Source: an uncultured Candidatus Saccharibacteria bacterium (GTDB taxonomy: Bacteria > Patescibacteriota > Doudnabacteria > UBA920). From it: DNA of 64,000 bases. Positions 1 through 64,000 of the stretch are shown here, one piece after another. Numbering within the stretch: position 1 is the first letter of the stretch; each line of letters begins with the position of its first letter. The stretch spans positions 28,785 to 92,784 of the forward strand of contig CAZFTX010000002.1 in NCBI GenBank assembly GCA_964521955.1, in the 5' to 3' direction. Below the pieces are notes generated by a model that made no database searches, was not told the origin of the DNA, and saw only the letters and a list, made by a program, of their open reading frames with translations. The translations under genes and the position numbers were made by a program.

Positions 1-35
1 TCTACCGTCTTCTATAACTATTTTCATTATTGAAA

Positions 36-98
36 TTCTTTATTCCCTCCCCCTTGAGGGGGAGGGTGTCCTGACAGCTGTCAGGACGAGTGAGGGGG
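36..98 (-). terminator. Tandem GC-rich hairpins downstream of the response regulator gene. CCCTCCCCC-ttga-GGGGGAGGG, plus the perfect 20-nt palindrome GTCCTGACAGCTGTCAGGAC.
   Basis: Inverted repeats read directly. They sit immediately 3' of the minus-strand ORF ending at 104. Confidence 0.45.
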
Positions 99-103
99 GT
101 AAT

Positions 104-484
104 TTAAAGTCTAACCGTTCGGCTCAAAACGTCCTTAACTTTTTGAATAATGTCGTCTACCGACTGGTCACTCTTAAGCAAATAGTCGGAAGCTCCCGCC
201 TCAACAATTTTACTAATTGTATCCACGTCACCAATGTTTGTTAAAACAATCACTGGGATCTTCGCAGTTTCGGGCATGCTTTTTAATTCCCAAAGCACGG
301 AAATTCCGTCCAACTTAGGCATCATTATATCTAAAAGCACTAAGTCAGGTGCTGCTTCTTTACACTTTGCCACAGCCTCTTCACCGTCATAGGCTGGTGT
401 AGGCTCGTAGCCTTGAGCCTTAAGTGCGTCACAAAGCGAGTTGGAAATAAGCTTGTCGTCCTCTGCTACTAATATTTTTGTCAT
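104..484 (-). CDS. Single-domain response regulator (CheY-like receiver)
   Basis: 126 aa. N-terminal VAEDD, DLVLLDIMMPKLDG and later LT..GD...K motifs typical of REC domains. No output domain. Confidence 0.75.
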   Translation of the reverse strand: MTKILVAEDDKLISNSLCDALKAQGYEPTPAYDGEEAVAKCKEAAPDLVLLDIMMPKLDGISVLWELKSMPETAKIPVIVLTNIGDVDTISKIVEAGASDYLLKSDQSVDDIIQKVKDVLSRTVRL

Positions 485-564
485 ATGTTTCTAATATTTA
501 AGATAAACTTTAATTATATTGTATCCCTTTTCCCACTTATTTTCAATAAGATTAATTAATCTAC

Positions 565-2223
565 TTACAATGGCAGTGAAAAGTAAAAAGTGCTCCCTAA
601 GTTTTCCCCAGCACTCTCCACCCAAATTTTACCCCCATGGGAGTCAATAATCCCTTTAGAAACCACCAAACCTAAACCCGTACCCTTACGAGACCTATCC
701 CCGCTTTTAAGCTGTTTAAATTTGGAAAAAAGCTCACTTAGGTCTTCCCTAGCCACACCAATACCGCTGTCTTTTACCCCAACAACTGCTTGTTTGGCCT
801 CGGAGTCAGTCTTTAGGTCAATATCTATTGCACCTGAGTCCGTGTACTTAATGGCGTTACTAATAAGGTTACCCAACACTTGCGAAATTCTTACTCTGTC
901 AAATTTTAACTTTAATTTTTCAGGACAAGTCACGTTAATATTAATATGTTTAATTTCAGCTTGAGGTGTAAAAACTTTCGCTTGTTCTTTAACCACTTCA
1001 ACCAAGTCGTACTCTTGGGAGTTTAAGTCAAACTTACCGGCTTCTATTTTTGCCACGTCCAAAAGGTCGTTAACCAATTCCAACATATTGTTGGAAGCGG
1101 TTTCAATTGTAACAGCTGTTTCCTTTATTTTCTCCGGTGGCAAACCCTGAGCTGCAGAAAGGTTTTTAATTAAGCTCTCAGAAGACCAGCGCACAGCGGT
1201 TAAAGGCGCGCGAAGCTCGTGCACCATCATGGCGGTAAACTCCTGCCTTAGCTTCTCTAAAGACTTTTCTGTAGTAATGTCGTGCAAAAAAACTGAAACG
1301 CCAATTTTTTCTCCCGAAGAATTCTTTACCGGGTTTACTGTAACCTCCAAAGCTTTATTTTTCAAAAAAAGTTCTTCTACTAAAACCGTTTTATTTTCTG
1401 CCATAGCCTGGTCAACCATGGTTCTTAAGTCCAACTTTCCGGCAACTGCGTCTACAATGTCAAAAACAGTTAAATTCTCTTTATTTTTAATGTCTAAAAT
1501 CTTAGTCACCGCCGGGTTATACACAACCAACTGATGGTTTAAGTCCAAAGTGAAAACTCCGTCCGCTAAGGAATAAATAATAGCAGAAAGCTTACCTTTT
1601 TCACTTTCTAAAACGCCCTGAAGCTTAGAAACCGCAGTAGCCGCTTGGTTTATAATAGTGTACAAAATTGAAGCCTGGCTTTCACCGTACCTACCATGCT
1701 CAGTAGAAGCCACGTTTATAATTCCAACTAAGTTTCCGGAAATTACAACCGGCAAGTTAAAAAATGAATTTACACTGTCTTTTAAATTATCGTCTAAAAT
1801 ATTTCCGGTAATGCTTTCGTCTATAGTTCCTGGCTTAATTTCTTTGTTTAAAATAGCAGCGTAAGACTGAAGTGTTTTCTGTTTTACTTCATTAATAAAC
1901 TCGTGGCTAACCGTGTTTTCCACATGACATTTAAAAGCTACTTTACCTTCGGCCTCCACAACCATGTAGGAAACTGTGTCGTAACTAAGCAGGTTACCTA
2001 AACTGCTAGTAATAATATCTACAATTTTGTTGGTGTCTAAAGAGTAACCAATACGTTCGCTAATCTCTTTTAAAACTTGGGCCTGGTAAACTTTTTGCTG
2101 CAATTCCAAAGACTGTCCCGCCTCTTTTCTTAAGAACTTGCGTTCTCTTGTGGAGGTGTAGACATAAGCGATAACCACTACCGCTAACATGACAAAGTTA
2201 ATTACCAACAGAATACTAATCAT
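565..2223 (-). CDS. Sensor histidine kinase (membrane anchor, GAF/PAS-like sensor region, HisKA, HATPase_c)
   Basis: 552 aa. Hydrophobic N-terminus. H-box HELRAPLTAV. C-terminal G-boxes DSGIGV and GTGLGL. Directly upstream of the response regulator. Confidence 0.75.
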   Translation of the reverse strand: MISILLVINFVMLAVVVIAYVYTSTRERKFLRKEAGQSLELQQKVYQAQVLKEISERIGYSLDTNKIVDIITSSLGNLLSYDTVSYMVVEAEGKVAFKCHVENTVSHEFINEVKQKTLQSYAAILNKEIKPGTIDESITGNILDDNLKDSVNSFFNLPVVISGNLVGIINVASTEHGRYGESQASILYTIINQAATAVSKLQGVLESEKGKLSAIIYSLADGVFTLDLNHQLVVYNPAVTKILDIKNKENLTVFDIVDAVAGKLDLRTMVDQAMAENKTVLVEELFLKNKALEVTVNPVKNSSGEKIGVSVFLHDITTEKSLEKLRQEFTAMMVHELRAPLTAVRWSSESLIKNLSAAQGLPPEKIKETAVTIETASNNMLELVNDLLDVAKIEAGKFDLNSQEYDLVEVVKEQAKVFTPQAEIKHININVTCPEKLKLKFDRVRISQVLGNLISNAIKYTDSGAIDIDLKTDSEAKQAVVGVKDSGIGVAREDLSELFSKFKQLKSGDRSRKGTGLGLVVSKGIIDSHGGKIWVESAGENLGSTFYFSLPL

Positions 2224-2283
2224 TATACTAAATTGAACCGCCTATTTAGGCAGCGATTTGGTTTTGTTTCTATTTCTAAAAAC

Positions 2284-2553
2284 CTACATCCCGGCTTTCA
2301 AAGTGGGATATTTCTCCAAGAGCGTGTTTAAAGTCATTTGGGCAATTTGTCCGGAAAGAGCCATGTATTCGTTCGCTACACCTTTTAAAACCAAAGCGGG
2401 GTTACCGTCCATGTCTAAAACCGTACCGTCGTCTGAAACTTTAAGTCCGGCTACTTTCCTAGCCTTGTCCAAAGCAATGTTTGGCCCCAAAACTATCATT
2501 TGCTTTTGGATTAAGTCAGTTAACATTTTCCTATATTCGTCTTGGTCTGACAT
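2284..2553 (-). CDS. Hypothetical small protein (89 aa)
   Basis: Intact ORF in native composition. No recognisable motif. Confidence 0.3.
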   Translation of the reverse strand: MSDQDEYRKMLTDLIQKQMIVLGPNIALDKARKVAGLKVSDDGTVLDMDGNPALVLKGVANEYMALSGQIAQMTLNTLLEKYPTLKAGM

Positions 2554-2640
2554 ATATTATGTATACTCCTCTTAATTTTTCTCCTTAATACATGGAAAGT
2601 GATAAAGAAGGGTTATTAATTCTTTTGATAGATAATATTA

Positions 2641-2970
2641 TTATTGAATTTTTTCTAACTCTTGAAAGTCTATTTTTACACCGGTTTTTTCAGCAATAGC
2701 TTTAACCCACGAAATAATAACTGTTTCTCTAGCTTTTAATTCTAAATATCTTTTATCAGAAAGTTCTAAATAATTATTAACACTAGACTTTAAAGCTTCC
2801 ATCCCCTGTTCTAGTTTATCCATTCTTCCTTCAACTTTATCTAACCTACCCTCCACCTTATCAAGCCGACCATTCACACCATCAAATTGCTTTTGAACGC
2901 CATCAAAACCCTCGGCCACCATAACCGCCAAGTCATCTAAAGTTACATTTTTTACTTTAGCATCATTCAT
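2641..2970 (-). CDS. Hypothetical coiled-coil protein with heptad-like repeats DKVEGRLDKVEGRMDKLEQ
   Basis: ORF track gives 2641..3012. A more plausible start is MNDAKVK at 2970. Confidence 0.35.
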   Translation of the reverse strand: MNDAKVKNVTLDDLAVMVAEGFDGVQKQFDGVNGRLDKVEGRLDKVEGRMDKLEQGMEALKSSVNNYLELSDKRYLELKARETVIISWVKAIAEKTGVKIDFQELEKIQ

Positions 2971-3040
2971 GTCTTTATTATACCATAAAAATATAAAAAT
3001 CCATATTTCCATGCTAAACTATATTTATTAACAGATCCAA

Positions 3041-3661
3041 ATGAACTTAATAAAATTCATCATTACCGGCCTACTTGTTACCTTAGCCGGGGAATTCCAA
3101 ATAAACATTTTAGTTCAACACTTACCAACAAACAAATACCTTATGGTTTTTGTGGTTTATGGAATTTTACTAAGTATTTTTTATACTCTAGGCAAATTTT
3201 TAGATAAAAAATTTGCTTCAAATAAATCCGATTTATTGTACTACTTCATAGCGGGATTTGTTGGACTTTTAATTGAGTGGTTTTTAATTGGCAACTCTCT
3301 TTACCAAAGTCCTTCGGCAAACCAAGCCGGCATGTTTGCCTGGTGGGCAGCGGTTTTTTTAGTTCCCAGAATTTTTACTAAACTCCCCGACCCTGCAACC
3401 CAAATTGTAAAAAAAAGGATTTATGCAGTTCTAATCCCTTACTCAATTATTTCCACAGTATTTGTCGCCCAACAAGTAGCAGTTCCGGAAATTCATAGAG
3501 TTGCAGCAACCGCACTTACAATGATGTTTGGTTTTATTTTATTAAATTATTTTTTAGTAAACTATTTAATTGCCCAAAATCCTCATTTGCAAAAAAGGTT
3601 ACAATATTTTTACAGGTTTTTAGTTATATTGGCTTTAGCACAATTAGTTTTAATAAAATAA
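3041..3661 (+). CDS. Hypothetical polytopic membrane protein (206 aa)
   Basis: Five or six hydrophobic segments. Confidence 0.45.
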   Translation: MNLIKFIITGLLVTLAGEFQINILVQHLPTNKYLMVFVVYGILLSIFYTLGKFLDKKFASNKSDLLYYFIAGFVGLLIEWFLIGNSLYQSPSANQAGMFAWWAAVFLVPRIFTKLPDPATQIVKKRIYAVLIPYSIISTVFVAQQVAVPEIHRVAATALTMMFGFILLNYFLVNYLIAQNPHLQKRLQYFYRFLVILALAQLVLIK

Positions 3662-3710
3662 AGTAATCCCCAAGCCAAACTGCGCAGTATTTAACTCTCT
3701 ATAATAAAAG

Positions 3711-3777
3711 TGGGCAAGCATCCTTCAGGCTCAGGTCTTAACGACCCAAACCAAAATTCAGCTTGCCCACCCAGAGC
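3711..3777 (-). terminator. Hairpin GTGGGCAAGC...GCTTGCCCAC followed on the minus strand by TTTTATTAT. Putative terminator of the dinB / islet-1 transcription unit.
   Basis: Perfect 10-bp inverted repeat at 3711-3720 / 3761-3770. T-run on the minus strand. Confidence 0.45.
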
Positions 3778-3787
3778 CAGTTTGCGA

Positions 3788-4330
3788 CTAGAGCGCTAGT
3801 GACGTCTCAGCATTGACCGGGAAAAGCAGAGTATGCCCGATAGTCGCAAACCCGATCTCCCGGTTCATGACTCCACCTAGGACACTGAGAATATTCAAGT
3901 CGGTAGACCTTACCATAATTGTTAGTCCATCGACGTGGCCATTGTGCCCATCAGGTACATTTCCCAAACTCGACCAGACGCCTTCAATGAACACCCCCTC
4001 CAAAGGTGTCTCCTCCTCCACATCCTGACGACCTTCATTAATCCTTCGCACAAGCGCCATCAGATCAATCAGGATCGCGTTCATACCTCTACGTCTTACC
4101 TGCGCAGTATGTGGTAGCAAGAGCATCAACGACCGGTAAGACATGCTGGGAGACACAACTCTGATGTTGGGAACAAGAACACCCTCTGTAACAAGATCGG
4201 CAATTAGCCGTCGAGCCTTATCCGGAGAAACACCTACTGCTAAAACGATGTCATCGACTGAGGCTTGAGGGTTTCTCATGAAGGCCATCTGAACTTTCTG
4301 GCTGACTTCCTCCTTTTTTCCAGGCTTCAT
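3788..4330 (-). CDS. Hypothetical protein (180 aa) in GC-rich islet 1, with a possible HTH-like segment
   Basis: ORF with clearly higher GC than flanks. Start overlaps the upstream ORF stop (ATGA coupling). Candidate HTH segment DDIVLAVGVSPDKARRLIADLV. No family recognised. Confidence 0.4.
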   Translation of the reverse strand: MKPGKKEEVSQKVQMAFMRNPQASVDDIVLAVGVSPDKARRLIADLVTEGVLVPNIRVVSPSMSYRSLMLLLPHTAQVRRRGMNAILIDLMALVRRINEGRQDVEEETPLEGVFIEGVWSSLGNVPDGHNGHVDGLTIMVRSTDLNILSVLGGVMNREIGFATIGHTLLFPVNAETSLAL

Positions 4331-4851
4331 GACTGACGTCCTGTCTGACCGACTGCAACAAGTTGCCGAGCCGGAGGTAACAATAAAGTCTGCGATCCTA
4401 CTCCGGAGATTTGCGGCAACGATTCCACCGTAACCTCCAAAGCAATGCCCTGACGGTCAACCACAAGACATGCCCTCACCAGGCTTACAACCGCGGGCAA
4501 AATTTCGCTGGTAACTCCCCCCGGAAGCAAACCATTGATCTGATCAAGACTGTCCAGTGCTTCTAAGACAAGCTTGGTCTTCCGATTGGTCACCACCAAC
4601 ACAACTACCCAGCCCTCACCCACCAAACCATTTTTCTCTGGAAACGGCACTTTCATACCGACGATGGGCTTAAAACTGAATGTAGAACCTAAGTCCCACT
4701 TGCCTGTGCTGGCTTGTACTGCGAAGAACCAGGTTCTTTTACTGCTTCTTACCGGTCCAACTTCTTTCAGCACCTTAACTCTCTTTCTCCGCTTCTCACA
4801 ATCAAACTGACTTGCGGAAGGGAAGACAGTTATAAAAAAAATTACAACCAT
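4327..4851 (-). CDS. Hypothetical protein (174 aa, possibly shorter from M at ~4657) in GC-rich islet 1
   Basis: GGAAGGA about 5 nt before the ATG. Candidate promoter TTGACC-N18-TAAAGT upstream on the minus strand. The C-terminal half vaguely resembles a Roadblock/LC7-type fold (very tentative). Confidence 0.35.
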   Translation of the reverse strand: MVVIFFITVFPSASQFDCEKRRKRVKVLKEVGPVRSSKRTWFFAVQASTGKWDLGSTFSFKPIVGMKVPFPEKNGLVGEGWVVVLVVTNRKTKLVLEALDSLDQINGLLPGGVTSEILPAVVSLVRACLVVDRQGIALEVTVESLPQISGVGSQTLLLPPARQLVAVGQTGRQS

Positions 4852-4962
4852 TTTTCCTTCCGCAAATTTACCAAAATCCCCCTTAAAATTGACTCTATAC
4901 TTTACCTCAAAACCTCTATCTGGGTCAAGCCAAAATCGCCCTTCAACCCTGTACCCTAAAAG

Positions 4963-6345
4963 TTATATTTCCTTCACCCTGCCAAAACCCACACTATCCC
5001 TAAAAACTTTACCTGACTTTAAAACCGGAGCGCGTAAGATTGTAAACTCCCCGTATTTGTTGTTAATTTGGTCTAAAGCTTCACAAAGCTTTTTATTCTC
5101 CTCTCTGTGTCCAAACAAACTTAACTGCTGGCTGTAAGGCCGCAAATTAGCCACTGTAACACCAATAAGCTTAAACCCCCACTCCCCTTTAGGTTGCACT
5201 TGTTTAAAAATTGTTTTTGCTTGCAAAAAAATTTCCCGGCCTTCGGAAATAAAGTCTCCCAACTTTAAACTATTACCAAAACTTCGGTAGTTTTTGTCAT
5301 AACTAAAAAAATGCAAAACGTTGCCCTCTAAACCCTTTCTTCTCAACCTCCTCCCGACCATTTCACAAAGTTTATAAAGCACGGGAATAAAAAATTCCGG
5401 CTTTCTAAACTCTTTAGGCAAAGTGTACATGTGACCAATGGATTTTAACTCTTGATCCTGTTTTACATGTGCCTTCCAGCTAGAGCTTAACTGGCCTAAA
5501 TTGTACAAATGGTGTCCTTGCACGGGTCCAAATCGCCTGACCAAATGGCTCTTGGGATAATTTTTTAAATCCTCTAAGGTTTTAATACCTAAAGCGTATA
5601 AGTTTTTCTCCTGCCTATGTCCTATACCGGGTACGTCTGTAAGCTTAAGCTGTTTATATAAATCATTAGTAGTAAAACTTAAAGCTCCCAAATTTTCCAT
5701 TTTGATTTTTTCATTTTCATTTTCAGTAACGACTACTATTCCGTCCGGTTTTTTTAAGTCTGAACCAATTTTCGCCAAGGTTTTGTTTGAAGCTATGCCC
5801 ACAGAACAAGTTAAAACCTCCCCCATTTCTTTCTTCATTTGCAACTTAATGACTTTGGTAATTTTTACTGCTTCAGTAAATGGATCTACATAATTTTCTG
5901 ATTTATTGATTAACTGATTTAATGATTTTCGCTCATCAATTGAAGAATTGTTATTTAAAATTTGATATTTGTTTGATATTTGGTACTTGTTATTTGGCAT
6001 CCTGATATTACAAACTTTTGTAATATCCAAAAACACTTCGTCTATACTGTAAACCTCTACCAAAGCAGTAAATTCCGAAACCACCTTTACCATAGCTCTA
6101 TGGTAAAACCTATACCTTTCGGCCTGGGTATGGACTAAAACAATCTTCGGGCAAAGTTTTTTTGCTTCCCAAACCGGAGTTCCGGTTTTAATACCCAACT
6201 TTTTTGCTTCACGACTGGGGGAAATAATAATTCCACCCAAGTGTTCGCAGACCCCAACCGGTTTACCTCTAAGTTCGGGGTTGTCTGCTTGGGCAACCGA
6301 AGCAAAAAAACTATTCATATCTAAATGCAAAATGATTTGTTGCAT
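4963..6345 (-). CDS. dinB: DNA polymerase IV (Y-family translesion polymerase)
   Basis: 460 aa. N-terminal MQQIILHLDMNSFFASV and overall Y-family pattern. Contains a low-complexity NKYQISNKYQILNNN insert encoded by the direct DNA repeat tttgatatttg. Confidence 0.85.
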   Translation of the reverse strand: MQQIILHLDMNSFFASVAQADNPELRGKPVGVCEHLGGIIISPSREAKKLGIKTGTPVWEAKKLCPKIVLVHTQAERYRFYHRAMVKVVSEFTALVEVYSIDEVFLDITKVCNIRMPNNKYQISNKYQILNNNSSIDERKSLNQLINKSENYVDPFTEAVKITKVIKLQMKKEMGEVLTCSVGIASNKTLAKIGSDLKKPDGIVVVTENENEKIKMENLGALSFTTNDLYKQLKLTDVPGIGHRQEKNLYALGIKTLEDLKNYPKSHLVRRFGPVQGHHLYNLGQLSSSWKAHVKQDQELKSIGHMYTLPKEFRKPEFFIPVLYKLCEMVGRRLRRKGLEGNVLHFFSYDKNYRSFGNSLKLGDFISEGREIFLQAKTIFKQVQPKGEWGFKLIGVTVANLRPYSQQLSLFGHREENKKLCEALDQINNKYGEFTILRAPVLKSGKVFRDSVGFGRVKEI

Positions 6346-6645
6346 ACAAATAAATTATTCTAATTAACCTAATTTCCCTGCCTTGCCGGCAGGCAGGTAA
6401 TTACTCTAAAACTGCAACCCCTTAGAACAATTAGGTCAATTAGAGCACTTAGGTTAATTCTTGAATTATTAGGTGTTCATTCGTTCACCCTTTGTAGTTA
6501 TAATAAAACAGCCTTTTAAAGCTGTCAATTTAGATTCCTGAAGCTCGGGCTTTGCCCGGCTGAAGGAAAACAATATGGAAAAGGGAGGCCGAGCGTTAGC
6601 GAGGATTTGGAAGGGAAAAACCTATAGGTTTTTCACTCCAAGGAT

Positions 6646-7026
6646 TTAGTGATGATGTGCTGCGTGTTCCTTGCGAATTTGAATATGACGTTTATTGTGG
6701 AAGAAAAACACAGCAAACATCATGCACATGTGCCCTACCCAAAAAGCTCCCTGAGAAAACATTCCCATGCCTAAATATCCGGAAACTAAAATAAAGTCTA
6801 AAAATAAAAAAGCTAAAAACCAAAACACCGCAATTGCCCCGGCTTCTAAAAAGTTTAAGACCCCTAAGCGTCTAACCAAAAAAGTGGTAACAATTAAAAT
6901 CGCCCCCCAATACAAATATTGGGAGAGCTCACCCGAAAAAAAATTACCTTGAAAATAAACTACCTTGAGTAGAGTTAAAAACAGCCACTCGAAAAATGAA
7001 ATAAATAATACTTTTTTAAAAGTCAT
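6646..7026 (-). CDS. Hypothetical membrane protein
   Basis: 126 aa, three or four transmembrane segments. Confidence 0.35.
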   Translation of the reverse strand: MTFKKVLFISFFEWLFLTLLKVVYFQGNFFSGELSQYLYWGAILIVTTFLVRRLGVLNFLEAGAIAVFWFLAFLFLDFILVSGYLGMGMFSQGAFWVGHMCMMFAVFFFHNKRHIQIRKEHAAHHH

Positions 7027-7027
7027 T

Positions 7028-7504
7028 TTAAACTTTATTTGTAACTTTTTTTCTAACCACCCTCTTTTTTACAATACTTTTAACAGTTGGGGTTTTAGGT
7101 AAAGTTTTGGCTAAGTCTTCTAACTCCCAAGCGCTATTTTCTAATTTGTTACTAACTGACTCTAACCTGCTTCTTAAAACTCTAACTTTATTGAAAGGAA
7201 ACCAAAAGTTTGCCAAATGGCTCACAAACCCACCATGCGCACCTTCTTGATAAACTTGCTCAAACCAATAGGTACCAATCCATATCCCATACCACGCTCC
7301 TAAAAGCATGGCTAAAAGTAAAGTAAAATAATCCAACGCTAAAAATTGTAAGTAGCTTAGGCCAAAATAAAACCCTTCCGGACCGGGGTTAAAAAACACC
7401 AGGGCAACAAAAATAACAATTCTATGTAAAGTTAAAAAAAGTAAAACCCCTAAAAGGGAACATAAAAAAATATATACGGACTTTTTTAAAGTCAAATTTT
7501 TCAT
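7028..7504 (-). CDS. Hypothetical membrane protein
   Basis: 158 aa, several transmembrane segments, basic C-terminus. Confidence 0.35.
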   Translation of the reverse strand: MKNLTLKKSVYIFLCSLLGVLLFLTLHRIVIFVALVFFNPGPEGFYFGLSYLQFLALDYFTLLLAMLLGAWYGIWIGTYWFEQVYQEGAHGGFVSHLANFWFPFNKVRVLRSRLESVSNKLENSAWELEDLAKTLPKTPTVKSIVKKRVVRKKVTNKV

Positions 7505-7653
7505 TTTTGTTTCTGCAGTTAAATATTAACTGTATTATACCATAAAAATTAAAACTATACTTTTAATACCCCAAATTATACAAATGAGTTTATTTGGGGC
7601 ATTCAGATACTAATTCCATCCGCCAGTTGCGGAATTAGGATTATACGAGTGTC

Positions 7654-8661
7654 TTACTTGCTACTTAGAATGCTTTTTTTATAACTATCCAAGTTTTCCA
7701 CAGCCACGCCTGTGCCTTTCGCTACGCAAAGTAAGGGGTCTTCAGCAACAAAACACTGCACACCTAAAGTCTGAGAAATGTAGTGGTCTAAATTTCTTAA
7801 AAGCGCACCACCACCTGTCATAACCATACCTTTGTCAATAATATCACTTGCAAGTTCAGGAGGAGTCTCCTGCAAAACGGTTTTAATAGCTTTAATCATT
7901 TCAGAAAGTTCGTCAGAAATAGCCGTGACAACTTCATTGGTTGTAACAGTTACGGTTTTAGGTAACCCGGAAACCATATCTCTCCCCTTTACTTCCATTG
8001 CTTCTTCTTCACTTAAAGCAAGCGCACTTCCAATTGTAATTTTTATTTCTTCCGCTGTTCTGTCGCCTATGGCTAAACCGTGTTTTTTTCTTACGAACTC
8101 AACTATAGCTTGGTCTAACCTGTTACCTGCAACCCGAACTGAAGTGGAATTTACAATTCCCCCTAAAGATAAAACCGCTACGTCAGTCGTTCCGCCACCA
8201 ATATCAATAACTAAGTTCCCAGAAGCTGAAGCAATGGGAATTCCCGCACCAATTGCAGCAGCTACAGTTTCTTTAATTACAAAGGCACTCTTTGCTCCGG
8301 CAGAAGTTGCCGCGTCAATAACAGCACGCCTTTCTGTAGAAGTAATTCCACCCGGCACACTAATCATGACCTCGGGTCTAAAAAACCTTACATTACCCAA
8401 AGCTTTATTAATAAAATATTTAAGCATGGCTTCAGTAACCCTAAAGTCAGCTATTACTCCATCTTTCATTGGTCTTAAGGCCACTATGGTTTCAGGAGTA
8501 CGCCCCAACATTTCTTTTGCTTCTTGACCGACGGCTAAAACACGGTTGTCTTCTAAAGACACCGCCACCACAGTCGGCTCGTTTATAATAATTCCACGTT
8601 TCGGTACATAAACTAAAGTGTTAGCTGTACCCAAATCTATCCCAATTTTAGTTTCAAACAT
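7654..8661 (-). CDS. mreB: Rod shape-determining protein MreB (actin-like ATPase)
   Basis: MFETKIGIDLGTANTLVYV and an MreB-wide match. 335 aa. Confidence 0.9.
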   Translation of the reverse strand: MFETKIGIDLGTANTLVYVPKRGIIINEPTVVAVSLEDNRVLAVGQEAKEMLGRTPETIVALRPMKDGVIADFRVTEAMLKYFINKALGNVRFFRPEVMISVPGGITSTERRAVIDAATSAGAKSAFVIKETVAAAIGAGIPIASASGNLVIDIGGGTTDVAVLSLGGIVNSTSVRVAGNRLDQAIVEFVRKKHGLAIGDRTAEEIKITIGSALALSEEEAMEVKGRDMVSGLPKTVTVTTNEVVTAISDELSEMIKAIKTVLQETPPELASDIIDKGMVMTGGGALLRNLDHYISQTLGVQCFVAEDPLLCVAKGTGVAVENLDSYKKSILSSK

Positions 8662-8836
8662 ACCCGAAAATTATTCTAAGTACTCTAATTTATAATTACT
8701 CTAAAAACTGCTTCAAGATTTGTATTCTTTTTAGAATAATTAGGTCAATTAGATCAATTTTTATCAATCAAGGGTTATTATAACAGCAAAGAGTGCATTG
8801 TAACAAGCTTATAAATAGGCTAAAATACACTCATAT

Positions 8837-10138
8837 ATGTCAAAAAAGACCCGATATTTACTAATCTTTTTTTGTTTCTTGGTCTTTGTTTTATTAAGCC
8901 CGGCTATTGTAATTTATGTACAAGGCTTGTCTTATGACTTCCAGTCCGGTAAGTTCTTTAAAACCGGTATTTTGGCTGCGCGTGTTGAACCCGACACCGC
9001 CGAAATCTGGCTAGACAATACCTTAAAAAAAGAAGGCGAAGGCAATATTAAATTTCTTAAACCTGGAGAATATAACGTTAAAATTAGCAAGCCAGGCTTT
9101 TTTGATTGGTCTAAAAGACTACAAATTTATCCAAATGAAGTAACATGGATAAACCCTGCAAATTCAAAAATCTACCTGTTTTTAAAAGAACCCCCAATCC
9201 AAACTTTGACTGAATCAGTTTCAGATTTACAGACTTTTGGACAAAACATATATGCTCTAAAAGGACAAACCCTTAAAACTGGCACTTGGCAAGATGGTTT
9301 TAAAAATTCTACTGACTTAAATCATAGTTTTACAAAAATTTTGAAGGCTCAGGATCCTTTCCTAATTCTCGCCGCTGAAAAAGAAAACCTATCCAATCAA
9401 TTTTTTCTGTTTGACTTAAACTCCAAACAAATTTTTGACCTAAGCGAATTTATAACAACTGAAAAAGAAGCCGAACAGCTTATTTTTAAAAACAATAAAA
9501 TCTACAGCATACAATCTTTAGGCCTATATGAAATAGACTGGCAGCTCAAAACAAAAATTTTGCAAATACCAAATGCCAAAGCTGCTTTTTTTACTAACAG
9601 CGATCTTTACTTTTTAACCCAAACTGCAACCAGTACTAGTTTATTAGTCAAAAATCAAATATCTGAACAAGGAACAAACTTACCGTTGTCCTTACCACAA
9701 ACTGCTTCTGCGGAAATTTTCGTAAATAATCAAAAAGAAGTCTTTCTTTTTCTAGACCAAGACCTGTATAAACTTGCAGACCAGCCCAAAATTTTAGAAA
9801 AAAATATTGGGTTACTCCTTGCGGGTAAAGACAATCCTAACACAATAATTTTACTTAGCAGTGGTGAGCTAAAATTTTACGATGACACAAAAAAAGAGCT
9901 TAAATTAGTCACCAGAAGCTCTTTAAAAATTAACAACCCGGTTTTTAGACCAACTTTGGATTATTTGTTCTTAAACAAAGAAAACTCACTATATGCTATT
10001 GAACTAGACAACCGCGACAAGCAAAACGAATTTTTACTCTACCAGGCACTTGGCGACTTTAAATTTTTTATTGACTCAGAAGGAAAAAATGCTTTGGTTT
10101 TAGACGGCACAGAAATAAAAAAAGTAAAAATTCGATAA
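8837..10138 (+). CDS. Hypothetical exported/membrane-anchored protein with a PEGA-like domain
   Basis: N-terminal transmembrane segment. Segment EIWLDN...PGEYNVKISKPGFFDW resembles a PEGA domain. Confidence 0.4.
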   Translation: MSKKTRYLLIFFCFLVFVLLSPAIVIYVQGLSYDFQSGKFFKTGILAARVEPDTAEIWLDNTLKKEGEGNIKFLKPGEYNVKISKPGFFDWSKRLQIYPNEVTWINPANSKIYLFLKEPPIQTLTESVSDLQTFGQNIYALKGQTLKTGTWQDGFKNSTDLNHSFTKILKAQDPFLILAAEKENLSNQFFLFDLNSKQIFDLSEFITTEKEAEQLIFKNNKIYSIQSLGLYEIDWQLKTKILQIPNAKAAFFTNSDLYFLTQTATSTSLLVKNQISEQGTNLPLSLPQTASAEIFVNNQKEVFLFLDQDLYKLADQPKILEKNIGLLLAGKDNPNTIILLSSGELKFYDDTKKELKLVTRSSLKINNPVFRPTLDYLFLNKENSLYAIELDNRDKQNEFLLYQALGDFKFFIDSEGKNALVLDGTEIKKVKIR

Positions 10139-10151
10139 CCTTATCATTTCA

Positions 10152-10213
10152 GCACTGTCCAATTCTACCTGTCCCTCGAAGTTTTAACGAAGTGGGATAG
10201 AATTGGACAGTGA
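10152..10213. terminator. Long inverted repeat (CACTGTCCAATTCT...AGAATTGGACAGTG) between convergent genes. Bidirectional terminator candidate.
   Basis: 14-bp perfect arms read directly. Lies between the + ORF ending at 10138 and the - ORF ending at 10226. Confidence 0.5.
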
Positions 10214-10225
10214 AAACAAAGCAAT

Positions 10226-10630
10226 TTATTTAACAGCTTTGTCTATAGCTTCGTTAACTAAAGCATCAGCCTCGGAATTTTTTTCCCTAGGCACGTGAAC
10301 AAAAACAATATTTTTAAAATTATTTCCTAATCCAAAAACTTCTTGGGCTAGTTTTTTTAATTTCTCATCTTTGATTTTGTAAACCCCTTGCATTTGCCTA
10401 ACAATTAACTCCGAGTCCATTCTCACTAAAATTTCAACAGCTTTTATTTCACTAGCTAATTTTAGGCCTAAAATCAATGCTTTATACTCAGCTTCGTTGT
10501 TTGTAGCTGTGCCTATATATTCCCCTTGAGCTTTTAAGAGATTACCCGCTTCGTCTTTTAAAACAACCCCTATACCCGAAGGTCCTGGATTACCTCTGGC
10601 GCCGCCATCAGTATTTAGAATTATTTTCAT
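10226..10630 (-). CDS. rnhA: Ribonuclease H (RNase HI-like)
   Basis: KIILNTDGGARGNPGPSGIGVV is the characteristic RNase H N-terminus. D..E..D..D spacing present. ORF track starts at 10648; 10630 is the likely start. Confidence 0.7.
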   Translation of the reverse strand: MKIILNTDGGARGNPGPSGIGVVLKDEAGNLLKAQGEYIGTATNNEAEYKALILGLKLASEIKAVEILVRMDSELIVRQMQGVYKIKDEKLKKLAQEVFGLGNNFKNIVFVHVPREKNSEADALVNEAIDKAVK

Positions 10631-10710
10631 TATAGTACCCAGCACCAATTTACATAATCTATTAATTTTAAAACTTCATCTTGTATCCACTTCTTTTCTT
10701 TAAAAGAAGC

Positions 10711-12492
10711 TTAAACTCCACTTATGGTGCTTGGGTGAATCTTAACATCTAGAACTTTAAGTTTCAATTCCAAAGCGCCATTCCAAGAATCTTCCAACAA
10801 CTCTGCAGCAATATCCAAACTATCTCCAATTCGAAGCGCTTTAAAGCTTTCTGCTTTTGAAAATGCAATAGCTTTAAAACTCTTCCCTTGCGCTTCTAAA
10901 ACAAGCTGTAAATGTTGACTTGATGAACCTACGGTTTTTAAGGTTTTAACTCTCAAACCACTAACTAAAAATTTTGGGACTGGATTACCCAAGCCAAAAG
11001 GTTCTAGTTTTTCTATTTCTTTTAAAACTCCTAAGCTTAAACTAGAAGCCTGAACTTGAGCTTCTAACTCGAAAGTCGGCTGTTCTAAGTTTGTTGCTAA
11101 GTTCTTTTCAGCATACTCAGAAAGTTTTTCATAAAAGATAGGAAAATTTTTACTTAATAAAGTTAGTCCTGCCGCTTGTTGATGTCCACCAAATCTTAAC
11201 AACAAATCCTGAGAATACTTTAAAGCTTCAATCACACTAAACTCCCCCGTACCCCGGGCTGAACCTGTAGCTTCAGTTCCTGTTTGAGACAAAATAAAGG
11301 TAGGTTTTTTAAATTCTTCCGCAAGCTTACCAGCCACTAAACCAACCACACCTTTTGGCCAATCCTCCCCCATAAGCGCTAAAACCTTGCGGTCTTGTAA
11401 ACCCAATGCCTTTTCCCGAGCTTCGTCTAAAACTGAAGTAGTTATATCTTGCCTACGTTTGTTAATTTGTTCTAAAGCAATGGCTTTTTGTTGAGCTGAA
11501 ACCAAGTCTTTTTCTAAAAGCAATTCCAAAGCTATGTTTGCATGCTCTAAACGACCCGCAGCATTTAAACGCGGAGCAACTACAAATCCTAAAGTGTAAG
11601 TGTCAGGCTTTTTTTTTGCAAAATTTAAAGCTGCTTGAATACACAAAGCCCGTAGTCCAATCCATTTCGTTTTAGCCAAAACCCTTAACCCATATTTTAC
11701 CAAAGTCCTATTTTCTGAAATTAACTCATGACAATCCGCCACTGTACCAATTGCCACTAAGTCCAAAAGCCACTTCTCCCAACCCTCGACGTAAGTCGAG
11801 GGTTGCCCCGAGCGAGCGCTAGTGAGTCGAAGGGCTGCTTCGTCCCTTAGTCCTACACCCTTAGCCCTCTGCAATATCCCACACGCCAATTTAAAAGCCA
11901 CCCCCACTCCTGTAATTTCTGAAAAAGGATACTTAGTTTCAGGATCTTTGGGATTTATTAGTGCAAAGGCCTCAGGTCTCGGGCCAATAATTTCATGGTG
12001 ATCGGTAATAATAAAATCAACCCCGTTTTTTTTACAAAATTCGGCTGCTTCAGTAGAGTTAGTACCGCAATCAACTGTAATAATAATTTTTGCTCCCTGA
12101 TTTTTAATACTCTCAATCGCTTCCATATTTACCCCATAACCTTCCGTAAACCTGTCCGGGATATAACTATGAACTTCTTTACCCAAATAAGAAAAAGTCT
12201 GTTGTAAAACTGCATTGGCAGTAACAGCATCGGCGTCATAGTCACCATAAATCCAAATTTTTTCTTCAGATTCAATAGCTTGCCAAATTCTAGTAACAGC
12301 TTTTTCCATATCCTGAAATAAAAAAGGGCTATGTAGCCCCTCTTCATAACTAGTGTTTAAAAAACTCTCTATCTCTTCTTTTTCTTTTAAGCCCCGATTA
12401 TACAAAAGCTGTAAGACTAAAGAAGAAATGTGAGGAAATTTATCTTTAAACTCTAAAGGGATTTCGGGTTTTATTTTCCACTCTTTTGTCAT
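10711..12492 (-). CDS. recJ: Single-stranded-DNA-specific exonuclease RecJ (DHH/DHHA1)
   Basis: 593 aa. DHH motif ITDHHE and GGH in the DHHA1 region. Carries an in-frame GC-rich insertion at 11787-11860. Confidence 0.85.
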   Translation of the reverse strand: MTKEWKIKPEIPLEFKDKFPHISSLVLQLLYNRGLKEKEEIESFLNTSYEEGLHSPFLFQDMEKAVTRIWQAIESEEKIWIYGDYDADAVTANAVLQQTFSYLGKEVHSYIPDRFTEGYGVNMEAIESIKNQGAKIIITVDCGTNSTEAAEFCKKNGVDFIITDHHEIIGPRPEAFALINPKDPETKYPFSEITGVGVAFKLACGILQRAKGVGLRDEAALRLTSARSGQPSTYVEGWEKWLLDLVAIGTVADCHELISENRTLVKYGLRVLAKTKWIGLRALCIQAALNFAKKKPDTYTLGFVVAPRLNAAGRLEHANIALELLLEKDLVSAQQKAIALEQINKRRQDITTSVLDEAREKALGLQDRKVLALMGEDWPKGVVGLVAGKLAEEFKKPTFILSQTGTEATGSARGTGEFSVIEALKYSQDLLLRFGGHQQAAGLTLLSKNFPIFYEKLSEYAEKNLATNLEQPTFELEAQVQASSLSLGVLKEIEKLEPFGLGNPVPKFLVSGLRVKTLKTVGSSSQHLQLVLEAQGKSFKAIAFSKAESFKALRIGDSLDIAAELLEDSWNGALELKLKVLDVKIHPSTISGV

Positions 12493-14105
12493 ATATGCTT
12501 CGGTATAGGATCAATCAATTCTAACATACTAATCCCAGTCATTTCTATTGGTTTTTTAATATACATCAAATCTAAAACGGTCGGAGCAACATCGCAAATT
12601 ACGCCGGCAGGAATTTTTGCAGACATATTTGCAAACTTAATCTCTAAAGGTTTTTTGAACTGAAATTCTTTTGCAACCAAAATAAAAGGGATTGGGTTAG
12701 TCGTGTGGTCTTTATCTATACCTCCTGTTTTTGAACTAATCATTTGTTCAGCGTTACCATGGTCTGCGGTAATAATTAAAGCACCATCTACCTTTAAAAC
12801 AGCGTCCATAACTTTTTTTAAACACTGGTCTAAAAACTCTACCGCTTCTGTTGCGGCCTTTAAACTACCGGTATGTCCAACCATGTCAGTATTTGCATAA
12901 TTAGCCAGAAAAAAGTTAGTGGGTTTTTCTAAAATATTTTTAACTAAAGTCTGGGTCAACTCTCCGGCAGACATTTCCGGTTTGTCCAAATAATTTCTGT
13001 CATTTTCCGGGCTGGAAACAATAACCCTTTCCTCCCCCGGCCATGGTTCTGACCTGCCGCAATTAAAAAACGCAGTTACGTGAGCAAACTTTTCGCTTTC
13101 AGCAATGTGGAATTGTGAAAGTTTGGCTTCAGAAAGGAGTTGGCCTAAATTGTTTTTTAAATCTTGAGGCTTGAAAGCGACTTTCACATTTAAATTTTCC
13201 CGGTAAGCTGTCATGGTCACAAAAAACAAATTTTCTAAGTTAAAGTCCACTATTTTTTCTGGTAAAGCAGAACTTTCCACAAAAGCTTGGGTTAGCTCCA
13301 AAGCCCTGTCAGAACGAAAGTTTGCAAAAATTACCGCGTCATTATTTGAAATAACTCCGGTAGGCTTTTGCTCTTCGTCCAAAATAACCGTTGGCTTTAT
13401 TGTTTCATCAAAAATTTGTTTTGCATAATTTCCAACTATGCACTCTTCGGCACTTACCGCCGTCTCACCCAACCCCTTAACAAGGGCATCTAAAGTTAAC
13501 TTTATTTGTCCCCAATGCCCACCTCTGTCCATAGCATAAAACCTGCCGGTAATTGTAGCGATTTTACCCACTCCAATTTCCTGCATTTTAACTTTTAATT
13601 TCCGAATAGACTCTAAAGCAATTTTAGGTTCTGTGTCACGCCCGTCGGTAAACATGTGAACAAATACATTTTTTAAACCAACCTTAAAAGCTAACTCTAA
13701 AAGCGCATAAAAATGCTCGTCTAAAGCATGAACTCCGCCCGGACTGACTAAACCCAAAATATGCAAGGCTGAATTATTTTTTTTACAATGCTCTACTGCT
13801 TCAAGTAAAGTTTCGTTTTTATAAAAATCCCCGCTAGAAATTGCGCTACTTATTCTAGGCAAATCTTGGCCAACAATTCTACCGGCGCCAATGTTTAAAT
13901 GCCCCACTTCACTATTACCCATTTCTCCCCATGGTAAACCCACCAAAGGCCCAGAAGCTTGTATGGTAAAACAAGGGTAATTTTCCACTAGCATATCCAA
14001 AGTCGGAGTATTGGCAAGCGTCACCGCGTTGCCTTTAGAGGGCGGAGCAACACCAAAACCGTCCAAGATCACCAAGGCTACTTTTTTGTATGTTTTATGT
14101 TCCAT
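12489..14105 (-). CDS. gpmI: 2,3-bisphosphoglycerate-independent phosphoglycerate mutase
   Basis: 538 aa. VALVILDGFG and GNSEVGHLNIGAGR motifs. Confidence 0.9.
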   Translation of the reverse strand: MEHKTYKKVALVILDGFGVAPPSKGNAVTLANTPTLDMLVENYPCFTIQASGPLVGLPWGEMGNSEVGHLNIGAGRIVGQDLPRISSAISSGDFYKNETLLEAVEHCKKNNSALHILGLVSPGGVHALDEHFYALLELAFKVGLKNVFVHMFTDGRDTEPKIALESIRKLKVKMQEIGVGKIATITGRFYAMDRGGHWGQIKLTLDALVKGLGETAVSAEECIVGNYAKQIFDETIKPTVILDEEQKPTGVISNNDAVIFANFRSDRALELTQAFVESSALPEKIVDFNLENLFFVTMTAYRENLNVKVAFKPQDLKNNLGQLLSEAKLSQFHIAESEKFAHVTAFFNCGRSEPWPGEERVIVSSPENDRNYLDKPEMSAGELTQTLVKNILEKPTNFFLANYANTDMVGHTGSLKAATEAVEFLDQCLKKVMDAVLKVDGALIITADHGNAEQMISSKTGGIDKDHTTNPIPFILVAKEFQFKKPLEIKFANMSAKIPAGVICDVAPTVLDLMYIKKPIEMTGISMLELIDPIPKHI

Positions 14106-14171
14106 TTGCCCTTAAATTATAACACAAAAAACCTCTACCAATGGCAGAGGTTTTATTATTTAAGTATACGA

Positions 14172-14864
14172 TCACTGTTTTATCTTAATAAATTTGTTAC
14201 TATTCCAAAACTTATAAATAACCGATGTGTAAGCCCCAACCAAAAATGCCCAAATTAAATCCTCTACGGGAGCTTTTAGGATTATTATTCCTGAAAGCCT
14301 GTCAAGAAACCAAGCACTTTCTACCCAACCAGGACTTGTCCACTCTACCCATAAAAACCACAACAACCCCAATGGAACAGCTAATAATCCAATGATCAAA
14401 GACGGTAAAATTAAATCCCTACGAATAACCCAAATAAACGAAATTATCACTCCAAATGCAATAAGTGAGGAATAAAAGCTGTGAAAATTGAAAATAAAGA
14501 AAGCGGAATAATTTAATCCAAAAAACAGTAGAATGGTTAGAAAACCTAAAATTTGATTTTTTCTTTTTCTTTTTCTTTCTAACAGTTTTATTGATTTCTT
14601 TTTAAACAATATTTCATAAAGAACGCTAAATCCCCCAACTCCAAAAAAACAAAACATAAAATCTTCTATTCCCAGCTTAGTTCCAGTTATTGTTTCTGGG
14701 TGCCACCAGTCCACTAAAAAAAGAGGTTGTAAGGCAAAAGACAAAACACCCCATATCAACGACACTCGAACTAATTCTTTTCGCGTATCTTTTCTCCAAA
14801 AGAATATAGATAACCACGCTACTATAAAAATTAGATTTGCGACAAGATAACTATTTTTAAACAT
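14172..14864 (-). CDS. Hypothetical polytopic membrane protein
   Basis: 230 aa, about 6 transmembrane segments. Confidence 0.35.
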   Translation of the reverse strand: MFKNSYLVANLIFIVAWLSIFFWRKDTRKELVRVSLIWGVLSFALQPLFLVDWWHPETITGTKLGIEDFMFCFFGVGGFSVLYEILFKKKSIKLLERKRKRKNQILGFLTILLFFGLNYSAFFIFNFHSFYSSLIAFGVIISFIWVIRRDLILPSLIIGLLAVPLGLLWFLWVEWTSPGWVESAWFLDRLSGIIILKAPVEDLIWAFLVGAYTSVIYKFWNSNKFIKIKQ

Positions 14865-14879
14865 AAATACTACTGGTCC

Positions 14880-15257
14880 TTATTTTACAAGTGAATCCAT
14901 TACTCGATTTATTGCCCAAGTCCCCGAGCCAACAAAGGCCCAAAAAGGCACCGCTAGCCAACTTGTAGTTCTGTTAAAAAGTGGATATTTTTCATAAACC
15001 CAAAGATGCTTGCCGCGAATCCTTAAATATGTCATACCCACCATTGCTTCAAGAAAAATTCCACAAAGTGACCAAAAAACAAAAACAGAAATCACAACAT
15101 TCCCTTCGGACTTATACAACAGCAGCAAACAAACTAATGGCAACATAAAAACAGCTAAATATTCGTACCAAAAATATTTCTTTTTATAGTGCAAAAAATG
15201 AGAGGTAAGAAGAAACCCTACAGGTATGGAAAATAAATAAACCCAATAATATGTCAT
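14880..15257 (-). CDS. Hypothetical membrane protein
   Basis: 125 aa, about 4 transmembrane segments. Confidence 0.35.
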   Translation of the reverse strand: MTYYWVYLFSIPVGFLLTSHFLHYKKKYFWYEYLAVFMLPLVCLLLLYKSEGNVVISVFVFWSLCGIFLEAMVGMTYLRIRGKHLWVYEKYPLFNRTTSWLAVPFWAFVGSGTWAINRVMDSLVK

Positions 15258-15258
15258 T

Positions 15259-16485
15259 TTATTTTAAAGCTTCAATGCCCGGAAGTTTTTTTCCGGACAA
15301 AAATTCTAAACAAGCTCCCCCGCCCGTGGAGACATGATCTATATGCTCAAACTGGTGGGACTGTATAACCGCGTCCACAGTATCTCCGCCACCTACCACC
15401 ACAAAAGCTTGCCCTTTTCCGCGACCACCAATGAGCCTTGAAAGTGCAAAAGTTGCGTGGTGAAAAGGTTTTTTCTCAAACAAACCCAAAGGCCCGCTCC
15501 AAACTATAGTCTTAGCTTTTTTTAGCTCTTTAGCAAAAGCTAAAATAGTCTTCGGTCCGGCATCTAAAATACTTTCACTTTTCCTAACTTCAAAAGGCTC
15601 TTTTACTTTTATTGAATCCGGGTCTAAATTTTGGTCAGCAACTACCACGTCTAAAGGCAAAACAATTTTGTCTTTAAAATTTTTCATAATCTGAAAAGCG
15701 GCTTTGTCTTCACCATCTTCTATTTTTGACTGGCCGATTTCATAACCCTTGGTTTTAAAAATTAAGTTAGCTACTCCGCCGGCAACTAAAATTTTGTCCG
15801 CGTGCTTACCTAAATTTTCTAAAGTTCCCACCTTTTCAGTCAACTTAACTCCACCAGTCATGACTACAAAAGGTTTTTTAACATTCCTTAAAACGAATTC
15901 CAAAGAATTAATTTCTTTTTCTAAAAGTAGCCCCGCATAAGCCGATAGCTCTTTAGTAATAGCCACAACAGAAGCAACTTTTCTATGGATTTTGGAAAAA
16001 TCGTCCTGAACAAAAACTTCAGCCAAACTTCCTAGTTTTTTTGCAAAACTTGAATCGTTATCTAATTCTTCCTGGTAAAACTCCAAATTTTCAAGTACAA
16101 CAACGTTTTTATAAGCAATACTCTTAATTTGCTGTATATGCTTTTCTTCCCGAATATCTCCAGTATAAAAAACTAAATGCGGTATGTCGTAGTCAGGCAC
16201 CTCATGTTCAGTTGTGACAAACTTTAAATTCAACAAATTTGCCAAACTTTCTGCGGCTGACTTTAAACTTAATTTTAAATCAATCTTTCCTTTTGGCCTT
16301 CCTCTTTTACCACAAAGTACAACTTTATTACCATTTTTCCTTAAAAGCTCAATTGTGGGCAAAAAAGATTTTAACCTAAACTCATCGGCAGGTTTACCAT
16401 TGTCCAAAACAGGGACGTCCAAACTCCCTCTAACCAAAACCGTTTTGTCTTGAATTTTAGTTTTACTTAAATACTTTATAGCCAT
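15259..16485 (-). CDS. pgk: Phosphoglycerate kinase
   Basis: 408 aa. Conserved PGK regions (VLVR.DLNVP-like, GGGA, GGGD). Confidence 0.9.
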   Translation of the reverse strand: MAIKYLSKTKIQDKTVLVRGSLDVPVLDNGKPADEFRLKSFLPTIELLRKNGNKVVLCGKRGRPKGKIDLKLSLKSAAESLANLLNLKFVTTEHEVPDYDIPHLVFYTGDIREEKHIQQIKSIAYKNVVVLENLEFYQEELDNDSSFAKKLGSLAEVFVQDDFSKIHRKVASVVAITKELSAYAGLLLEKEINSLEFVLRNVKKPFVVMTGGVKLTEKVGTLENLGKHADKILVAGGVANLIFKTKGYEIGQSKIEDGEDKAAFQIMKNFKDKIVLPLDVVVADQNLDPDSIKVKEPFEVRKSESILDAGPKTILAFAKELKKAKTIVWSGPLGLFEKKPFHHATFALSRLIGGRGKGQAFVVVGGGDTVDAVIQSHQFEHIDHVSTGGGACLEFLSGKKLPGIEALK

Positions 16486-16513
16486 GGCGACACAAATATA
16501 CTAACATATCACA

Positions 16514-16900
16514 CTAATGACACAAATCAAACTTATCATTTATTACTCTTTTGGGTTTTATAAAAGTAGATCTAAAATTAACTATCATCCCTAGTTTTAC
16601 GTCCAAACCATATAAATAGCGTAACATTTGATAATAATCTTCTTTTGTAATAAATTTTTTTGCTTTAATATCAACTGGCAATCTATCTTCTATAACAAAG
16701 TCAACCCTATTACCTGCTGGAGATTCATTATTTAAACTTTTTATTTCACACTCTCTTTTATAACTAATATTATTAGATTCAAACTGCTTTTCTAATTCAT
16801 CACTATATTGCCTTTCGCTACAAAATCTACCTAATTTTTTATGAACTTTAAAACAACACCCCGCGATCTTGAAACTTAAATCTTTTTCAATGATCTCCAT
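16514..16900 (-). CDS. GxxExxY-family protein (PD-(D/E)XK-like), copy 1
   Basis: 128 aa. Pattern FKVHKKLG..ERQY, IVELKA-like DIKAKK and a C-terminal MLRYLYGLDVKLGMIVNF match the GxxExxY family. Paralogous to 20631..21035. Confidence 0.65.
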   Translation of the reverse strand: MEIIEKDLSFKIAGCCFKVHKKLGRFCSERQYSDELEKQFESNNISYKRECEIKSLNNESPAGNRVDFVIEDRLPVDIKAKKFITKEDYYQMLRYLYGLDVKLGMIVNFRSTFIKPKRVINDKFDLCH

Positions 16901-16928
16901 TTCGTGTTATTAGTGTATAATTCGTGTT

Positions 16929-17957
16929 TTAGTGTCTATACGACCCTGCGAGAATAACTTCTTCTACCAACCTGTTGGAGTAACCAAATTCATTGTCATA
17001 CCAAGCGACAACTTTTAAGAAATTCCCGTCCACCACTTGGGTTAAAGCCAAATCCACAATGCACGAAGCCGGATTGCCCACAATGTCAGAAAGTACTAAA
17101 GGCTCATTTGAAACTTCCAAAATACCTTTATACCTTTTACTTTCCGAAGCTTTGGTAAAAACTTTGTTTACTTGTTCTTTAGTCACGTCTTTCTTTAAAA
17201 GCATAACAAAATCCGAAAGGCTCCCAACAGGAGTTGGGACTCTAAAAGCTACACCGTCAAATTTACCTTTCAATTCGGGTATGGCTTGGGTTGCAGAAAT
17301 CGCTGCCCCCGTTGTAGTAGGAATAATATTTACAGCGGCAGCCCTGGCTCTTCTTAAGTCTCCTGACTTACCGCCTGGAGGCGGACCATCTACTAAGTTC
17401 TGCTCCGCTGTATAACTATGAATGGTAGACATGAAAGCTTTTTGTACGCCAAAATTAGAATGTATAACTTCCAAAACCGGCGCAATACAGTTTGTGGTAC
17501 AAGAAGCGTTGCTAATAATTGCGTGTCCGTTGTAATTGTCACTATTTACACCCAAAACTACAGTCGGAGTTACGCCTTCGTCTTTAGCCGGGGCAGAAAT
17601 AATTACTTTTTTTGCTCCTGCATGAATATGAGCCGAAGCTTTTTCACTGTCTGTAAACCTTCCGGTAGACTCAATAACCACGTCCACGCCTAAAGAACCC
17701 CAAGGAAGTTTCTGCGGTTCTTTTTCCCCAAAGACCGGATACTTTTTTCCGTCAACAATTATGTTTTTTGTGTCTGAACTAATTTCATGGTTAAACCTAC
17801 CATAGTTGGAGTCGTACTTTAAAAGATGGGCCAAAACCTGAGTCTCTGTTAAATCGTTTATTCCCACCACTTCTATTTCCTTTTTTTCTAAAGCAATTTT
17901 AAATGCCTGCCTGCCAATTCTACCAAAACCATTTATACCTAGTTTTATTTTTCCCAT
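16929..17957 (-). CDS. gap: Glyceraldehyde-3-phosphate dehydrogenase
   Basis: MGKIKLGINGFGRIGR, active-site SNASCTTNC. Confidence 0.9.
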   Translation of the reverse strand: MGKIKLGINGFGRIGRQAFKIALEKKEIEVVGINDLTETQVLAHLLKYDSNYGRFNHEISSDTKNIIVDGKKYPVFGEKEPQKLPWGSLGVDVVIESTGRFTDSEKASAHIHAGAKKVIISAPAKDEGVTPTVVLGVNSDNYNGHAIISNASCTTNCIAPVLEVIHSNFGVQKAFMSTIHSYTAEQNLVDGPPPGGKSGDLRRARAAAVNIIPTTTGAAISATQAIPELKGKFDGVAFRVPTPVGSLSDFVMLLKKDVTKEQVNKVFTKASESKRYKGILEVSNEPLVLSDIVGNPASCIVDLALTQVVDGNFLKVVAWYDNEFGYSNRLVEEVILAGSYRH

Positions 17958-18007
17958 TTTGTATTTATTAATTTTGTTATTTGAAGCTTAAAAAACTATT
18001 CTCTCTC

Positions 18008-18098
18008 TTGTCATTGCGAGGAGGCCTTGCGACGAAGCAATCTATAACCAGTTTAGATTGCCACGCCTTTCATTTCATTCAAGGCTCGCAATGACACA
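18008..18098 (-). promoter_or_regulatory. ~90-nt extended hairpin (TGTCATTGCGAG...CTCGCAATGACA with inner GCAATC/GATTGC) in the gap 5' region, 3' of the upstream small gene
   Basis: 12-bp perfect outer stem plus inner stems read directly. Confidence 0.4.
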
Positions 18099-18141
18099 CT
18101 GCTCATTATTATTTACTTAATTAAAGTATAGCCTATTTTTA

Positions 18142-18375
18142 CTATTCTTCTAAAAGCTTATACCTTTCAGCCATTTTTGTTTGTTTTTTCAAATTCTCTT
18201 TCTTAACGGACAGCTGAGCCTGAGTTGTAGGCATTTCTTGGTACTCAGAAGCAAAAAGCAGTTCAGTTCGCCAAAACAAAACGCTTCCAAAAGCAATTAT
18301 GCCCGCAAAAACTAAAAAACTTAATCTTAATAAAAAATTTGCGTCTTTTACTCCCGAACCAATAAGTCCTTCCAT
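18142..18375 (-). CDS. Hypothetical small membrane protein (77 aa)
   Basis: One transmembrane segment. TTGACA-like elements upstream. Confidence 0.3.
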   Translation of the reverse strand: MEGLIGSGVKDANFLLRLSFLVFAGIIAFGSVLFWRTELLFASEYQEMPTTQAQLSVKKENLKKQTKMAERYKLLEE

Positions 18376-18448
18376 AATTTAGTTTATTAGCCAATCAGCG
18401 GATCAGCTATGTCAAATGTTAAATGTCAATTGTAAAATGTTGAAAATT

Positions 18449-19465
18449 TCAGTCTTGCTTCTTCTCCACCATTCTTAAAATTTCTTTTTTTACAGCCTCA
18501 CTGGTAATGGCCACAGACTTAAAATTCTTTTGTTTTTTTAAATAATTTTCAATCTCTTTTTTGGTTAAAAGCCCGTCTTGCGGACCCACTTTTTGCACAA
18601 CACTACCGGCATTGACCGGACCCCAAGTTAAAGCTTCAGAATGTTTCCTACCATAAAACAAAGCTGCTATGTATGCTGTGGTAAACCCGTCACCCGCTCC
18701 AGTAGCTTCAAGCCTGGGACCAGAAAATTCCGAACAATAGAAAAAACCTTCTTCGCTAAAAGAGTAAGCGCCTTTTCTGCCGTCAGTTAAAGCAATTGCC
18801 TTAGGTCCTAATTTTGCAAGTTTTGTACACAACTCTTCCGGATCACGACCACAGTCACCAACCCAACCCTGAGCTTCTTCTACGTTTAAAGAAAGTAGAC
18901 TGGTTCTTTTAAGTATGGCTTCATTTGCCTTTACTCCTTTCCTTAACTGAAAAGTTCCGGGATTAAAACCTAAATTCACTTTGTATTTGTCTATATATGT
19001 ACTCAAATCTTTATAAATACTTTCAAAACCTTCACCCATGCTGGTTAAATACACCCAAGAAGCGGGGACAAAATTTGGCAATTTATAGGACCTGTGTTCA
19101 TGAAAAACTAAAATTGTTCTCTCCCCGTTAAAACTAATTACGGTGGAGGCATTGGTTCCGTGAGTGTCGTCTAAAATAATATAGCGAGTAGAAACTTTTT
19201 CTTTTTGCATTTTATGCAAAATTTCCCTACCTCCGGTGTCATGAGCCAAGATGCTGTAAAAAGCTGTTGTTAAACCTAACCGTGCGCTACCCACAGCGTT
19301 GTTTGCCGCATTACCAGCAACGGTTCTGTACATTTTATCTACCGGCAATTTGTCTCCCCAACTTAAAATCGCTTTTTGTTTTCCCTGGATATTTTTTATT
19401 TCAATATCATGGATAAAAAGGAAAGTATCAATTGTCGCGTCACCAATAGAAATTATATCAAACAT
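18449..19465 (-). CDS. PfkB-family carbohydrate/ribokinase-like kinase
   Basis: 338 aa. GAGDGFTTAYI (PfkB signature 2). Confidence 0.7.
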   Translation of the reverse strand: MFDIISIGDATIDTFLFIHDIEIKNIQGKQKAILSWGDKLPVDKMYRTVAGNAANNAVGSARLGLTTAFYSILAHDTGGREILHKMQKEKVSTRYIILDDTHGTNASTVISFNGERTILVFHEHRSYKLPNFVPASWVYLTSMGEGFESIYKDLSTYIDKYKVNLGFNPGTFQLRKGVKANEAILKRTSLLSLNVEEAQGWVGDCGRDPEELCTKLAKLGPKAIALTDGRKGAYSFSEEGFFYCSEFSGPRLEATGAGDGFTTAYIAALFYGRKHSEALTWGPVNAGSVVQKVGPQDGLLTKKEIENYLKKQKNFKSVAITSEAVKKEILRMVEKKQD

Positions 19466-19601
19466 AGCTTCTTCAATATTATTCTCTCCAACCTGTCCGC
19501 CATAGTTTTATGCGAAGACGGATTTATGGGAAGATGTCCCACAAGGGGCAGAGAGATTAATATAAATTAGAATAATTAGGTCAATTAGAAATTAGAGTAA
19601 C

Positions 19602-20594
19602 TTATTGCTTTCTTGCTAGTGCTCTTTTAACCGCTTCAATTACACTTTTTACTCCCATACCATAAACTTCAATTAATTCTTCCGGCTGACCGCTTTCACC
19701 AAAACTGTTAGGCATACCTACCATTTCAACCGGAACCGGACAATGCTGGGCTAAAACTTCACACACAGCAGACCCTGCTCCGGCCATGGTTTGGTGCTCT
19801 TCTAAAGTTACGACTGCTCCACACTTTTTTGCAGCGGCAATAATAGTTTCAGAATCTATGGGTTTTATAGTATGGTTGTTTACCACCATAACAGAAATTC
19901 CTTCTTTTTCAAGTTCCATAGCCGCCACTAAACCGTTGTACAAAACAGGACCTGAAGCAATAATAGCCACATCTTTCCCCTCCCTAAAGATTTCTGCCTT
20001 ACCAAGTTTAAAGGGAGTTTCTATTGTGGTTATAACCGGCGTTTTAGACCTTCCAAGCCTAAAATAAGCAGGTCCTTGTACTCTCCCTAAAGCTACAACA
20101 GCTTTTCTTGTTTCAATTGCATCGCACGGTACCACAACTGTCAGGTTAGGTAAAACCCTTGTTATAGCAATATCTTCCAAAGCTTGATGAGTGGCGCCGT
20201 CTGGACCTACTGTTACACCCGTGTGTGCCCCAGCAATTTTTACATTTGCCTGACTATAACAAACACTAACCCTTAGCTGATCCCAAGAACGTCCCGGAGA
20301 AAAAGTTGCATAAGAAGACACAAATGGCACCTTACCCTCTAAAGCCATACCAGCTGCTATACCCATCATATTTTGTTCTGCCACACCACATTCTACAAAT
20401 CTTTCAGGATATTTTTTTGCAAAATCTAAAACCTGGGTGCTTTCTGCGAGGTCTGCCGTTAAGACAACCACCTGTTCGTTTTCTGCGGCCAAGTCTAAAA
20501 CACCTTGCCCGTAACCTTTACGCGTTGGTTCTTTTTCTACTTCCTCTTTTCCAATTTTTTCATTCAAATGAATCATAATGATACTGATATACAA
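19602..20594 (-). CDS. Transketolase, C-terminal subunit (pyrimidine-binding plus C-terminal domain)
   Basis: 330 aa, transketolase C-terminal half. Likely true start at MIHLNE (~20576). Confidence 0.8.
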   Translation of the reverse strand: MYISIIMIHLNEKIGKEEVEKEPTRKGYGQGVLDLAAENEQVVVLTADLAESTQVLDFAKKYPERFVECGVAEQNMMGIAAGMALEGKVPFVSSYATFSPGRSWDQLRVSVCYSQANVKIAGAHTGVTVGPDGATHQALEDIAITRVLPNLTVVVPCDAIETRKAVVALGRVQGPAYFRLGRSKTPVITTIETPFKLGKAEIFREGKDVAIIASGPVLYNGLVAAMELEKEGISVMVVNNHTIKPIDSETIIAAAKKCGAVVTLEEHQTMAGAGSAVCEVLAQHCPVPVEMVGMPNSFGESGQPEELIEVYGMGVKSVIEAVKRALARKQ

Positions 20595-20630
20595 ATAACT
20601 TTAATACGGATGAAACTGATAATACTGATT

Positions 20631-21035
20631 CTATTTTTTCCAATTATCAATTTTCACAACTCTTCTTGGTTTTATGTATTTATCTCTAAAGTTAACAATA
20701 ATAGCAATCTTTAATCCAGTTTCTTGTAAGTATCTTTGAACCTGGTAATAATCTTCTTTAGTTATTATTCTCTTAGCTTTTAATTCTAAAGCGACCTTAT
20801 TCTCTACTACAAAATCTAATATATTTACCAAATCTCCGATACGCTTTTCTCTTTCAAATTTAATATTTTTTTCTTTAAACATTCTTTCTACAACATCACC
20901 ATATTGCTTTTCTTTAGCATATTGACTTAATTCATTATGGGCTGAAAATAGTACCCCATTAATTTGATAAGTAAGCTCTTCAAAAAACAACCCTTCTTTT
21001 TTAAAATCTGTATTATCTGTATCATTAGTATTCAT
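20631..21035 (-). CDS. GxxExxY-family protein, copy 2, inserted between the two transketolase subunit genes
   Basis: 134 aa. ALELKAK, ITKEDYYQVQRYLQETGLKIAIIVNF. Paralogous to 16514..16900. Confidence 0.65.
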   Translation of the reverse strand: MNTNDTDNTDFKKEGLFFEELTYQINGVLFSAHNELSQYAKEKQYGDVVERMFKEKNIKFEREKRIGDLVNILDFVVENKVALELKAKRIITKEDYYQVQRYLQETGLKIAIIVNFRDKYIKPRRVVKIDNWKK

Positions 21036-21056
21036 ATCCGTATATCGGCATCATAT

Positions 21057-21899
21057 TTACAAATGCTCGCTGTCTATCTTTCCCCTCAAAGTCCTTAATT
21101 CGTCCAAAGCTTTTTTTGCTTGTTCTTTGTCCGGAGGCATACCATGCCATTTATAATCATTTTCCATAAAATCAACTCCCTTGCCAGGAATTGTATGGGC
21201 AATAATAACCGTTGGCTTTTCAAAAATTGTTTCCGCTTCCCTAAAGGCATTAATAATACTTTGCATATTATGACCGTCGACTTCCAACACATGCCAGTTA
21301 AAAGCTTCATATTTGGCTTTTAAATTTTCCAAAGGCATTACTTCTTCGGTATGTCCGTCTATTTGAATATTGTTTCTGTCAATCACCGCTGTTAAGTTAT
21401 GAAGTTTGTATTTACCCGCGAACATCACAGCTTCCCAAATTTGGCCTTCCTGCTGTTCACCGTCTGACATAACTAAATACACCCTATGCTTTAAATGGTT
21501 CATTCTCGCAGCCATAGCCATACCCACACCCAAACTTGCACCTTGAGCCAAAGGTCCGGAAGAAGTTTCCAAGCCAGGCAAACTCAAATTATGAGGATGA
21601 CCATGCAAGCGAGTTCCAAGCTTTCTTAAAGTTTTCAGTTCTGACTTTTCAAAATATCCAGCTTCCGCCAAGCTGGCGTAAAGCACAGGACAAATATGTC
21701 CGCACGAAAGTACCAGTCTGTCCCTACCTGGCATTTTTGGATTTTTTGGATCATGCTTTAGAACTTCAAAATAAAGTGCGGTAAAAACATCGGCCATACC
21801 CAAAGGTCCGGCACTGTGTCCGCTTCCTGCCTCAAGCAGCATTTCTATTATGTCCTGCCGAATGTCATTGGCTTTATATTTTAATTCCTCGATTGTCAT
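21057..21899 (-). CDS. Transketolase, N-terminal subunit (thiamine diphosphate-binding)
   Basis: TPP-binding GDG...N motif region. ORF track extends to 22010 but overlaps rpe; start taken at MTIEEL. Confidence 0.8.
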   Translation of the reverse strand: MTIEELKYKANDIRQDIIEMLLEAGSGHSAGPLGMADVFTALYFEVLKHDPKNPKMPGRDRLVLSCGHICPVLYASLAEAGYFEKSELKTLRKLGTRLHGHPHNLSLPGLETSSGPLAQGASLGVGMAMAARMNHLKHRVYLVMSDGEQQEGQIWEAVMFAGKYKLHNLTAVIDRNNIQIDGHTEEVMPLENLKAKYEAFNWHVLEVDGHNMQSIINAFREAETIFEKPTVIIAHTIPGKGVDFMENDYKWHGMPPDKEQAKKALDELRTLRGKIDSEHL

Positions 21900-21934
21900 T
21901 TTTATTTCTTGTGTTTGATTTTTGTTGTATTTTT

Positions 21935-22573
21935 TTACCCCATAGCTTCGTGTAAACGATCCCACGCTTCTAACATATTTGGAGCTTTTACCAAAGCCGA
22001 GCCAACACAAATTAGGTCCGCACCCGCGTTTTTTAGAGTTTTAATATTTGTTTCGTTTACTCCGCCGTCTACTTCAATTATAGCACGTGGCACTAACCTT
22101 CTTAAATTTTTTACTTTCTCTATAGTCAAAGGAATTAAATCCTGTCCTTGCTTACTCGGCACAACGCACATGACTAAAATTTGGTCTACTTGCAACCCTT
22201 TAACCACTTCAACTTCAGTACTAGGATTAATAGCTAATCCGGTTTTAAAACCCATTTCTTTCAATTTTTTAAAATTTTTCTTTAACTCACTGCTGGGACT
22301 AAAGGCTTCGTAATGTAAAATAATGGTTTTAAAACCGCAAATTTGAAAATCTAAAAAATCCTGAGGTTCTTTTACCATTAAGTGCGCTTCCCAATGAAAA
22401 CTAGGGTTAAGCGGGTCAATTTCAGCTGCATCTAAAAGCTTATTTTCAATGTATTTACCGTCGCCAAAATCAACCTGAATTATTTCAAGGTTAGGAAGTT
22501 TGACCACTCTGGACATGCGGTGGTTAAAATCCTCTTTGGTTTTTTCTAATATTGCCGGAACAATTATAGCCAT
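21935..22573 (-). CDS. rpe: Ribulose-phosphate 3-epimerase (TIM barrel)
   Basis: 212 aa. IVPAIL...IQVDFGDG pattern similar to Rpe. Pentose-phosphate context. Confidence 0.6.
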   Translation of the reverse strand: MAIIVPAILEKTKEDFNHRMSRVVKLPNLEIIQVDFGDGKYIENKLLDAAEIDPLNPSFHWEAHLMVKEPQDFLDFQICGFKTIILHYEAFSPSSELKKNFKKLKEMGFKTGLAINPSTEVEVVKGLQVDQILVMCVVPSKQGQDLIPLTIEKVKNLRRLVPRAIIEVDGGVNETNIKTLKNAGADLICVGSALVKAPNMLEAWDRLHEAMG

Positions 22574-22602
22574 AATGTTTTATTTTGAAGGAAAAACCAA
22601 AA

Positions 22603-23046
22603 TTAAGATTCAAAACTCGCAACTTTTTTTAAACGACGCTGATGTCTTGGAAGCTTAGAAAAAGAAGTATTCATAAATTTTAAAACAATTTTTAAAGCTT
22701 CACCTCTAGTTATGTAGTCACTAGGTAAACATACCACGTTTGCGTTGTCGTCTTTCCTTGAACTTGCCACATGTTTTTCACTCCAGGAAGTAATAGCCCT
22801 AACTCCTTTAAACTTATTTGCGGCAATGCACATACCCTGACCATTTCTACAAATTAAAACTCCTAAATTCTTACTTGGACTGTCTGCCACTTTAGCAGAA
22901 ACTTTTTTAGCAAAGTCCGGATAGTCATCTTCCGGGTCTAAAACAAAAGGCCCCAAGTCTTCTACCTTTATACGTTTTTTTTCTAACTCTCCGACTATGT
23001 AGTTTTTTAAACCAAAACCTCCGTGATCTGAAGCAATATATAACAT
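22603..23046 (-). CDS. rpiB: Ribose-5-phosphate isomerase B
   Basis: MLYIASDHGGFGLK is the RpiB/LacAB N-terminus. Confidence 0.8.
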   Translation of the reverse strand: MLYIASDHGGFGLKNYIVGELEKKRIKVEDLGPFVLDPEDDYPDFAKKVSAKVADSPSKNLGVLICRNGQGMCIAANKFKGVRAITSWSEKHVASSRKDDNANVVCLPSDYITRGEALKIVLKFMNTSFSKLPRHQRRLKKVASFES

Positions 23047-23084
23047 ACAAATTAGCTTATCTGCCGATCCGCTGATCAGCTGAC

Positions 23085-23786
23085 TTACATATTAATAATT
23101 TGATTAAAATGTGATGGGATTAAACTTGCACCCCCAGGAAGCAAACCGTCTATATTCGGCTGTTCCAAAAAACTTTGTGCATTATTCAAATTTACACTTC
23201 CACCATAAATCACTTTGGAAACTTTATATCTGTTCTTAATATAAATTGAAATTTTTTCTGCGTGTTCAGGGGTAGCTACTTTTTTAGTGGCATAAGGATC
23301 TCCGGACGAAATAGCCCAAACAGGCTCGTATGCCACCACAACCTTGCTTGCATCCAAATGAAAAAGTCCTGTGTCCAACTGTTTTCTTAAAACATCTACC
23401 ACTTCCAGGTCATCCTGCTCAACTGTTGTTCCAAAACCCACACATAATACCGGAACAATCCCTGCTTCAATTAAAGCTTTAATTTTTAAATTTACATGCT
23501 CGTCAGTTTCACCCACCGCCCTCTTTTCACTGTGCCCTACCAAACAATACCGAACTTTCATACCCTTTAGCTGTTTTGGAGAAGTTTGACCGGTAAAAGG
23601 CCCTTTCTCTGTCCAAAAACAATCCTGTGCCCCTAGGTTTGGATAATCTATTTCTGATATATATATAGTTGGCGGACAAATTACCACTGTATTTTTAGCC
23701 CTTCTTTCAATAGACGCTGCAAGTTTTTTTGCGTCTTTAAGAGTTGAGGGATTCATTTTCCAATTGCCAATAATTAACTTTTTCAT
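23085..23786 (-). CDS. tpiA: Triosephosphate isomerase
   Basis: IIGNWKMN, AYEPVWAI, GGS. Confidence 0.85.
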   Translation of the reverse strand: MKKLIIGNWKMNPSTLKDAKKLAASIERRAKNTVVICPPTIYISEIDYPNLGAQDCFWTEKGPFTGQTSPKQLKGMKVRYCLVGHSEKRAVGETDEHVNLKIKALIEAGIVPVLCVGFGTTVEQDDLEVVDVLRKQLDTGLFHLDASKVVVAYEPVWAISSGDPYATKKVATPEHAEKISIYIKNRYKVSKVIYGGSVNLNNAQSFLEQPNIDGLLPGGASLIPSHFNQIINM

Positions 23787-23789
23787 AGC

Positions 23790-24806
23790 TTATTCGTTAC
23801 CTTTTAAAAATTTAGCGCTCACTTCCGGAGGAATTGGGTTTACCGGTATTCCTGTTGCAAACTCAAACCCTGCCCAAATGGTTATACGCGGAAAAATAGT
23901 TAAATGCCAATGATATTCTTTTTCACTATAACCACTATGATTCGTTTTAATATTATTTATAGGCAAAGTATGAATATAAAAATTCAGAGGCGGATCTGAA
24001 AGTTTAGTGTAAAGCTGTCCTAAAGTAACTTTTAAAACAAAGGAGAGATGTTGAATTTCTTTTTCACTCATGTCTTCAAACCTCGCTCCATGCGTTTTAG
24101 GCAATACCCAGGTTTCAAAAGGACTTCTGGAAGCATATGCGGAAATTACTACAAAATGTTCGCTTTCATAAACCAGTCTCTCTTTAGCCAAAATTTCTTC
24201 TTTAATAATGTCACAATATGCACAAGAACCGTTAGCCTGATAATAATGATAGCAACCTAAAATTTCGCTATGCACATGAGGTGGAACAATCGGGGTAGCA
24301 ATTAACTGATAATGAGGGTGAATTATGCTTGCACCAGCGTCCCTTCCATGATTGTGAAAAACTTGAACATATGCTAATTCCGGATGTTTAGCTAATTCTT
24401 TGTAACGATGAATGAAAGTTTTAATAGAAAGCTCAACTGTTGTAATTGACTGAAGAGCTACGGGCTCGTTATGTTTTTTGGTGATAATTACTTCGTGATC
24501 CCCGTCCCCGGAATGAGAAATGTAAAAATCCTTTTTAGTAAAATCCTTAACATGATCCAAAGAAGCAAATTTATTTTTTATTACCCTAATCTCCCAATCC
24601 TTACTTCTGGTTTTTTTTCCTACTTTATCAAATCTCTCAATTTCCTCATTTAATTCTTCATGTCCACTACAAAAAACACAAGTTGGGTCTTCTTCTGGCA
24701 CACCATGCATAACCGAATAAGTATGATACTCATCCGGCCTTTTGCTTCTAGACGGAGCAATTAGCACCCAGTTTTTTGTTATTGGATTTTGTCGAAATTC
24801 ACTCAT
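23790..24806 (-). CDS. galT: Galactose-1-phosphate uridylyltransferase (HIT-like)
   Basis: CVFCSGHE zinc motif and HPHYQ active-site HxHxQ. Confidence 0.75.
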   Translation of the reverse strand: MSEFRQNPITKNWVLIAPSRSKRPDEYHTYSVMHGVPEEDPTCVFCSGHEELNEEIERFDKVGKKTRSKDWEIRVIKNKFASLDHVKDFTKKDFYISHSGDGDHEVIITKKHNEPVALQSITTVELSIKTFIHRYKELAKHPELAYVQVFHNHGRDAGASIIHPHYQLIATPIVPPHVHSEILGCYHYYQANGSCAYCDIIKEEILAKERLVYESEHFVVISAYASRSPFETWVLPKTHGARFEDMSEKEIQHLSFVLKVTLGQLYTKLSDPPLNFYIHTLPINNIKTNHSGYSEKEYHWHLTIFPRITIWAGFEFATGIPVNPIPPEVSAKFLKGNE

Positions 24807-24950
24807 TTGGTTTTTTTAGAATGAAGATCCGCCCGAAGCCCTTTGGGCGAAGGAGGACCGAAATTCTGACATAAATGAATACTGAATCTAGAATGACGAA
24901 TTATGAATGGGACTGCAGATTTTAAATTCATAATTCATGACTCTTACTTC

Positions 24951-25337
24951 TTAATTCGCTTTTTGCTTGTCTAAATAATTTTGCAAAATAATCTGCGCTG
25001 CTAAACTGTCTACTTTTTTTCTACCGCCTGGTAAATTTCCGGCCATTTGTGAAGAAAGCCTTTCGTCCATAACTTCCACTTTCAAACCAGTCTTATTTTC
25101 AAGTTTTAACTTAAAATTTTCAACTTCCTTGGTTTTTTCAGTTTGCTCTCCGGACATGTTTAAAGGCCAACCTAAAACAATTAAGTTAAGATTGTGTTCT
25201 TTTATTAAGTTTAAAATTTGTTTCCAAAATTCATTTGGGCTTAAAATTTCAAGCTCCCTAGCCAAAGTTAAACTTTCGTCAGAAACTGCCAAACCAATTC
25301 GTTTTTCGCCGTAATCTATGCCTAAAATTTTGTGCAT
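24951..25337 (-). CDS. ruvX: Holliday junction resolvase-like YqgF/RuvX
   Basis: ILGIDYGEKRIGLAVSD N-terminus, 128 aa. Confidence 0.8.
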   Translation of the reverse strand: MHKILGIDYGEKRIGLAVSDESLTLARELEILSPNEFWKQILNLIKEHNLNLIVLGWPLNMSGEQTEKTKEVENFKLKLENKTGLKVEVMDERLSSQMAGNLPGGRKKVDSLAAQIILQNYLDKQKAN

Positions 25338-25415
25338 TTTGCCTATATTTATGTAATATATTATACCATATTTAAAAATCCCTTCAAAATTTTGAAGGGA
25401 TTTTTCTATTTTTAA

Positions 25416-27131
25416 CTATGGTGTTTCTGGAGGTGAACCAAGAGTTTGATCCAAAGGCTCTTGAGGCGTGAATTCTTCACAGCCCCTTGGGAAGCTAGCA
25501 CATTCTTGCTGAATTAAGTCTTCCCTATCAGGAGGTGGAGGAGGATCTTGAAAATTTGAACTGCCGACTGGTAAAACAGGAGAAATTTGAGCTGTTGCTA
25601 AACATGTGGACTGTTCTTTTAATACCCCAACTACTCCGCCATTTTGAGTCGCACCTTTAAACACAAACTGGTTAACTAAAGACTGGGTCAAACCGGAAAC
25701 AATGGTTTTAATAAAACTACTAGCATTAGCAATACCTAAGTTAAAGGCATTTTGAAAAGCTGCTTTTTGACTACTAACTATGCTGTTAATAGAGTTAGTT
25801 ATACCTTTGGACAACGTATCCCTGGGAGTTTTAAGACCGGAACTAGAAAGTTCTTTATCCGCAGCTTTTTCTGCCTCTGACTTAGTTGCAGCCGCTAAAT
25901 CTTCAAAATAAAGCCTCCAACCACTTTCAGAAGACATAAAGTCGCCCACTTTTGCTAACTTTTGGAAATATTTTGGATCGTTAGGGTCTAAAGTCCTTGG
26001 GTCAAAACCTAAATAAGTCTGAGCCTTGGCTTGAAAAACTGGTTTTAGGTCGTTGGGTTGTGCACCACACGAAAACTGGGGGATAAACCTTTTTACAATT
26101 TGCCTGTCCAACTGGTTAGAAACGTATTTTGTTAAATAATCCTGAGTATACTGTCCGCTAATAAGCGCGTCAGAATAAAACAAAAAGTTTGCTACCAAGT
26201 AATTCTGTTCAATTTTAGCAATAAACTTTGTTAAAAATTGGCTCATAAACTGAGCAGTCGCCGCAACCAACCCTTCTTTAACCGCATCCATTATAATTCT
26301 TGGAATATCACCAATAGTAATTGTCACATCACCGACTCCGAAAAGTGCATGGGCAGTTTTTATAAAAGCAAACCCTTTATTGTTTCCTTTTTCTGCAACA
26401 TAGTAGGGCGTAATTTGCGCATCGGTAATTTTGTACCCACCTGCTAAACGCGTAAGTTCTGTACCATAATCTCTCATGGAATCATTCACAGCCACCAGGG
26501 CTTGATATACGCTCGGCCAAGGATCCTGATTTTCTTCCACCGTAAACTTTTCAGCGTCGTTGACAACATTGCCGTAAGCCACAAAAGAACCAACCAAAGC
26601 TTTATGTAAAGCCAAAGCTTCACTTGGAACCGGGGTTTGATAAAGTTCTTTTAAAATAGTTTTAAACTCTGTATTTACTCTCTTTACTTCATTTAAGTCT
26701 TTGGAAAACAAGGCTTCGTTTGCTCCAGCAGTTTTACTGCCAAAAACCAAACCCAAACCTGCTGACTTAGACAAGTAATCCACAAAGCCTGCTTCTCCAC
26801 TATTTTCAACAACAATTAAATCTGAGGTTTTTATTTCCGGTTTTTTTACTGGTTCATTAGCTTTTAGTTGGGCGATCACTTCTTTTTCTATATCTGCTTC
26901 AGTAAAAAGCTCCTGGAAAAGCTCTTTACTTGCAACTGAGTCTATTTTTAAAGTCTCTAAATACTTAGCATAAGCCAACCGGTCAGCCTCTTCCTGAGCT
27001 TGTAGCTTTTTGTAGTCGTTCTGGTCTACATACCTAAAATCTGGTCTGCTTAAAAGCGAAACCAAACTTAAAATCAGTATTAAAACCACTGCGGTTACAA
27101 AGTATTGTTTTTGTTCTTTTGTTTCTAACAT
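25416..27131 (-). CDS. Hypothetical membrane-anchored/secreted protein with Pro-rich C-terminus (571 aa)
   Basis: N-terminal transmembrane segment. No catalytic motif recognised. Confidence 0.4.
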   Translation of the reverse strand: MLETKEQKQYFVTAVVLILILSLVSLLSRPDFRYVDQNDYKKLQAQEEADRLAYAKYLETLKIDSVASKELFQELFTEADIEKEVIAQLKANEPVKKPEIKTSDLIVVENSGEAGFVDYLSKSAGLGLVFGSKTAGANEALFSKDLNEVKRVNTEFKTILKELYQTPVPSEALALHKALVGSFVAYGNVVNDAEKFTVEENQDPWPSVYQALVAVNDSMRDYGTELTRLAGGYKITDAQITPYYVAEKGNNKGFAFIKTAHALFGVGDVTITIGDIPRIIMDAVKEGLVAATAQFMSQFLTKFIAKIEQNYLVANFLFYSDALISGQYTQDYLTKYVSNQLDRQIVKRFIPQFSCGAQPNDLKPVFQAKAQTYLGFDPRTLDPNDPKYFQKLAKVGDFMSSESGWRLYFEDLAAATKSEAEKAADKELSSSGLKTPRDTLSKGITNSINSIVSSQKAAFQNAFNLGIANASSFIKTIVSGLTQSLVNQFVFKGATQNGGVVGVLKEQSTCLATAQISPVLPVGSSNFQDPPPPPDREDLIQQECASFPRGCEEFTPQEPLDQTLGSPPETP

Positions 27132-27384
27132 ATTGATAGCCCTTTCAATTTTTCCGCCCTCTCCTGCTAAGGAGAGGGAAAGCCGGCAGGCTGGGGTGAG
27201 GTTTTTTTGAAAGGTATTCTCCTTTTATTATACCACATAAATAGCATAGCACATTGTTATTGTTTCTCTCTCCAATACATGGGAGAGGGTTAGCTTGTCC
27301 GCCGTAGCTTTAGCGTAGGAGGAGGATGAGGTCGAAACTAGATAAACCTCAATATTTACAAGCATTTTTCCATCTGCGCAATTC

Positions 27385-27413
27385 TTGACAAATCCCCATA
27401 AAAATGATATAAT
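27385..27413 (+). promoter_or_regulatory. Consensus sigma70-type promoter TTGACA-17 nt-TATAAT driving islet 2
   Basis: TTGACA at 27385-27390, 17-nt spacer, TATAAT at 27408-27413, read directly. Confidence 0.6.
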
Positions 27414-27515
27414 AGTGAATAATTTTATTGTTTGGAAATTGCTCATTTTGTGGTCAATTTTTTCTCAGTAACCAAGTAAGATCCAAGGAAACTGAGAAAC
27501 GGTAGGAGGTTTTTT

Positions 27516-27947
27516 ATGATTAAGAGGTTCAAGCTTGAACCGGGAATGTTCGGTGACGAACGGCAGTCGATCAAGGCCCTGGGGAGCGGCGGTAGCTGGG
27601 ACTTACGTTTTGGCCAAAACCGTGCGGACTGTTTTGTCCGCAACGCAAACTGGTACAACGGCCGCGGCGAAAAAATTGGACGAGGCGACTTGTCCTTACG
27701 CGATTTGTACGGGATTTCATGTTCAATCTTGGACGATGAAATCTTCATCATCGTTCCAGGACACGAACTGCCGCGAAGCGACAAAGAAGTCGCCGGCAAA
27801 GCCGAGTACGCCGTCATGTTCGGGGGAAAGTACTTCCTCGTGAACAGCAATGGTCAACGTGGTCAACACCGGGTGCGAGCAATGGACTTTGAGATCATCC
27901 CTCACACCAGCCTGCTCGGCAAAATGCAGCTGCCGGCCACCGCCTAA
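27516..27947 (+). CDS. Islet-2 protein A, hypothetical 143 aa (no recognised family)
   Basis: AGGAGG at 27504-27509 with a 6-nt spacer to the ATG. High GC. The overlapping antisense ORFs 27443..27850(-) and 27535..27843(+) lack signals. Confidence 0.5.
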   Translation: MIKRFKLEPGMFGDERQSIKALGSGGSWDLRFGQNRADCFVRNANWYNGRGEKIGRGDLSLRDLYGISCSILDDEIFIIVPGHELPRSDKEVAGKAEYAVMFGGKYFLVNSNGQRGQHRVRAMDFEIIPHTSLLGKMQLPATA

Positions 27948-27952
27948 CCTAT

Positions 27953-28323
27953 CCCAAGAGGTCACTTGGGAAAGCACGGGGAACTGCCACGTTCCCCTAC
28001 CCTTCTAAGTTCACTATTTCGATAATGAATTTAAAAGGGGGGCTAGCTCACAATGCTAAAAGCACTGAGCATAAACTAGACTCTCTTCGGTGCACAGCCG
28101 GGAGGGGGCGCCGCAAAAGGCGTTTAACTTATCTGTGCAAGACCCTTGTTTTAGCGCCACAAGGCGCTCAATAGCAATAACCCTCATAGCACGGAGGAAC
28201 GTACCATGTAAGTCACCCGGGCGTAGTCAAGCAGTATCCGACTACGCCCACCCTTCTAAGTTTGTCACTTGATGATAAGTTTAAAAGGGTAAAACCCTAT
28301 ATCTCAACGTTCAGGAGGAAACA
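27953..28323 (+). ncRNA. Hairpin-rich intergenic region with two hairpin plus ~40-nt direct-repeat modules (CCCTTCTAAGTT...TTTAAAAGGG) flanking a ~200-nt core with at least 5 hairpins. Candidate structured RNA or regulatory array.
   Basis: Hairpins at 27978-27997 and 28219-28249, each followed by a module (27999-28040; 28250-28290). Further hairpins include AGCGCC-acaa-GGCGCT and GCTCA...TGAGC. Confidence 0.35.
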
Positions 28324-28755
28324 ATGCCACAGGCATTCAAAGATTTTTACTGGGATTTGGCTAAGACGCTCTTAACCGGGCTCGGTTGGTCAGTTCTGGG
28401 ACTGCTCATTGGTCTCAATGAGACCTTTGACACCAGCAAGGTCCACGCTGACAACTTCTGGGCTGCTGCCATGTTCTACGGTTTATGGACGGGGTACAAA
28501 CTCGTCTACGGCACCGAGGGAAGACTACGCCTCATCAAATCAATGCTACTTATCCTGCCAATCATGGGGCTTTCAGCACTCTTTGTCCCGCGCTGGCTGG
28601 GCAACTCGCACATCCCTTTGGGGTGGTTTAGTTGGTTCATGACCTACGGGTTGTGGACTGCGGGCTTAGGTTGTGGAGCAGTCTTTGCCACAACTTTGAG
28701 CCTGACTGTAGCGGGGGTAAACCACCTTAGGCAGTGGTTTTCAGCGGAGAACTGA
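28324..28755 (+). CDS. Islet-2 protein B, hypothetical 4-transmembrane membrane protein (143 aa)
   Basis: AGGAGG at 28313-28318 with a 5-nt spacer. Four hydrophobic helices, Trp/Gly-rich. Confidence 0.5.
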   Translation: MPQAFKDFYWDLAKTLLTGLGWSVLGLLIGLNETFDTSKVHADNFWAAAMFYGLWTGYKLVYGTEGRLRLIKSMLLILPIMGLSALFVPRWLGNSHIPLGWFSWFMTYGLWTAGLGCGAVFATTLSLTVAGVNHLRQWFSAEN

Positions 28756-28769
28756 GACCTTCCGCCCTA

Positions 28770-28820
28770 CCCGGGAGTCGCGCAATGCGCGCGACTCCCG
28801 GGTATTTCTTTTTTATTTTA
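28770..28820 (+). terminator. Rho-independent terminator (14-bp perfect stem CCCGGGAGTCGCGC / GCGCGACTCCCGGG plus T-run)
   Basis: Read directly. Followed by the 18-bp perfect palindrome TTGTCGCAATTGCGACAA at 28849-28866. Confidence 0.75.
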
Positions 28821-28891
28821 AATTCTGACAAACAACATATCTGAACTTTTGTCGCAATTGCGACAAAATATTAGATATGAAAATACAAGTA

Positions 28892-30502
28892 TTATTCAAC
28901 CAATTCACCACCAAAAATTTGCAAAGCCCCGGCTAAAGCTTCTGTAGGAGAAGTGGCTTGGGAAGTTTCTTCTATCTTTTCAACACGAATAAAAACCCCC
29001 AATTTTACACCAGAAACTTGCTCTAAAACCTGATGAATCATTTGCTTGTTTTTCTGATTTTCCAAGTTTTGTTTATGAAAAGCAAACTTTGACCCTAAAA
29101 AAATTTTTCCATCATTTATTTCCAAAAGCTGACAACTTCTGACCATGTTAGCTAAAGGACTATTTAACTTTTTTAATTCAGAAATAAACTTTGGCCAAAA
29201 ACTTTCCACCTCTTCCCTAGAAATAACAACATTCTGTCCTGACTGAATCACTTCTTCCACCGCAACAACCTTAGGAATTTCCTCAACCAAAGCTTCCTGA
29301 GAAACACTCTTAATGTTTGACTGTGTAATGTTCTCATTTCTGTTATTGTTATTAGTTATAACTGATCCCCCGTTCCCCCCGCCCGCTCTTTTAAGTGCGG
29401 CTTCAACTGAAGCTAAAAGCATGGGTAATTCGGGATTTGGAGCGTCATAAAGTTCTTTATATGCCCTTAAAAAAAGCCTAATAATAAACATTAATTCTCC
29501 TTGGCTGAACTTGTCTGCAAACTCTAAAGCTTTCTGTCCATGCTCCCCTTCTAAGGAAGTTGCGTTTAAAGTAAGTTTAACGTTTAAAATTTTTCTTAAA
29601 TATTCCAAAAAATCCCGAGAGAAAACTAAAAAATCTTGACCTTTTTCTACCAACTCTTCGTAAAATCCGGGTAAATTTTTTGCTTGTCCGGTTTCAATTA
29701 ATTCCAATAAATTTTCACTTACTTTGATATCTACAAAACCTAGAAGTTGACGGCATTCTTCCAAAGAAGGATTAGCTCCCAAAGTTAAAATCTTGTCTAA
29801 CAAAGAAAGGGCGTCCCTAACACTGCCTTGAGCATTTTCTGCAACCAAAGAAATCGCAGCTAAATCTAAAGCTAAACCTTCTTTTTGCACAACGCTAGTT
29901 AAGTGTTCTTCTAAGTCTTTTTTGCTTAAAGCTTTAAAATCAAAACGTTGAGTACGGGAAACAATTGTAGCCGGGACTTTACTTATTTCAGTAGTCGCTA
30001 AAATAAAAATTGCATGCTTAGGCGGCTCTTCTAAAGTTTTAAGTAGGGCATTAAAAGCCCCTTTAGAAAGCATATGAACTTCGTCTATAATGAAAACTTT
30101 ATATTTCCCGGAGCTGGGAGCAAAACGAATATGTTCAATTAACTCCCGAATGTTGTCTACGCCGGTGTTAGAAGCTGCGTCTATTTCTAAAAGATCTAAA
30201 AACCTACCTTCAGTAATTTGTTTACAACTCTCACATACACCGCAAGCGTCACCCTCCTCCGTTCTTTGAAAACAATTCACTGCTTTGGCCAGAATTCTAG
30301 CCACCGAAGTCTTACCCACTCCCCGGCTCCCTGTAAACAAATAGGCATGAGCGGGCTCGCCTAAAGCGGCCTGGTTTTTTAAGGCTTGAACAATGTATTT
30401 TTGGTTTAAAACCTCAGCAAATGTTTGGGGTCTGTGTTTCCTGTATAGTACGGCCATAATCGTTTCAGAACTTAAGCACCTCCTATTTTTCAAACGAGCC
30501 AA
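28892..30502 (-). CDS. dnaX: DNA polymerase III subunit gamma/tau
   Basis: YRKHRPQTF, GSRGVGKTS Walker A, DEVHML. Likely true start at MAVLY (30457). Confidence 0.85.
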   Translation of the reverse strand: MARLKNRRCLSSETIMAVLYRKHRPQTFAEVLNQKYIVQALKNQAALGEPAHAYLFTGSRGVGKTSVARILAKAVNCFQRTEEGDACGVCESCKQITEGRFLDLLEIDAASNTGVDNIRELIEHIRFAPSSGKYKVFIIDEVHMLSKGAFNALLKTLEEPPKHAIFILATTEISKVPATIVSRTQRFDFKALSKKDLEEHLTSVVQKEGLALDLAAISLVAENAQGSVRDALSLLDKILTLGANPSLEECRQLLGFVDIKVSENLLELIETGQAKNLPGFYEELVEKGQDFLVFSRDFLEYLRKILNVKLTLNATSLEGEHGQKALEFADKFSQGELMFIIRLFLRAYKELYDAPNPELPMLLASVEAALKRAGGGNGGSVITNNNNRNENITQSNIKSVSQEALVEEIPKVVAVEEVIQSGQNVVISREEVESFWPKFISELKKLNSPLANMVRSCQLLEINDGKIFLGSKFAFHKQNLENQKNKQMIHQVLEQVSGVKLGVFIRVEKIEETSQATSPTEALAGALQIFGGELVE

Positions 30503-30514
30503 GCCCGCTTTGCA

Positions 30515-30616
30515 AATAGGTTCTGACCAATTTCTTCGTTATTTTCCTGAAGGTTTTTCTCACCGTAGCTTAACTACGCCTCGAAATATCCTCAGAAAAT
30601 GCCTCGAACTTGGTTC
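30515..30616 (-). repeat. Family-3 repeat (~100 nt) in the dnaX 5' leader, about 87% identical to the inverted copy at 49148-49247
   Basis: Hand alignment, about 13 differences per 100 nt. Confidence 0.6.
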
Positions 30617-30723
30617 AGTGCTTAAATTCTGTTTCTGTATATATATTACTTACTTTCACTAACAAGTATAACTAAAAAAAGCCTGGTTGTACAAACCCAG
30701 ACTTAAACTAAAAAGTATACTTA

Positions 30724-31389
30724 CTATTTAAAAACGATAAGCTTATAGCCTATGAAGTTCCAAATCAAAGAACCAAAAGTTGCGACAATTTTAGCAATAT
30801 TTACATTCAGTTGTTCGTTTGCAACCAAACCTTGATTCGAAACCAAAGCTAACAAAACGCTATTAATAATTAATCCCACGACGCTAACTAAAAAGAAAGG
30901 CAAAAAAGAACCTTTCTGATTTGAAGATTGTTGTCCAAAAAAGCCAAAACTGTGCAAAATTATAACCTGCACAATTACATAGATAACTAAAACAATTAAA
31001 TAAAAATAAGCCGGGGCAACCATTTTAGCACCTAAAACAGCTAAAACAAAAGCTAAAAACCCAATCACGCCAACCAAAACTAACCTAAAAAAGTTTTTAA
31101 CTGCTGAAATAGTTTCCGCTGTACTTCCAAAAGTCCAATATTTATTCCAAAAGTAACTCTGTACCACTGCCAAAAGAAAACCCGGTACGTTTATTCCACC
31201 TAACCCAAAACCAGACTTAATGTTAAAAGCCTGAGTAAAGAAATTCAAAATTAAAAAGTCTAAAGCCGTGTTTAAAACGCCAATAGCTACAAACCTTAAC
31301 AATTGCAAAATTATTGGCTTTCTTTGTAGAAGGTCAGTTATTTTTTGACTTAAACTTGTATTGTTTGAAGCTAATACTCCTTCGGTCAT
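30724..31389 (-). CDS. GtrA-like polytopic membrane protein
   Basis: 221 aa. N-terminal RFVAIGVLNTALDFLILNFF resembles the GtrA family. Confidence 0.4.
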   Translation of the reverse strand: MTEGVLASNNTSLSQKITDLLQRKPIILQLLRFVAIGVLNTALDFLILNFFTQAFNIKSGFGLGGINVPGFLLAVVQSYFWNKYWTFGSTAETISAVKNFFRLVLVGVIGFLAFVLAVLGAKMVAPAYFYLIVLVIYVIVQVIILHSFGFFGQQSSNQKGSFLPFFLVSVVGLIINSVLLALVSNQGLVANEQLNVNIAKIVATFGSLIWNFIGYKLIVFK

Positions 31390-31419
31390 AGTTGTCGTGA
31401 TAGTTATTGTTTCTAAATC

Positions 31420-32037
31420 CTACAACTCCTCGTCTTCGTCGATAAGTGATTTTCCTTCACCTTCTGTACCCAACTCCACATCCGTACTAGAAATAGCATT
31501 AGCTTTTTTTATAACATTTTCAACCGCGGCCCATTCTGCGGTTTGACCTTCTGGAACTACAACTGTAACTTCGTCACCGGCTTCGGCTTTAAAATAAGTC
31601 AAAGAAGCTAATAAAACTTTATAAGTTTTACCTTCAGCCAAAACTTTAAAGTCACCTTTTTCGTCCACCAAAAGAATACCCAACATTTTCTTTCTCTCCA
31701 TTGGGCCAATTTGCTTATATATAAATGAGCCATCTTCGGAAATAGTTAACTTTAAAACATCTCCTTCAATAAGCTTAGATTTAGAAGCATAGTTGGCAGG
31801 AACCGGATACTGCTTTTTGTCCGGACCAATCATATTCTGTCCATCAAAAACACCTTCAATAACTTTTCCACCTTCACTAATACCTAAATTCACAGCTTTG
31901 TCGGCAAGGTTTGCCAGGTTGGCTTTAGTAGCCGGACCGCCCATCATATCACGCAAAAGCTGTTTGGCTGACTGGATATTCTTTTCCGCAGAATCTATCA
32001 TCTGCGCAATTAAAGCTAAATTCGAAGTCTTGTCCAT
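31420..32037 (-). CDS. Hypothetical soluble protein (205 aa)
   Basis: Intact ORF. Acidic C-terminus. Confidence 0.35.
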   Translation of the reverse strand: MDKTSNLALIAQMIDSAEKNIQSAKQLLRDMMGGPATKANLANLADKAVNLGISEGGKVIEGVFDGQNMIGPDKKQYPVPANYASKSKLIEGDVLKLTISEDGSFIYKQIGPMERKKMLGILLVDEKGDFKVLAEGKTYKVLLASLTYFKAEAGDEVTVVVPEGQTAEWAAVENVIKKANAISSTDVELGTEGEGKSLIDEDEEL

Positions 32038-32133
32038 AAAAAATAGTTTTGTTTTAGACTAATTTTTGTTTCAGAGTACAATAAAATGACATAAATATTA
32101 TATCACAAAGCCAAGATTTTTAGCAAATTATGT

Positions 32134-32379
32134 CTAGTGGTGCCCGTGATCAGCTTTTCCACCTCCACCACCTCCACCTTTTTGAACACCTAAAACCCTT
32201 TCTATTGGATTGGCTAAAAATTGGTAAGCTAAAGCCCCGACAGCAAATAGAAACTCTCTGCGTGTAGTTATATCAGCCAAATTAACCGGGGCCTTTAACA
32301 TTTCAAAAAAACCAGCTTCTTTATTACCGCCCCCATGCCCACCACTTTCATGACCTCCATGACCACCATGATCGCTCAT
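32134..32379 (-). CDS. Small His/Gly-rich protein with a central hydrophobic helix (81 aa)
   Basis: MSDHGGHGGHESGGHGGG ... GGGGGGGKADHGHH termini. 4-nt overlap with the upstream gene. Confidence 0.35.
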   Translation of the reverse strand: MSDHGGHGGHESGGHGGGNKEAGFFEMLKAPVNLADITTRREFLFAVGALAYQFLANPIERVLGVQKGGGGGGGKADHGHH

Positions 32380-32630
32380 ATTTTTATACTTCCTTCTGGC
32401 TTAGGAAAAACATAAGTTTCGTCTTTTAACAAAACAATAAGTTTTTCCAAAATTGGATATTCTTGTAAATTTTGATTTAAAAAATTTATTAAATCCTGTC
32501 TGTTTTTTACCGTATCTAAAAAAGGTTCGTATTTTTGCATAAGCAAGGCCAGCTGTTTTCCAGTAATATTTTTTAGGTTATATTGTTCATCTAAAAACCT
32601 ACAATAAATGTTAATATAATTTTCTTCCAT
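32376..32630 (-). CDS. Hypothetical protein (84 aa)
   Basis: Translationally coupled to the downstream His/Gly-rich ORF. Confidence 0.3.
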   Translation of the reverse strand: MEENYINIYCRFLDEQYNLKNITGKQLALLMQKYEPFLDTVKNRQDLINFLNQNLQEYPILEKLIVLLKDETYVFPKPEGSIKI

Positions 32631-32698
32631 AAGGTAATTTTACCTCAAAACTGGTCCTGAAATCAATAACCTTTATTATCCTCTAATGACTTATTGAT

Positions 32699-35245
32699 CT
32701 ATAAACTACTTTCTACGTTAGGAAGCGCTTCACTCATATTTTCAGCTACCTGACTAGATTCCAAAAGTTCTGACTCAACTTCAGAACGGGCTCTGCCATG
32801 TTTAAGCCTAGAAAGTTGTCTAATTGCTAAACTTAGTTCCTCTGAATTCCCCCCAGACAAAGGCAAGGTGCTTAAGTTAAAAGGCTTAGAAGCTGTACCT
32901 TGAATCATAAGCTTGGCGTAAGCGTTAAAACGCTCTATATTTACCAAATCAAACTCGTTGAAAGTGGGGGCAAATTCTTTTGCTAAAACCTCCGCGTCTT
33001 CAGCCCCGGTTCTAAACACCATCATGGTACCGGCATTACCAAACACCGCGTCCCTTAGGTCTTTAGAAGCCGCGCCTTGCGCTCCGGCTTGCTGTTCTAA
33101 CTGACCTAAATACTGGTGCGCCATAATTAAATTAAGTTTATACTTTCTAGCTTCTGAAAGAATGGAGGAAAAAGCGTCAGTAATAAAGTTTTGAAACTCG
33201 TCCACGTACAAATAAAAGTCTTTACGCTTGTCTTCGGAAATGTCTGCCCTAGAAAGCGCTGCCATTTGAATTTTACTTACTAAAATCAAGCCCAAAAGCT
33301 TAGCGTTAATTTCTCCGGTTCTGCCTTTAGAAAGGTTTACTAAAAGCACTTTGCCTTCGTCCATTATTTTTCTAAAGTTAAACCCTGACTTAGACTGACC
33401 AACAATGTTGCGCATCATAGTGTTTTCTACAAAACGTCCAACTTTAGAAATTAAATACCCCAACATTTCCGACTTATGAAAGTCGGAAGTCTTTGCCATT
33501 TCTTTTTCCCAAAAAAGCTTAACCACCGGGTCTTTAACTTTAGAAACTTTATATTTTTGAAACTCGGTGTCAGTAAAAATCCTAGGAATGTCGGCAATGG
33601 TTCCGGGGTGTTCTTCATCTGCCATGAGCGTTAACATGGCGTTGCGCATGTTATGCTCAAACATTGGCCCAAGCATAGCCGGGTCAGTAACTAATTTATA
33701 GAAAATGGAAATCATTTCCTGTACGGCAAAGTCTTTCTGTTCTTCACTGTCCACCTCTAACATGTTTAAACCCACTGGTCTCTCCATGTCAAAAGGCTCA
33801 AACAAAATTATATCTTCCGCCCGCTCTTTCGGCGCCCGAGTTAAAATGTCTTGAATTAAGTCCCCGTGCGGGTCAATTACACACATGCCTTCGCCGTTTT
33901 TTAAGTCCTGCAAAGCCATGTTTGCCAAAAGCCACGACTTACCACTACCTGTACGCCCCAAAATATATGTATGCCTTCTCCTGTCTTCCCGCATTTGAAA
34001 AATTGGGGTCTCTAAACCGCGATAAATGTTTTTACCCAAAAGTATACCGGATTCAGGTATGTTAATTGGCGGAGGAGCTTTTTTTGACACCAGCCACTTT
34101 ACATTCGGAGTTTCAATATACGGTGTTGGCAAATGCCATAAACTTGCCATTTCTTCAGTATTTAAAATTCCACTTCGTCCGTTGTCCCTGAAAATTCTAA
34201 AAATATAATCTTTTAAAATATCACTCTTATTTCTTTTCTTAACTTTAAACCCGTTAAAAGGTGGCATGTTGAACTGCAAAAAACTGGCTAACAAGTTTCG
34301 CATGTGAAGTTGACTGTTACTAGAAGTTTCAGAAGAAGTCACCAGCCTAACATTTACTTTATAACCAGGACGACTGGCTTTTTCTTCCAACTTCTTAACT
34401 ATCTCTTGTTGCATAGGTGTAAGCTGAATCGGAGAATAATACCCACTTAAATCTTTGTGGGAATGTGAACCTTGAAAATTTTTACTTCCCCCTCCGGACA
34501 AACTCCTTCCCACAGCTTTCAAGAATCCAGTAAATAGCCTGTACACGTGCCCACGTTCAACTAACTCAGGGTTTTTTCCCTGCTGAATTTCTAAAGCCAT
34601 TTTCCTTGGCCTCCCTTGCCAAAGTGTGCCTGCCGGACTAATTACAAACTGTACCGCTGCGCCTTCGTTTTCGGTCAGCTTGCTCATGGCGTTTGTAATT
34701 GCATTTAACGGGTCGGTTTCGGTATGTTTGTAAGTTCTGAAAGGGTAAACGTACTGCTTAGAAAGCTGTAATTCTTCTACTTCAATATATCCTTTGTCAG
34801 AAAAAGGGTTATAGCCTTTGACTTGTTCAATAAAAGCGTGAGGGTATTGCGCTTGGACTTGCTTTTCGACTAACTGCTGCAGATGCGCGGGACAATTTAT
34901 GTAAAATGAAATTTTCTTGTCTGTACAGGCAATTTCAAAACTGTAATAATCTTTACCCTGAAGCCAACCTTTACGCCCGCCGGATTCTGAAAGGGCGGTA
35001 AAAAGTTGTTCGGCAATGGCGATTAAGTTCTTTTTTTCTTCGTCATTTTTTTGTCTTTCTTTTTCATCAGAATTCTCCTTAGGCATCAAAATTTCCAAAA
35101 ACACCCAGTCCATGGTTCTTGGCACTACATGTTTAGTGTGATAAACATGCCTTTTGTAGAAATAAAAAAAGACAGCGGCAAAGACCGCGGTCAAAACTAT
35201 TAGCGCACCCAGCGCCAGTTGAATTGTACTGAATTCAAAGGCCAT
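32699..35245 (-). CDS. VirB4/TrbE-like P-loop ATPase (type IV secretion / conjugation-type), N-terminal membrane anchor
   Basis: 848 aa. Walker A GRTGSGKS at about aa 424 and Walker B LYVDEF. ARKYKLNLIMAHQ resembles the VirB4/VirD4 C-terminal motif. Confidence 0.5.
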   Translation of the reverse strand: MAFEFSTIQLALGALIVLTAVFAAVFFYFYKRHVYHTKHVVPRTMDWVFLEILMPKENSDEKERQKNDEEKKNLIAIAEQLFTALSESGGRKGWLQGKDYYSFEIACTDKKISFYINCPAHLQQLVEKQVQAQYPHAFIEQVKGYNPFSDKGYIEVEELQLSKQYVYPFRTYKHTETDPLNAITNAMSKLTENEGAAVQFVISPAGTLWQGRPRKMALEIQQGKNPELVERGHVYRLFTGFLKAVGRSLSGGGSKNFQGSHSHKDLSGYYSPIQLTPMQQEIVKKLEEKASRPGYKVNVRLVTSSETSSNSQLHMRNLLASFLQFNMPPFNGFKVKKRNKSDILKDYIFRIFRDNGRSGILNTEEMASLWHLPTPYIETPNVKWLVSKKAPPPINIPESGILLGKNIYRGLETPIFQMREDRRRHTYILGRTGSGKSWLLANMALQDLKNGEGMCVIDPHGDLIQDILTRAPKERAEDIILFEPFDMERPVGLNMLEVDSEEQKDFAVQEMISIFYKLVTDPAMLGPMFEHNMRNAMLTLMADEEHPGTIADIPRIFTDTEFQKYKVSKVKDPVVKLFWEKEMAKTSDFHKSEMLGYLISKVGRFVENTMMRNIVGQSKSGFNFRKIMDEGKVLLVNLSKGRTGEINAKLLGLILVSKIQMAALSRADISEDKRKDFYLYVDEFQNFITDAFSSILSEARKYKLNLIMAHQYLGQLEQQAGAQGAASKDLRDAVFGNAGTMMVFRTGAEDAEVLAKEFAPTFNEFDLVNIERFNAYAKLMIQGTASKPFNLSTLPLSGGNSEELSLAIRQLSRLKHGRARSEVESELLESSQVAENMSEALPNVESSL

Positions 35246-35278
35246 TTATTTTTGTTTTTGAAACTTTTACCTTTTAAC

Positions 35279-35635
35279 CTAATTCTTTCTATTCTGACTT
35301 AACCTTAAAATATTATCTAAAAGTTGCTTAGCGTTAGTACCCTTATCACCTTGTCCCAGGGCAATTTGCTCATCATGAATAATGTTTTCAAGTTGAGCGG
35401 ATGAAAGCATGGGAGCTTCAGCCTCACCAACATCAACATTATTTTCTACTGCTTGAATATTCCCTAAAGCACTCTTAACACCTACTTCGAGATTTATTGG
35501 TTTATCAGAATGCTCTGTATCAATGTCTTCAACTCGCTTTCTAGCTTCTTGTGTTTCGACGGAACCAAAACCGGCCTCTAAAGAGGCCTCGGGAATTGAT
35601 TGTAGTTGTTTTTCAGGAACTCCAATTTCTGGCAT
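35279..35635 (-). CDS. Hypothetical protein (118 aa)
   Basis: ORF only. Confidence 0.3.
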   Translation of the reverse strand: MPEIGVPEKQLQSIPEASLEAGFGSVETQEARKRVEDIDTEHSDKPINLEVGVKSALGNIQAVENNVDVGEAEAPMLSSAQLENIIHDEQIALGQGDKGTNAKQLLDNILRLSQNRKN

Positions 35636-35755
35636 AAAATAACTTATATATTATAACATATTTAAACTCAAACGACTGATTATTGTACATTTTTTTGCCG
35701 TTTCTGTCAATTCTGTAGGCATCTGTAATTTGATATTTTTCTGCAGCTTCTGTAG

Positions 35756-36121
35756 CTAAACCTTCCCCTCTTTCTCCCATTTCTTTTCAAGCTTTCTAAT
35801 TTGGGGTTCGTCAAAACCTAAGTGATGACCAATTTCATGCCAAACCACCCTCCTAACCAACCTTGGGATGTTTTCTTCACCTCCGGAAAACTGTTCTATC
35901 GTGCCTTTCCAAATAGTTATTTTATCAGGCAAAACTGGCGAAGTGCCATAAGCACTTCCTCGGTGAAGTTTGGACACACCATGATACAGCCCAAACAAAG
36001 AATTGTCGGGGCTAAAACCTTCTTCCAAAACTATGTCAACGTTATTTATTTTTTCCCGAATCGCCTCGGGCAACGCTTCAATAGCCTCATTTATATAATT
36101 TTCAAACTGTTCTTTTTCCAT
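35756..36121 (-). CDS. Zincin-like metallopeptidase-family protein (HExxH)
   Basis: WHEIGHHLGFDE zinc-binding motif. 121 aa. Confidence 0.55.
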   Translation of the reverse strand: MEKEQFENYINEAIEALPEAIREKINNVDIVLEEGFSPDNSLFGLYHGVSKLHRGSAYGTSPVLPDKITIWKGTIEQFSGGEENIPRLVRRVVWHEIGHHLGFDEPQIRKLEKKWEKEGKV

Positions 36122-36713
36122 TTAAATAAAAATTTAGTTTGCTCTCATAATCTTCAAAGTCACTATAAAACTCCGCGTGAAAACCAAAGGCTTTCGCTGC
36201 TTCCACGTTTTTCATGTCATCATCTAAAACTAATGACTCTTCTTTTTTTACGTTAGATAACTTTTTTAAAACTTCGGTCCAAAACTCTGGTTGTTTCTTA
36301 AAACAACCTAACTCACACGAAGGAAAAACCCCGTCTACCAAACTGTCAAAACCTAAATTTTTTTTAAAAAATTCTACTCTATACTTTTCATTGTTAGTAG
36401 TAACGAAGCATTTAATCCCCTGATTTCTTAAATTTTTTATGCTTTCTACCACTCTGCCGTCCAGTTCGTTACCGTACCTAAACCATTCACCCAAAATTTC
36501 ATCAACTGACTTTTTTATTCCCCATTTTTCCAAGTAAGGAGCAAACTTTTCTTTCAAATCAGCTTTTCCGGCTTCACATAACAAAAAATCGCCTTTGTAA
36601 AAAGCATTCAAACTTTCTAAAGATATATTATATTCTTTAGCCAGTTCTTTACTGTAGTAATCATGTTTTTTAATGATTACCCCGTCAGCGTCAAAAAATA
36701 TTGTTTTAATCAT
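36102..36713 (-). CDS. HAD-superfamily hydrolase
   Basis: FFDADGVI motif I. Confidence 0.65.
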   Translation of the reverse strand: MIKTIFFDADGVIIKKHDYYSKELAKEYNISLESLNAFYKGDFLLCEAGKADLKEKFAPYLEKWGIKKSVDEILGEWFRYGNELDGRVVESIKNLRNQGIKCFVTTNNEKYRVEFFKKNLGFDSLVDGVFPSCELGCFKKQPEFWTEVLKKLSNVKKEESLVLDDDMKNVEAAKAFGFHAEFYSDFEDYESKLNFYLNGKRTV

Positions 36714-37471
36714 AACCCCGTAATTTTTTTCACTTGCGGATACAGTTCATTGTAACTTTGTATATTCCCGCCCACAAAGATTCTATCCCTCGGTTGGATT
36801 TTCTCGCCTCCATCTATATTGGTAAACCTGCCTCCGGCCTCTTTAATTATAAGCTGCCCGGCGAATTCAGGAAAAGTATCTTTCGTAAAAGCAATTACCC
36901 CGTCGGCTCGACCACTAGCAACCTTACAATAATTTACCGCCATCGAATAGAAATTTTTATCAACTTCTTTGTCCTTAACGAATTCCAAAACCTTTGTTAT
37001 AACCTCGGGTTCTTTCCAAGCAAGCGATGGCCTAATAATTACTCTATTCGTTCTGTCACTTACCTGAATCGCCTTACCGTTTAAATATGCACCTTGCTGG
37101 CCATAAGCTGTAAATAATTCTTTCACGCTCGGATCATAAACTACCGCGAACTGGGGTTGATGGTTAACCAAATGCGTTAAAACAATCGCATAATGCGATT
37201 TACCTTCAATAAACCTATGTGTCCCGCTGATAGGATCAATCACCCATAAATTTGCCGATCGTTCAAAAACATTGTTTTCTTCCTCTGCATAAACCTTCTG
37301 GTCGCGTCCAAACCGACTCACCAGGGATTTTAAGCCTCTTTCGATTGCCAAATCTTCTTCGGTCAGATTGATTTTCATGACGCCGATGTCTTTAACATTA
37401 CCAGCTCTCAAAAGCAACCTGTTCCCCGAGTCAACAATGAAATCTATAATATCCTTATATTTTTCTTCCAT
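36710..37471 (-). CDS. Inositol monophosphatase-family protein
   Basis: WVIDPISGT (DPIDGT-like) and WD..AG-like regions. Confidence 0.6.
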   Translation of the reverse strand: MEEKYKDIIDFIVDSGNRLLLRAGNVKDIGVMKINLTEEDLAIERGLKSLVSRFGRDQKVYAEEENNVFERSANLWVIDPISGTHRFIEGKSHYAIVLTHLVNHQPQFAVVYDPSVKELFTAYGQQGAYLNGKAIQVSDRTNRVIIRPSLAWKEPEVITKVLEFVKDKEVDKNFYSMAVNYCKVASGRADGVIAFTKDTFPEFAGQLIIKEAGGRFTNIDGGEKIQPRDRIFVGGNIQSYNELYPQVKKITGL

Positions 37472-37568
37472 ATACGGTAAGATAAAATTTAAAACCCGCC
37501 CTCGACTTCGCTCGGAACAGGTTTATTCTAACATTATTCGCTTGAACCTAAAACCTTGTACTTAAACC

Positions 37569-38861
37569 TTAAAACCCTTCGTAATCGTGCATGGTTAACT
37601 GCGCTTCTATTTTCTTGATAATTTCAATAACTACAGACACCACAATCAAAAGCGAAGTACCACCAATAGCAAAACTTCCGGGTATGTTTAACAGCTTTGG
37701 AACAATTAGAGGGAAAACTGCAATTAAAGCTAAGAAAAATGCACCAGCTAAAGTAATGCGGTTAAGCACACTGGAAAGGAAATCTGCAGTTTGAGCACCC
37801 GGCCTAAGCCCCGGTACAAACCCACCGTTTTTCTGAACATTTTCCGCTATTTCTTGAGGATTAAATACCACAGCCGTATAAAAGTAAGTAAATGCCATTA
37901 CTAACACAAAATAAGTTATACCATAAAACCAGCCTTGCTGAGAATTAAAGAGGTTAATAACTGTCTGGGCAAAATTCGCCAGAGCAGCTGATTTTGCGTT
38001 AATAAAGAACTGAGCAATTAATGCCGGAAAAATCATTAAAGAAATTGCAAAGATAATTGGAATTACACCGGCCTGGTTTAACCTTAAAGGTAAATGAGTA
38101 TTTACCCCGCCAAAAAGTTTATTACCCCGAACTCTTTTAGCATAGGCAATAGGTATGTTTCTTTGGGCTTCCGTTACCAAAACAACACCGGCTATAACTA
38201 TTAAAACCAAGGCTACAATTCCTAAAATTGTTGGGACAGCATTTGGGTTACCACTGAAAAGTTGGTAAGCCTGGTTAAATGAAGCCGGTAACTGCGCAAC
38301 TATACCTGCGAAAATAATTAAAGAAATACCGTTACCAATGTCAAACTCTGACATAATTTCACCCAACCACATAATTAACATAGTTCCGGCTGTAACTGAA
38401 AGCAAAGTAATAAACCACTGAAAAGGTGTGAATCCGGAAAGCAGTTGCCCTTGACTTTGGTTTTGCAAAAGACGGATAGTTCCAAAACCTTGCAAAAGAG
38501 CTAAAGGAATGGCTAAATAGCGAGTATACTGGTTAATCTGAGCCCTACCGGCTTCCCCGCCTTCTTTAGACATTTCCGCAAAGGAAGGCACAACTATGGT
38601 CAAAAGTTGCATAATAATAGAAGCAGTAATATATGGGCTAACTCCCAGCATAGCTATGGAAAAGTTAGTTAAAGCGCCACCGGAAAAAATATTAAGTAAA
38701 CCTAAAAACTGGCTCTGATCCAAAATAGCTTTAAACTGACTTGCGTCTACCCCGGGAATTGGTACATGAGCTAAAACTCTGGTAACCAAAAGCAAACAAA
38801 GCACAATAAAAATCTTATTGCGCAAGTCAGGCGTTTTCCAAATAAGGGTGAATTTATTCAC
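37569..38861 (-). CDS. secY: Preprotein translocase subunit SecY
   Basis: 430 aa, 10 transmembrane segments, position after rplO. Confidence 0.9.
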   Translation of the reverse strand: MNKFTLIWKTPDLRNKIFIVLCLLLVTRVLAHVPIPGVDASQFKAILDQSQFLGLLNIFSGGALTNFSIAMLGVSPYITASIIMQLLTIVVPSFAEMSKEGGEAGRAQINQYTRYLAIPLALLQGFGTIRLLQNQSQGQLLSGFTPFQWFITLLSVTAGTMLIMWLGEIMSEFDIGNGISLIIFAGIVAQLPASFNQAYQLFSGNPNAVPTILGIVALVLIVIAGVVLVTEAQRNIPIAYAKRVRGNKLFGGVNTHLPLRLNQAGVIPIIFAISLMIFPALIAQFFINAKSAALANFAQTVINLFNSQQGWFYGITYFVLVMAFTYFYTAVVFNPQEIAENVQKNGGFVPGLRPGAQTADFLSSVLNRITLAGAFFLALIAVFPLIVPKLLNIPGSFAIGGTSLLIVVSVVIEIIKKIEAQLTMHDYEGF

Positions 38862-38865
38862 AGAA

Positions 38866-38975
38866 TAATTTTATGATTAAATAAGATTTAATGATTGACC
38901 AAGATTTATACTGCACTAATTTTTTGTCATTCTTGATCATTCTTGATCATTCTTGATCATTTCACTCATTATACC
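38866..38975 (-). repeat. Family-2 intergenic repeat (secY-rplO spacer), variant with 3x tandem TCATTCTTGA
   Basis: Shares GATTAAATAAGATTTAATGATTGACCA...TTGTCATTCTTG with the four other copies. Confidence 0.6.
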
Positions 38976-38980
38976 ACGAC

Positions 38981-39418
38981 TTATTTACCTACAGTACCGC
39001 CGGCTTTTTCAACCGCTTCTTTTACAGAAGCTGAAACAGGAACTTTCAAATTCAATTTCTTTTTGATTTCACCTTTTAAAATTTTCACTGAGGCATGTTT
39101 CTTGTCTACCAAACCTTTGGCTTTCAAGCTTTCTAAAGTGACCGCACTGCCGTCTTCAAAAACATTTAACTTAGTCAAACTTAAAACAACGGGTTTTGTA
39201 TTTAAAGAATTAAAACCTCTAAGTTTAGGTGTTTGTCTAATTAAAGGCTGGCGACCACCTTCAAAACCTGCGGGCATTTTACTATGACCTGTTCTGGCAG
39301 TTTGTCCTTTACCACCACGGGTAGAATAAGTACCGTGTCCGCTTCCCAAACCACGACCAACAACTTTTCTGCGGTGAGTAGACTTTGGATTTCTTTTGAT
39401 TGAATGAAGTTTTAACAT
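38981..39418 (-). CDS. rplO: 50S ribosomal protein L15
   Basis: Translation plus operon position. Confidence 0.9.
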   Translation of the reverse strand: MLKLHSIKRNPKSTHRRKVVGRGLGSGHGTYSTRGGKGQTARTGHSKMPAGFEGGRQPLIRQTPKLRGFNSLNTKPVVLSLTKLNVFEDGSAVTLESLKAKGLVDKKHASVKILKGEIKKKLNLKVPVSASVKEAVEKAGGTVGK

Positions 39419-39420
39419 AT

Positions 39421-39522
39421 CTTTACTAATTACGAATCGATACTAATTTACGAATACTAAATAAATAAAATTAACCTTAGAACCAAGAATTAGTATATTT
39501 GTACTAATTCGTAATTCGTAAA
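39421..39522 (-). repeat. Family-1 intergenic MITE-like repeat (rplO-rpsE spacer)
   Basis: TACTAATTACGAAT ... ATTCGTAATTCGTA terminal inverted repeats. 8 copies in the window. Confidence 0.7.
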
Positions 39523-39524
39523 TA

Positions 39525-40022
39525 CTATTTTCTCATCTTCGCTAACTGCTCTTTGCTTTTCATCTTCTTAAAAGCTGCGAAAGTGGCTTTTACGTTGTTA
39601 ACTTTGTTATTTGAGCCAAGCATTTTGCAAACTATATTTTTAATTCCGGCAAGTTCCATAACACTACGAACAGCACCACCGGCAATAACACCTGTACCAG
39701 GCCTAGCTGGTTTTAACATTAAAGAAGAAGACTTGTACTTAATTTTAAGTTCATGAGGAATAGTTTCAGCAACTAAAGGCAAGGTTACCATGTTCTTTTT
39801 AGCAGCATTTACAGCTTTATTTACACTTTCAGAAACATCAGCGCCTTTTTTCAGACCCATACCAACTTTACCTTTATGGTCACCAATAACAACTAACGCG
39901 CGAAAACGCATGCGTTTACCACCGGCAACTACACGCGTAACTCTTTTGACTTCAACCACTTTTTGGTCAAACTCACTGCGTTCTCTGTTATCACCTTTTT
40001 GTTGTCTGCGTCTTTTTTCCAT
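39525..40022 (-). CDS. rpsE: 30S ribosomal protein S5
   Basis: Translation plus position. Confidence 0.9.
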   Translation of the reverse strand: MEKRRRQQKGDNRERSEFDQKVVEVKRVTRVVAGGKRMRFRALVVIGDHKGKVGMGLKKGADVSESVNKAVNAAKKNMVTLPLVAETIPHELKIKYKSSSLMLKPARPGTGVIAGGAVRSVMELAGIKNIVCKMLGSNNKVNNVKATFAAFKKMKSKEQLAKMRK

Positions 40023-40045
40023 AAATATATCTAAACTACTATTAA

Positions 40046-40402
40046 TTAAAACTTAAGGCCACCTTCTCTAGCTGCTTCGGCTAAAGCCTTTACTCTACCG
40101 TGATAAGCATAACCACCTCGATCAAAAACAATTTGTTTAATGCCTTTAGCTGTTGCTTTTTCTGCAACCAATTTACCAACAGCAGAAGCAATTTCGGTTT
40201 TTTTACCTTTAATCTTAACTTCTTTACTGCTGGCAGAAACTAAAGTTTTTCCTGAACTGTCATCTATAGCTTGTGCATAAATATGAGCACTTGCCTTAAA
40301 GACATTCAACCTTGGAATAGTGGCTGTGCCAAAAACACGGCTTCTGACTCGATTGTGCCTTATTTCTCTCTTTATTCGCTTATGCTTTGCTGCTGATTTC
40401 AT
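40046..40402 (-). CDS. rplR: 50S ribosomal protein L18
   Basis: Translation plus position. Confidence 0.9.
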
Positions 40403-40430
40403 AACTTTAAAATTAAACTAATGAGAAAGA

Positions 40431-40985
40431 CTACTTACCTCCACCGACTACTTTAACCACTTTACCGGCTTTTCTAATAATAGTTTCGTCTAAATACTTA
40501 ATTCCTTTGCCTTTGTAAGGTTCTGGTTTTTTCAGTTCTCTAACTTCTGCAGCAAACTGACCAACTCTTTGCTTGTCAGCACCGGCAATAGTAATAACGT
40601 TTTTTTCAACAGTAACGGTTAAGTCTTTTGGAATTGGTACAATTACAGGATGAGAAAACCCTAAGCGCATTTCTAAATTAGTCGTTTTCAATTCAACTTT
40701 AAAACCTACGCCGTTAATTTCCAACTTCTTTTCAAAGCCTTTAGTTACTCCGTCAGCCATATTTTGAACAAGCGAGCGGAATAAACCCCACAATGAACGT
40801 TCTTTCTTATTTTCCTTTAAAGCAACATCAACTAAAATTTCTTTTTCAGAAACAGTAACTTGAACTTTTGGATGAATTTCCAAAACCAAAGTACCCTTAG
40901 GACCGGTGACAGTCAAAGTATTGTCTTTCATTTCTGCCTTAACTCCTGCAGAAAGCACTATTGGTTTTTTTCCTATTCTAGACAT
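40431..40985 (-). CDS. rplF: 50S ribosomal protein L6
   Basis: Translation plus position. Confidence 0.9.
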   Translation of the reverse strand: MSRIGKKPIVLSAGVKAEMKDNTLTVTGPKGTLVLEIHPKVQVTVSEKEILVDVALKENKKERSLWGLFRSLVQNMADGVTKGFEKKLEINGVGFKVELKTTNLEMRLGFSHPVIVPIPKDLTVTVEKNVITIAGADKQRVGQFAAEVRELKKPEPYKGKGIKYLDETIIRKAGKVVKVVGGGK

Positions 40986-41092
40986 AATATAATTTCTCGA
41001 TTAAATAAAATTTATGAATTGACCATAATTTATTCTTGCGGTAATTTTTGTCACTCTTGGCAATTTTGATCATTTTTGGTCATTTACTTTAC
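40986..41092 (-). repeat. Family-2 intergenic repeat (rplF-rpsH spacer)
   Basis: About 90% identical to 41482-41588. Confidence 0.7.
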
Positions 41093-41481
41093 CAGATCTG
41101 ACAAATAACTTCCCCGCCTAAATGGGCTTTACGAGCTTGCTTGTCGCTCATGAGGCCTTTGGAAGTAGAAACCACTGTAACTCCGAAACCACTGTTAGTT
41201 CTTGGCAGCTTTTCTACGGACAAGTAAATTCTCTGCCCTGGTTTGCTAACTCTCTTTACACCAGAAATAACCGGATCGCCTTCTGTAGAATATTTTAAAC
41301 CAATCTGTAATTGCTTTATTTTACCCGTTATTTCTTGCACGCTTGAAACAAAACCTTCCTTTAAAAGCATGTTAGCCAGGTTTGCTTTAAACTTTGAGTA
41401 TGGCAAAACCAGGTCGCCTTTTTTAGCGGCTGTTGCGTTGCGAATTCTGGTTAACATGTCAGATATTGGATCGGTATACAT
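41089..41481 (-). CDS. rpsH: 30S ribosomal protein S8
   Basis: Translation plus position. Confidence 0.9.
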   Translation of the reverse strand: MYTDPISDMLTRIRNATAAKKGDLVLPYSKFKANLANMLLKEGFVSSVQEITGKIKQLQIGLKYSTEGDPVISGVKRVSKPGQRIYLSVEKLPRTNSGFGVTVVSTSKGLMSDKQARKAHLGGEVICQIW

Positions 41482-41588
41482 AATATAATTTCTTGATTAA
41501 ATAAAATTTATGAATTGACCATGATTTATTCTTGCAGTAATCTTTGTCATTCTTGGCAATTTTGATCATTTTTGGTCATTTACTTTAC
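41482..41588 (-). repeat. Family-2 intergenic repeat (rpsH-rpsZ spacer)
   Basis: Near-identical to 40986-41092. Confidence 0.7.
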
Positions 41589-41779
41589 CAGCTTGCTTTG
41601 ACTACTCCCGGAATTTCACCTTTACTAGCCAATTCTCTAAAGCAAATACGACACATATTGAAGTCTCTCATATAGCCGGCTTTTCTGCCGCATTTCCAAC
41701 AGCGTCTAATTATTCTGGTAGAATACTTAGCCTTAACCATACTTCTTTTTGCTCGTGCAATATGTGCTTTTGTAGCCAT
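41585..41779 (-). CDS. rpsZ: 30S ribosomal protein S14 type Z (zinc-binding)
   Basis: 64 aa with [20 protein letters not shown]ys4. Confidence 0.85.
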
Positions 41780-41798
41780 TTTCTAAAATTAATCTTAA

Positions 41799-42338
41799 TT
41801 ACTGCTTAAAGGGGAAACCCATCTCTTTTAATAATTCTCGGGAAACGTCGTCATTACCTGAATTGATTACAATTGTAACTTCCATTCCAAATATATGTTC
41901 TAAAGCTGCAGAAGAAATTTCCGGAAAAACCAAATGTTCTTTTAAACCCAAGTTATAGTTACCTCTGCCATCAAAACCTTTTGAGGAAACACCTTGAAAG
42001 TCTCTAACTCTTGGCAGGGAAATGTTAATTAACTTGTCCAGGAAACTATACATTCTAAAGCCTCTTAAGGTGGCAGTCAAGCCAACGATTTGGTTTTCTC
42101 TAACCTTAAATCCTGCAATGGACTTTCTAGCTTTAGTTCTCACCGGAGCTTGGCCCAAAATTTGCTTTAAGTCTTCAACCATTTTATCAACGGTTTTTGA
42201 ATCCTTAATAAGCTTACCAATACCTACGTTAATAACAATTTTCTGCACCTTAGGCACTTCCATAACATTCTTAAAACTGAACTTCTTTTTCAAGCTTGGT
42301 ACAATGTCTTTATTAAATTTTTCCTGTAATCTTTCCAT
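41799..42338 (-). CDS. rplE: 50S ribosomal protein L5
   Basis: Translation plus position. Confidence 0.9.
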   Translation of the reverse strand: MERLQEKFNKDIVPSLKKKFSFKNVMEVPKVQKIVINVGIGKLIKDSKTVDKMVEDLKQILGQAPVRTKARKSIAGFKVRENQIVGLTATLRGFRMYSFLDKLINISLPRVRDFQGVSSKGFDGRGNYNLGLKEHLVFPEISSAALEHIFGMEVTIVINSGNDDVSRELLKEMGFPFKQ

Positions 42339-42344
42339 AATAGT

Positions 42345-42472
42345 TTATTCCTTATTGATTCTCTCTCCAGGAGATGGAGAGAGTTAGAGAGAGGTCGGAT
42401 TTTTCAAACCTCTCTGTCCCGATTTCATCGGGACATCTCCCCATGCATTGGGGAGAACAGTATTGTACTTCG
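42345..42472 (-). ncRNA. rplX-rplE spacer containing four consecutive GC-rich hairpins. Candidate structured leader or processing element.
   Basis: CTCTCTCC..GGAGAGAG, AGAGAGAGG..CCTCTCTGT, GTCCCGAT-ttca-TCGGGAC, TCTCCCCA-tgcat-TGGGGAGA, read directly. Confidence 0.35.
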
Positions 42473-42474
42473 TT

Positions 42475-42798
42475 CTATACGGGCTTTCCACTGTCTTTAC
42501 CTATTCTTTGCTTTACACCACTTTCTGTAAACTTATATCCTATACGACTGGGATTACCTGAGTTACTGTCTATAAGTATCAGCTTGGAAACGGACATACC
42601 GGCTGGAAACTGAATCTTCTTGCCCGGTTCGCCGGCTTTCTTACTTCTCTCAAAGCGAGTATGAACGTTAATGTTCTCAACAACCACTTTACCAAGTTTT
42701 GGTAAAACGGTAAGAACTTTACCAGTTTTGCCCTTGTCTTTACCAGAAAGGACTTTAACTGTGTCGCCTTTTTTAATTTTCATCTTTGCAATCTTCAT
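42475..42798 (-). CDS. rplX: 50S ribosomal protein L24
   Basis: KOW motif. Position. Confidence 0.9.
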
Positions 42799-42800
42799 AC

Positions 42801-42900
42801 CTTTACAAATTACGAATTGATACTAATATACGAATCTTTAATAAATAAGTTTTTCTTTGGAATCATGAATTAGTATATTTGTACTAATTCGTAATTCGTA
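42801..42900 (-). repeat. Family-1 repeat (rplX-rplN spacer)
   Basis: As for the family. Confidence 0.7.
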
Positions 42901-42904
42901 CTTT

Positions 42905-43297
42905 CTATATGACTTCCGGGGCAAGGGAAATTATTTTCTTAAAACCATCTTTATAATTACCCAAAGCTTTTTCACGAATCTCTCTCGGAATTGGCCCGAA
43001 AATACGGGTTCCCTTAGGTTCGCCGGTTTCTTTGTTTACCAACACCCCGGCATTCTCATCAAAGCGAATATAGGAACCGTCTTTTCTGCGAATTTCTTTG
43101 CGTAAACGTACAATCACAGCATATACTTTATCACCCTTTTTTACAGAAGAATTTGGAGAAACTTGTCTTACAGAACCCGCAACAATGTCACCCACAGTAG
43201 CAAAACGATTACTGTTTTTACCGTTCACGCTAAACACATTAACGACTTTCGCGCCGGTGTTATCTGCTATTTTAATGTAAGATCTTACTTGTAACAT
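42905..43297 (-). CDS. rplN: 50S ribosomal protein L14
   Basis: Translation plus position. Confidence 0.9.
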
Positions 43298-43298
43298 A

Positions 43299-43402
43299 CT
43301 TTTACCAATTACGAATAGATACTAATATACGAATATTTAATAAATAGGGTTTTTCTTTGAAATCAGGAATTAGTATATTCGTACTAATTCGTAATTCGTA
43401 AA
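43299..43402 (-). repeat. Family-1 repeat (rplN-rpsQ spacer)
   Basis: As for the family. Confidence 0.7.
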
Positions 43403-43403
43403 C

Positions 43404-43649
43404 TTATACTTTTCTTACTACTTTAAACCTCTTATCTTTACTCTTTGGAGCAATGGATTCTATTTCTACCTTTTCACCAGTCTTGTATTCGTTTTTCTCG
43501 TCATGAGCTTTAAATCTTTTGGAAACTGTATAAGACTTGTGATATTTGGCATGCCTCTTACGCATATCTACCTTGACCACTACGGTTTTATCCATTTTGT
43601 CAGAAACAACCAAGCCAATCATTAATTGTTTTTTAGAAGTAATTGTCAT
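43404..43649 (-). CDS. rpsQ: 30S ribosomal protein S17
   Basis: Translation plus position. Confidence 0.9.
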   Translation of the reverse strand: MTITSKKQLMIGLVVSDKMDKTVVVKVDMRKRHAKYHKSYTVSKRFKAHDEKNEYKTGEKVEIESIAPKSKDKRFKVVRKV

Positions 43650-43658
43650 ATATAAAAA

Positions 43659-43862
43659 TTATTTACTCTCGCTTGAAACTTTAATATTACCTAAAAAAGT
43701 CATTACTCTAGCAATATCTTTTTTAACCTGCCCTAATTTACTTACGTTCTTTAACTGGTTCAGTTTTAACTTCAAAGTCAAATCATGCGCTTCCGACTTT
43801 AAGTCTTGGAGCATTTTCTTTACTTCGGCTTCAGATTTGGTTGTAAGTTCTTTGTACTTCAT
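43659..43862 (-). CDS. rpmC: 50S ribosomal protein L29
   Basis: Translation plus position. Confidence 0.85.
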   Translation of the reverse strand: MKYKELTTKSEAEVKKMLQDLKSEAHDLTLKLKLNQLKNVSKLGQVKKDIARVMTFLGNIKVSSESK

Positions 43863-43966
43863 CTTTTACTAATTACGAATAGATACTAATATACGAATCT
43901 TTAATAAATAGGGTTTTCTTTGGAATCAGGAATTAGTATATTCGTACTAATTCGTAATTCGTAAAA
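43863..43966 (-). repeat. Family-1 repeat (rpmC-rplP spacer)
   Basis: As for the family. Confidence 0.7.
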
Positions 43967-43969
43967 TTT

Positions 43970-44386
43970 CTACCCGCGGTGTTCTTTTTCTAAAAATTTA
44001 GATTTAACCGGCAGTTTGTAACTGGCAAGCCTCATGGCTTCCTGAGCTTGTTCTTTAGTAACTCCGTCCATTTCAAACAAAATTTTCCCTTTTTTTACAA
44101 CTGCTACAAAATGGTCAACCGCACCTTTACCTCCACCCATAGGACTTTCGTTTCCATGCACAGTTACAGGCTTGTCAGCAAAAACGCGAATCCAAATCTT
44201 ACCGCCTCTTTGTACGTATCTGGTCATGGCGCGCCTGGCGGACTCAATTTGTCTTGCAGTCACCCAAGAACCTTCAACAGCTTTAAGGGCAAAAGTACCG
44301 AAAGCAATCTGCTCACCGGCAGTTGCTTGGCCTTTAGTGTCACCACGGTGGTGTTTGCGGTGTTTTAATTTTTTAGGGATAAACAT
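43970..44386 (-). CDS. rplP: 50S ribosomal protein L16
   Basis: Translation plus position. Confidence 0.9.
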
Positions 44387-44430
44387 ATCTTTACGAATTA
44401 CGAATCAATACTAATTTACGAATAATTAAA
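44387..44430 (-). repeat. Family-1 repeat, left half only (rplP-rpsC spacer)
   Basis: CTTTACGAATTACGAATCAATACTAATTTACGAAT then diverges. Confidence 0.55.
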
Positions 44431-44433
44431 TAG

Positions 44434-45111
44434 TTATGCTTTTTCTACTACACTTTTCTTAGCTTCAACATTTTTTTCCTGGAAAACATCACCTTTGTAA
44501 ATCCATACCTTTACACCAACAGTTCCGTAAGTAGTGTAAGCTGTACTTCGAGCAAAATCAATCTCAGCTCTTAAAGTATGTAAAGGAATTTTTCCTGAAG
44601 AAAGGTGTTCAGTTCTGGCAATTTCTGCGCCATTGAGCCTACCACCAATTGCAACTTTTGCTCCCTTAGCGCCGGCATTCATAACTTGTTCCAAAGCTTG
44701 CTTCATGAGTCTTCTGAAAGCTACGCGTTTTTCAATCTGTTCTGTAATAAAGTCGGCAATAACTTGAGCTTGAAGGTTAACTTCCCGAATCTCCTCTATA
44801 TTAATCTTCAATTCTTTCTTAATATTCAACTTAGCCTTAACCTTCTTCTTTAAATCTTCAATTCCTGCGCCACCTTTACCAATAATCAAACCCGGTTTAG
44901 TAGTTTTAATAACCACAGTAATTGTTCCATCGTTAAAGCGTTCAATATCAACTCTAACTAACCCGGCCTTTTTAAGATGTTTTTCCAAATAAGTACGAAT
45001 TTTAACGTCTTCCTGAAGCTGTTCTCTGTAAGCGCCACGAGAAAACCACTTGGATTTCCAAGTATCGGTAATTTTAAGTCTTAATGAAGTTGGGTTAATC
45101 TTATGTCCCAT
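44434..45111 (-). CDS. rpsC: 30S ribosomal protein S3
   Basis: KH domain and S3 C-terminal domain. Confidence 0.9.
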   Translation of the reverse strand: MGHKINPTSLRLKITDTWKSKWFSRGAYREQLQEDVKIRTYLEKHLKKAGLVRVDIERFNDGTITVVIKTTKPGLIIGKGGAGIEDLKKKVKAKLNIKKELKINIEEIREVNLQAQVIADFITEQIEKRVAFRRLMKQALEQVMNAGAKGAKVAIGGRLNGAEIARTEHLSSGKIPLHTLRAEIDFARSTAYTTYGTVGVKVWIYKGDVFQEKNVEAKKSVVEKA

Positions 45112-45125
45112 AAATCTTTACTAAT

Positions 45126-45230
45126 TACGAATCAATACTAATTTACGAATTGGTTAATAAATAAGGTTTTTTTTAGAATCAGGAATTAGTATATTCGTAC
45201 TAATTCGTAATTCGTAAAAAGTTATTCTCC
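45126..45230 (-). repeat. Family-1 repeat (rpsC-rplV spacer)
   Basis: As for the family. Confidence 0.7.
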
Positions 45231-45797
45231 CGACTTTCTGTTAAAGAGTCTGCGCTTTTGAGTAACTGTGTTCATCTTTCTTTGTTCGTCAGTCTTAATT
45301 ACTCTCTGCTTCTTTACTTCCTTAACTTTCTTTTCACCTTCAACTGCTTGTTCCGGTATCTTACCTTCCACTACTTCGTCTTTCTTTGCTTTTAAGAAGT
45401 CTAAATTCCTGCCGGCCTTTTTACCTTTCGCTACTTTTTCTTCCAAAACAATGTTTATATGAGACATCTTTCTGCGGATAACGAAAGCACTGCCACGAGC
45501 TCTTGGAAAATATCTCTTCATTACTTTACCCATGTCGGCGGTAATGCTTTTAATAACTAAACTTGCCGGGTCTAAGGCAAAGTTATGTTGAGCGTTGGCA
45601 ACTGCAGACTTAATAAGTTTTAAAACCATTGGGGCAGCTTTTTTGGTCGTATGCTGAAGTTCTACCATTGCATCCACTACGTTCATACCTTTGACCAAGT
45701 TTGTAACCAATCGCACCTTTCGTGGCGCAATATGAAGATCCTTGGCAAATGCCGTGACAAGTTTTGGGGTATTAAGTTTTTTAATTGCTGCGGTCAT
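45222..45797 (-). CDS. rplV: 50S ribosomal protein L22 (with extended basic C-terminus)
   Basis: L22 core plus about 70 aa Lys/Glu-rich tail. Confidence 0.85.
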   Translation of the reverse strand: MTAAIKKLNTPKLVTAFAKDLHIAPRKVRLVTNLVKGMNVVDAMVELQHTTKKAAPMVLKLIKSAVANAQHNFALDPASLVIKSITADMGKVMKRYFPRARGSAFVIRRKMSHINIVLEEKVAKGKKAGRNLDFLKAKKDEVVEGKIPEQAVEGEKKVKEVKKQRVIKTDEQRKMNTVTQKRRLFNRKSGE

Positions 45798-45906
45798 GTA
45801 CGTAATTGATCAAGATTAAATAAGATTTATTGATTGACAATGATTTAAATTGCAGTAATTTTTGTCATTCTTGGCAATTTTGATCATTTTTGGTCATTTA
45901 CTTTAC
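45798..45906 (-). repeat. Family-2 repeat (rplV-rpsS spacer)
   Basis: As for the family. Confidence 0.7.
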
Positions 45907-46235
45907 TTCTTGGCTGGTGTCTTTGCTTCATCCATCTTAGCTTTTTCTGCTGCGGCGGCTGCTAACTCTTGGTCTTTAGCCATTTTACCACCATGACGGT
46001 TAAACTTACGCGTTAAAGCAAATTCACCCAATTTATGTCCAACCATATTTTCAGTCACAAAAACTGACACGTGAGTTCGGCCATTATGCACTAAAAAAGT
46101 AAATCCGACAAACTCAGGTGCAATAGCCGAATCCCTAGACCAAGTTTTAATTTGGTCCTTGCCGGCTTTGCCTGCCAAAACTTTTTTTACAAGTTTTGGG
46201 TCAATATATGGTCCTTTTTTTAAACTTCTAGACAT
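45903..46235 (-). CDS. rpsS: 30S ribosomal protein S19
   Basis: Translation plus position. Confidence 0.9.
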
Positions 46236-46237
46236 AT

Positions 46238-46322
46238 TTTTACTAATTACGAATTTTAATAAATAGGTTGTTTCTTTAGAATCAAGAATTAGTATATTCG
46301 TACCAATTCGTAATTCGTAAAA
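46238..46322 (-). repeat. Family-1 repeat, internally deleted copy (rpsS-rplB spacer)
   Basis: Both terminal inverted repeats retained; middle shortened. Confidence 0.6.
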
Positions 46323-46324
46323 AA

Positions 46325-47161
46325 CTACTTGCTTCTGCGCTTAATAATCATGTGGTTACTGTATTTCTTCTTAAGTCTGGTCTTAACACCCATTGCATGT
46401 TTACCCCACGGAGTCTTTGGATACTTCATACCAATTGGGTTATGACCTTCACCACCACCATGAGGGTGATCTACCGGGTTCATGGCTTTACCACGAACAG
46501 TTGGACGTATGCCCATGTGTCTGGACCTACCGGCTTTTCCAATTCTGACATTCATCCAGTCTGCGTTAGCTAACTGACCCATAGTTGCAGCACAAGTGTC
46601 TTTAATCTTGCGAATTTCACCTGAAGGCATTTTCAAAAGTGCATAACCTGCTTCCATGTTCTGTAAAATAGCATAAGCACCGGCACTGCGAGCAATTCTT
46701 CCGCCTTGGCCCGGAGCTAACTCAATGTCGTGAATAAAACTTCCAACCGGAATATTTTTTAAAGCTAAACGGTTACCGGGTAAAATTTCAGCTGTGTCAC
46801 TAAACATAACTCTGTCACCAACTTTTAAACCTTGTGGGGTTAAAATATAGCGCTTTACACCGTCCGCATATGCAAGTAAGGAAATAAAAGCGGTACGTCC
46901 CGGGTCGTATTCAACGGTCTTAACTAAAGCTGGAACATTCTTTTTATCTGTTCTGGAAAAATCTAAAATTCTAAGTTTTTTTCTTGCACCGCCGCCATGA
47001 TGTCTAACACTAATTTTTCCGCTGTTGTTTCGGCCACCAGCTCTGCCTTTAGCAACTACCATCCCTTTTGGGGTTTTGGACTTTTTATGCAATACCGAAT
47101 AGTCGGTCACACTGTGAATGCGCCTGCCTGCGGATGTTGGTTTGTAAAGTTTAACGGCCAT
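46325..47161 (-). CDS. rplB: 50S ribosomal protein L2
   Basis: Translation plus position. Confidence 0.9.
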
Positions 47162-47243
47162 AATATTTTAGTTGAAAGTTATCAGGTTATAAAGTTTTTA
47201 AAGTAATTACTTGATGAACTTGAAGGACTTTATAAACTTGTTA

Positions 47244-47600
47244 CTAAACTGCTTCAGCTGTGGCAATTCTGTCACCTTTTCTTAAAGTTACAATTGCTTT
47301 CTTAAAGTCAGAAGTTCTACCGGCCATGTTTTTAAAATTCCTTGTCTTGCCTTGCATCTTAACAATATTGACTCTGACAACTCTAACTTTATAGGAAGTT
47401 TCAATAGCTTTTTTAACTTCAATCTTGTTGGCTTTATTGGCAACCACGAAAACATACTTGTCTTGACTGTTGAGCTTTGTGGCTTTTTCGGAAATTCTTG
47501 GCTGCACAATCACTGACTGTAGCGCAACTGAAGACATTAAGACTTCTTGGGAAGCCTCTTGTTTCTCTGGGGTTTCAGTTTTTTTAGTAAATAAAGCCAT
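47244..47600 (-). CDS. rplW: 50S ribosomal protein L23 (possibly starting at the internal Met, ~47537)
   Basis: Translation plus position. Confidence 0.8.
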   Translation of the reverse strand: MALFTKKTETPEKQEASQEVLMSSVALQSVIVQPRISEKATKLNSQDKYVFVVANKANKIEVKKAIETSYKVRVVRVNIVKMQGKTRNFKNMAGRTSDFKKAIVTLRKGDRIATAEAV

Positions 47601-47692
47601 AAACTAATTTAAAATCCTAATTATTCGAATTCGTATCCCAATGCTCCGAAAATTTTATTTGGATCATTAGGATAGAATTAGGGTTATTCGGA

Positions 47693-48352
47693 TTATGTTG
47701 TCTTCTTAATATCTTTTAAATATGTTTTTTCAATTACTGCAAGACTGTCTTTAAAAACTAACAAGCTATCAGACTTTAAAACATCCACCACATTCATACT
47801 GTTAGCTAACATATAGTTAATTCCCGGAACGTTTCTTAAAGCACGGGAAATGTTTTTATCGCTCTTAGGGACAACTAGAGTAACTTTTGTACCAATTTCC
47901 TTAATCGCTTTTTTAAAACCGGCTAAAACTTTAACAAATTCTTTAGTCTTCACTGGTTCTAAAACTATTCGGTCAACAACCACAAAATTTCCGTGTTTAA
48001 CCTTGTCTGAAACGCACATAAACAAAGCCTGTTTTTTAGCTTTCTTATTTATCTTCAATTCCCAGTTACGGCTTGCTCTTGGACCAAAAGTCACACCACC
48101 ATGTCTCCAAATAGGACTGCGGATACTACCAACGCGGGCTCTACCTGTTCCTTTTTGCTTCCAGGGTTTTTTACCACCACCGGCAACTTCGCCTCGAGTT
48201 TTGGTGTTTGAAGTCCCTTTGCGAGCACCTCTTTGCTGAATCCTTACCGCTTCTGCAACCAAATGTTCTTTTGGAGCAACGCCAAAAATCTTGGAATTGA
48301 GTTCCACTTCACCAACATTTTCAGCTTTTTGGTTATAGACTGGTAATTTCAT
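47693..48352 (-). CDS. rplD: 50S ribosomal protein L4
   Basis: Translation plus position. Confidence 0.9.
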   Translation of the reverse strand: MKLPVYNQKAENVGEVELNSKIFGVAPKEHLVAEAVRIQQRGARKGTSNTKTRGEVAGGGKKPWKQKGTGRARVGSIRSPIWRHGGVTFGPRASRNWELKINKKAKKQALFMCVSDKVKHGNFVVVDRIVLEPVKTKEFVKVLAGFKKAIKEIGTKVTLVVPKSDKNISRALRNVPGINYMLANSMNVVDVLKSDSLLVFKDSLAVIEKTYLKDIKKTT

Positions 48353-48353
48353 A

Positions 48354-48432
48354 CTTTACTAATATACGAATCTTTAATAAATAAGTTTTTTCTTTGGAAT
48401 CAGGAATTAGTATATTCGTACTAATTCGTAAA
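48354..48432 (-). repeat. Family-1 repeat, 5'-truncated copy (rplD-rplC spacer)
   Basis: Right half and right terminal inverted repeat retained. Confidence 0.6.
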
Positions 48433-48434
48433 AA

Positions 48435-49124
48435 CTATTTCTTCTTTTTCCCATCTGACTCCGGTTCAGATTTGGTTAAGGGTTTTACTTTACCGGTAGA
48501 AATTATTCTAACAAAGCCGTTTCTATGTCCAGGTACTGCACCTCGCAAGCTAATTAAATTCTTTGCAGGGTCCACTTCTACCACCTGGAGATTTTTTACA
48601 GTTACTTGCTCAACACCCATATGTCCGGACATTCTTAAACCTTTACGAGTATGTTGAGGAAACCTTTGACCAATAGAACCTACTGACCTTGGCTTGTTAT
48701 GACCGTGAGAAGCCGGAAACCCTTTAAAGCCGTGTCTCTTCATGGCACCGGCAAAACCGCGGCCTTTTGAAACACCCACTACGTTTACCAACTCACCAAC
48801 CTGAAAACCGGACAAGTCTAGTTTTTGGCCACGTTCCATTTTACCTTCCGGAGAAGTTCTAAACTCTGCTAAAACAGAAAAAGCGCCCAAATCCTTCAGG
48901 TGACCTGAAAGTGCTTTAGATGCTTTTGCTTTTTTGCCGTCCTTTGAAACTTTTTTTGGTCCAATACCAACCTGCACTGCGTTGTATTTGTCCTTGCCTT
49001 CAGCAGTTTTAACTTGTGTCACGGTCATGACCCCGGCCTTAATAACAGTAATAGGAAAAGCCTCACCAGTTTTCTGGTCAAAATATTGACTCATATTTAG
49101 CTTTTTTCCTAAGGCAAAGTTCAT
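48435..49124 (-). CDS. rplC: 50S ribosomal protein L3
   Basis: Translation plus position. Confidence 0.9.
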   Translation of the reverse strand: MNFALGKKLNMSQYFDQKTGEAFPITVIKAGVMTVTQVKTAEGKDKYNAVQVGIGPKKVSKDGKKAKASKALSGHLKDLGAFSVLAEFRTSPEGKMERGQKLDLSGFQVGELVNVVGVSKGRGFAGAMKRHGFKGFPASHGHNKPRSVGSIGQRFPQHTRKGLRMSGHMGVEQVTVKNLQVVEVDPAKNLISLRGAVPGHRNGFVRIISTGKVKPLTKSEPESDGKKKK

Positions 49125-49147
49125 ATAAATAAGTTAGGGCTTAAGCA

Positions 49148-49247
49148 TTAATCCAAGTGCGAGGCATTTTCCTGAGGATTTTACGAGCCGTAGCTGAGCT
49201 ACGGTGAGGAAAACCTTGAGGGAAATAACGAAGCAATTGGATTAAAC
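49148..49247 (+). repeat. Family-3 repeat inside the unusually long (342-nt) rpsJ-rplC spacer. Inverted partner of 30515-30616.
   Basis: Hand alignment at about 87% identity. Spacer also has hairpins GACCGGC-tcc-GCCGGTC and GCGGGC-tttta-CCCGC. Confidence 0.6.
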
Positions 49248-49466
49248 CTGGCTTTAGGACCGGCTCCGCCGGTCAGAAAGACAGGGGTGCGTAAGTCCTA
49301 AAATAAAAGCGGGCTTTTACCCGCAATAATAAATAGAGAAAATTCTCTTTTACTTATGTAGGTAAATCGTTCTCTAGTATGCTGAGCTTAAAAGCTTTGA
49401 CTTACTAGAACTAATCTACAATTATTAAATATCTGTGTAATCTGTTTTTTATCAGTGTATCAGTGG

Positions 49467-49805
49467 TTAACTCATTTTAATCTCTACATCCACACCAGCC
49501 GGTAAGTTCAAATTTGTGAGTGCGTCTATGGTTTTAGGTGTAGCTTCTAAAATATCTATAAGTCTTTTATGCACGCGCATTTCAAACTGCTCACGACTGT
49601 CTTTGTGCACAAAAGTTGACTTTAGCACAGTATATTTCGTCTTTTCAGTCGGCAAAGGAATAGGACCAGAAATTCTGGCACCTGTTCTTTTCGCAGTATC
49701 CACAATTTGCTTAACGCTTTGGTCAATAAGCTTATGGTCATAAGCCCTGACTTTTATGCGGATTTTTGCGCCTTGGGCGGTTTCTACTTTAGCTGTCTTT
49801 TGCAT
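49467..49805 (-). CDS. rpsJ: 30S ribosomal protein S10
   Basis: Translation plus position. Confidence 0.9.
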
Positions 49806-49985
49806 TGAGTGATAATGTGCAAATTAAAAATTGGCTTTAAAATGTCTAGCCACTTGCAATAGTTTATAGGAACTTTATGCTTTTGTCAAATAAACATAGG
49901 AGTAAAAACCAAGAAAAAATAATGATTTGATATATTGACAAATATAATATTTTGTGCTATAATATAACCTATTAACTCCTTTTAG

Positions 49986-50630
49986 TTAAGAGGGTTTTTT
50001 GTTTTTATATTTCATCGTTATTGAGTCTTTATGTCGGTGATAAATATATGATGGAAAGTTTACTTTCAATATTTTCGCTTTACTTTTGATCACTGTTTGG
50101 AAAAATACAGAATCGTTACCATATGCTTCGTTTGGAAAATATCCAACTTTTTTAAATATTTCTTGCTTTACTACAAAAGTACCCCCGAGAGCCACTTCAT
50201 TAACATGTATCAACTTTCCTGGACGAAACTTATCTGGCACAAATTCTTCTCCAATAGTCTTTACACCCCCATACAAAAAATCAATCTCTGGGTTTTTCTT
50301 TAAAATCTCCTTTCTAAAAGCCAAATGATCAGATGAATACTCATCGTCATCGTCTAAAAAAGTAACGTACTTACCTTTTGCTTTTTCTATGCCTAAATTC
50401 TTAGAGATTGCCGAACCAACATGATCATGATTAAAATATATGATATTTTTATTTTCTTTTAAAATCTGAGTAATTTTTTGCGATAGCTCAAGATTTCCTG
50501 AATCATCAGAAATAATTAACTCCCAATTGTTCTCTGTTTGAGCCAATACCGAATCAATTGCCCTAACAAGCTTTTTGGGTCTATTATATGCTGAAATAAT
50601 TACTGAAAAGAATGGTTGTGTTTTTTTCAT
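49986..50630 (-). CDS. Family-2 glycosyltransferase (short, 214 aa)
   Basis: FSVIISAYNR...DDSGN...DDDD motifs of GT2. Confidence 0.65.
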   Translation of the reverse strand: MKKTQPFFSVIISAYNRPKKLVRAIDSVLAQTENNWELIISDDSGNLELSQKITQILKENKNIIYFNHDHVGSAISKNLGIEKAKGKYVTFLDDDDEYSSDHLAFRKEILKKNPEIDFLYGGVKTIGEEFVPDKFRPGKLIHVNEVALGGTFVVKQEIFKKVGYFPNEAYGNDSVFFQTVIKSKAKILKVNFPSYIYHRHKDSITMKYKNKKPS

Positions 50631-50648
50631 AGGATACTTATTATAACA

Positions 50649-50682
50649 AAACTCCGCCCCTTATGGGGCGGAGTTTTGTTAC
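50649..50682 (-). terminator. Terminator hairpin AACTCCGCCCC-ttat-GGGGCGGAGTT plus T-run, 3' of tuf
   Basis: 11-bp perfect stem read directly. Confidence 0.7.
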
Positions 50683-50720
50683 TGTGTTAATCAGTAACTA
50701 TCCGTGTTTATCGGTTTTAA

Positions 50721-51902
50721 TTACTTAATAATTTTTGTGACAACTCCGGCACCTACAGTTTTACCACCTTCACGAATAGCAAACTTACCTTTTTCTTCCA
50801 AAGCAACTGGAGTAATAAGTTTTACAACTAACTTTACAGTATCACCAGGCATAACCATTTCCTGACCTTCAGGCAATGTTACGTCTCCGGTTACGTCTGT
50901 GGTTCTTACGTAAAACTGTGGTTTATAACCTTTAAAGAAAGGAGTGTGGCGTCCGCCTTCTTCTTTGCTTAGAACGTAAACTTCAGTTTCAAATTCAGTG
51001 TGAGGGTTAATACTTCCCGGTTTGCAAAGCACTTGTCCGCGCTCAACTTCGTCTTTCTTTGTACCGCGAAGCAAAATACCAGCATTGTCACCGGCCATAC
51101 CACTGTCTAACTGTTTGTTGAACATTTCAATACCGGTTACAACGGTTTTTGAAGTTGGTCTTAAACCAACAATTTCTACTTCTTCGTTAATCTTAATCTG
51201 ACCACGTTCAATTCTCCCTGTAACCACGGTACCCCGGCCTTCAATAGAGAAAATATCTTCAATAGGCATTAAGTAAGGCTTGTCAGTTTCGCGAACTGGG
51301 TCAGGAATGTAGGAATCCAATTTAGAAACTAATTCCAAAATAGTTTTTTCGTATTCAGCGTCACCTTCCAAAGCTTTCAAAGCACTTCCGCGAATAATTG
51401 GGGTGTCTTTGCCTGGAAATTCATATTTAGTCAAAAGGTCGCGAATTTCTTCTTCAACCAAGTCCAAAAGTTCTTTATCTTGAACCATGTCACACTTGTT
51501 CATGTAAACCACAATGTAAGGCACACCAACTTGGCGAGCTAACAAAATGTGTTCACGAGTTTGAGGCATAGGACCGTCTACAGCAGAAACAACCAAGATA
51601 GCGCCGTCCATTTGAGCGGCACCAGTAATCATGTTCTTAATATAGTCAGCGTGTCCAGGACAGTCTACGTGAGCGTAGTGTCTTTTTTCTGATTCATATT
51701 CTACGTGAGCGGTGTTAATAGTAATACCGCGAGCTTTTTCTTCAGGAGCGTTGTCAATGCTGTCATAAGCACGAGCTTTAGCTCCACCAGTCTTTGCTAA
51801 AACAGTGGTAATCGCCGCTGTTAAAGTGGTCTTTCCATGGTCAACGTGACCAATGGTTCCTACGTTGACGTGGGTCTTGGAACGGTCAAACTTATCTGCC
51901 AT
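50721..51902 (-). CDS. tuf: Elongation factor Tu
   Basis: [22 protein letters not shown]. Confidence 0.95.
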
Positions 51903-52160
51903 TTTTTTACCTTTCGTTGTCGTCCGCCAACTGGCGGATCACGACATATCGCCCGAGACCCCCTCACTACTACATCTATCGACTAAACGATGCAGTGCCG
52001 AGGGTATCTCTTTCTTTCCTTTCGGAATCCAGGGCTAAAATTAATTGTTTGCTAAAACTTATTTTAATGATATTTATGCATTCTGTCAATTATGCTTGTT
52101 AGCCTATCAGTGGATCAGAAATACTGATTAGCTGATTTGCTGACTAGCTGATTAACTAAA

Positions 52161-52550
52161 CTACAAATCGTCTATATCTACCTTCGGACCTTCAAAGTCA
52201 AAGCTAGGGTCAATAACTTCTTCGCGCAAATCCACACGAATATGATTGGTTGATTGACTGACTTGTTGATTTACTGATTTATTGATTGGCTGATGAGCTG
52301 ATTGGCTAATTTGCTGATCGGCTAATTTGCTGATCGGCTGATCGGCGGTTGTGTCCCTGAGCTGTGCTTCTATTATTTTTCGGTTGATATTTTCAACTTC
52401 ATTTACCTGTTTTTGCAATTTACCTAAAAGCAATTTTTGATATTCTTCTAAAGGTAAAATAACTAACTTAGCCTCCCCCGTTTCGTCCAAGACAAAAAAC
52501 TTTCCCCCGTCAGCTTTTGCTAAGTTGATTAAGTCCTGAATTGAAGCCAT
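52161..52550 (-). CDS. Hypothetical protein with a C-terminal low-complexity Q/S-rich 8-aa repeat encoded by a 24-nt repeat (8-nt sub-period TGATYGGC)
   Basis: N-terminal 70 aa look globular. DNA array at 52241-52360 read directly. Confidence 0.35.
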   Translation of the reverse strand: MASIQDLINLAKADGGKFFVLDETGEAKLVILPLEEYQKLLLGKLQKQVNEVENINRKIIEAQLRDTTADQPISKLADQQISQSAHQPINKSVNQQVSQSTNHIRVDLREEVIDPSFDFEGPKVDIDDL

Positions 52551-52637
52551 ATTTACAAGCTTAAAATGTAAATCTCAAAATGTAAAATGTAGGTGCCCCA
52601 AAGGGACTCTATAATTTTCCATTTTGATTTTTCAATT

Positions 52638-54761
52638 TTACATTCCCTTACGTACATTGATCCCCGCTCTACTTTCAATAATTCCTGCAGCAACGTTCTT
52701 TGGTACTTCAGCGTAGTGGTCAAATTCCATAGTGTAAGAAGCTTGACCTTGAGTCATGCTTCTTAAAGCAGTAGCATAACCGAACATTTCAGAAAGCGGT
52801 ACAAAAGCGTCTATGACTTTTAAGTGCAAACGGTCTGTCATTTCGTTTATTTGAGCACGCTTGCTATTTAAGTCTCCAATCACGTCACCCATGTTGGTTT
52901 CTGGAGTTATAACTTCAACTTTCATTACCGGTTCCAAAATAATTGGAGTTGCTTTTTTCACAGCGTCTTGCAAAGCTTTGGAAGCAGCAATTTTGAAGGC
53001 CATTTCAGAAGAGTCAACTTCGTGGTAAGAACCGTCGTAAACAGCAGCTCTAAAGTCTACAAGTGGGTAACCGGCAATCACACCATTTGCTGCAGATTCT
53101 TGAATACCTTTGTCGATTGGTTTTATGTATTCTTTTGGAATAACACCACCAACAATTTCATCCAAAAACTCGTAACCTTTTCCGCGTTCCAAAGGCTCCA
53201 CACGGAGGTACACATGACCGTACTGACCACGTCCACCAGTTTGGCGAATGTACTTATTTTCAGCCTCAGCAGTTTGTTTGATAGTTTCTTTGTAAGCAAC
53301 TTCAGGCTTACCAACATTAGCTTCAACTTTAAACTCGCGCTTCATACGATCAACAATAATTTCCAAATGAAGCTCGCCCATACCGGCAATAATTGTCTGT
53401 TGAGTTTCTTCGTTAGTAGAAAGCCTAAAAGTTGGATCTTCTTCTGCAAGTTTTTGCAAAGCAATACCCATTTTTTCCTGGTCAGCTTTAGTCTTAGGCT
53501 CAATAGCCATGGAAATAACCGGTTCAGCAAATTTGATTGATTCCAATTGAATAGACTTTTCCACGTCACACAAAGTGTCTCCGGTAAAAGTATTTTTTGG
53601 TCCTACCAAAGCACAAATATCACCGGCAAAAACTTCTTTCACTTCATCTCTTTGATCAGCGCGCATTCTTACAATACGTCCAACACGTTCTTTGTCTCCG
53701 GTTCTGGCGTTTAATACGTAACTACCAGCTTCCAATTTTCCAGCATAAACACGGAAAAAACAAAGCCTGCCCACAAAAGGGTCGGTCGCAATCTTAAAAG
53801 CTAAAGCTGTGAAAGGTTCGTCGTCGTTTGGTTTTCTTTCAATTTCAGCATTGGTTTTTAAGTCGTGGCCTTTAACCACGCCTCTGTCTACAGGATTTGG
53901 TAAAAAGTTAGTGACCGCGTCTAAAACTGTCTGTACAATAATCCCACGACCGTCCCCACCCAACACTGGGAAAAACTTAGCACTCTGAACAGCTTTACGA
54001 ATTGCGGTTAAAAACTCTTGTTCGGTCAATTCCTGACCAGCCAAATATTTTTCCATTAAAGCGTCGTCTGACTCCACAACTTTTTCTAAAAGTTTGTGTC
54101 TGTATTCTTTAGCTTTTTCTAACATGTCAGCCGGGACTTCACCTATAGTAAACTCTTTGTCTGTGTAGTCTTTGTAGGTGTAAGCCTTCATGTTAATTAA
54201 GTCAACTACGCCTTTAATTTCTTTTTCAAAACCAATTGGCAATTGAATTGGAAAAGCGTTTGGAGAAAGTCTTTTGTGAATAGAGTCCAAGCTCTTGTAA
54301 AAATCTCCGCCAGTTTGGTTAATTTTGTTTATAAAACACATGCGAGGCACGCCGTATTTGTCGGCTTGGCGCCAGACGGTTTCACTCTGAGGTTCTACAC
54401 CCATTTTGCCGTCAAAAACCGTAACAGCCCCGTCTAACACACGCAAACTGCGCTCTACTTCTACAGTAAAATCCACGTGACCCGGAGTGTCGATAATGTT
54501 AATTTTGTGTTTTACATCACCTGCAAGTTTAATAAACTTCGGCGTCCAATAACAAGTCACCGCGGCCGCAGTAATGGTAATACCACGTTCGCGTTCTTGC
54601 TCCATCCAATCTGTAGTGGTTTCACCTTCGTGCACCGCACCAATTTTGTGAATCATACCGGTATTAAACAAAATACCTTCTGTAACAGTAGTTTTACCCG
54701 CGTCGATGTGGGCAATAATTCCTATGTTTCTAGTTACGTCTATGGGATATTCTCGAGACAT
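52638..54761 (-). CDS. fusA: Elongation factor G
   Basis: [17 protein letters not shown], 707 aa. Confidence 0.95.
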
Positions 54762-54928
54762 ATATAAGTTAGCTTATAGCTGATAGCTTGTAGCTTATTA
54801 GCTTTAAAAAATTAATAATACTTTTATTTCTTTTCCGAGACTTCGGATTTATTCCGAGCCGAGGATATTTTTTTGGAAAAGATGCTAGAAGGAAAACCTT
54901 TTTTCTAAAAAGGTGGTCCTTTTACACC

Positions 54929-55456
54929 CTACCTTCTGTTAAACCTAGCAAAGTGAGCAAACGCCTTGTTTGCTTCTGCCATACGGTGAACGTCTTCTCT
55001 CTTTTTCATAGCTGCACCTTGTTTGTTGTAAGCATCCATAATTTCACCGGCAAGCTTTTCTTTCATTGGAGCGCCTTTTTTAGCTTTAGCTGCGGCAATC
55101 ACCCAGCGCATACCAAGTGTTGTTTTTCTGGGTTCCAAAACTTCCATTGGCACCTGGTAGTTAGCGCCACCAATTCTTCGGCTCTTTAATTCCATTAAAG
55201 GAGAAACATTTTTCAAAGCTATGTCGAAAACTTGTCTGCCTTCCAACTTCTTTTCAGGTGCGTCAGCATTTGGAGAAGCTTCAACTTCAGTTAGTTTTTT
55301 AGTAACAATATCTAAAGCGTCGTAGAAAATTTTACGGGCAACGTTCTTCTTGCCTCTTTCCATGAGATAGTTTATAAATTTTGCATATTTAACACTCCCA
55401 TATTTTGGGTCCGGGTCTGGAGTGTGTTTGTCGTAACTTCGTGATTTTCTTGGCAT
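54929..55456 (-). CDS. rpsG: 30S ribosomal protein S7
   Basis: Translation plus position. Confidence 0.9.
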   Translation of the reverse strand: MPRKSRSYDKHTPDPDPKYGSVKYAKFINYLMERGKKNVARKIFYDALDIVTKKLTEVEASPNADAPEKKLEGRQVFDIALKNVSPLMELKSRRIGGANYQVPMEVLEPRKTTLGMRWVIAAAKAKKGAPMKEKLAGEIMDAYNKQGAAMKKREDVHRMAEANKAFAHFARFNRR

Positions 55457-55561
55457 AAACTAATTGATCAAGATTAAATAAGATTTAATGATTGACCATG
55501 ATTTTAATTGCATTAATTTCTGGCAATTTTGTTCATTTTTGGTCAATTTTGTTCATTTGAA
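55457..55561 (-). repeat. Family-2 repeat (rpsG-rpsL spacer)
   Basis: As for the family. Confidence 0.7.
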
Positions 55562-55975
55562 CTACTTGTTCTTTGCTCCATACTTACTGCGAGAGCGTTT
55601 TCGACCGTCAACACCTAAAGTATCTAACTTTCCTCTAACAATATGATAACGAACACCAGGCAAATCTTTTACTCTTCCGCCACGGATCATGACCACAGAG
55701 TGTTCTTGCAGGTTATGACCAATACCAGGAATGTAAGCAATAACTTCCATACCGTTGGTGAGTTTAACTTTCGCCACTTTACGCAAAGCAGAGTTCGGCT
55801 TTTTTGGTGTGGTGGTATAAACTTTCAAACACACTCCACGCATAAAAGGCGCACCTGTCTTGATAAAGAGGGTTTTGTTTTTAATTAAGTTTATTCTGCG
55901 CTGCAAAGCCGGGGACTTACTTTTGGTCGTAAGTGGTCTCCTGCCTTTTCTGACTAACTGGTTGATTGTTGGCAT
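55562..55975 (-). CDS. rpsL: 30S ribosomal protein S12
   Basis: Start taken at [15 protein letters not shown] track extends to 56020. Confidence 0.9.
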
Positions 55976-56339
55976 AAGAATTAATTTGAGAAGACCAAAC
56001 CTACGGTTTTTTCTTCTCAATACTCATCTTTTTCCCTTAGCTGTTTCCTCGGCCTCGGAGTAAGTCCGCTGGCCTTAGAGCTATTAATTAATTTATTAAT
56101 TTGCACAATAAAAACTGATTATAGACATCAGTTTACGCCTACTTCGCTTGTTTAGGTACTCTCCCGAAACCAGTGGGAGTAACTTCCCTAACAAATCGAC
56201 AAAATTGAGTAATTCGTTCACAAAGTGTTTTGTGAATGGGTTTCTTATTCAATTGCTATAAATTATACCCTATTTACACCAAATGTCAAATGTGATATTT
56301 TACTTAGTCGTATCACAACGAAATCTAGGGAGGACCAGA

Positions 56340-56680
56340 TGGAGATATGTTATAAACTAGTATGGGAAGGGTCTAGAGGACGTGGTCCCGACAACCAAGT
56401 TTTGATTGGGTTGCAGGTCTACCGATACCTGCCACCGGTCGAACACATGTACCTTGAATTTCCAACCAAGAAATCAAAGGAGCAACCTGAGGAGGACATC
56501 TTTACCCCAACCTTCATAGTCACGGAATACAGAAACAGAGCTGACACAGGCGAAACAACCCTGTGCTTATTGCTTATCCAAGACGCGACCATGCCTCAAG
56601 AGCAAAAACTGCTTGAGCAAAGAGCTGTCATTCAAATTCTCCGTAAGGACTACGACTGGAAGTGGGGCAACCCCTACTAA
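56340..56680 (+). CDS. Islet-3 hypothetical protein (113 aa)
   Basis: GGGAGGA 4 nt before ATG (MEICYKLVWEG...). GC-rich. The N-terminal extension in the ORF track (from 56225) is AT-rich and lacks an SD. Confidence 0.45.
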
Positions 56681-56701
56681 GCCACACAACCGCGCACAAG
56701 A

Positions 56702-56748
56702 AAGCGCCCCGACAATAGCACGTCAGGGCGCTTCGTTTTTTTTATTCG
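56702..56748 (+). terminator. Rho-independent terminator AAGCGCCC...GGGCGCTT plus T8
   Basis: Read directly after the islet-3 ORF. Confidence 0.6.
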
Positions 56749-56825
56749 TGTTTTTCGTGTGCAATTCGCCTGCCCGCCATCAGCTGGAGCCTTAGGCGAC
56801 TGCAGGCGGGTGTATTAATGTCTCT

Positions 56826-57449
56826 TTAGAAAAGTCTCAAACCAAACAAATTACTAAAGAAAATTATTACCGGCAAAAGTATTCGGTCCAAAAGCCCCAT
56901 ATACAAAAAAACTAAAACCAAAATAAAACCATACCTTTCCCACTCCAAAATTTTATACATCCATTCGTCCGGAGCCATGCTGGCAACTATTTTACTCCCG
57001 TCCAAAGGCGGAATAGGAATTAAGTTAAAAGTGCCTAAAACAATATTTATTAAAGCCGCCTGCAAAAGAATCGGACCGGATACGTAATTTGCCAATCCAA
57101 GTTTAATAGGAATAATAAACAACACGGCTAAAATAAAGTTAGAAACCGGTCCGGCTAAAGAAACTAAAGCCATGCCGCTTTTTGGGTTTTTTAAATTTCC
57201 AAAATTCACCGGAACCGGCTTAGCCGCGCCCAAAATAATTGGACTACCGGCAGCCAAAAGCAAAATTGGCAAAAGTATACTGCCAAAAGGGTCTATGTGA
57301 GGTATGGGATTTAAAGTTATCCTACCTTCGTCCCTAGCAGTACTGTCCCCTAATTTTTCAGCCATAAGCCCATGAGCCACCTCATGCACTATGGCGGAAA
57401 ATATTAAGATTATAAAAGTAATAAATATGTTCATAATATTATTGAGCAA
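56826..57449 (-). CDS. Site-2 protease-family (M50) membrane metalloprotease
   Basis: HEVAHG zinc motif within a transmembrane helix. 207 aa polytopic. Confidence 0.7.
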   Translation of the reverse strand: MLNNIMNIFITFIILIFSAIVHEVAHGLMAEKLGDSTARDEGRITLNPIPHIDPFGSILLPILLLAAGSPIILGAAKPVPVNFGNLKNPKSGMALVSLAGPVSNFILAVLFIIPIKLGLANYVSGPILLQAALINIVLGTFNLIPIPPLDGSKIVASMAPDEWMYKILEWERYGFILVLVFLYMGLLDRILLPVIIFFSNLFGLRLF

Positions 57450-57748
57450 AAATAAGTAAAAATGACATAATTGACATAAATTAATTACTATCAGCTTTTA
57501 TTTTTGTCATTTAAAATTTTCGTCGTTTTTGTCATTTCTATTACGCTTGACCATTATACCAAACTGTGTTAAAGTATTCTAGTTGCTTTAACAACATTTT
57601 TTTATTTACTAAATTATTTAATAGATTTTCGGCAACGAATTTATTTCGTGCCGAAAAAGACTTCTCCGGGAAAGAGAGGCTCCGAGTGAAAACGAGGAGA
57701 ATTGGAAGAGAAAAACCCGGAGGGGTTGTCTCTCTAAACTAAAATTTT

Positions 57749-57928
57749 ATGCCAAGAATGTGTGCCGTCTGCGGCAAAACTTATTCCAGAACCATCAAGC
57801 GCTCTCATAGCATGAGACCTTCAATAGTTAGACTACTTCCAAATTTACAGTACGCTGTGTTTGACGGCCAAAGGGTCAAAGCTTGCACCCGTTGCATTAA
57901 GACCAAAGCCAAAGTAGCAAAGGTTTAA
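57749..57928 (+). CDS. rpmB: 50S ribosomal protein L28 (59 aa; below the ORF-track cutoff)
   Basis: MPRMCAVCGK...RSHSM...LPNLQ matches the L28 pattern. Frame checked to TAA at 57926-57928. Confidence 0.7.
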   Translation: MPRMCAVCGKTYSRTIKRSHSMRPSIVRLLPNLQYAVFDGQRVKACTRCIKTKAKVAKV

Positions 57929-57981
57929 AACAATCGCTAACCTTCGCGCGGATATATAACGCGGAACTCTCGCAAATTCAA

Positions 57982-58018
57982 ATACCCTGATACATCAAAG
58001 TATCAGGGTATTTGTTTA
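57982..58018 (+). terminator. Terminator ATACCCTGATAC-atcaaag-GTATCAGGGTAT plus TTTGTTT after rpmB
   Basis: 12-bp perfect stem. Confidence 0.7.
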
Positions 58019-58055
58019 ATCTGCTTTTGTTTATTTCTAAATCAATATAAATTGA

Positions 58056-59102
58056 CTATTTTATTACTATCTTTTGTTCCCTGTCTTTAGGGACAAGTTC
58101 CATCCATATTGGCCCGGGAGTAAAATTTATTTCATTTTCAAACTCGTCGTAAAACCTTGTTCTCCCGTCTTCTTTTTTCCAAATACCTTTCATACTTACC
58201 CCGTTTAGAAAAATAACCGCTTTCCCACCGGAATTTAAGTCTATATCTACGGAAAGTAAAGGATCTTTGGGCACTGGTGTAACTTCCACAATTTGTAGAA
58301 CTATATTTTTTGCAACTATTTGCTTGCCTGTGTTTTCGTCTATGTGCGGTTGAAAATACTGCAAACGGCTATATTCATTTGTTTCTTTGTTATATTCCCA
58401 AGTAACTTCATACCCCGGACGAGAGAAATCTATAAAAATACTTTTTACTGTGGTGGTTGGAAGCTCCCCCGCTTCTTGAAACCGCCAGGGACTAAAAGTG
58501 GCTTTGGCTTCGTACTTGTAAAAGCTTATTAAATCCCGAAGTTTCGAAGTTGATGTAAAAATATGGTGAGGTTGTACTTTTCCTTTTTTTCTGGGAAAGT
58601 AATCAAAATTAAAGTATTCGTTTGCATCGTCTAAATTTTTATACTTCCCGTTTTTTAACTGAGCAATAACTTCATTGCTTCCGCCCACATGAGCGTAAAG
58701 CGCGTGCCATTCGTCTGCAATTTCTGCGTAATATTCCCTAGCACTTCTCACAGGTCCAATACTTGAAACTTCCTGAGCTTGAAAAATAGCTAAAAAGCGA
58801 GTTATTCCCCCTTCAGACAAAGCTTCGTAAACTATGTCTGCTTGCGAAAGTCCCGACTGAGGCCAAGAATCCGGATGATTTTCTACCATAACTGCTAAAG
58901 GCCTTAACTGGGAGAGTTCTTTGGAAACCTGCATACCGTTTACAGAATAAAATTTTTCTTCTTGTTCTTGTAAAACCGGCGTGTTTAATGCACGTTTTTT
59001 TTCATACTTAGAAAAAAAGATTAATATTACGCTTAAAAAAATAATCCCTGCTATACAGACAATGGTAATTTTAGTGCTTTTTGAAAGTTTTTTCAATTTC
59101 AT
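58056..59102 (-). CDS. DUF3048-family (YerB-like) membrane-anchored protein
   Basis: N-terminal transmembrane segment. PLAVMVENHPDSWPQSGLSQADIVYE...GGITRFLAIF resembles DUF3048. Confidence 0.55.
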   Translation of the reverse strand: MKLKKLSKSTKITIVCIAGIIFLSVILIFFSKYEKKRALNTPVLQEQEEKFYSVNGMQVSKELSQLRPLAVMVENHPDSWPQSGLSQADIVYEALSEGGITRFLAIFQAQEVSSIGPVRSAREYYAEIADEWHALYAHVGGSNEVIAQLKNGKYKNLDDANEYFNFDYFPRKKGKVQPHHIFTSTSKLRDLISFYKYEAKATFSPWRFQEAGELPTTTVKSIFIDFSRPGYEVTWEYNKETNEYSRLQYFQPHIDENTGKQIVAKNIVLQIVEVTPVPKDPLLSVDIDLNSGGKAVIFLNGVSMKGIWKKEDGRTRFYDEFENEINFTPGPIWMELVPKDREQKIVIK

Positions 59103-59120
59103 TTAAATATTTTAGCATAA

Positions 59121-59155
59121 AAAAGCGAAGAGGACGGGAACCTACGGTAGGTTCG
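59121..59155 (-). terminator. Terminator hairpin GAGGACG-GGAACCTAC-gg-TAGGTTC-g-CGTCCTC plus T-run (minus strand), 3' of islet-4 ORF 1
   Basis: Read directly. Confidence 0.6.
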
Positions 59156-59201
59156 CGTCCTCGGATGTTCTCGTGCATATGACGCTGTTGTATGACTGGT
59201 G

Positions 59202-59534
59202 TCACTTCAGCTGCATGAATGAGGGTAAGTGATTCCTGCGAAAGTCACCAATCAACTTAGGATCCATAAATCGGAAACCCAATTTGTTTGCCACTTCAGC
59301 AATGCCATTGGTGCTCACCACGATGATTTGGGGTTTCCCCATGAGATTCATCTTAGAAACCCTTTCCAAAAGGGAGGAATCTTTGGTGTACAACAACAGT
59401 AGTTTGCACCCAGAGATTTTCTCTTTGTCGGGACTCAGAAACTCAATCTCCCCCTGAAATTGGATTGGTAATTCACAGGCAAGCCAATGAACTACTGCCA
59501 GGTTCGCTCCTTCACCACACACGGCAACTTTCAT
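59202..59534 (-). CDS. Islet-4 hypothetical protein 1 (110 aa from MKVAVCGEG)
   Basis: GAGGAGG 5 nt before ATG. GC-rich. Weak N-terminal similarity (MKV..GEIE) to the neighbouring ORF. Confidence 0.45.
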   Translation of the reverse strand: MKVAVCGEGANLAVVHWLACELPIQFQGEIEFLSPDKEKISGCKLLLLYTKDSSLLERVSKMNLMGKPQIIVVSTNGIAEVANKLGFRFMDPKLIGDFRRNHLPSFMQLK

Positions 59535-59812
59535 TTCGTCCTCCTCAGGATGTTTTCTCACAAAAAAATAACTCCGAAATTCGGAGTTATATTACTGGGA
59601 GAAAAATATATTGATTACCGCTGTTTGGGCGGTTTTTTGTTCTGAAATTCTGTTTTATTGAATCTCTTTTCATGTAGTTCTTAAAAAGCAGAATACACCA
59701 ACTAAAACCTTATGTCAAATTTTTATCTGCGGATAAACGAATTAATACAAGATTACACTGATAAAAAGAACCTCGCGGACAAGCCGCGAGGCGAGAAAGT
59801 ACAAAGGAGTCT

Positions 59813-60061
59813 TTACTCTCGAAGAATGCGAAATTCGAATCCGCAAAGTGCGCTAATGTCGTTCTGGGTGATTCCATTCTCGTTTGGCAACAAGCACAAA
59901 ACGCGACCTATTTCACCCGGCTCAATGGCCTGAACGAAAAACCTAACAGGTTCCCGGTTAAAGGCCTCAACAGATACTTCAGAGCCGACATAAGGCAGCT
60001 CTTTCAATTCAATCTCCCCATGAAGATCTGGAGGCCCTAAAACAATGATTGGCACTTTCAT
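59813..60061 (-). CDS. Islet-4 hypothetical protein 2 (82 aa from MKVPIIVLG)
   Basis: AAGGAGAG 5 nt before ATG. Terminator hairpins CCTCGCGG-acaag-CCGCGAGG (59771-59791) and AACTCCGAA-at-TTCGGAGTT (59570-59588) follow on the minus strand. Confidence 0.45.
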   Translation of the reverse strand: MKVPIIVLGPPDLHGEIELKELPYVGSEVSVEAFNREPVRFFVQAIEPGEIGRVLCLLPNENGITQNDISALCGFEFRILRE

Positions 60062-60140
60062 CAAGTCTCTCCTTTACAGAACCAGAATAACACAAATACT
60101 CCAATACTAGCGAGTATTGGAGTATTTGTTGATTAATATA

Positions 60141-60596
60141 CTAAATACTTTTTTGTTCTAAAGGTTTATTTCGTAAAAGGATTGCCATAACCGCGGCAAT
60201 TAAGGCAAGATTTTTAATTATATACTGGCCTTCCAAAGTAGGGACAAAAGCTTTTTGCCAACCAACTTCAGGTAAAAACACCAAAGGCATGAAAGTAGTT
60301 ATCATATGTAATACAAACAAAACTGCAACAAAACTGGTCAACTTTGGAAACAAAAATAAAATGCCTATGAGCATTTCAAATAATGCAAAAAGTACTATAA
60401 ACTGGGAAAAAGTTAGAAAAGGCAAAGTTTTATGCTGTAAGTCGGAAACTAAAGGATTAGCAGGACTTATATCTATAATTTTTAGAAAACCAAACCAAAA
60501 ATAAATAACAAACAAAGCAAACCTGGCAAAAGCACTGTAATGCTTCTGACAAAAAGAAACTACTTTATTTTCTAAGTTTTGTAATATTGAGTTCAT
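60141..60596 (-). CDS. DoxX-like membrane protein (151 aa, 4 transmembrane segments)
   Basis: Hydrophobicity pattern. A 13-bp perfect-stem terminator (60093-60122) follows. Confidence 0.4.
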   Translation of the reverse strand: MNSILQNLENKVVSFCQKHYSAFARFALFVIYFWFGFLKIIDISPANPLVSDLQHKTLPFLTFSQFIVLFALFEMLIGILFLFPKLTSFVAVLFVLHMITTFMPLVFLPEVGWQKAFVPTLEGQYIIKNLALIAAVMAILLRNKPLEQKSI

Positions 60597-60627
60597 ATAA
60601 ATTTATTATATCACTATTTTACTTCCA

Positions 60628-60703
60628 AATGGTCGGGATGCCGGGAATTGAACCCGGTCTACATGCACCCCATGCATGCGTACTGCCGGTATACTACATC
60701 CCG
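60628..60703 (-). tRNA. tRNA-Pro (anticodon GGG), CCA encoded
   Basis: Hand-folded cloverleaf: acceptor CGGGATG/CATCCCG, anticodon stem CATGC/GCATG with loop AUGGGGU, T-arm CCGGG-TTCAATT-CCCGG. Confidence 0.8.
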
Positions 60704-60744
60704 ATCATTTGAAAACAACAATGCTAATTATACAAAACTAACTT

Positions 60745-60840
60745 AAAATATGCGAATAAAAAAGAAAGCGCCCGGGAACTTTCTGGTCTTCAGAATCTAG
60801 CTAGGTGGTCTGAAGAACCTTACTTTTCCCGGGCACATCC
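60745..60840 (-). terminator. Long imperfect hairpin (GCCCGGGAA...TTCCCGGGC with inner GGTCTTCAGA/TCTGAAGAACC) plus TTTCTTTTTTATT on the minus strand. Terminator of the islet-5 genes.
   Basis: Read directly. Confidence 0.5.
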
Positions 60841-60941
60841 GCAAGGTCGCTATGTCTACTGGTACGGCTCCACGAAAGAGCCTGCTTGGTGGAAACAAAG
60901 CGCCTTACGAAACTTGAAGATGATGAGTATTTAAAGAGTGC

Positions 60942-61151
60942 TTAGTCCATGCGCTCTTCCCAGCCTTTGCGGTCGCGGACTTGTTGCATCTCTACACACC
61001 TCTCAGTGAGGCTAGTGTTTGCAGGCTTTTGATGGCTGGTGCTCATTTGTTTCAGCCTGCCAAGCTTTTCTGTAGCGGCAGTTGCCTGAACGAAAATTCC
61101 CACATTTGAGGTGCCTAGAGGGACACCTCGCTCATCTCCATTCATATTCAC
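60942..61151 (-). CDS. Islet-5 hypothetical protein (69 aa)
   Basis: AGGAGG 6 nt before ATG. GC-rich. Confidence 0.4.
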   Translation of the reverse strand: MNMNGDERGVPLGTSNVGIFVQATAATEKLGRLKQMSTSHQKPANTSLTERCVEMQQVRDRKGWEERMD

Positions 61152-61417
61152 CTCCTGGTGATTGTATTTGTGATTTTGGCGGGCAGATGTATCGTAACCC
61201 TAAGGCGCTTCTCCGCAGATCCTTTGTTAAAGGGACCGCAGGGAACTATAGCCGGTAAGTTTTCGCTCTGTGGACCGAAAGGTCCGATACATTCGCACTT
61301 TCGTGCCCTGCCCATACTTGTAGGACGATTCCTGGTTTTCAGGACCGTCCGAATCTTTGCAAGCTTGAATGCTCGCGACTTTGTATAAAAATCATTTTTA
61401 CACAATGTCTCAAGCAC
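61148..61417 (-). CDS. Islet-5 ORF (89 aa, very basic). May instead be a structured leader RNA.
   Basis: ORF overlaps multiple hairpins (GGACG..CGTCC, GGACC-tttc-GGTCC). No SD. Confidence 0.2.
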   Translation of the reverse strand: MLETLCKNDFYTKSRAFKLAKIRTVLKTRNRPTSMGRARKCECIGPFGPQSENLPAIVPCGPFNKGSAEKRLRVTIHLPAKITNTITRR

Positions 61418-61749
61418 TAAATTTTTTATCCAACTTCGTTTACCTCAAGTAGACTTCGTCGATTCGCCGCTAAGATGCAAAATATTAATATTGGCGAAAA
61501 AAATACCCCTTTTTGAGGGGCAGGTTCAAATTTCTTTTCTTCTTTAAAAACCTTAACCCCTAAATTTCACAGCCCAAGACAAAGTCTTGACCAAGACCTT
61601 GCTAAATGGAATGCAAATTGGAGTAAAATGTTTATTCATACCTCGTTGGCAATATTACACCTGTTAAAAAAAGCTGTCAAATAAATTATCCACACGCCTT
61701 CGCCAAGGCTTCGGCGTGCAAGCACTCTTAATCCTTAAGATTGCATGAA

Positions 61750-62769
61750 CTAAACAGTTAAATATTCACTCCCGGAGTTTTTGTGCTCTTCACTCATTTT
61801 TTCAATAATACTGTCCAACTCCTCGTCACTAAAAAATTCAATGGTAATTTTTCCACCAATCCCCTGCCTCTGTATTCTAACCTGAGTTCCCAGCTTACCA
61901 CGAAGCTCTGTTTCCAAAGCCATTAACTTAGGGTCGGGTACGGCTGCGTCCATTTGCTTTTTCACAGTAAGCTCTCGAACTTTGTTTTCCACCTGTCTTA
62001 CGTTAAGTCCGTCCTGCAAAATTAACCTGTACATTAAAAGCATTTTGTCCGGATCAACCAAACCTAAAATTGCCCTAGCATGCCCTTCGGTAATTTTTTG
62101 TTCAATTACCGCTCTTTGAATTTCGGCAGGCAAGTTTAAAAGCCTAACTGTATTAGCCACAGCCGGGCGAGACTTGCCCACCTTTTTAGCCACCTGGTCC
62201 TGGGTCAGACTAAAAGTCTTCATTAACCTTTCGTACGCCAAAGCTTCTTCAATTGGGTTTAACTCCTGTCTCTGAATGTTTTCAATTAAAGCGACTTCCA
62301 ACTTTGTCTGGTCTACCATTTGCTCTTTAACAATAGCGGGAATTTTTTCTAAACCAGCAAGCTGTGAAGCCCTAAAACGCCTCTCCCCGACTACAATTTC
62401 AAACCCTACAGTGGTTTTAGTGACCACCACCGGCTGAATAACCCCATGTTCTTTTATGGAGTCGGCAAGTTCTTTTAAGGCTTCCGGTTCAAAAACCTTT
62501 CTTGGCTGAAAAGGGTTAGGAACTATTTTTGCAACTTCAATTTCCTGAATTTTTGCATCTTCGTAAGAAACTTTTTCGGAAACTAAATTTGGCTTTGGCA
62601 TTTCAGGCGCAAAAGCGGTTTGAGCACTTAACCCGGGGTAACCCGACGGTACAGACGAGCTTGAAACCAAACTTACCGGTTCTAAAGGCTGAATAGTAAT
62701 ATTTGGCTGTTGAGAATTTATTTCTTCCATAAAACAATAAGTCCTAGTAATACTGTAAAATTTTACCAA
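61750..62769 (-). CDS. parB: ParB/Spo0J-family partition protein with extended N-terminus
   Basis: ParB box region IVGERRFRA and HTH KVGKSRPAVANTVRLL. Confidence 0.8.
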   Translation of the reverse strand: MVKFYSITRTYCFMEEINSQQPNITIQPLEPVSLVSSSSVPSGYPGLSAQTAFAPEMPKPNLVSEKVSYEDAKIQEIEVAKIVPNPFQPRKVFEPEALKELADSIKEHGVIQPVVVTKTTVGFEIVVGERRFRASQLAGLEKIPAIVKEQMVDQTKLEVALIENIQRQELNPIEEALAYERLMKTFSLTQDQVAKKVGKSRPAVANTVRLLNLPAEIQRAVIEQKITEGHARAILGLVDPDKMLLMYRLILQDGLNVRQVENKVRELTVKKQMDAAVPDPKLMALETELRGKLGTQVRIQRQGIGGKITIEFFSDEELDSIIEKMSEEHKNSGSEYLTV

Positions 62770-62865
62770 ATTTACTGGTAAACAGCAACTTGTTAAATAT
62801 AATTTAAAGTCTTTACCTAAAGCTTAAGCTTTGCTAAAATAAGTAAGCAAATTTAATCCCCAAAA

Positions 62866-62949
62866 TGGCCGAGTGGCGGAATGGCAGACGCACGCGACTC
62901 AAAATCGCGCGGGGAAACCCATGAGGGTTCGACTCCCTCCTTGGCCACC
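62866..62949 (+). tRNA. tRNA-Leu (anticodon CAA), long variable arm, CCA encoded
   Basis: Acceptor GGCCGAG/CTTGGCC, anticodon stem CGCGA/TCGCG with loop CUCAAAA, variable arm CGGGGAAACCCATGA, T-arm GAGGG-TTCGACT-CCCTC. Confidence 0.8.
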
Positions 62950-62995
62950 AAAAAGAATTCATGCTTTTGAAAAAGCATGAATTCTTTTTTATTTT
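62950..62995 (+). terminator. Terminator AAAAGAATTCATGCTTTTT-gaaa-AAGCATGAATTCTTTT plus T-run after tRNA-Leu
   Basis: Read directly. Confidence 0.7.
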
Positions 62996-63795
62996 ATAAA
63001 ATATACCAACAAGACTATTGCAGCGACTATTAACCTATACCAGGTAAAAACTTTAAAGTCATTGTTAGAAAGATATTTGAGCAAAAATTTAATTGCCAAA
63101 AAACCAAACACAGCAGAAGACAAAAGACCTGCCCAAAACTCAATTGTTGCCGCCCCATTTTTAAATTCATTTACTTTCACCAAACCTGCCCCGAAAATAA
63201 TTGGTATGGACATTAAGAAAGAAAACCGGGCTGCGTCTGCGCGTTTAAAACCTAAAGCTAAGCCTGTTGCCATGGTGCTACCACTTCTAGAAACTCCGGG
63301 AATAATCGCTAAGGCTTGGCTTAAGCCAATGAGCAAAGAATCTTTTAAAGTTACTTTATTTAAGTTTTTTTCTTTTTTACCTAACCTGTCCACAACGAAA
63401 ATTACCACACCAAACACACTTAAAGTTAAAGCAACCAACAACGGATTTCTAAAACCTTTTTCTGCTTGTTTTTCTAAAAGCATTCCTACTACTGCTCCGG
63501 GTATACTCGCCGCTATTATTAGCCAAGAAAGTTTTTGATAAATATTATTTTCAAAATCACGACTAACTATAAAAAGTGAATGCCAAAAACCTTTTGCCAA
63601 AAGCCAAATATCGTTTTTAAAATAAACCAAAACTGAAAGCAAGGTACCCATGTGCAAAGCGACACTAAACCCTAAACCTTTGTCCTCCCAACCAAAAAGC
63701 CAAGGGACAAAAACTAAATGGCCCGAAGAAGAAATAGGTAAAAATTCACCCAAACCTTGAACCATCCCCAAAATAATTGACTGAAATATATCCAC
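62989..63795 (-). CDS. uppP: Undecaprenyl-diphosphatase
   Basis: MDIFQSIILGMVQGLGEFLPISSSGHL N-terminus, 268 aa. Confidence 0.85.
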   Translation of the reverse strand: MDIFQSIILGMVQGLGEFLPISSSGHLVFVPWLFGWEDKGLGFSVALHMGTLLSVLVYFKNDIWLLAKGFWHSLFIVSRDFENNIYQKLSWLIIAASIPGAVVGMLLEKQAEKGFRNPLLVALTLSVFGVVIFVVDRLGKKEKNLNKVTLKDSLLIGLSQALAIIPGVSRSGSTMATGLALGFKRADAARFSFLMSIPIIFGAGLVKVNEFKNGAATIEFWAGLLSSAVFGFLAIKFLLKYLSNNDFKVFTWYRLIVAAIVLLVYFIK

Positions 63796-63805
63796 GCAAT
63801 TTTTT

Positions 63806-64000
63806 TTAGCTAATAAATTTTCGAATTATTGTGCCGGCTAAAACACCAACCACCGCTCCAGCTAAAACATCGGAAACGTAATGCACGCCTGAAATCACCC
63901 TGGATATTCCAACCATTAAACCAATAATTCCGGTAAGCACGGCTAATTTACCGTTTATTGGATAAATATATGCCGCAACTGAAAAAAGCACGGCTGTATG
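63806..64000 (-). CDS. PAP2-family phosphatase, C-terminal part (gene runs off the window end)
   Basis: SGH...D motif region RVISGVHYVSDV. Confidence 0.5.
   Translation of the reverse strand, partial: HTAVLFSVAAYIYPINGKLAVLTGIIGLMVGISRVISGVHYVSDVLAGAVVGVLAGTIIRKFIS

Follow-up and report, generated by a model that had tools for sequence, protein, structure and literature searches.

Small genes led by Shine-Dalgarno motifs in a Patescibacteria chromosome with SD-less core genes: candidate moron-like cassettes of a mobile pool

We analysed a 64,000-nt stretch (the window) of the chromosome of a member of Patescibacteria (CPR; an ultra-small bacterium), and the results supported that the genes of five intergenic islets are a class distinct from the native genes in composition and in translation signals. 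The native genes start without a Shine-Dalgarno (SD) motif, and most islet ORFs carry a strong one. We consider it probable that the islets are moron-like genes of a mobile, phage-type pool, which are swapped between strains and keep their own SD signals.

Initiation signals and base composition

The SD strength was calculated as the duplex energy against ACCUCCUUU in the region -20 to -3 of each start; no 16S gene was found in the window or in any relative locus retrieved. The 72 native starts gave a mean of -0.9 and a median of -0.05 kcal/mol, whereas 3000 random positions paired more strongly (mean -1.7), and none of the 36 native ORFs of at least 200 aa in the window had an SD at ΔG ≤ -8. 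The native upstream regions were rich in A/T and poor in G, with T at position -1 in 69%. No start in the ribosomal-protein and str operons had an SD, and AT-rich repeated spacers abutted the ATGs there. A previous sequence-only reading of this DNA had stated that the native genes lack SD, which the 0/36 count and the mean of the 72 starts bear out; the TA-rich hexamer that it placed next to the ATG was enriched, but only about 2-fold.

In six of the nine islet ORFs, AGGAGG, GGAGG or AAGGAG was found 4-7 nt before the start, with ΔG of -8.8 to -11.6 (Table 1), i.e., a purine-rich complement of CCUCC within the 4-9 nt upstream where an SD is sought. The window contains 20 copies of AGGAGG, both strands counted, and only four have an ORF-opening ATG 5-6 nt downstream; all four fall within the islets, which represent 7.5% of the window. 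A ΔG of -8.8 was reached at only 3% of the positions inside the islets, and the binomial probability of six of nine islet starts reaching this value was ~6e-8. The claim that every uncoupled islet ORF has a canonical SD held for these six and failed for ORF 4327-4851, and the starts of three islet ORFs had to be corrected to 56339, 59534 and 61145.

The mean GC of the window was 0.38. In 300-nt windows, values of 0.50-0.57 were observed in 3700-4800 and 27500-28800, and of 0.47-0.51 in 56300-56900 and 60800-61400; the 59200-60064 region showed only 0.45-0.46. The native GC3 was 0.316 ± 0.052 (n = 63), and the nine islet ORFs were all outliers (0.46-0.66, z +2.7 to +6.6), with +3.2 and +3.8 in islet 1 and GC3 of 0.63-0.66 in islet 2. 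Moreover, the codon-usage fit to the native set was under the native minimum for all nine (z -3.8 to -9; -4.1 and -7.3 in islet 1), so that composition and codon usage beyond the host range, as expected of genomic islets, were found in every islet ORF. The coding-type pattern GC1 > GC2 was present in eight of nine. Both checks proposed with the sequence-only reading, pairing energy against CCUCC and per-gene GC3 and codon usage, supported a distinct class of islet genes. Two independent Logan assemblies (L003, L004) contain islet 2 and its flanks in identical form, and the region was also found in ENA and JGI contigs, indicating that the islets are not assembly artefacts.

Architecture of the islets

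The five cassettes are intergenic, span 0.3-1.3 kb, and in consensus scans each had a sigma-70-like promoter, a leader (5' UTR of 40-150 nt), an SD, a small ORF (67-180 aa) and a GC-rich terminator. The promoters and terminators are consensus matches and transcription is predicted from them; at this level, the units have their own promoter and terminator, as morons do. The neighbours are core genes (dinB, dnaX, rpsL, M50 peptidase, parB and tRNA-Pro). No integrase or transposase domain was detected in the islet ORFs scanned, and neither att-like duplications nor a prophage backbone were seen in or beside the islets. The nine ORFs showed no sequence similarity to each other; thus, the coherent accessory set suggested earlier is coherent in its shared architecture, but not in its proteins.

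Table 1. Coordinates of the islet features and of the native comparison set; distances run from the SD to the start
Feature	Position	Strand	SD (distance)	ΔG	Details
Islet 1	3704..4860	-			two ATGA-overlapping ORFs; GC 0.49-0.50
ORF 4327	4327-4851	-	weak, GGAAGGA (AAGGA, 3 nt)	-6.3	174 aa
ORF 3788	3788-4330	-		-4.4	180 aa; N-terminus weakly wHTH-like
Islet 1 terminator-like hairpin	3770-3704	-			from sequence
Islet 2 promoter	27385..27413	+			perfect TTGACA-17-TATAAT with TG; ~100 nt upstream of ORF-A
ORF-A (27516)	27504..27947	+	AGGAGG 27504-27509 (6 nt)	-10.9	ATG 27516; 143 aa; GC3 0.66
Islet 2 internal spacer	27993..28295	+			two hairpin-element copies around a 210-nt GC-rich segment
ORF-B (28324)	28313..28814	+	AGGAGG 28313-28318 (5 nt)	-10.3	ATG 28324, end 28755; 143 aa, hydrophobic
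ORF-B terminator	28768-28814	+			strong, intrinsic; 16 bp, 12 GC
Native comparison set	38860..55550	-			ribosomal-protein and str operons, ~25 genes; pairing energies, sequence
Islet 3	56273..56745	+			promoter-like 56273-56301; terminator 56702-56745
Islet 3 ORF	56339-56680	+	GGAGG 56329-56333 (5 nt)	-10.8	113 aa
Islet 4a	59119..59718	-			promoter 59718-59690; leader hairpin 59590-59568; terminator 59160-59119
Islet 4a ORF	59534-59202	-	AGGAGG 59545-59540 (5 nt)	-11.5	110 aa; GC3 z +4.1
Islet 4b	59770..60075	-			terminator 59792-59770
Islet 4b ORF	60064/60061-59813	-	AAGGAG (4 or 7 nt)	-8.8	TTG 60064 or ATG 60061; 82-83 aa; GC3 z +2.7
Islet 5	60755..61680	-			promoter 61680-61652; short terminated leader 61522-61504; terminator 60834-60755
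Islet 5 ORF	61145-60942	-	AGGAGG 61156-61151 (5 nt)	-11.6	67 aa

The ATGA coupling previously described for ORF 3788..4330 of islet 1 was confirmed. Neither islet 1 ORF had a homologue beyond itself or a family match above threshold, and ORF 3788 had no relatives among 5.8 billion proteins. In islet 2, the hairpin element CCCTTCTAAGTT...AAAAGGG is present at 27993-28039 and 28249-28295, with dG of -16 to -17, and occurs twice in the related locus L001 as well; the spacer between the copies (28040-28250) is rich in hairpins. The AF2 model of ORF-A reached a pLDDT of 89 and a pTM of 0.84, and a fold search with it gave no match; judged by this confident predicted fold, ORF-A is a real protein. 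Islet 3 is divergent from the rpsL promoter (56289-56262, minus strand; promoter scan). Islet 5 has tRNA-Pro (60703-60630) directly downstream, and no flanking repeat was found at this junction. The stretch 61148..61417, also taken for an ATGA-coupled ORF, turned out to be a GTG ORF with no SD, upstream of the next ORF, and its stop falls between the SD and the ATG of ORF 61145. Its GC1 is lower than GC2, suggesting that it is not a gene but a 5' leader, and we treat it as a doubtful ORF.

That stretch, together with the hairpin-rich spacer of islet 2, and the weak SD and GC3 close to GC of the islet 1 ORFs, could indicate that the islets are structured non-coding RNAs, often GC-rich islands of AT-rich genomes, or decaying pseudogenic debris with spurious ORFs. 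However, Rfam at the gathering threshold returned only two tRNAs, islets 1 and 2 showed nothing beyond chance-level matches at relaxed thresholds, and no islet matched a known structured RNA family. An SD at optimal spacing precedes six ORFs, frames of 143-180 codons are improbable by chance at 50% GC, ORF-A combines its predicted fold with 226 homologues, and the dN/dS of ORF-B is below 1. This explanation is therefore very improbable.

Replacement between strains and relatives of the islet genes

Comparison of the loci across strains, as proposed earlier, was performed with close relatives of islets 2 and 3, and both were variable, i.e., the replacement among close relatives expected of genomic islets was observed. 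L001 (83-89% nucleotide identity) lacks ORF-A; the segment is occupied there by another SD-led ORF, of 166 aa, that resembles the RNA polymerase alpha subunit C-terminal domain (NCBIfam 7.6e-15), and ORF-B has stayed in place together with its intact SD. In L005 (97-99% identity), islet 3 is swapped from position 56298, in the promoter -10 box, for another AAGGAG-led ORF. Small AGGAGG-led, GC-enriched ORFs were also found in other genera (L008, L009, L011, L012, L015), in the gaps M50-rpsL, rpsG-fusA and downstream of fusA; they are mostly mutually unrelated, and the long genes of these loci had no SD either. Across 55 Patescibacteria loci, GC3 was higher in SD-led ORFs, with a median excess of +0.044 (Mann-Whitney p = 1.3e-7).

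ORF-B had only two relatives among the 5.8 billion proteins, 81-83% identical and encoded at the same locus. Its dS was 0.205, compared with 0.35-1.0 in the flanking native genes (3-4 times lower), and its dN/dS was 0.46, compared with 0.02-0.08. These values fit a later exchange or acquisition of ORF-B; three relatives have it stably inherited at a single site, as could also be expected if the gene were native to the lineage and evolving fast. Generalized to all islets, the latter idea is that of native, lineage-specific small genes, a separate translational class for which the anti-SD is kept and a strong SD serves special regulation, with high GC arising from mRNA structure or selection. 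The conservation of ORF-B in L001 with its SD, the SD-led small ORFs at identical hot spots clade-wide and the lack of mobility genes are in line with it. There is also an analogy in SD-poor Bacteroidota, whose best-known SD-bearing gene is the core gene rpsU. These bacteria and GeneMarkS-2 groups B and X share with the present chromosome A/U-rich, non-SD upstream regions in core genes and a minority of strong SDs, but the SD-bearing genes reported here are strain-variable, have few or no known relatives and show foreign codon usage. Bacteroides ovatus, an SD-poor species, retains the anti-SD with ~3% of genes having an SD (PMC6028130). Nevertheless, the codon usage at synonymous sites is far beyond the native range, the dS of ORF-B is below that of its flanks, whole ORFs are swapped for unrelated ones between strains of 97-99% identity, and the ORF-A family is found in viral contigs; hence, we regard a native class as unlikely.

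ORF-A has 226 remote homologues; the family is uncharacterised and has members in both phages and Patescibacteria, with nine invariant columns in its alignment (A1). In four loci (L043, L044, L045, L115), family members are preceded by an SD (-10.3 to -12.5) and exceed their neighbours in GC3, and SD was absent from the housekeeping neighbours. The sites include positions after tRNA-Trp (L043) and tmRNA (L045), and an 8-kb island in a Doudnabacteria MAG (L044) with ~16 small ORFs, most of them SD-led. The family also occurs in a 143-kb contig (L116) with ~28 tightly packed, unidirectional small ORFs, mostly SD-led and with GC of 0.54, in an array with an S-AdoMet lyase gene, and in IMG/VR viral contigs of 318, 338 and 392 kb; a Doudnabacteria copy and a phage copy are 49% identical. 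This phage link was found for ORF-A, one of nine; for the remaining eight, hardly any relatives or none are known, and no donor was identified.

The sequence-only reading had proposed recent acquisition from an SD-using donor, and a direct transfer of chromosomal fragments from a cellular one, e.g., the host of the episymbiont, would explain why atypical GC and codon usage co-occur with SD; the GC3 of islet 2 would fit a genome of ~52-55% GC. However, ORF-B and ORF 3788 have no homologues outside the lineage among the 5.8 billion proteins, the named relatives of ORF-A are from Patescibacteria or viral, the cassettes are complete single-gene units with promoter and terminator rather than random fragments, and the same phenomenon is observed in further genera. 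This origin is thus even less likely than a native class. What stands of the earlier proposal is the foreign or mobile look of the genes, with the ORF-A family present in SD-using phage-like arrays of ~54% GC; no cellular donor was found. As the named ORF-A relatives belong to Patescibacteria, the genes are likely drawn from a mobile or phage pool and not from another SD-using organism, and the islet genes are probably of phage-type rather than cellular origin. Moreover, ORF-B at the same site in diverged relatives and the recurrence of hot spots across genera argue for long-running cassette turnover and not for one recent event.

Comparison with known systems and significance

The islets share with phage morons and small acquired islets the promoter-ORF-terminator units, deviant composition and strain variation; in addition, one cassette adjoins a tRNA gene and one protein family is common to phages. 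They differ in lying among core genes, including the vicinity of the str and ribosomal-protein operons, with no recognisable prophage, in lacking an integrase and att sites, and in an initiation signal unlike that of the host core genome. A moron inside a prophage was discarded, as the islet neighbours are all core genes. The exchange of single ORFs at a constant position behind a conserved promoter in islet 3 and the repeated hairpin element flanking the cassette slots of islet 2 resemble integron cassettes; however, there is no attC consensus, each unit brings its own promoter and terminator, and the cassettes are found at scattered sites. An integron array was likewise rejected: no intI domain was detected in the islet ORFs scanned, and the islet 2 hairpin is unlike attC by eye. 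The Patescibacteria lineage and core genes without SD use are shared with the ribosome peculiarities described for CPR, a work that covers rRNA and ribosomal-protein features and describes no split between an SD-less core and SD-led cassettes (PMC9297842).

For the moron-like cassettes that we favour, the following scheme may apply. Core genes begin translation without SD, from A/U-rich and G-poor leaders. The five cassettes occupy hot spots between genes, of which one directly adjoins a tRNA gene, and each forms a self-contained, leadered transcription unit from predicted promoter to predicted intrinsic terminator. Their exchange between strains proceeds by replacement at conserved sites, presumably with phages as the vehicle, and they would still carry the base composition of the source pool, its codon usage and its signal for SD-dependent initiation. 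The host ribosome would retain a working anti-SD and translate the cassette mRNAs by SD pairing, as suggested by the many unrelated cassettes with an optimally spaced AGGAGG. The anti-SD motif is absent in part of Parcubacteria (Tsurumaki et al. 2022, PMC9297842); if this were also the case here, the SDs would not function in the host cell. We can only guess that the cassette proteins play a role in the interplay of host, phage or defence.

More tentatively, it is conceivable that some Patescibacteria have two initiation regimes, an inherited genome that has given up SD and a circulating phage or cassette pool whose strong SDs persist because the ribosome still offers its anti-SD. If true, the presence of an SD would mark the mobilome in such genomes, mobile genes could gain access to the ribosome that is privileged or gated by conditions, and the two regimes would offer a route to study the evolution of SD-independent initiation.

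Start signals of native and islet genes

ORFs were called mechanically, and positions -20 to -3 of every start were scored for Shine-Dalgarno (SD) pairing energy (dG) against ACCUCCUUU. The native ORFs, i.e., those outside the five GC-rich small-ORF cassettes termed islets, had a mean start dG of -0.9 kcal/mol (n = 72), random window positions being stronger at -1.7, and no native ORF of at least 200 aa in the window reached -8; thus, the sequence-only reading that native genes go without SD was borne out. Upstream of native starts, the sequence was rich in A/T and poor in G, and 69% had T at -1. That reading had also pointed to a TA-rich hexamer at the ATG, compatible with leaderless initiation, and here the outcome was mixed: -10-like hexamers close to native ATGs (12 nt or less) showed an enrichment of only about 2-fold, and leaderless initiation found no support as the dominant core-gene mode. 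A -10-like box (TATACT, TATGAT, or TATAAT-like) was found 6-10 nt before the ATG of several housekeeping genes in L043 and L045, two Patescibacteria MAG loci with GC of 0.51-0.57, suggesting leaderless transcripts in those lineages; this signal was far weaker in the window.

The ribosomal-protein operon, normally tightly packed, showed unusual spacing of its genes by 85-115 nt AT-rich, repeat-built spacers. At least seven copies were a long imperfect hairpin of 35-40 bp, with dG of -24 to -28 kcal/mol and z of -4.6 to -5.5; its 3' arm stopped 6-9 nt short of the next ATG. Five further copies were a second repeat with TTGAC-like boxes. The hairpins may be targets of RNase III processing or serve as internal promoters that yield short-leader mRNAs in an SD-less organism.

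At the islets, six ORFs carried an ideally spaced SD with dG of -8.8 to -11.6. The earlier claim of a canonical SD on islet ORFs therefore stood for these six and failed for ORF 4327-4851, which had a weak AAGGA only (dG -6.3) and was coupled to ORF 3788-4330 via an ATGA overlap. AGGAGG occurred 20 times on both strands of the window, and only four copies had an ORF-opening ATG 5-6 nt downstream, all of them in islets. Even inside the GC-richer islets, a dG of -8.8 was reached at only 3% of positions, and the probability of six of nine islet starts reaching it was ~6e-8.

Positions of the features (window coordinates unless a relative's locus, L, is named)
Feature	Position	Strand	Detail
Islet 1	3704-4860
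DinB-like polymerase IV ORF	4963-6345	-
Islet 2	27385-28814
ORF-A, 143 aa	27516-27947		SD AGGAGG, spacing 6 nt
Hairpin element	27993-28039, 28249-28295
Hairpin element in L001	9118-9230, 9921-9975
ORF-B, 143 aa	28324-28755		SD AGGAGG, spacing 5 nt
Ribosomal-protein operon genes with spacers	38860-49800, 55460-55550	-
129-aa ORF	52161-52550	-	between fusA and tuf
8-nt periodic repeat	52245-52303		inside the 129-aa ORF
rpsL and islet-3 promoters	56262-56301	-/+	back-to-back overlap
Islet 3	56273-56745
Islet 3 start	56339		SD GGAGG, spacing 5 nt
Islet 4 (4a/4b)	59119-60075
Islet 4 start	59534		SD AGGAGG, spacing 5 nt
Islet 4 start	60064/60061		SD AAGGAG, spacing 4 or 7 nt
Islet 5	60755-61680
Islet 5 start	61145		SD AGGAGG, spacing 5 nt
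~140-nt unit	61504-61650	-	just downstream of parB
ORF-A family member	L043		directly after tRNA-Trp gene
ORF-A family member	L045		directly after tmRNA gene
ORF-A family member	L044		within 8-kb island, ~16 small, mostly SD-led ORFs
L044 island (JAIFWV010000005.1)	4848-12853		between DUF5715 gene and rpmF/nusB
ORF-A family member	L115		among small ORFs, several SD-led

Genomic setting, composition and anatomy of the islets

The window had a GC content of 38%, with nearly all genes on the minus strand, and its native genes included mreB, gap, pgk, a histidine kinase, an M50 peptidase, the str operon, a long ribosomal-protein operon, and a VirD4/TraG-like coupling ATPase (Pfam domains T4SS-DNA_transf and TrwB). 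Judging from its conserved DUF3048-like protein, the organism belongs to the Patescibacteria (CPR): the nearest species representatives, MAGs tagged 'uncultured Ca. Saccharibacteria' or Patescibacteria, were just 58-64% identical, followed by Doudnabacteria MAGs at 39-52%. The gene order parA-parB ... DUF3048-M50-rpsL-rpsG-fusA-tuf was conserved in these relatives. The 129-aa ORF was 50-55% identical in relatives and had no Pfam match, and the DinB-like ORF contained an N/K/Q-rich low-complexity insertion (…NNKYQISNKYQILNNNSS…) mid-protein.

GC3 was 0.316 ± 0.052 in native genes versus 0.46-0.66 in islet ORFs (z 2.7-6.6), and in all nine islet ORFs the fit to native codon usage fell below that of every native gene, confirming the GC shift noted from the sequence. 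Islet 2 with its flanks was found in four independent assemblies, indicating that the islets are not assembly artefacts. A coding-type GC1 > GC2 was observed in eight of the nine ORFs; the exception, 61148-61417, also without SD, is probably the leader of the following ORF. A reading of the islets as non-coding RNA or debris is likely for this segment and most improbable overall. Rfam returned only two tRNAs (whole window at the gathering threshold, islets 1 and 2 also relaxed), which speaks against the RNA version of it. Searches of Pfam, PHROGs, PADLOC, and NCBIfam gave no above-threshold match for the nine ORFs, and only 3788-4330 gave any weak ones, which were HTH-like.

Every islet reads as a compact, leadered transcription unit with consensus promoters and terminators. 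Islet 2 had a perfect TTGACA-17-TATAAT ~100 nt upstream of ORF-A, a 16 bp GC-rich terminator 3' of ORF-B and, between both ORFs, a 210-nt GC-rich, hairpin-rich spacer bracketed by two copies of a hairpin element. In each of islets 3, 4, and 5, a promoter-like site was followed by a leader of 40-150 nt and then the ORF, with a GC-rich terminator immediately 3' of it; a tRNA-Pro adjoined islet 5. The hairpin element (CCCTTCTAAGTT...AAAAGGG, then TAAAACCCTA) was conserved in the window and the related strain L001, and in both it precedes or flanks the islet-2 slots for SD-led ORFs; it could serve cassette exchange as a recombination or processing site, or act as a cis-regulatory leader. The rpsL promoter was a perfect TTGACA-16-TATAAT. 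The unit next to parB ran from a TTGACA-17-TAATAT promoter to an intrinsic terminator and would be a small RNA or else an ORF of 28 codons.

Cassette turnover and recurrence across Patescibacteria

The between-strain comparison covered islets 2 and 3, because no close strain for islets 1, 4, and 5 came out of a metagenome scan that used the DoxX-like neighbour (identity ≤62%). L001 (83-89% nucleotide identity) retained ORF-B, and its promoter-proximal slot, framed by copies of the hairpin element, held a different SD-led gene, whose 166-aa product resembles the C-terminal domain of the RNA polymerase alpha subunit. ORF-B had a dS of 0.205 against L001 and a dN/dS of 0.46, compared with 0.35-1.0 (seven genes) and 0.02-0.08 for the flanking native genes. 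It is therefore a coding gene that evolves fast and either is younger than the genes around it or was exchanged more recently. L005 (97-99% identity) tracked the window to 56297, a position within the -10 box of the + strand promoter of islet 3, and then entered an unrelated AAGGAG-led ORF. Among 5.8 billion proteins, ORF-B had two relatives only, both at the same locus, and ORF 3788-4330 had none. No match was found for ORF-B in the genome collection, for ORF-A or ORF-B in single-protein scans of the viral collection, or for three islet ORFs in deposited phages (tblastn).

In five loci of other species or genera (L008, L009, L011, L012, and L015), long genes were also without SD, and small AGGAGG-led, GC-enriched ORFs lay in the M50-rpsL, rpsG-fusA, and fusA-downstream gaps, often on the opposite strand and almost all mutually unrelated. 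Over 55 Patescibacteria loci, ~10% of ORFs were SD-led by a liberal test, and their GC3 was raised by a median of +0.044 (p = 1.3e-7), most of all in ORFs <150 aa; the pattern is clade-wide. The idea that islets encode related proteins was discarded, since SD-led ORFs compared all-vs-all shared almost no families. A native, specially regulated gene class is the weightiest rival reading of the islet genes; this recurrence speaks for it and their outlying codon usage against it, and we consider it unlikely.

The ORF-A family and the source of the islets

An exhaustive HMMER search gave 226 remote relatives of ORF-A, clearly one family, whose alignment had nine invariant columns; the ORF-A structure model was confident (pLDDT 89, pTM 0.84) and matched no known fold. 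Named members came from Doudnabacteria, Patescibacteria, or unclassified 'bacterium' MAGs, and in four such genomes the gene was SD-led (dG -10.3 to -12.5) and exceeded the housekeeping genes beside it, which were SD-less, in GC3. The L044 island, from a Doudnabacteria MAG, had almost exclusively unidirectional, mostly AGGAGG-led ORFs (GC 0.51-0.64 versus 0.46-0.48 in neighbours) with no Pfam and only weak PHROG matches, and looks like a degraded integrated element. The family also occurred in a phage-type array on a 143-kb contig, made up of ~28 small ORFs (GC 0.54) that were packed, ran in one direction and were mostly SD-led, in a second such array carrying an S-AdoMet lyase gene, and in viral contigs from IMG/VR with lengths of 318, 338, and 392 kb; a Doudnabacteria and a phage copy were 49% identical. 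The viral contigs have the accessions IMGVR_UViG_3300028840_008185, IMGVR_UViG_3300005326_000040, and IMGVR_UViG_3300029893_000001. The SD-using donor organism proposed earlier gives way here to an SD-using pool of ~54% GC, matching islet 2, that appears mobile and phage-like; a cellular donor with SD as the direct source is very unlikely.

We favour, with some reservation, a reading of the islets as moron-like cassettes that stem from a gene pool of mobile elements or phages. They would be swapped at conserved intergenic sites and would keep the SD-dependent initiation and composition of that pool in a host that starts its own genes without SD. Many unrelated cassettes, and distant ORF-A relatives too, have kept perfect, optimally spaced SDs, suggesting that SD is under selection and, in turn, that the host ribosome retains its anti-SD. 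No 16S rRNA 3' end was present in the window or the loci of relatives that were searched.

That acquired genes differ in composition is textbook knowledge. SD-poor phyla are recognized, e.g., Bacteroidota as GeneMarkS-2 group B (PMC6028130); CPR ribosome oddities have been described, and part of the Parcubacteria is reported to be without the anti-SD motif (PMC9297842). No description of an SD-less core set against SD-led, strain-variable, phage-linked cassettes in Patescibacteria turned up in literature searches. If SD separates mobile or accessory genes from the core in SD-less CPR lineages, the mobilome could be recognized by a simple sequence mark in organisms where most accessory genes are without known relatives. 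Start models trained on the SD-less majority would mis-call islet genes, and SD-based models core genes. The split would also imply that these reduced ribosomes still perform SD pairing, and may tie small, relative-less CPR genes to the gene families of huge phages.

What the first reader, a model, noticed from the sequence alone, without database searches (positions are those of the whole stretch)
3662..4962. GC-rich islet 1: two-gene cassette embedded immediately downstream of dinB
ORFs 4327..4851 and 3788..4330 overlap by ATGA (translational coupling) and have higher GC. A candidate promoter TTGACC-N18-TAAAGT plus GGAAGGA SD lies upstream; a hairpin terminator is at 3711-3777. They sit on the same strand directly after the translesion polymerase gene, so read-through from dinB is possible. 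This is analogous in position only to the E. coli dinB-yafNOP arrangement, where a TA pair follows dinB. Protein identities are unrecognised; an HTH-like segment in one and a Roadblock/LC7-like feel in the other are very tentative.
Basis: partly seen in the sequence, partly recalled or inferred. Interest (0 to 1): 0.6.

Follow-up and report, generated by a model that had tools for sequence, protein, structure and literature searches.

The report
Rare Lrp-like regulator cassette beside dinB
The GC-rich patch after the dinB gene is a real, self-contained two-gene unit encoding a very divergent Lrp/AsnC-type DNA-binding regulator and an unknown partner protein behind a conserved folded RNA leader; it is not a toxin-antitoxin pair, and its position next to dinB looks accidental.

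Summary
Two minus-strand ORFs (4327..4851 and 3788..4330) overlap by ATGA. They sit in a ~1.2 kb block of ~50% GC in a 38% GC genome, directly after a Y-family polymerase gene, with a promoter-like site upstream and a strong hairpin plus U-run downstream.

Both are real genes. Their only homologues among billions of proteins lie in one Candidatus Doudnabacteria lineage. There the same cassette (ORF1-like gene plus two ORF2-like paralogues) is also GC-rich, is under purifying selection (dN/dS 0.19-0.33), and sits between Nramp and PaaX-like genes, not near dinB.

ORF2 is a divergent Lrp/AsnC-type winged-HTH regulator (family profile vs solved Lrp/AsnC structures, E 2.6e-6). ORF1 matches nothing known.

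New here: the ~120 nt 5' leader is conserved in sequence blocks between the two lineages although synonymous sites are saturated. It forms a long hairpin whose base is invariant. By homology ORF1 probably starts at GTG 4773, not ATG 4851, which lies inside that hairpin.

I found no support for a TA, YafNO or Roadblock reading. Best reading: a horizontally acquired, probably autoregulated regulator module. Interest is moderate to low.

The parts
4899..4928 (-). Promoter-like site TTGACC-N18-TAAAGT of the cassette
   Evidence: Consensus scan. It aligns with TTGACA-N17-TACCAT at the same position upstream of the Doudnabacteria cassettes. Similarity between the three lineages' upstream regions begins at this -35 box.
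4774..4898 (-). Conserved non-coding 5' leader. Invariant blocks: AAGGGGGA (4877-4884), TTTG[C/T]GGAAGGAAAA, TTCCCTTCCGCAA, and a purine box GAGAAG.G.AGAAAGAG (4779-4797)
   Evidence: DNA alignment with L083/L084. Aligned leader positions are 59-61% identical, with 8-16 nt identical blocks. Coding DNA is 39-50% identical and third codon positions 25-34%. The equivalent stretch in L083/L084 contains in-frame stops. No Rfam family matches.
4811..4866 (-). Leader hairpin. An 11-bp invariant base (GCGGAAGG.../...CCUUCCGC) carries a distal stem of variable length; it encloses the ATG at 4851
   Evidence: MFE folds give the same closing stem in all three versions: 56 nt here, 105-108 nt in Doudnabacteria. 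97% of cells pair, against 37-57% with slid partners, and 3 pairs changed on both sides. L083 vs L084: 37 pairs, 0 broken, 8 one-sided changes through G-U, 1 compensatory. Loop columns differ at 44% and stem columns at 13.5%.
4327..4851 (-). ORF1: lineage-restricted protein of unknown fold. The probable true start is GTG 4773 (148 aa); the longest ORF starts at ATG 4851 (174 aa)
   Evidence: Only self-hit in the 5.8-billion-protein search. Homologous to gene A of the Doudnabacteria cassette (28-33% identity, pairwise E 7e-11). Gene A has dN/dS 0.19. No Pfam, NCBIfam, PADLOC or PDB match. AF2 model pLDDT 33.
3788..4330 (-). ORF2: divergent Lrp/AsnC-type winged-HTH regulator (180 aa), with a start overlapping the ORF1 stop (ATGA)
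   Evidence: Exhaustive HMMER search found one real homologue cluster (P0003, 39% identity, E 2e-22). Family members hit HTH_24 at 2.5e-8 and HTH_AsnC-type at 3.7e-6. The family profile hits solved Lrp/AsnC proteins at E 2.6e-6 across HTH, linker and first strand. The Foldseek top 29 PDB hits are all of the Lrp/AsnC fold, from a low-confidence model.
3699..3772 (-). Intrinsic-terminator-like hairpin (stem 3708-3772) followed by UUUUAUUAU
   Evidence: Fold -46.7 kcal/mol, z -5.6, 0 of 200 shuffles as stable. A GGGCAAG/CTTGCCC stem also follows the last gene of the Doudnabacteria cassettes.
4963..6345 (-). Upstream neighbour only, not part of the module: Y-family DNA polymerase (dinB-like)
   Evidence: Pfam IMS 1e-40, IMS_C, IMS_HHH_1. 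Its closest relatives in a 185,579-species genome set (38% identity and below) have unrelated downstream genes.

Best explanation
Window ~3699-4935 (minus strand) is a self-contained, horizontally acquired transcription unit. It consists of its own promoter, a ~120-nt structured 5' leader, two translationally coupled genes and an intrinsic terminator. The second gene encodes a very divergent Lrp/AsnC-type (feast/famine) regulator, with an N-terminal winged HTH and a C-terminal alpha/beta domain. The first gene encodes a protein known only from this cassette, most likely the regulator's partner or the function it controls.

Inferred mechanism: the Lrp-like protein oligomerises, binds DNA around its own promoter and leader, and sets expression of the operon in response to a small-molecule or partner signal, as Lrp/AsnC proteins usually do. 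The conserved leader hairpin adds control on the mRNA, through stability, processing or protein binding, and it sequesters an SD-like GGAAGGA and an AUG.

Shown: gene reality, homology, HTH type, conservation and pairing of the leader, and lack of conserved linkage to dinB. Inferred: autoregulation, ligand response, the role of ORF1, and the role of the hairpin.
For: Real genes: coding-type codon-position composition; homologous cassette in Doudnabacteria with dN/dS 0.19-0.33 between two strains.

Lrp/AsnC type: HTH_24 at 2.5e-8 and HTH_AsnC-type at 3.7e-6 in family members. The profile hits PDB Lrp/AsnC proteins at 2.6e-6 to 1e-5 over profile positions 5-83, which is HTH plus linker plus first beta strand. 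hhalign to E. coli Lrp aligns the HTH at E 0.0019 but with probability only 15%. The AF2 secondary structure is three helices then beta-alpha-beta-beta-alpha. The Foldseek top 29 PDB hits are all of the Lrp/AsnC fold. One source names the paralogue an Lrp family regulator.

Module autonomy: promoter, leader, genes and 3' hairpin are conserved together in a different genomic neighbourhood. L083 and L084 have different upstream neighbours, and their similarity starts at the -35 box.

Leader: identical blocks persist although third codon positions are only 25-34% identical. Pairing is kept.

Foreign composition in both hosts.
Against: The C-terminal domain has no sequence match to the Lrp/AsnC RAM domain PF01037. 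The structural evidence rests on a model with pLDDT 50 and TM-scores of 0.25-0.30.

ORF1 has no detectable relatives outside the cassette and no usable model, so its role is a guess.

Only three distinct leader sequences exist. The shuffle control for covariation is therefore not significant (33-44 of 500 shuffles reach the observed values).

No integrase, transposase, flanking repeats or viral homologues mark how the unit moved.
Confidence: 0.62

Rival explanations
1. A mobile-element or phage-derived module, such as a repressor/anti-repressor pair or a small defence or addiction unit, left behind after integration. Regulation of a host process is not its function.
For: GC and GC3 are about 10-20 points above both host genomes. 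The distribution is extremely patchy: one genome plus one Doudnabacteria lineage. There is a synteny break at the cassette's 5' edge between L083 and L084. Both host genomes hold other GC-rich ORFan islets.
Against: No integrase or transposase is adjacent, and there are no convincing flanking repeats. There are no hits in IMG/VR, INPHARED phages, PHROGs (E > 0.01) or PADLOC. In Doudnabacteria the cassette has stayed at one locus across a divergence of dS ~0.5-0.9.
Confidence: 0.17
2. One reading: a toxin-antitoxin-like stress pair functionally attached to dinB and co-transcribed after DNA damage, like E. coli dinB-yafNOP.
For: Two small overlapping genes lie on the same strand 111 nt after dinB, with no terminator between them. 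One protein has an HTH, as many antitoxins do. E. coli does carry yafNOP in the dinB operon (PMC2814082, PMC3105422).
Against: No match to YafN/Phd, YafO or any toxin, antitoxin or defence model. The HTH is of Lrp/AsnC type and carries a ~110-aa C-terminal domain. The homologous cassettes are not near dinB and have three genes. The unit has its own conserved promoter and leader. Unlike typical TA families, it has almost no relatives.
Confidence: 0.06
3. An enzyme complex built on the Lrp/AsnC fold rather than a transcription factor, as in sirohaem decarboxylase AhbA/B (NirDL/GH), with ORF1 as an accessory subunit.
For: Foldseek lists AhbA/B (4czd) among the top hits. The Doudnabacteria cassette has two Lrp-like paralogues side by side, like AhbA/AhbB.
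Against: The window has only one Lrp-like gene. No sequence similarity to AhbA/B or NirD families was reported by Pfam or NCBIfam. No haem or other cofactor pathway genes lie nearby.
Confidence: 0.05
4. Not genes at all: a GC-rich structured non-coding RNA or other non-coding element in which two long ORFs are open by chance.
For: In AT-rich genomes GC-rich islets are often structured RNAs. The minus-strand RNA folds extensively, and both ORFs were orphans in the first searches.
Against: No Rfam match. Protein-level homologues at 28-39% identity persist while third positions are near random. dN/dS is 0.19-0.33. Codon-position composition is typical of coding sequence. A recognised HTH domain is present in family members.
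Confidence: 0.02

Closest known systems
Lrp/AsnC (feast/famine regulatory protein) family, e.g. Pyrococcus PH1519 (FL11), PH0140, E. coli Lrp/AsnC
   Same: ORF2 and its relatives have the same N-terminal winged HTH (HTH_24 / HTH_AsnC-type). The linker and first beta strand are in register with solved family members. Size is similar (157-180 aa) and the predicted beta-alpha-beta-beta-alpha C-terminal half matches. Like many family members, the gene sits in a small operon with a conserved regulatory region upstream.
   Different: ORF2 itself is below Pfam thresholds (HTH_24 E 0.014). The C-terminal domain has no detectable sequence similarity to the RAM domain PF01037. The family has an invariant VDGLT motif of its own. 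It is always coupled to an ORFan partner gene and a structured leader. It is known from only two lineages.
E. coli dinB-yafN-yafO-yafP operon (YafN/YafO type II toxin-antitoxin downstream of dinB)
   Same: Position only: small overlapping genes on the same strand directly after a Y-family polymerase gene, with no intervening terminator (PMC2814082, PMC3105422).
   Different: No homology to YafN, YafO or YafP. The cassette has its own promoter and leader. Linkage to dinB is absent in the only homologous loci.
Hetero-oligomeric Lrp-like pairs (AhbA/AhbB sirohaem decarboxylase; archaeal FL11/DM1-type FFRP partners)
   Same: The Doudnabacteria version encodes two adjacent, overlapping Lrp-like paralogues. 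AhbA/B appears among the structural hits.
   Different: The window version has one Lrp-like gene. ORF1 shows no profile similarity to the Lrp-like family (hhalign). No sequence match to AhbA/B families was found.
Cis-regulatory 5' leader hairpins of bacterial operons (protein-binding or SD-sequestering leaders, RNase III sites, 5' stabiliser stem-loops)
   Same: A long hairpin lies between promoter and start codon and is conserved with the operon. Stem substitutions keep pairing. It encloses an SD-like GGAAGGA plus AUG.
   Different: It matches no Rfam family. The stem base is invariant in sequence across very deep divergence, while the distal part varies from 56 to 108 nt. Neither ligand, protein partner nor mechanism is known.

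Membership tests
Lrp/AsnC (FFRP) transcription regulators | N-terminal winged helix-turn-helix of the HTH_24 / HTH_AsnC type | tested here: met
   ORF2 alone is weak (HTH_24 E 0.014, residues 18-52). Its family hits HTH_24 at 2.5e-8 (4 of 5 members) and HTH_AsnC-type at 3.7e-6. The family profile hits solved Lrp/AsnC proteins at E 2.6e-6 to 1e-5.
Lrp/AsnC (FFRP) transcription regulators | C-terminal RAM / AsnC_trans_reg domain (beta-alpha-beta-beta-alpha-beta) for oligomerisation and ligand binding | tested here: inconclusive
   No member hits PF01037 at E <= 1. PDB profile alignments reach only the first strand. The AF2 model (pLDDT 50) shows E66-73, H76-100, E114-126, E132-142 and H145-159. 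Foldseek aligns 150-180 columns to Lrp/AsnC structures with probability 0.9-0.99 but TM 0.25-0.30.
Lrp/AsnC (FFRP) transcription regulators | Specific DNA binding, oligomer formation, effector response | not testable with these tools
   Needs EMSA or footprinting, SEC or structure determination, and ligand screens.
Type II toxin-antitoxin of the dinB operon (YafN/YafO) or any TA | Sequence membership of a toxin and an antitoxin family | tested here: not met
   No PhdYeFM, YafO, RelE, MazF, HipA or similar hit at E <= 1 in Pfam. PADLOC gives only SoFic at 0.045 on the HTH. NCBIfam gives none.
Type II toxin-antitoxin of the dinB operon (YafN/YafO) or any TA | Conserved association with dinB | tested here: not met
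   All homologous cassettes (L083-L088) lie between Nramp or another gene and a PaaX-like gene. The nearest dinB relatives have other downstream genes.
Type II toxin-antitoxin of the dinB operon (YafN/YafO) or any TA | Two small adjacent, translationally coupled genes | tested here: met
   ATGA overlap at 4327-4330. This feature is not specific to TA systems.
Roadblock/LC7 (PF03259) for ORF1 | Profile match to the Robl_LC7 domain | tested here: not met
   No such hit at E <= 1 for ORF1 or its two homologues. No PDB sequence hit.
Known RNA families (Rfam 15) for the 5' leader | Covariance-model match | tested here: not met
   No hit at gathering threshold in the window. Sub-threshold hits are only chance-level miRNA or snoRNA-type matches on the hairpin. 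Nothing falls on the Doudnabacteria leader.
Intrinsic (Rho-independent) terminator | Stable GC-rich hairpin directly followed by a U-run | tested here: met
   12-bp closing stem 3761-3772/3708-3719 with an inner hairpin, then UUUUAUUAU at 3699-3707; z -5.6. The loop is too long for the simple scan, so one search missed it.
AhbA/B-type Lrp-fold enzymes | Two distinct Lrp-like subunits encoded together; sequence membership of NirD/AhbA families | tested here: inconclusive
   There is one Lrp-like gene in the window and two in Doudnabacteria. No family-level sequence hit. The only support is a structural resemblance shared with all Lrp/AsnC proteins.

The most novel reading that the evidence does not exclude
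The cassette is a previously undescribed mobile regulatory module of CPR/Patescibacteria. Its core is a new cis-acting RNA element: the invariant-base leader hairpin with flanking purine boxes. This element would be recognised by the ORFan protein ORF1 or by the Lrp-like protein, which would make ORF1 a new RNA- or DNA-binding fold. The sustained GC and GC3 excess in two hosts would then reflect selection on the transcript rather than recent transfer.
Probability: 0.2. Interest if true: 0.6.

Novelty: new variant of a known kind. Interest (0 to 1): 0.36.

Why it matters
Transcription regulation in the reduced genomes of CPR/Patescibacteria is poorly known. This unit adds an Lrp/AsnC-like regulator that standard domain searches miss: ORF2 itself is below every Pfam threshold. 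It always travels with an unknown partner protein and a conserved structured leader.

It also gives a clean example of a GC-rich ORFan islet that is real and under selection, and that is shared between two distant low-GC genomes at different loci. That bears on how such genomes acquire accessory genes.

It corrects two annotation points: the ORF1 start codon, and the tempting but unsupported dinB-TA analogy. The practical consequence is modest, because only three sequence versions exist and no function has been demonstrated.

Tried and rejected
Known-RNA reading of the islet: Rfam at gathering and at E <= 10 found nothing relevant. Whole-islet folds on both strands were uninformative because no shuffles are run above 1000 nt.

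Direct protein searches: the word-indexed searches of both ORFs found only themselves. Pfam, NCBIfam, PHROGs, PADLOC and PDB sequence searches of the single proteins gave only sub-threshold HTH hints.

HMMER artefacts: in the exhaustive HMMER search, two giant repeat proteins (P0004 and P0005, with 25 and 16 matched stretches) scored well. On inspection they are tandem-repeat artefacts, not homologues.

Orthologous dinB loci: the genome-collection scan found nothing closer than 38% identity. The best locus (L003) shares only the upstream small membrane gene, so no 'empty site' could be defined.

Mobile-element signs: there are no significant flanking direct or inverted repeats. There were no viral or phage hits with proteins, profiles or the leader pattern. 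The leader motif occurs once per contig.

Wider sampling: the metagenome scan with the family profile returned only the already known JGI contig.

ORF1: the single-sequence AF2 model was useless (pLDDT 33). Profiles of 2-3 sequences found nothing in PDB, Pfam or NCBIfam. It shows no profile similarity to the Lrp-like family.

Other shared DNA: tblastx of the whole window against the Doudnabacteria contigs found no shared region other than ORF2.

Full report
**1. The observation**

The window is a low-GC genome (0.38 overall). Most genes lie on the minus strand. Its gene content and nearest relatives point to Patescibacteria/CPR. The best DinB match in a 185,579-species genome set is a Patescibacteria MAG at 38% identity.

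Two minus-strand ORFs, 4327..4851 (174 aa) and 3788..4330 (180 aa), overlap by ATGA. They lie in a block of 0.50-0.52 GC flanked by 0.30-0.40 GC. Their GC3 is 0.49 and 0.52, against 0.29-0.39 in neighbouring genes.

The gene directly upstream (4963..6345) is a Y-family polymerase (Pfam IMS 1e-40 plus IMS_C and IMS_HHH_1). The promoter-like TTGACC-N18-TAAAGT at 4928-4899 exists. The downstream hairpin is a strong terminator-like structure, with stem 3708-3772 then UUUUAUUAU (z -5.6).

**2. Genes or a non-coding GC-rich element?**

GC-rich islets in AT-rich genomes are often structured RNAs, so I tested that first.

- Rfam found nothing in the islet at the gathering threshold or at E <= 10.
- Codon-position composition is of the coding type (G1 0.37, T1 0.12-0.18, T2 0.37).
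- The word-indexed search of 5.8 billion proteins returned only the proteins themselves.
- An exhaustive HMMER scan of 1.84 billion cluster representatives with ORF2 found one real homologue, P0003 (157 aa, 39% identity over residues 18-174, E 2e-22).
- The same scan returned two giant tandem-repeat proteins. I reject these as repeat artefacts.

**3. The homologous cassette**

P0003 lies on a metagenome contig (L083). Close relatives lie on four further contigs (L084-L087), one of which NCBI assigns to Candidatus Doudnabacteria. There the cassette has three overlapping genes:

- Gene A (166 aa) is homologous to ORF1 (28-33% identity, pairwise E 7e-11).
- Gene B (174 aa) is an ORF2 paralogue with a significant HTH_24 domain.
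- Gene C (157/174 aa) is the closest ORF2 relative.

Between the two Doudnabacteria versions, dN/dS is 0.19 (A), 0.33 (B) and 0.20 (C). Flanking genes give 0.02-0.13. These are therefore expressed, selected proteins that evolve faster than the core genes around them.

The cassette is again GC-rich: 0.51-0.53 GC and GC3 0.49-0.66, in contigs of 0.42-0.44 GC whose neighbours have GC3 of 0.36-0.49.

It lies between an Nramp transporter gene (or, in L083, a different gene) and a PaaX-like gene. No dinB is present. A profile search of the protein database, a metagenome scan and several viral scans found no other lineage.

**4. What the proteins are**

ORF2 alone gives only sub-threshold HTH hints (HTH_24 E 0.014, LrpA1 E 0.08). 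Its family is clearer:

- HTH_24 hits at 2.5e-8 in 4 of 5 members, and HTH_AsnC-type at 3.7e-6.
- A profile of the family hits solved Lrp/AsnC proteins (PH0140, PH1519/FL11, ST1022, AsnC and others) at E 2.6e-6 and weaker. The alignments run through the HTH, the linker proline and the first strand of the C-terminal domain.
- The single-sequence AF2 model has low confidence (pLDDT 50), but its secondary structure is three helices followed by beta-alpha-beta-beta-alpha.
- The top 29 Foldseek hits of that model in the PDB are all of the Lrp/AsnC fold, with full-length alignments, probability 0.9-0.99 and TM only 0.25-0.30.
- hhalign against E. coli Lrp aligns the HTH only, weakly (E 0.0019, probability 15%).

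I therefore file ORF2 as a divergent Lrp/AsnC-type regulator. The HTH criterion is met. The RAM-domain criterion is inconclusive.

ORF1 and its two homologues match nothing in Pfam, NCBIfam, PADLOC or the PDB. They show no profile similarity to the Lrp-like family, and the AF2 model is unusable (pLDDT 33). The Roadblock/LC7 impression is not supported.

**5. A conserved structured leader (new)**

The DNA upstream of ORF1 aligns with the DNA upstream of gene A in Doudnabacteria. The shared elements, in order, are:

- a -35 box, TTGAC;
- a -10-like hexamer at the same distance (TAAAGT here, TACCAT there);
- AAGGGGGA;
- TTTG[C/T]GGAAGGAAAA;
- a variable insert;
- TTCCCTTCCGCAA;
- a purine box, GAGAAG.G.AGAAAGAG;
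- the start codon.

Aligned leader positions are 59-61% identical, with identical blocks of 8-16 nt. The coding DNA is 39-50% identical and third codon positions only 25-34%, which is near saturation.

The two conserved arms close a hairpin of 56 nt in the window (4811-4866) and 105-108 nt in Doudnabacteria. On the three distinct sequences:

- 97% of cells pair, against 37-57% when partners are slid.
- Three pairs changed on both sides.
- The shuffle control is not significant with so few sequences (33-44 of 500).

Between the two Doudnabacteria versions, 37 predicted pairs show no breaks, eight one-sided changes through G-U and one compensatory change. Loop columns differ at 44% and stem columns at 13.5%. 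From the pair-type table I count 18 G-U cells of 99. This means the sense strand, the mRNA, pairs better than the antisense strand would, which favours an RNA element over a DNA cruciform or operator. An operator role for the arms is not excluded.

No Rfam family matches. The motif occurs once per contig.

**6. Consequence for annotation**

The ATG at 4851 and the 'GGAAGGA SD' lie inside the hairpin. In Doudnabacteria the equivalent stretch is non-coding, with in-frame stops. Gene A starts at the position that aligns with GTG 4773 in the window. ORF1 is therefore most likely 4327..4773 (148 aa).

The apparent N-terminal similarity in the protein alignment reflects the conserved leader nucleotides, not conserved coding sequence.

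**7. How it most likely works**

Shown:

- an autonomous unit of promoter, structured leader, two coupled genes and terminator;
- a second gene encoding an Lrp/AsnC-type DNA-binding protein;
- conservation of the whole unit in a different neighbourhood.

Inferred from what is established for Lrp/AsnC proteins:

- The regulator forms oligomers, binds near its own promoter and autoregulates the operon in response to a small effector.
- ORF1 is the co-regulated partner or output.
- The hairpin modulates mRNA stability, processing or translation, or is a protein-binding site.

The position after dinB appears incidental. Read-through from dinB is possible, since no terminator lies between the genes. 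However, the cassette has its own promoter region, and its relatives are not linked to dinB.

**8. Rivals**

- Remnant of a mobile element or phage: supported by composition, patchiness and the synteny break at the 5' edge. No mobility genes, repeats or viral homologues were found.
- TA-like unit tied to dinB: no family match and no conserved linkage. E. coli dinB-yafNOP is a real precedent only for position (PMC2814082, PMC3105422).
- AhbA/B-like enzyme on the Lrp fold: only a shared fold supports it.
- Non-coding element with chance ORFs: refuted for the ORF bodies.

**9. Novelty and score**

The regulator belongs to a known superfamily but is a new, very divergent and very rare branch. The partner protein is an ORFan family. 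The leader is a candidate new RNA motif supported by only three sequences.

I rate this a new variant of a known kind, with interest 0.36. It is a sound, corrected annotation with a modestly intriguing leader and composition puzzle. It is not a surprise for a specialist, and no function has been demonstrated.

Noticed in passing
window 27450-28900: A second GC-rich islet (0.48-0.54 GC) lies between a 571-aa ORF and dnaX. It holds two 143-aa plus-strand ORFs (27516..27947 and 28324..28755, the latter membrane-like). Neither has a Pfam or Rfam match, and tblastx finds no similarity to islet 1 or to the Doudnabacteria contigs.
   Followed up: partly
L083 6706-7909; L084 7924-8559 and 9652-10092: The Doudnabacteria contigs carry further GC-rich ORFan genes (GC 0.51-0.53, GC3 0.55-0.65, no Pfam family) interleaved with normal-composition genes. 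GC-rich ORFan islets therefore recur in both genomes.
   Followed up: no
L083 ~700-745 vs L084 ~2125-2200: L083 and L084 are syntenic downstream of the cassette but have different upstream neighbours: an unrelated plus-strand gene with a terminator in L083, and divergent Nramp in L084. Their similarity begins right at the cassette's -35 box.
   Followed up: partly
L084 2272-2340; window 4851: In L084 the conserved GGAAGGAAAAATG inside the hairpin opens a 22-codon upstream ORF that ends within the hairpin. In the window the same ATG runs in frame into ORF1. L083 has GCG instead of ATG.
   Followed up: partly
window 3708-3772; L084 ~4010-4045; L083 ~2680-2715: The hairpin after the last gene uses the same stem core, GGGCAAG...CTTGCCC, in the window and in Doudnabacteria, where a second hairpin with a T-run follows it. 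A short AGTCG[C/T]AAA block just after the stop codon is also shared. This may be a second conserved RNA element or chance.
   Followed up: no
L083/L084 genes B and C: Synonymous divergence of the two Lrp-like genes (dS 0.23 and 0.40) is lower than that of gene A and of all flanking genes (0.47-1.7). This may point to constraint on synonymous sites or to recombination.
   Followed up: no
window ~5895-6006 (DinB residues ~113-150): The DinB-like protein carries a ~30-residue low-complexity Asn/Lys/Gln-rich insertion (NNKYQISNKYQILNNNSSIDERKSLNQLINKSENY). It is absent from the closest relative in L003 and coincides with a GC dip to 0.30.
   Followed up: no
window 6646..7026 (minus); L003 3182..3598: A small multi-pass membrane protein with a basic, His-rich C-terminal tail (...KEHAAHHH / ...KAHGAHH) lies just upstream of dinB, both here and in the nearest Patescibacteria relative. 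In that relative dnaX precedes it. It has no Pfam family.
   Followed up: no
L003 5012-6015: Downstream of dinB in the nearest relative lie three small ORFs (113, 84 and 124 aa), each with an N-terminal hydrophobic stretch; I did not test whether they are related to one another. They are followed by a large (704-aa) ORF that by eye resembles a UvrD/PcrA-type helicase (not searched). The region downstream of dinB is therefore variable in this group.
   Followed up: no
L083 638-735: A sub-threshold Rfam hit to csRNA (41.8 bits, gathering 57, E 0.0016) covers the terminator region of the gene upstream of the cassette. It is probably a chance match to a terminator hairpin.
   Followed up: no

What the first reader, a model, noticed from the sequence alone, without database searches (positions are those of the whole stretch)
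27135..28870. GC-rich islet 2: self-contained module with a consensus promoter, two novel small proteins and a hairpin/direct-repeat structured RNA region. Best candidate for an undescribed system.
Seen directly:
- TTGACA-17-TATAAT promoter at 27385-27413.
- AGGAGG SD with ideal spacing before both ORFs (27516..27947 and the 4-transmembrane protein 28324..28755).
- 14-bp perfect-stem terminator at 28770, then an 18-bp perfect palindrome.
- Between the ORFs, about 375 nt with at least 7 hairpins. Two modules each consist of a perfect hairpin (27978-27997; 28219-28249) immediately followed by a ~40-nt direct repeat CCCTTCTAAGTT..CACT..GATAA..TTTAAAAGGG (27999-28040; 28250-28290). The second module abuts the SD of the membrane-protein gene.
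- The upstream 300 nt (27140-27440) are also GC-rich, with paired CCCTCTCC/GGAGAGGG hairpins.

Neither protein matches a family I recognise. The architecture resembles small toxin/immunity, abortive-infection or RNA-antitoxin modules (type I/III TA-like), but that is inference. Canonical SD and consensus promoter are absent elsewhere in the window.
Basis: partly seen in the sequence, partly recalled or inferred. Interest (0 to 1): 0.85.

Follow-up and report, generated by a model that had tools for sequence, protein, structure and literature searches.

The report
Hairpin-punctuated foreign gene-cassette islet
A 1.6-kb foreign, strain-variable gene islet in a candidate-phylum (Doudnabacteria) chromosome has its genes separated by a conserved 40-nt RNA hairpin, which also punctuates similar unannotated gene-cassette islands in many other metagenomic genomes and matches no described RNA family.

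Summary
The described features are real: a perfect sigma-70 promoter, two AGGAGG-led ORFs, a 16-bp terminator, and a highly structured spacer (z = -5.9) with two copies of a ~41-nt repeat.

The islet has GC3 of 0.65 against 0.30 for the host. It is an insertion between dnaX and a conserved membrane-protein gene, and more distant Doudnabacteria have the empty site. Close strains are mosaic. One carries a different first gene. Another shares 1.1 kb at 100% identity but has a 37%-identical allele of the membrane protein.

The repeat 'R' is an 18-19-bp hairpin with G·U pairs on the sense strand only. It is always preceded by a variable GC hairpin and followed by a Shine-Dalgarno site and an ORF. 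About 25 further distinct copies lie in other metagenomic contigs, in arrays of 2-3 spaced 540-1050 nt apart, separating unrelated and mostly unannotated genes. Terminal copies carry a T-run. There is no Rfam or literature match.

ORF1 is not an orphan. It belongs to an unannotated ~145-aa family of over 200 clusters, including jumbo-phage contigs, and its confident model has no known fold.

My best reading is a hypervariable accessory-gene island with portable RNA leader and punctuation hairpins. No evidence supports a toxin-antitoxin or abortive-infection role, and it is not a canonical integron.

The parts
27132..27243 (-). Host flank, not part of the islet. It is the leader of the 571-aa membrane-protein gene and contains the CCCTCTCC/GGAGAGGG hairpin (27158-27178) and a likely extended -10 (TGgTATAAT, reverse complement of 27227-27235).
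   Evidence: This stretch is 96-97% identical to L001, whereas the islet interior is unrelated. It diverges together with the host gene in L005. The promoter reading is inference from the sequence.
27244..27384 (+). Left arm of the islet, upstream of the promoter. It holds a CTCTCC..GGAGAG hairpin (27266-27288) and the GTCCGCCGTAGCTTTAGCGTAGGAGG motif (27298-27335).
   Evidence: Identity to L005 jumps to 100% at about 27244-27278. The 27298-27335 motif recurs inside the loop of the long R copy of L001.
27385..27413 (+). Perfect sigma-70 promoter TTGACA-17-TATAAT with an extended -10 TG.
   Evidence: Homologous promoters lie at the same place in L001. Near-consensus promoters head other R islands: L306 and L272.
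27414..27515 (+). 5' leader of ORF1, with AGGAGG at 27504-27509.
27516..27947 (+). ORF1, 143 aa, soluble. It belongs to an unannotated ~145-aa family with the motif GQxR..N.GWYNxxGEKLGWGDLS..D..I...L..GExFI.
   Evidence: - 226 relatives at E<=1e-3; alignment A1.
- AF2 model with pLDDT 89.
- Relatives occur in 157-406-kb IMG/VR contigs.
- A relative sits in another R array, L283 (hhalign probability 98.2%).
27949..27997 (+). Two 3' hairpins of the ORF1 cassette: 27949-27974 and the perfect GC hairpin 27978-27997.
27999..28040 (+). R1, a copy of the conserved R hairpin. It has 16 pairs with two C.A mismatches and a UUCG loop.
   Evidence: cmsearch 56.8 bits, E = 5e-13. Fold.
28041..28218 (+). 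Non-coding structured 'X' cassette. It carries GGAGGA (28193-28198) + 7 nt + ATG-TAA (28206-28211). It is either an emptied (ghost) cassette or a small RNA.
   Evidence: - No ORF with an SD.
- Strong folding.
- No similarity to any fetched locus other than the near-identical strain contigs, which were left out of that search.
28219..28249 (+). Perfect 10-bp GC hairpin that abuts R2.
28250..28298 (+). R2 (28250-28290), plus a downstream ACCCU (28294-28298) that can pair with the 3' AGGGU of R as an alternative small hairpin.
   Evidence: cmsearch 53 bits. CCC[TA] lies within 30 nt downstream in 14 of 31 copies against 12% in controls, p = 3e-6.
28313..28755 (+). SD (28313-28318) and ORF2 (28324-28755), a 143-aa multi-pass membrane protein with highly divergent alleles.
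   Evidence: - Relatives at 81-83% identity (P0003, P0004).
- A 37%-identical allele in L003/L005 inside otherwise 96-100% identical DNA.
- dN/dS 0.40-0.46.
- Hydropathy and a 4-helix model.
28768..28818 (+). Intrinsic terminator of the islet: 16-bp stem and a T-run.
   Evidence: It is conserved in L001, L002 and L003.
28836..28879 (.). Palindrome between the islet terminator and the dnaX stop codon (28892). It probably terminates dnaX.
   Evidence: The role is inference.

Best explanation
**What it is.** The region 27244-28830 is a horizontally acquired, strain-variable accessory-gene island. It lies between dnaX and the next core gene of a Candidatus Doudnabacteria (Patescibacteria/CPR) chromosome.

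**How it is organised.**
- It is one transcription unit, running from a consensus promoter to a strong terminator.
- The unit is built of cassettes: ORF1, a non-coding or ghost cassette X, and ORF2.
- Each junction carries a bipartite RNA module. A cassette-specific GC-rich hairpin ends the upstream cistron. The conserved 40-nt hairpin R then begins the leader of the next cistron.

**Inferred mechanism at the RNA level.** R and its partner hairpin punctuate the polycistronic transcript. Endonucleolytic processing at or next to R (RNase III or RNase Y type) would yield monocistronic mRNAs. Each mRNA would be capped by a 5' R hairpin and a 3' GC hairpin. When R is followed by a U-run, it serves as the terminator of the array.

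**Inferred mechanism at the DNA level.** The same conserved leader, promoter and terminator blocks act as portable homology. Unrelated genes are swapped in and out at these blocks by recombination between strains and donors.

**What the genes do.** The cargo is 'dark matter', partly of phage origin. ORF1 belongs to a family shared with jumbo-phage contigs. ORF2 is a fast-evolving membrane protein. The function of the cargo is not established.

**Shown versus inferred.**
- Shown: the insertion, the mosaicism, conservation and covariation of R, its strandedness and its positional rules.
- Inferred: processing and stabilisation of the transcript, and recombination by homology.
For: **Insertion**
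- In L247, L248 and L250 dnaX is followed after 27-90 bp by the homologue of the 571-aa gene.
- Host identity comes from the names given to homologues.

**Foreign composition**
- GC3 is 0.66 and 0.64 for the ORFs against 0.30 and 0.31 for the flanks.
- The GC profile agrees.

**Mosaicism**
- L005/L003 against the window: the left flank is about 70% identical, 27278-28277 is 100%, ORF2 is about 48%, and the terminator plus dnaX are 96-98%.
- L001 against the window: everything between 27243 and R2 is unrelated and encodes an RNAP alpha-CTD-like protein. From R onward, identity is 88-93%.
- The L001 junction equals window R1 joined to the sequence downstream of window R2.
- dS of ORF2 (0.2) is far below dS of the adjacent core gene (1.0) for the same genome pair.

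**The R family**
- 58 metagenome loci matched the pattern; about 25 distinct true hairpins.
- 96% of cells are paired, 6 pairs show compensatory changes, and 0 of 500 shuffles reach the observed covariation.
- G.U pairs occur at five positions, on the sense strand only.
- Arrays hold 2-3 copies spaced 540-1050 nt apart.
- Each copy directly follows a variable GC hairpin and precedes an SD and an ORF on the same strand.
- In L001 and L272, R sits right after the promoter.
- 6 of 31 copies have a T-run and no following ORF.
- Between different arrays only R is shared.
- Islands are 45-55% GC inside hosts of 30-41% GC.

**Cargo**
- 18 of 20 cassette proteins have no Pfam domain, and 0 of 10 hit PHROGs.
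- An ORF1-family gene recurs in the L283 array and in jumbo viral contigs.

**Analogy.** PeSL motifs of T4-like phages mediate this kind of shuffling (PMC2839356, PMC4122927).
Against: - There are no transcript data, so processing, stabilisation and termination at R are untested.
- The invariance of the outer stem of R is partly imposed by the search pattern. Only the inner stem gives independent covariation.
- The two window copies carry a C.A mismatch and are atypical. Their spacing (251 nt, no ORF between) is unlike the other arrays.
- Recombination breakpoints do not always fall at R. The window/L003 exchange starts 30 nt inside ORF2 and ends at the terminator.
- High sequence conservation of R across unrelated contigs is more than a generic RNase substrate needs. 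It hints at a specific, unidentified partner protein, which could be a recombinase.
- The taxonomy of the other R-bearing contigs was not established.
- R is nearly absent from IMG/VR, so a phage source for the module itself is unsupported.
Confidence: 0.5

Rival explanations
1. R is the DNA recombination site of an integron-like, site-specific gene-cassette system. Cassettes of the form [leader-ORF-GC hairpin-R] would be captured and excised at R by a recombinase encoded elsewhere, as in arrays of attC sites that lack an integrase (CALINs).
For: - Arrays of promoterless single-gene cassettes lie behind one strong promoter.
- Within an array the R copies are more alike than between arrays; in L306 they are identical over 48 nt.
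- Only R is shared between arrays with unrelated cargo.
- The L001 junction is exactly what deleting cassette X by R x R recombination would give.
- The outer bases ACCCTTC...GAAGGGT have the RYYY...RRRY pattern of attC R''/R' boxes.
- The loop tolerates large insertions, as attC central regions do (L001 and L283, 104 nt).
- The cargo is mostly unannotated, like integron cassettes.
Against: - No integrase lies next to any array examined. In the window the neighbour is a conserved core gene.
- R lacks the near-invariant AAC/GTT cleavage triplets, has no extrahelical bases or central bubble, and at 40 nt is shorter than attC (57-141 nt; my knowledge).
- G.U pairs on the sense strand mean A.C mismatches on the bottom strand.
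- The terminal copies act as terminators.
- The ORF2 allele swap has breakpoints away from R.
Confidence: 0.2
2. The islet is a phage-derived moron or degraded prophage fragment. It would be early or accessory phage genes carried in with their own promoter, intercistronic RNase-III-type processing hairpins and terminator, retained because they give superinfection exclusion or defence.
For: - ORF1-family genes lie in five IMG/VR contigs of 157-406 kb.
- Another lies in a 546-kb contig, in a run of small unknown ORFs with HNH and NUDIX genes.
- The architecture is a compact promoter-gene-terminator unit.
- The membrane protein is small and hypervariable, as exclusion proteins typically are (inference).
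- Conserved intercistronic hairpins are known from T7 and SP82 early regions (my knowledge).
Against: - There are no phage hallmark genes in or beside any island.
- No cassette hits PHROGs.
- ORF1 gives no tblastn hit in 50,697 phage records.
- R itself is almost absent from 2.9 M viral contigs and from all ORF1-homologue phage loci.
- ORF2 has no viral relative.
Confidence: 0.15
3. The islet would be a toxin-antitoxin or abortive-infection module in which the structured repeat RNA is an antitoxin (type III or type I like) for one of the two proteins.
For: - The module is small and self-contained, with a membrane protein, a small soluble protein and repeated structured RNA between them.
- In three contexts an ORF1-family gene lies next to a small membrane-protein gene: the window, L253 and L283.
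Against: - There is no ToxN, AbiQ or any other PADLOC hit.
- There is no tandem array.
- The repeats are a general intercistronic element that flanks unrelated genes elsewhere.
- ORF1 and ORF2 are replaced independently of each other in sister strains.
- At 143 aa ORF2 is much larger than type I toxins (my knowledge).
Confidence: 0.06

Closest known systems
PeSL (promoter-early stem-loop) mobile regulatory cassettes in hyperplastic regions of T4-like phages (PMC2839356, PMC4122927)
   Same: - Short conserved regulatory motifs containing a stem-loop flank small, mostly unknown ORFs.
- Closely related genomes differ by insertions, deletions and replacements bounded by these motifs.
- The motifs act as portable homology for modular shuffling.
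   Different: - PeSLs are composite terminator plus early-promoter motifs in phage genomes.
- R has no promoter of its own. It lies inside a polycistronic unit and is paired with a variable GC hairpin.
- R is found in chromosomal islands of cellular (CPR-type) genomes and almost never in viral contigs.
Integron gene-cassette arrays, attC sites and CALINs
   Same: - One promoter drives an array of promoterless, single-gene, mostly unannotated cassettes.
- Cassettes are separated by imperfect palindromes with conserved outer boxes and variable centres.
- The cassettes are compositionally foreign.
   Different: - There is no adjacent intI.
- R lacks the AAC/GTT core, the extrahelical bases and the bubble.
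- R is 40 nt and almost perfectly paired.
- Its G.U pairs mark the sense strand.
- Some copies are terminators.
Intercistronic palindromic repeats that act in mRNA: REP/BIME of enterobacteria, Correia/NEMIS of Neisseria, and the RNase III sites of the phage T7 and SP82 early regions (my knowledge)
   Same: - They are conserved hairpins in transcribed intergenic regions, co-oriented with the genes.
- They are able to stabilise or process polycistronic mRNA.
- Some double as terminators.
   Different: - REP and Correia elements are spread genome-wide in hundreds of copies. R occurs only inside the islet of this 64-kb window.
- R travels with foreign cassettes.
- No RAYT or other transposase is linked to R.
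Type III toxin-antitoxin systems (ToxIN, AbiQ)
   Same: A promoter, repeated structured RNA and a small protein gene sit in a compact, mobile module.
   Different: - Those systems have tandem 34-36-nt repeats directly upstream of an endoribonuclease toxin.
- Here two dispersed hairpins lie 251 nt apart.
- There is no ToxN/AbiQ homologue.
- The same hairpin flanks unrelated genes elsewhere.

Membership tests
Integron / CALIN | An integron integrase (intI, a tyrosine recombinase with the extra domain) lies adjacent to and divergent from the array. It is optional for a CALIN. | tested here: not met
   The gene upstream of the promoter is the 571-aa core membrane protein. That gene is present next to dnaX even in empty-site relatives. 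The whole genome was not searched.
Integron / CALIN | attC sites of 57-141 nt, with R'' RYYYAAC and R' GTTRRRY, L''/L' boxes, extrahelical bases and an unpaired central spacer. | tested here: not met
   R is 40-44 nt with outer boxes ACCCTTC/GAAGGGT. It has no AAC/GTT triplets. It has 18 contiguous pairs, 96% paired, with no bulged bases. The attC covariance model of IntegronFinder could not be run.
Integron / CALIN | An array of promoterless cassettes expressed from one upstream promoter. | tested here: met
   - The window has a single perfect promoter and a single terminator.
- The same layout holds in L001, L306 and L272.
Type III toxin-antitoxin (ToxIN/AbiQ/CptIN) | A tandem array of short (~34-45 nt) direct repeats that encodes the antitoxin RNA. 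| tested here: not met
   TRF finds no array in 27000-29000. There are only two R copies, 251 nt apart.
Type III toxin-antitoxin (ToxIN/AbiQ/CptIN) | A ToxN/AbiQ-family endoribonuclease gene directly downstream of the repeats. | tested here: not met
   - PADLOC, Pfam and NCBIfam give no hit for ORF1 or ORF2.
- ORF2 is a membrane protein.
Type I toxin-antitoxin | A small (<60 aa) hydrophobic toxin with an overlapping antisense RNA. | tested here: not met
   - ORF2 is 143 aa with 3-4 or more helices.
- On the minus strand within the islet the scan finds only weak 9-of-12 promoter-like sites (28307, 27438, 27391), about as many as shuffles give.
- Antisense transcription as such is not testable here.
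PeSL-like mobile regulatory cassettes (works-like comparison) | Conserved stem-loop regulatory motifs bound the indels and replacements between closely related genomes. | tested here: met
   - The window/L001 breakpoint lies at the 5' edge of R.
- The window/L003 breakpoints lie in the R-leader/ORF2 start and at the terminator.
- L277 and L279 share a host flank but differ in island content.
PeSL-like mobile regulatory cassettes (works-like comparison) | The motif contains an early promoter fused to a terminator, and the element resides in a T4-type phage genome. | tested here: not met
   - No promoter lies within or next to internal R copies, because the GC hairpin abuts R.
- The host is a bacterial chromosome.
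REP/BIME- or Correia-type genome-wide palindromic repeats | Many copies are dispersed through the intergenic regions of the genome. | tested here: not met
   The R model finds only the two islet copies in 64 kb. The next best window hits score 17 bits or less.
Rfam RNA families | A match to any curated covariance model. | tested here: not met
   - No relevant hit at the gathering threshold or at E<=10 in the window.
- None at E<=1 in four consensus-type R loci.

The most novel reading that the evidence does not exclude
The R hairpin, with its partner GC hairpin, would be the signature of a previously unrecognised gene-cassette platform of CPR/Patescibacteria-type genomes. This would be an integron-like system that captures and exchanges single-gene cassettes, including jumbo-phage genes. 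It would do so through a specific, still unidentified R-binding enzyme, either a recombinase or an RNA-guided or RNA-processing protein. It would use neither attC nor IntI.
Probability: 0.2. Interest if true: 0.85.

Novelty: new variant of a known kind. Interest (0 to 1): 0.6.

Why it matters
CPR/Patescibacteria have tiny genomes and an obligately host-associated lifestyle. How they gain and exchange accessory genes is poorly known.

This locus shows a compact, recurrent architecture: a strong promoter, single-gene cassettes of foreign composition, a conserved hairpin module at each junction, and a terminator. The architecture is hypervariable between co-occurring strains and recurs in at least 20 other metagenomic islands.

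If R is a processing and stability signal, it is a new, easily searchable RNA motif that marks expressed accessory genes in uncultured bacteria. If it is a recombination site, it defines a new cassette-capture system.

In either case R can be used as a probe for pulling strain-specific 'dark matter' genes out of metagenomes. One such gene family is ORF1, an unannotated family of over 200 clusters whose confident model has no known fold and which is shared with jumbo phages.

Tried and rejected
- **Rfam.** Searches at the gathering threshold and by E-value found nothing for R or for the spacer.
- **Protein families.** Pfam, PHROGs, PADLOC and NCBIfam found nothing for ORF1, ORF2, 29 ORF1-family members or 20 cassette proteins. 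The exceptions were one RNAP alpha-CTD hit and one PQ-loop hit.
- **ORF1 against solved structures.** A PDB profile search gave only a 19-residue resemblance to the RecA C-terminal WY..GEKIGQG motif (E = 0.13 for the single domain). I treat this as not significant.
- **ORF2 structure.** The AF2 model was too poor to search (pLDDT 49.8).
- **Taxonomy of other hosts.** A cluster look-up of flanking proteins gave function names but no organism names.
- **dif/Xer-site reading of R.** Rejected. The arms do not match the dif consensus, and the loop length varies from 4 to more than 60 nt.
- **CRISPR reading.** Rejected. There are only two copies, and the spacing is 250-1050 nt with ORFs between them.
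- **Literature.** Searches for the R sequence, and for CPR cassettes with stem-loops, found nothing relevant.
Full report
**1. Observation**

- A 12/12 sigma-70 promoter with an extended -10 TG lies at 27385-27413.
- AGGAGG sits 6 nt before ORF1 (27516-27947) and 5 nt before ORF2 (28324-28755).
- A terminator with a 16-bp stem lies at 28768-28804 and is followed by a T-run. The palindrome is at 28836-28879.
- Between the ORFs, two perfect GC hairpins (27978-27997 and 28219-28249) are each followed directly by a ~41-nt repeat (27999-28040 and 28250-28290).
- The 386-nt spacer folds at -136 kcal/mol against -101 +/- 6 for shuffles, z = -5.9.
- GC is 50-58% over 27500-28800 in a window of about 37% GC. 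GC3 of the two ORFs is 0.66 and 0.64, against 0.30 and 0.31 for dnaX and the 571-aa gene.

Three side statements are wrong.
- The 300 nt upstream are 35-40% GC, not GC-rich.
- Perfect consensus promoters also occur at 49935 (+) and 56289 (-, the rpsL promoter). AGGAGG-ATG also occurs at 59545 and 61156.
- ORF1 is not family-less (see section 4).

**2. Genomic setting: an insertion that is mosaic between strains**

The flanks are dnaX (28892-30502, minus strand) and a 571-aa membrane protein. Source names for homologues of that protein place the genome in Candidatus Doudnabacteria / Patescibacteria.

In three more distant relatives (51-56% identity in that protein), dnaX is followed after only 27-90 bp by the homologue (L247, L248, L250). 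The islet is therefore an insertion confined to a narrow clade.

Within that clade the content differs.
- **L001** (ENA) has the same flank, 96-97% identical over 27132-27243, and a homologous promoter. An unrelated 166-aa RNA-polymerase alpha-CTD-like gene replaces ORF1 and the spacer. From the repeat in front of ORF2 onward it is again 88-93% identical.
- **L003/L005** (Logan, two independent assemblies) have a left flank only about 70% identical. They are 100% identical to the window over 27278-28277, from the promoter region to the repeat in front of ORF2. They then carry a 137-aa allele of ORF2 that is 37% identical at the protein level, and they return to 96-98% identity from the terminator into dnaX.

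Synonymous divergence of ORF2 between the window and L001 (dS 0.2) is far below that of the adjacent core gene (dS 1.0). ORF2 is under purifying but relaxed selection, with dN/dS of 0.40-0.46 against 0.07-0.16 for the flanks.

The locus is therefore a recombining hot spot in which blocks move independently of the chromosome around them. The stretch 27132-27243, with the CCCTCTCC/GGAGAGGG hairpin, co-varies with the host gene. From the sequence I read it as that gene's leader, with a TGgTATAAT -10 on the minus strand.

**3. The repeat is a conserved hairpin ('R') found in many other islands**

Each repeat folds into a long hairpin.

A first, loose pattern search returned only chance matches. 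A stricter pattern on the metagenome collection returned 58 loci. About 25 of them are distinct copies of the same hairpin, with the consensus ACCCTTCTAAGTTCATAAA-loop-TTTGTGAATTTGGAAGGGT.

On 21 distinct copies the 18-pair helix is 96% paired. Six pairs show changes on both sides, all in the inner stem that the search pattern did not constrain. No shuffle out of 500 reaches the observed covariation. G.U or U.G pairs occupy five positions, and one of them is G.U in 21 of 21 copies. The hairpin is therefore good only on the sense strand. That favours a role in RNA.

A covariance model found further copies and showed arrays of 2-3 R spaced 540-1050 nt apart in L260, L269, L272, L279, L283/L310, L291 and L290/L306. 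In the 64-kb window it found only the two islet copies.

The positional rules are consistent.
- R is preceded, with a gap of 0-1 nt, by a GC-rich hairpin of variable sequence.
- R is followed 20-90 nt later by an SD and an ORF on the same strand.
- In L001 and L272 an R copy sits directly after the promoter.
- A CCC[TA] that can pair with the 3' AGGG of R lies within 30 nt downstream in 14 of 31 copies, against 12% in controls (p = 3e-6).
- 6 of 31 copies are followed by a T-run and no ORF, so they look like the array's intrinsic terminator.
- The islands have near-consensus promoters and 45-55% GC, inside contigs whose other genes are 30-41% GC.

Between different arrays nothing but R (40-60 nt) is similar. 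L277 and L279 share a host flank but differ in island content.

R matches no Rfam family, and its sequence does not occur in the searchable literature. In 2.9 million viral contigs the strict pattern found only one or two plausible relatives.

**4. The cargo**

*ORF1.*
- The word-indexed search returned only the protein itself. An exhaustive phmmer scan found 226 representatives at E<=1e-3, mostly 130-170 aa.
- The alignment shows a conserved core, GQxR..N.GWYNxxGEKLGWGDLS..D..I...L..GExFI.
- No member hits Pfam, PHROGs, PADLOC or NCBIfam.
- Relatives lie in five IMG/VR contigs of 157-406 kb and in a 546-kb contig, in a run of small unknown ORFs with HNH and NUDIX genes. Others lie in small operons or runs of unknown ORFs in contigs of about 53% GC.
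- One relative is a cassette in another R array, L283 (hhalign probability 98.2%). None of the non-R loci contains R.

*ORF2.*
- It is a multi-pass membrane protein.
- It has only three close relatives and no viral relative.

*Other cassettes.*
- Of 20 cassette proteins from other arrays, 18 have no Pfam domain. The exceptions are the alpha-CTD protein and a PQ-loop/SemiSWEET-like protein.
- None of the 10 tested hits PHROGs.

*The segment between R1 and R2 (28041-28218).*
- It has no credible ORF. It does contain GGAGGA-7-ATG-TAA immediately before its GC hairpin. This suggests an emptied cassette or a small RNA.
- L001 has a similar SD + ATG-ACC-TAG after its first R.

**5. Interpretation**

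The best-supported reading is a hypervariable accessory-gene island, expressed as one unit and built of cassettes joined by a portable RNA module.

- *RNA level (inferred).* A GC hairpin closes each cistron, and R opens the leader of the next. This is the arrangement expected if the polycistronic RNA is cut at or beside R into mRNAs protected by a hairpin at both ends. Several observations fit a function in the transcript: sense-strand G.U pairs, fixed orientation, placement right after promoters, and terminal R+U copies.
- *DNA level (inferred).* The conserved blocks (promoter, R-leader, terminator) are where sister genomes switch between related and unrelated sequence. This is as described for the PeSL motifs of T4-like phages (PMC2839356, PMC4122927).

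The main rival is a site-specific, integron-like cassette system with R as its site.
- In favour: homogeneous R copies within arrays, R as the only shared sequence between arrays, and the L001 junction, which equals window R1 plus the sequence downstream of R2.
- Against: R fails the defining attC features, no integrase is adjacent, and one exchange has breakpoints away from R.

A phage-moron origin fits ORF1 but not R.

The TA/Abi idea has no positive evidence. It is also weakened because ORF1 and ORF2 are replaced independently of each other.

**6. Verdict**

The finding is real and is more than a chance cluster of signals. It is not a toxin-antitoxin module, and it is not a canonical integron.

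It is a member of a recurrent and apparently undescribed kind of hairpin-punctuated cassette island. I class this as a new variant of known kinds: integron-like arrays, PeSL-mediated hyperplastic regions, and intercistronic palindromes.

The mechanism of R (RNA processing and stability, or recombination) and the function of the cargo remain open. Section 'decisive next steps' lists the data that would settle them.

Noticed in passing
window 3788-4851 (-): A second compositionally foreign islet ('islet 1'). Two overlapping-end ORFs of 180 and 174 aa on the minus strand have about 50% GC, and they lie between genes of about 35% GC.
   Followed up: no
window 49935-49963 (+): A perfect TTGACA-17-TATAAT (TTGACAAATATAATATTTTGTGCTATAAT) points away from rpsJ into the 3' end of a minus-strand glycosyltransferase gene. 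No plus-strand ORF follows. It may be an antisense or sRNA promoter, or chance in AT-rich DNA.
   Followed up: partly
window 56225-56680 (+) and 56289 (-): A 151-aa plus-strand ORF in a locally GC-richer stretch overlaps the perfect consensus promoter of the rpsL operon. The R model gives a weak partial hit at 56216-56237 (17 bits).
   Followed up: no
window 27158-27200; L003 860-925: A REP-like element, CCCTCTCC-loop-GGAGAGGG followed by GGGGTGAGG, lies in the leader of the 571-aa gene. L003/L005 have a different variant of the same kind of element at the same place.
   Followed up: partly
window 27298-27335; L001 5165-5205: The motif GTCCGCCGTAGCTTTAGCGTAGGAGG lies upstream of the promoter in the window. 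A close copy sits inside the loop of the 104-nt R copy of L001. It appears to be a small hairpin-type insertion that moves independently.
   Followed up: no
window 25416-27131 (-) vs L005 37-1752: The 571-aa membrane protein is itself very divergent between co-occurring strains: about 70% nucleotide and 69% amino-acid identity. dnaX on the other side of the islet is 95-98% identical.
   Followed up: partly
L319 552-647 and 2243-2338; 655-750 and 2958-3059: This contig of about 53% GC carries an ORF1 homologue among 13 small unknown ORFs. It has its own 96-nt (99% identical) and ~95-nt repeated intergenic hairpin blocks flanking genes. This is a different sequence from R but a similar design.
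   Followed up: no
L257 3467-3530 (IMG/VR contig of 150 kb) and about 10 contigs of Ga0209728: A longer hairpin has the same outer 14+14 nt as R (CCTTCTAAGTTCAT...ATGAGTTTAGAAGG; 36.5 bits). It lies between co-directional genes of an AT-rich phage-like contig and has no preceding GC hairpin.
   Followed up: partly
ORF1 residues ~31-51 (window 27606-27668): The family's WYNxxGEKLGWG core resembles the WYSYKGEKIGQG beta-hairpin of the RecA C-terminal domain. E = 0.13 for the single domain, and the score is inflated for RecA fusion chains. One ORF1 homologue (L253) lies next to recA.
   Followed up: partly
L253 4733-4761; L295 1036-1064; window 27385-27413: The promoters of three unrelated small operons or islands start with the same TTGACAAAT(A/C)CCC. 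This may be chance or a shared promoter type.
   Followed up: no
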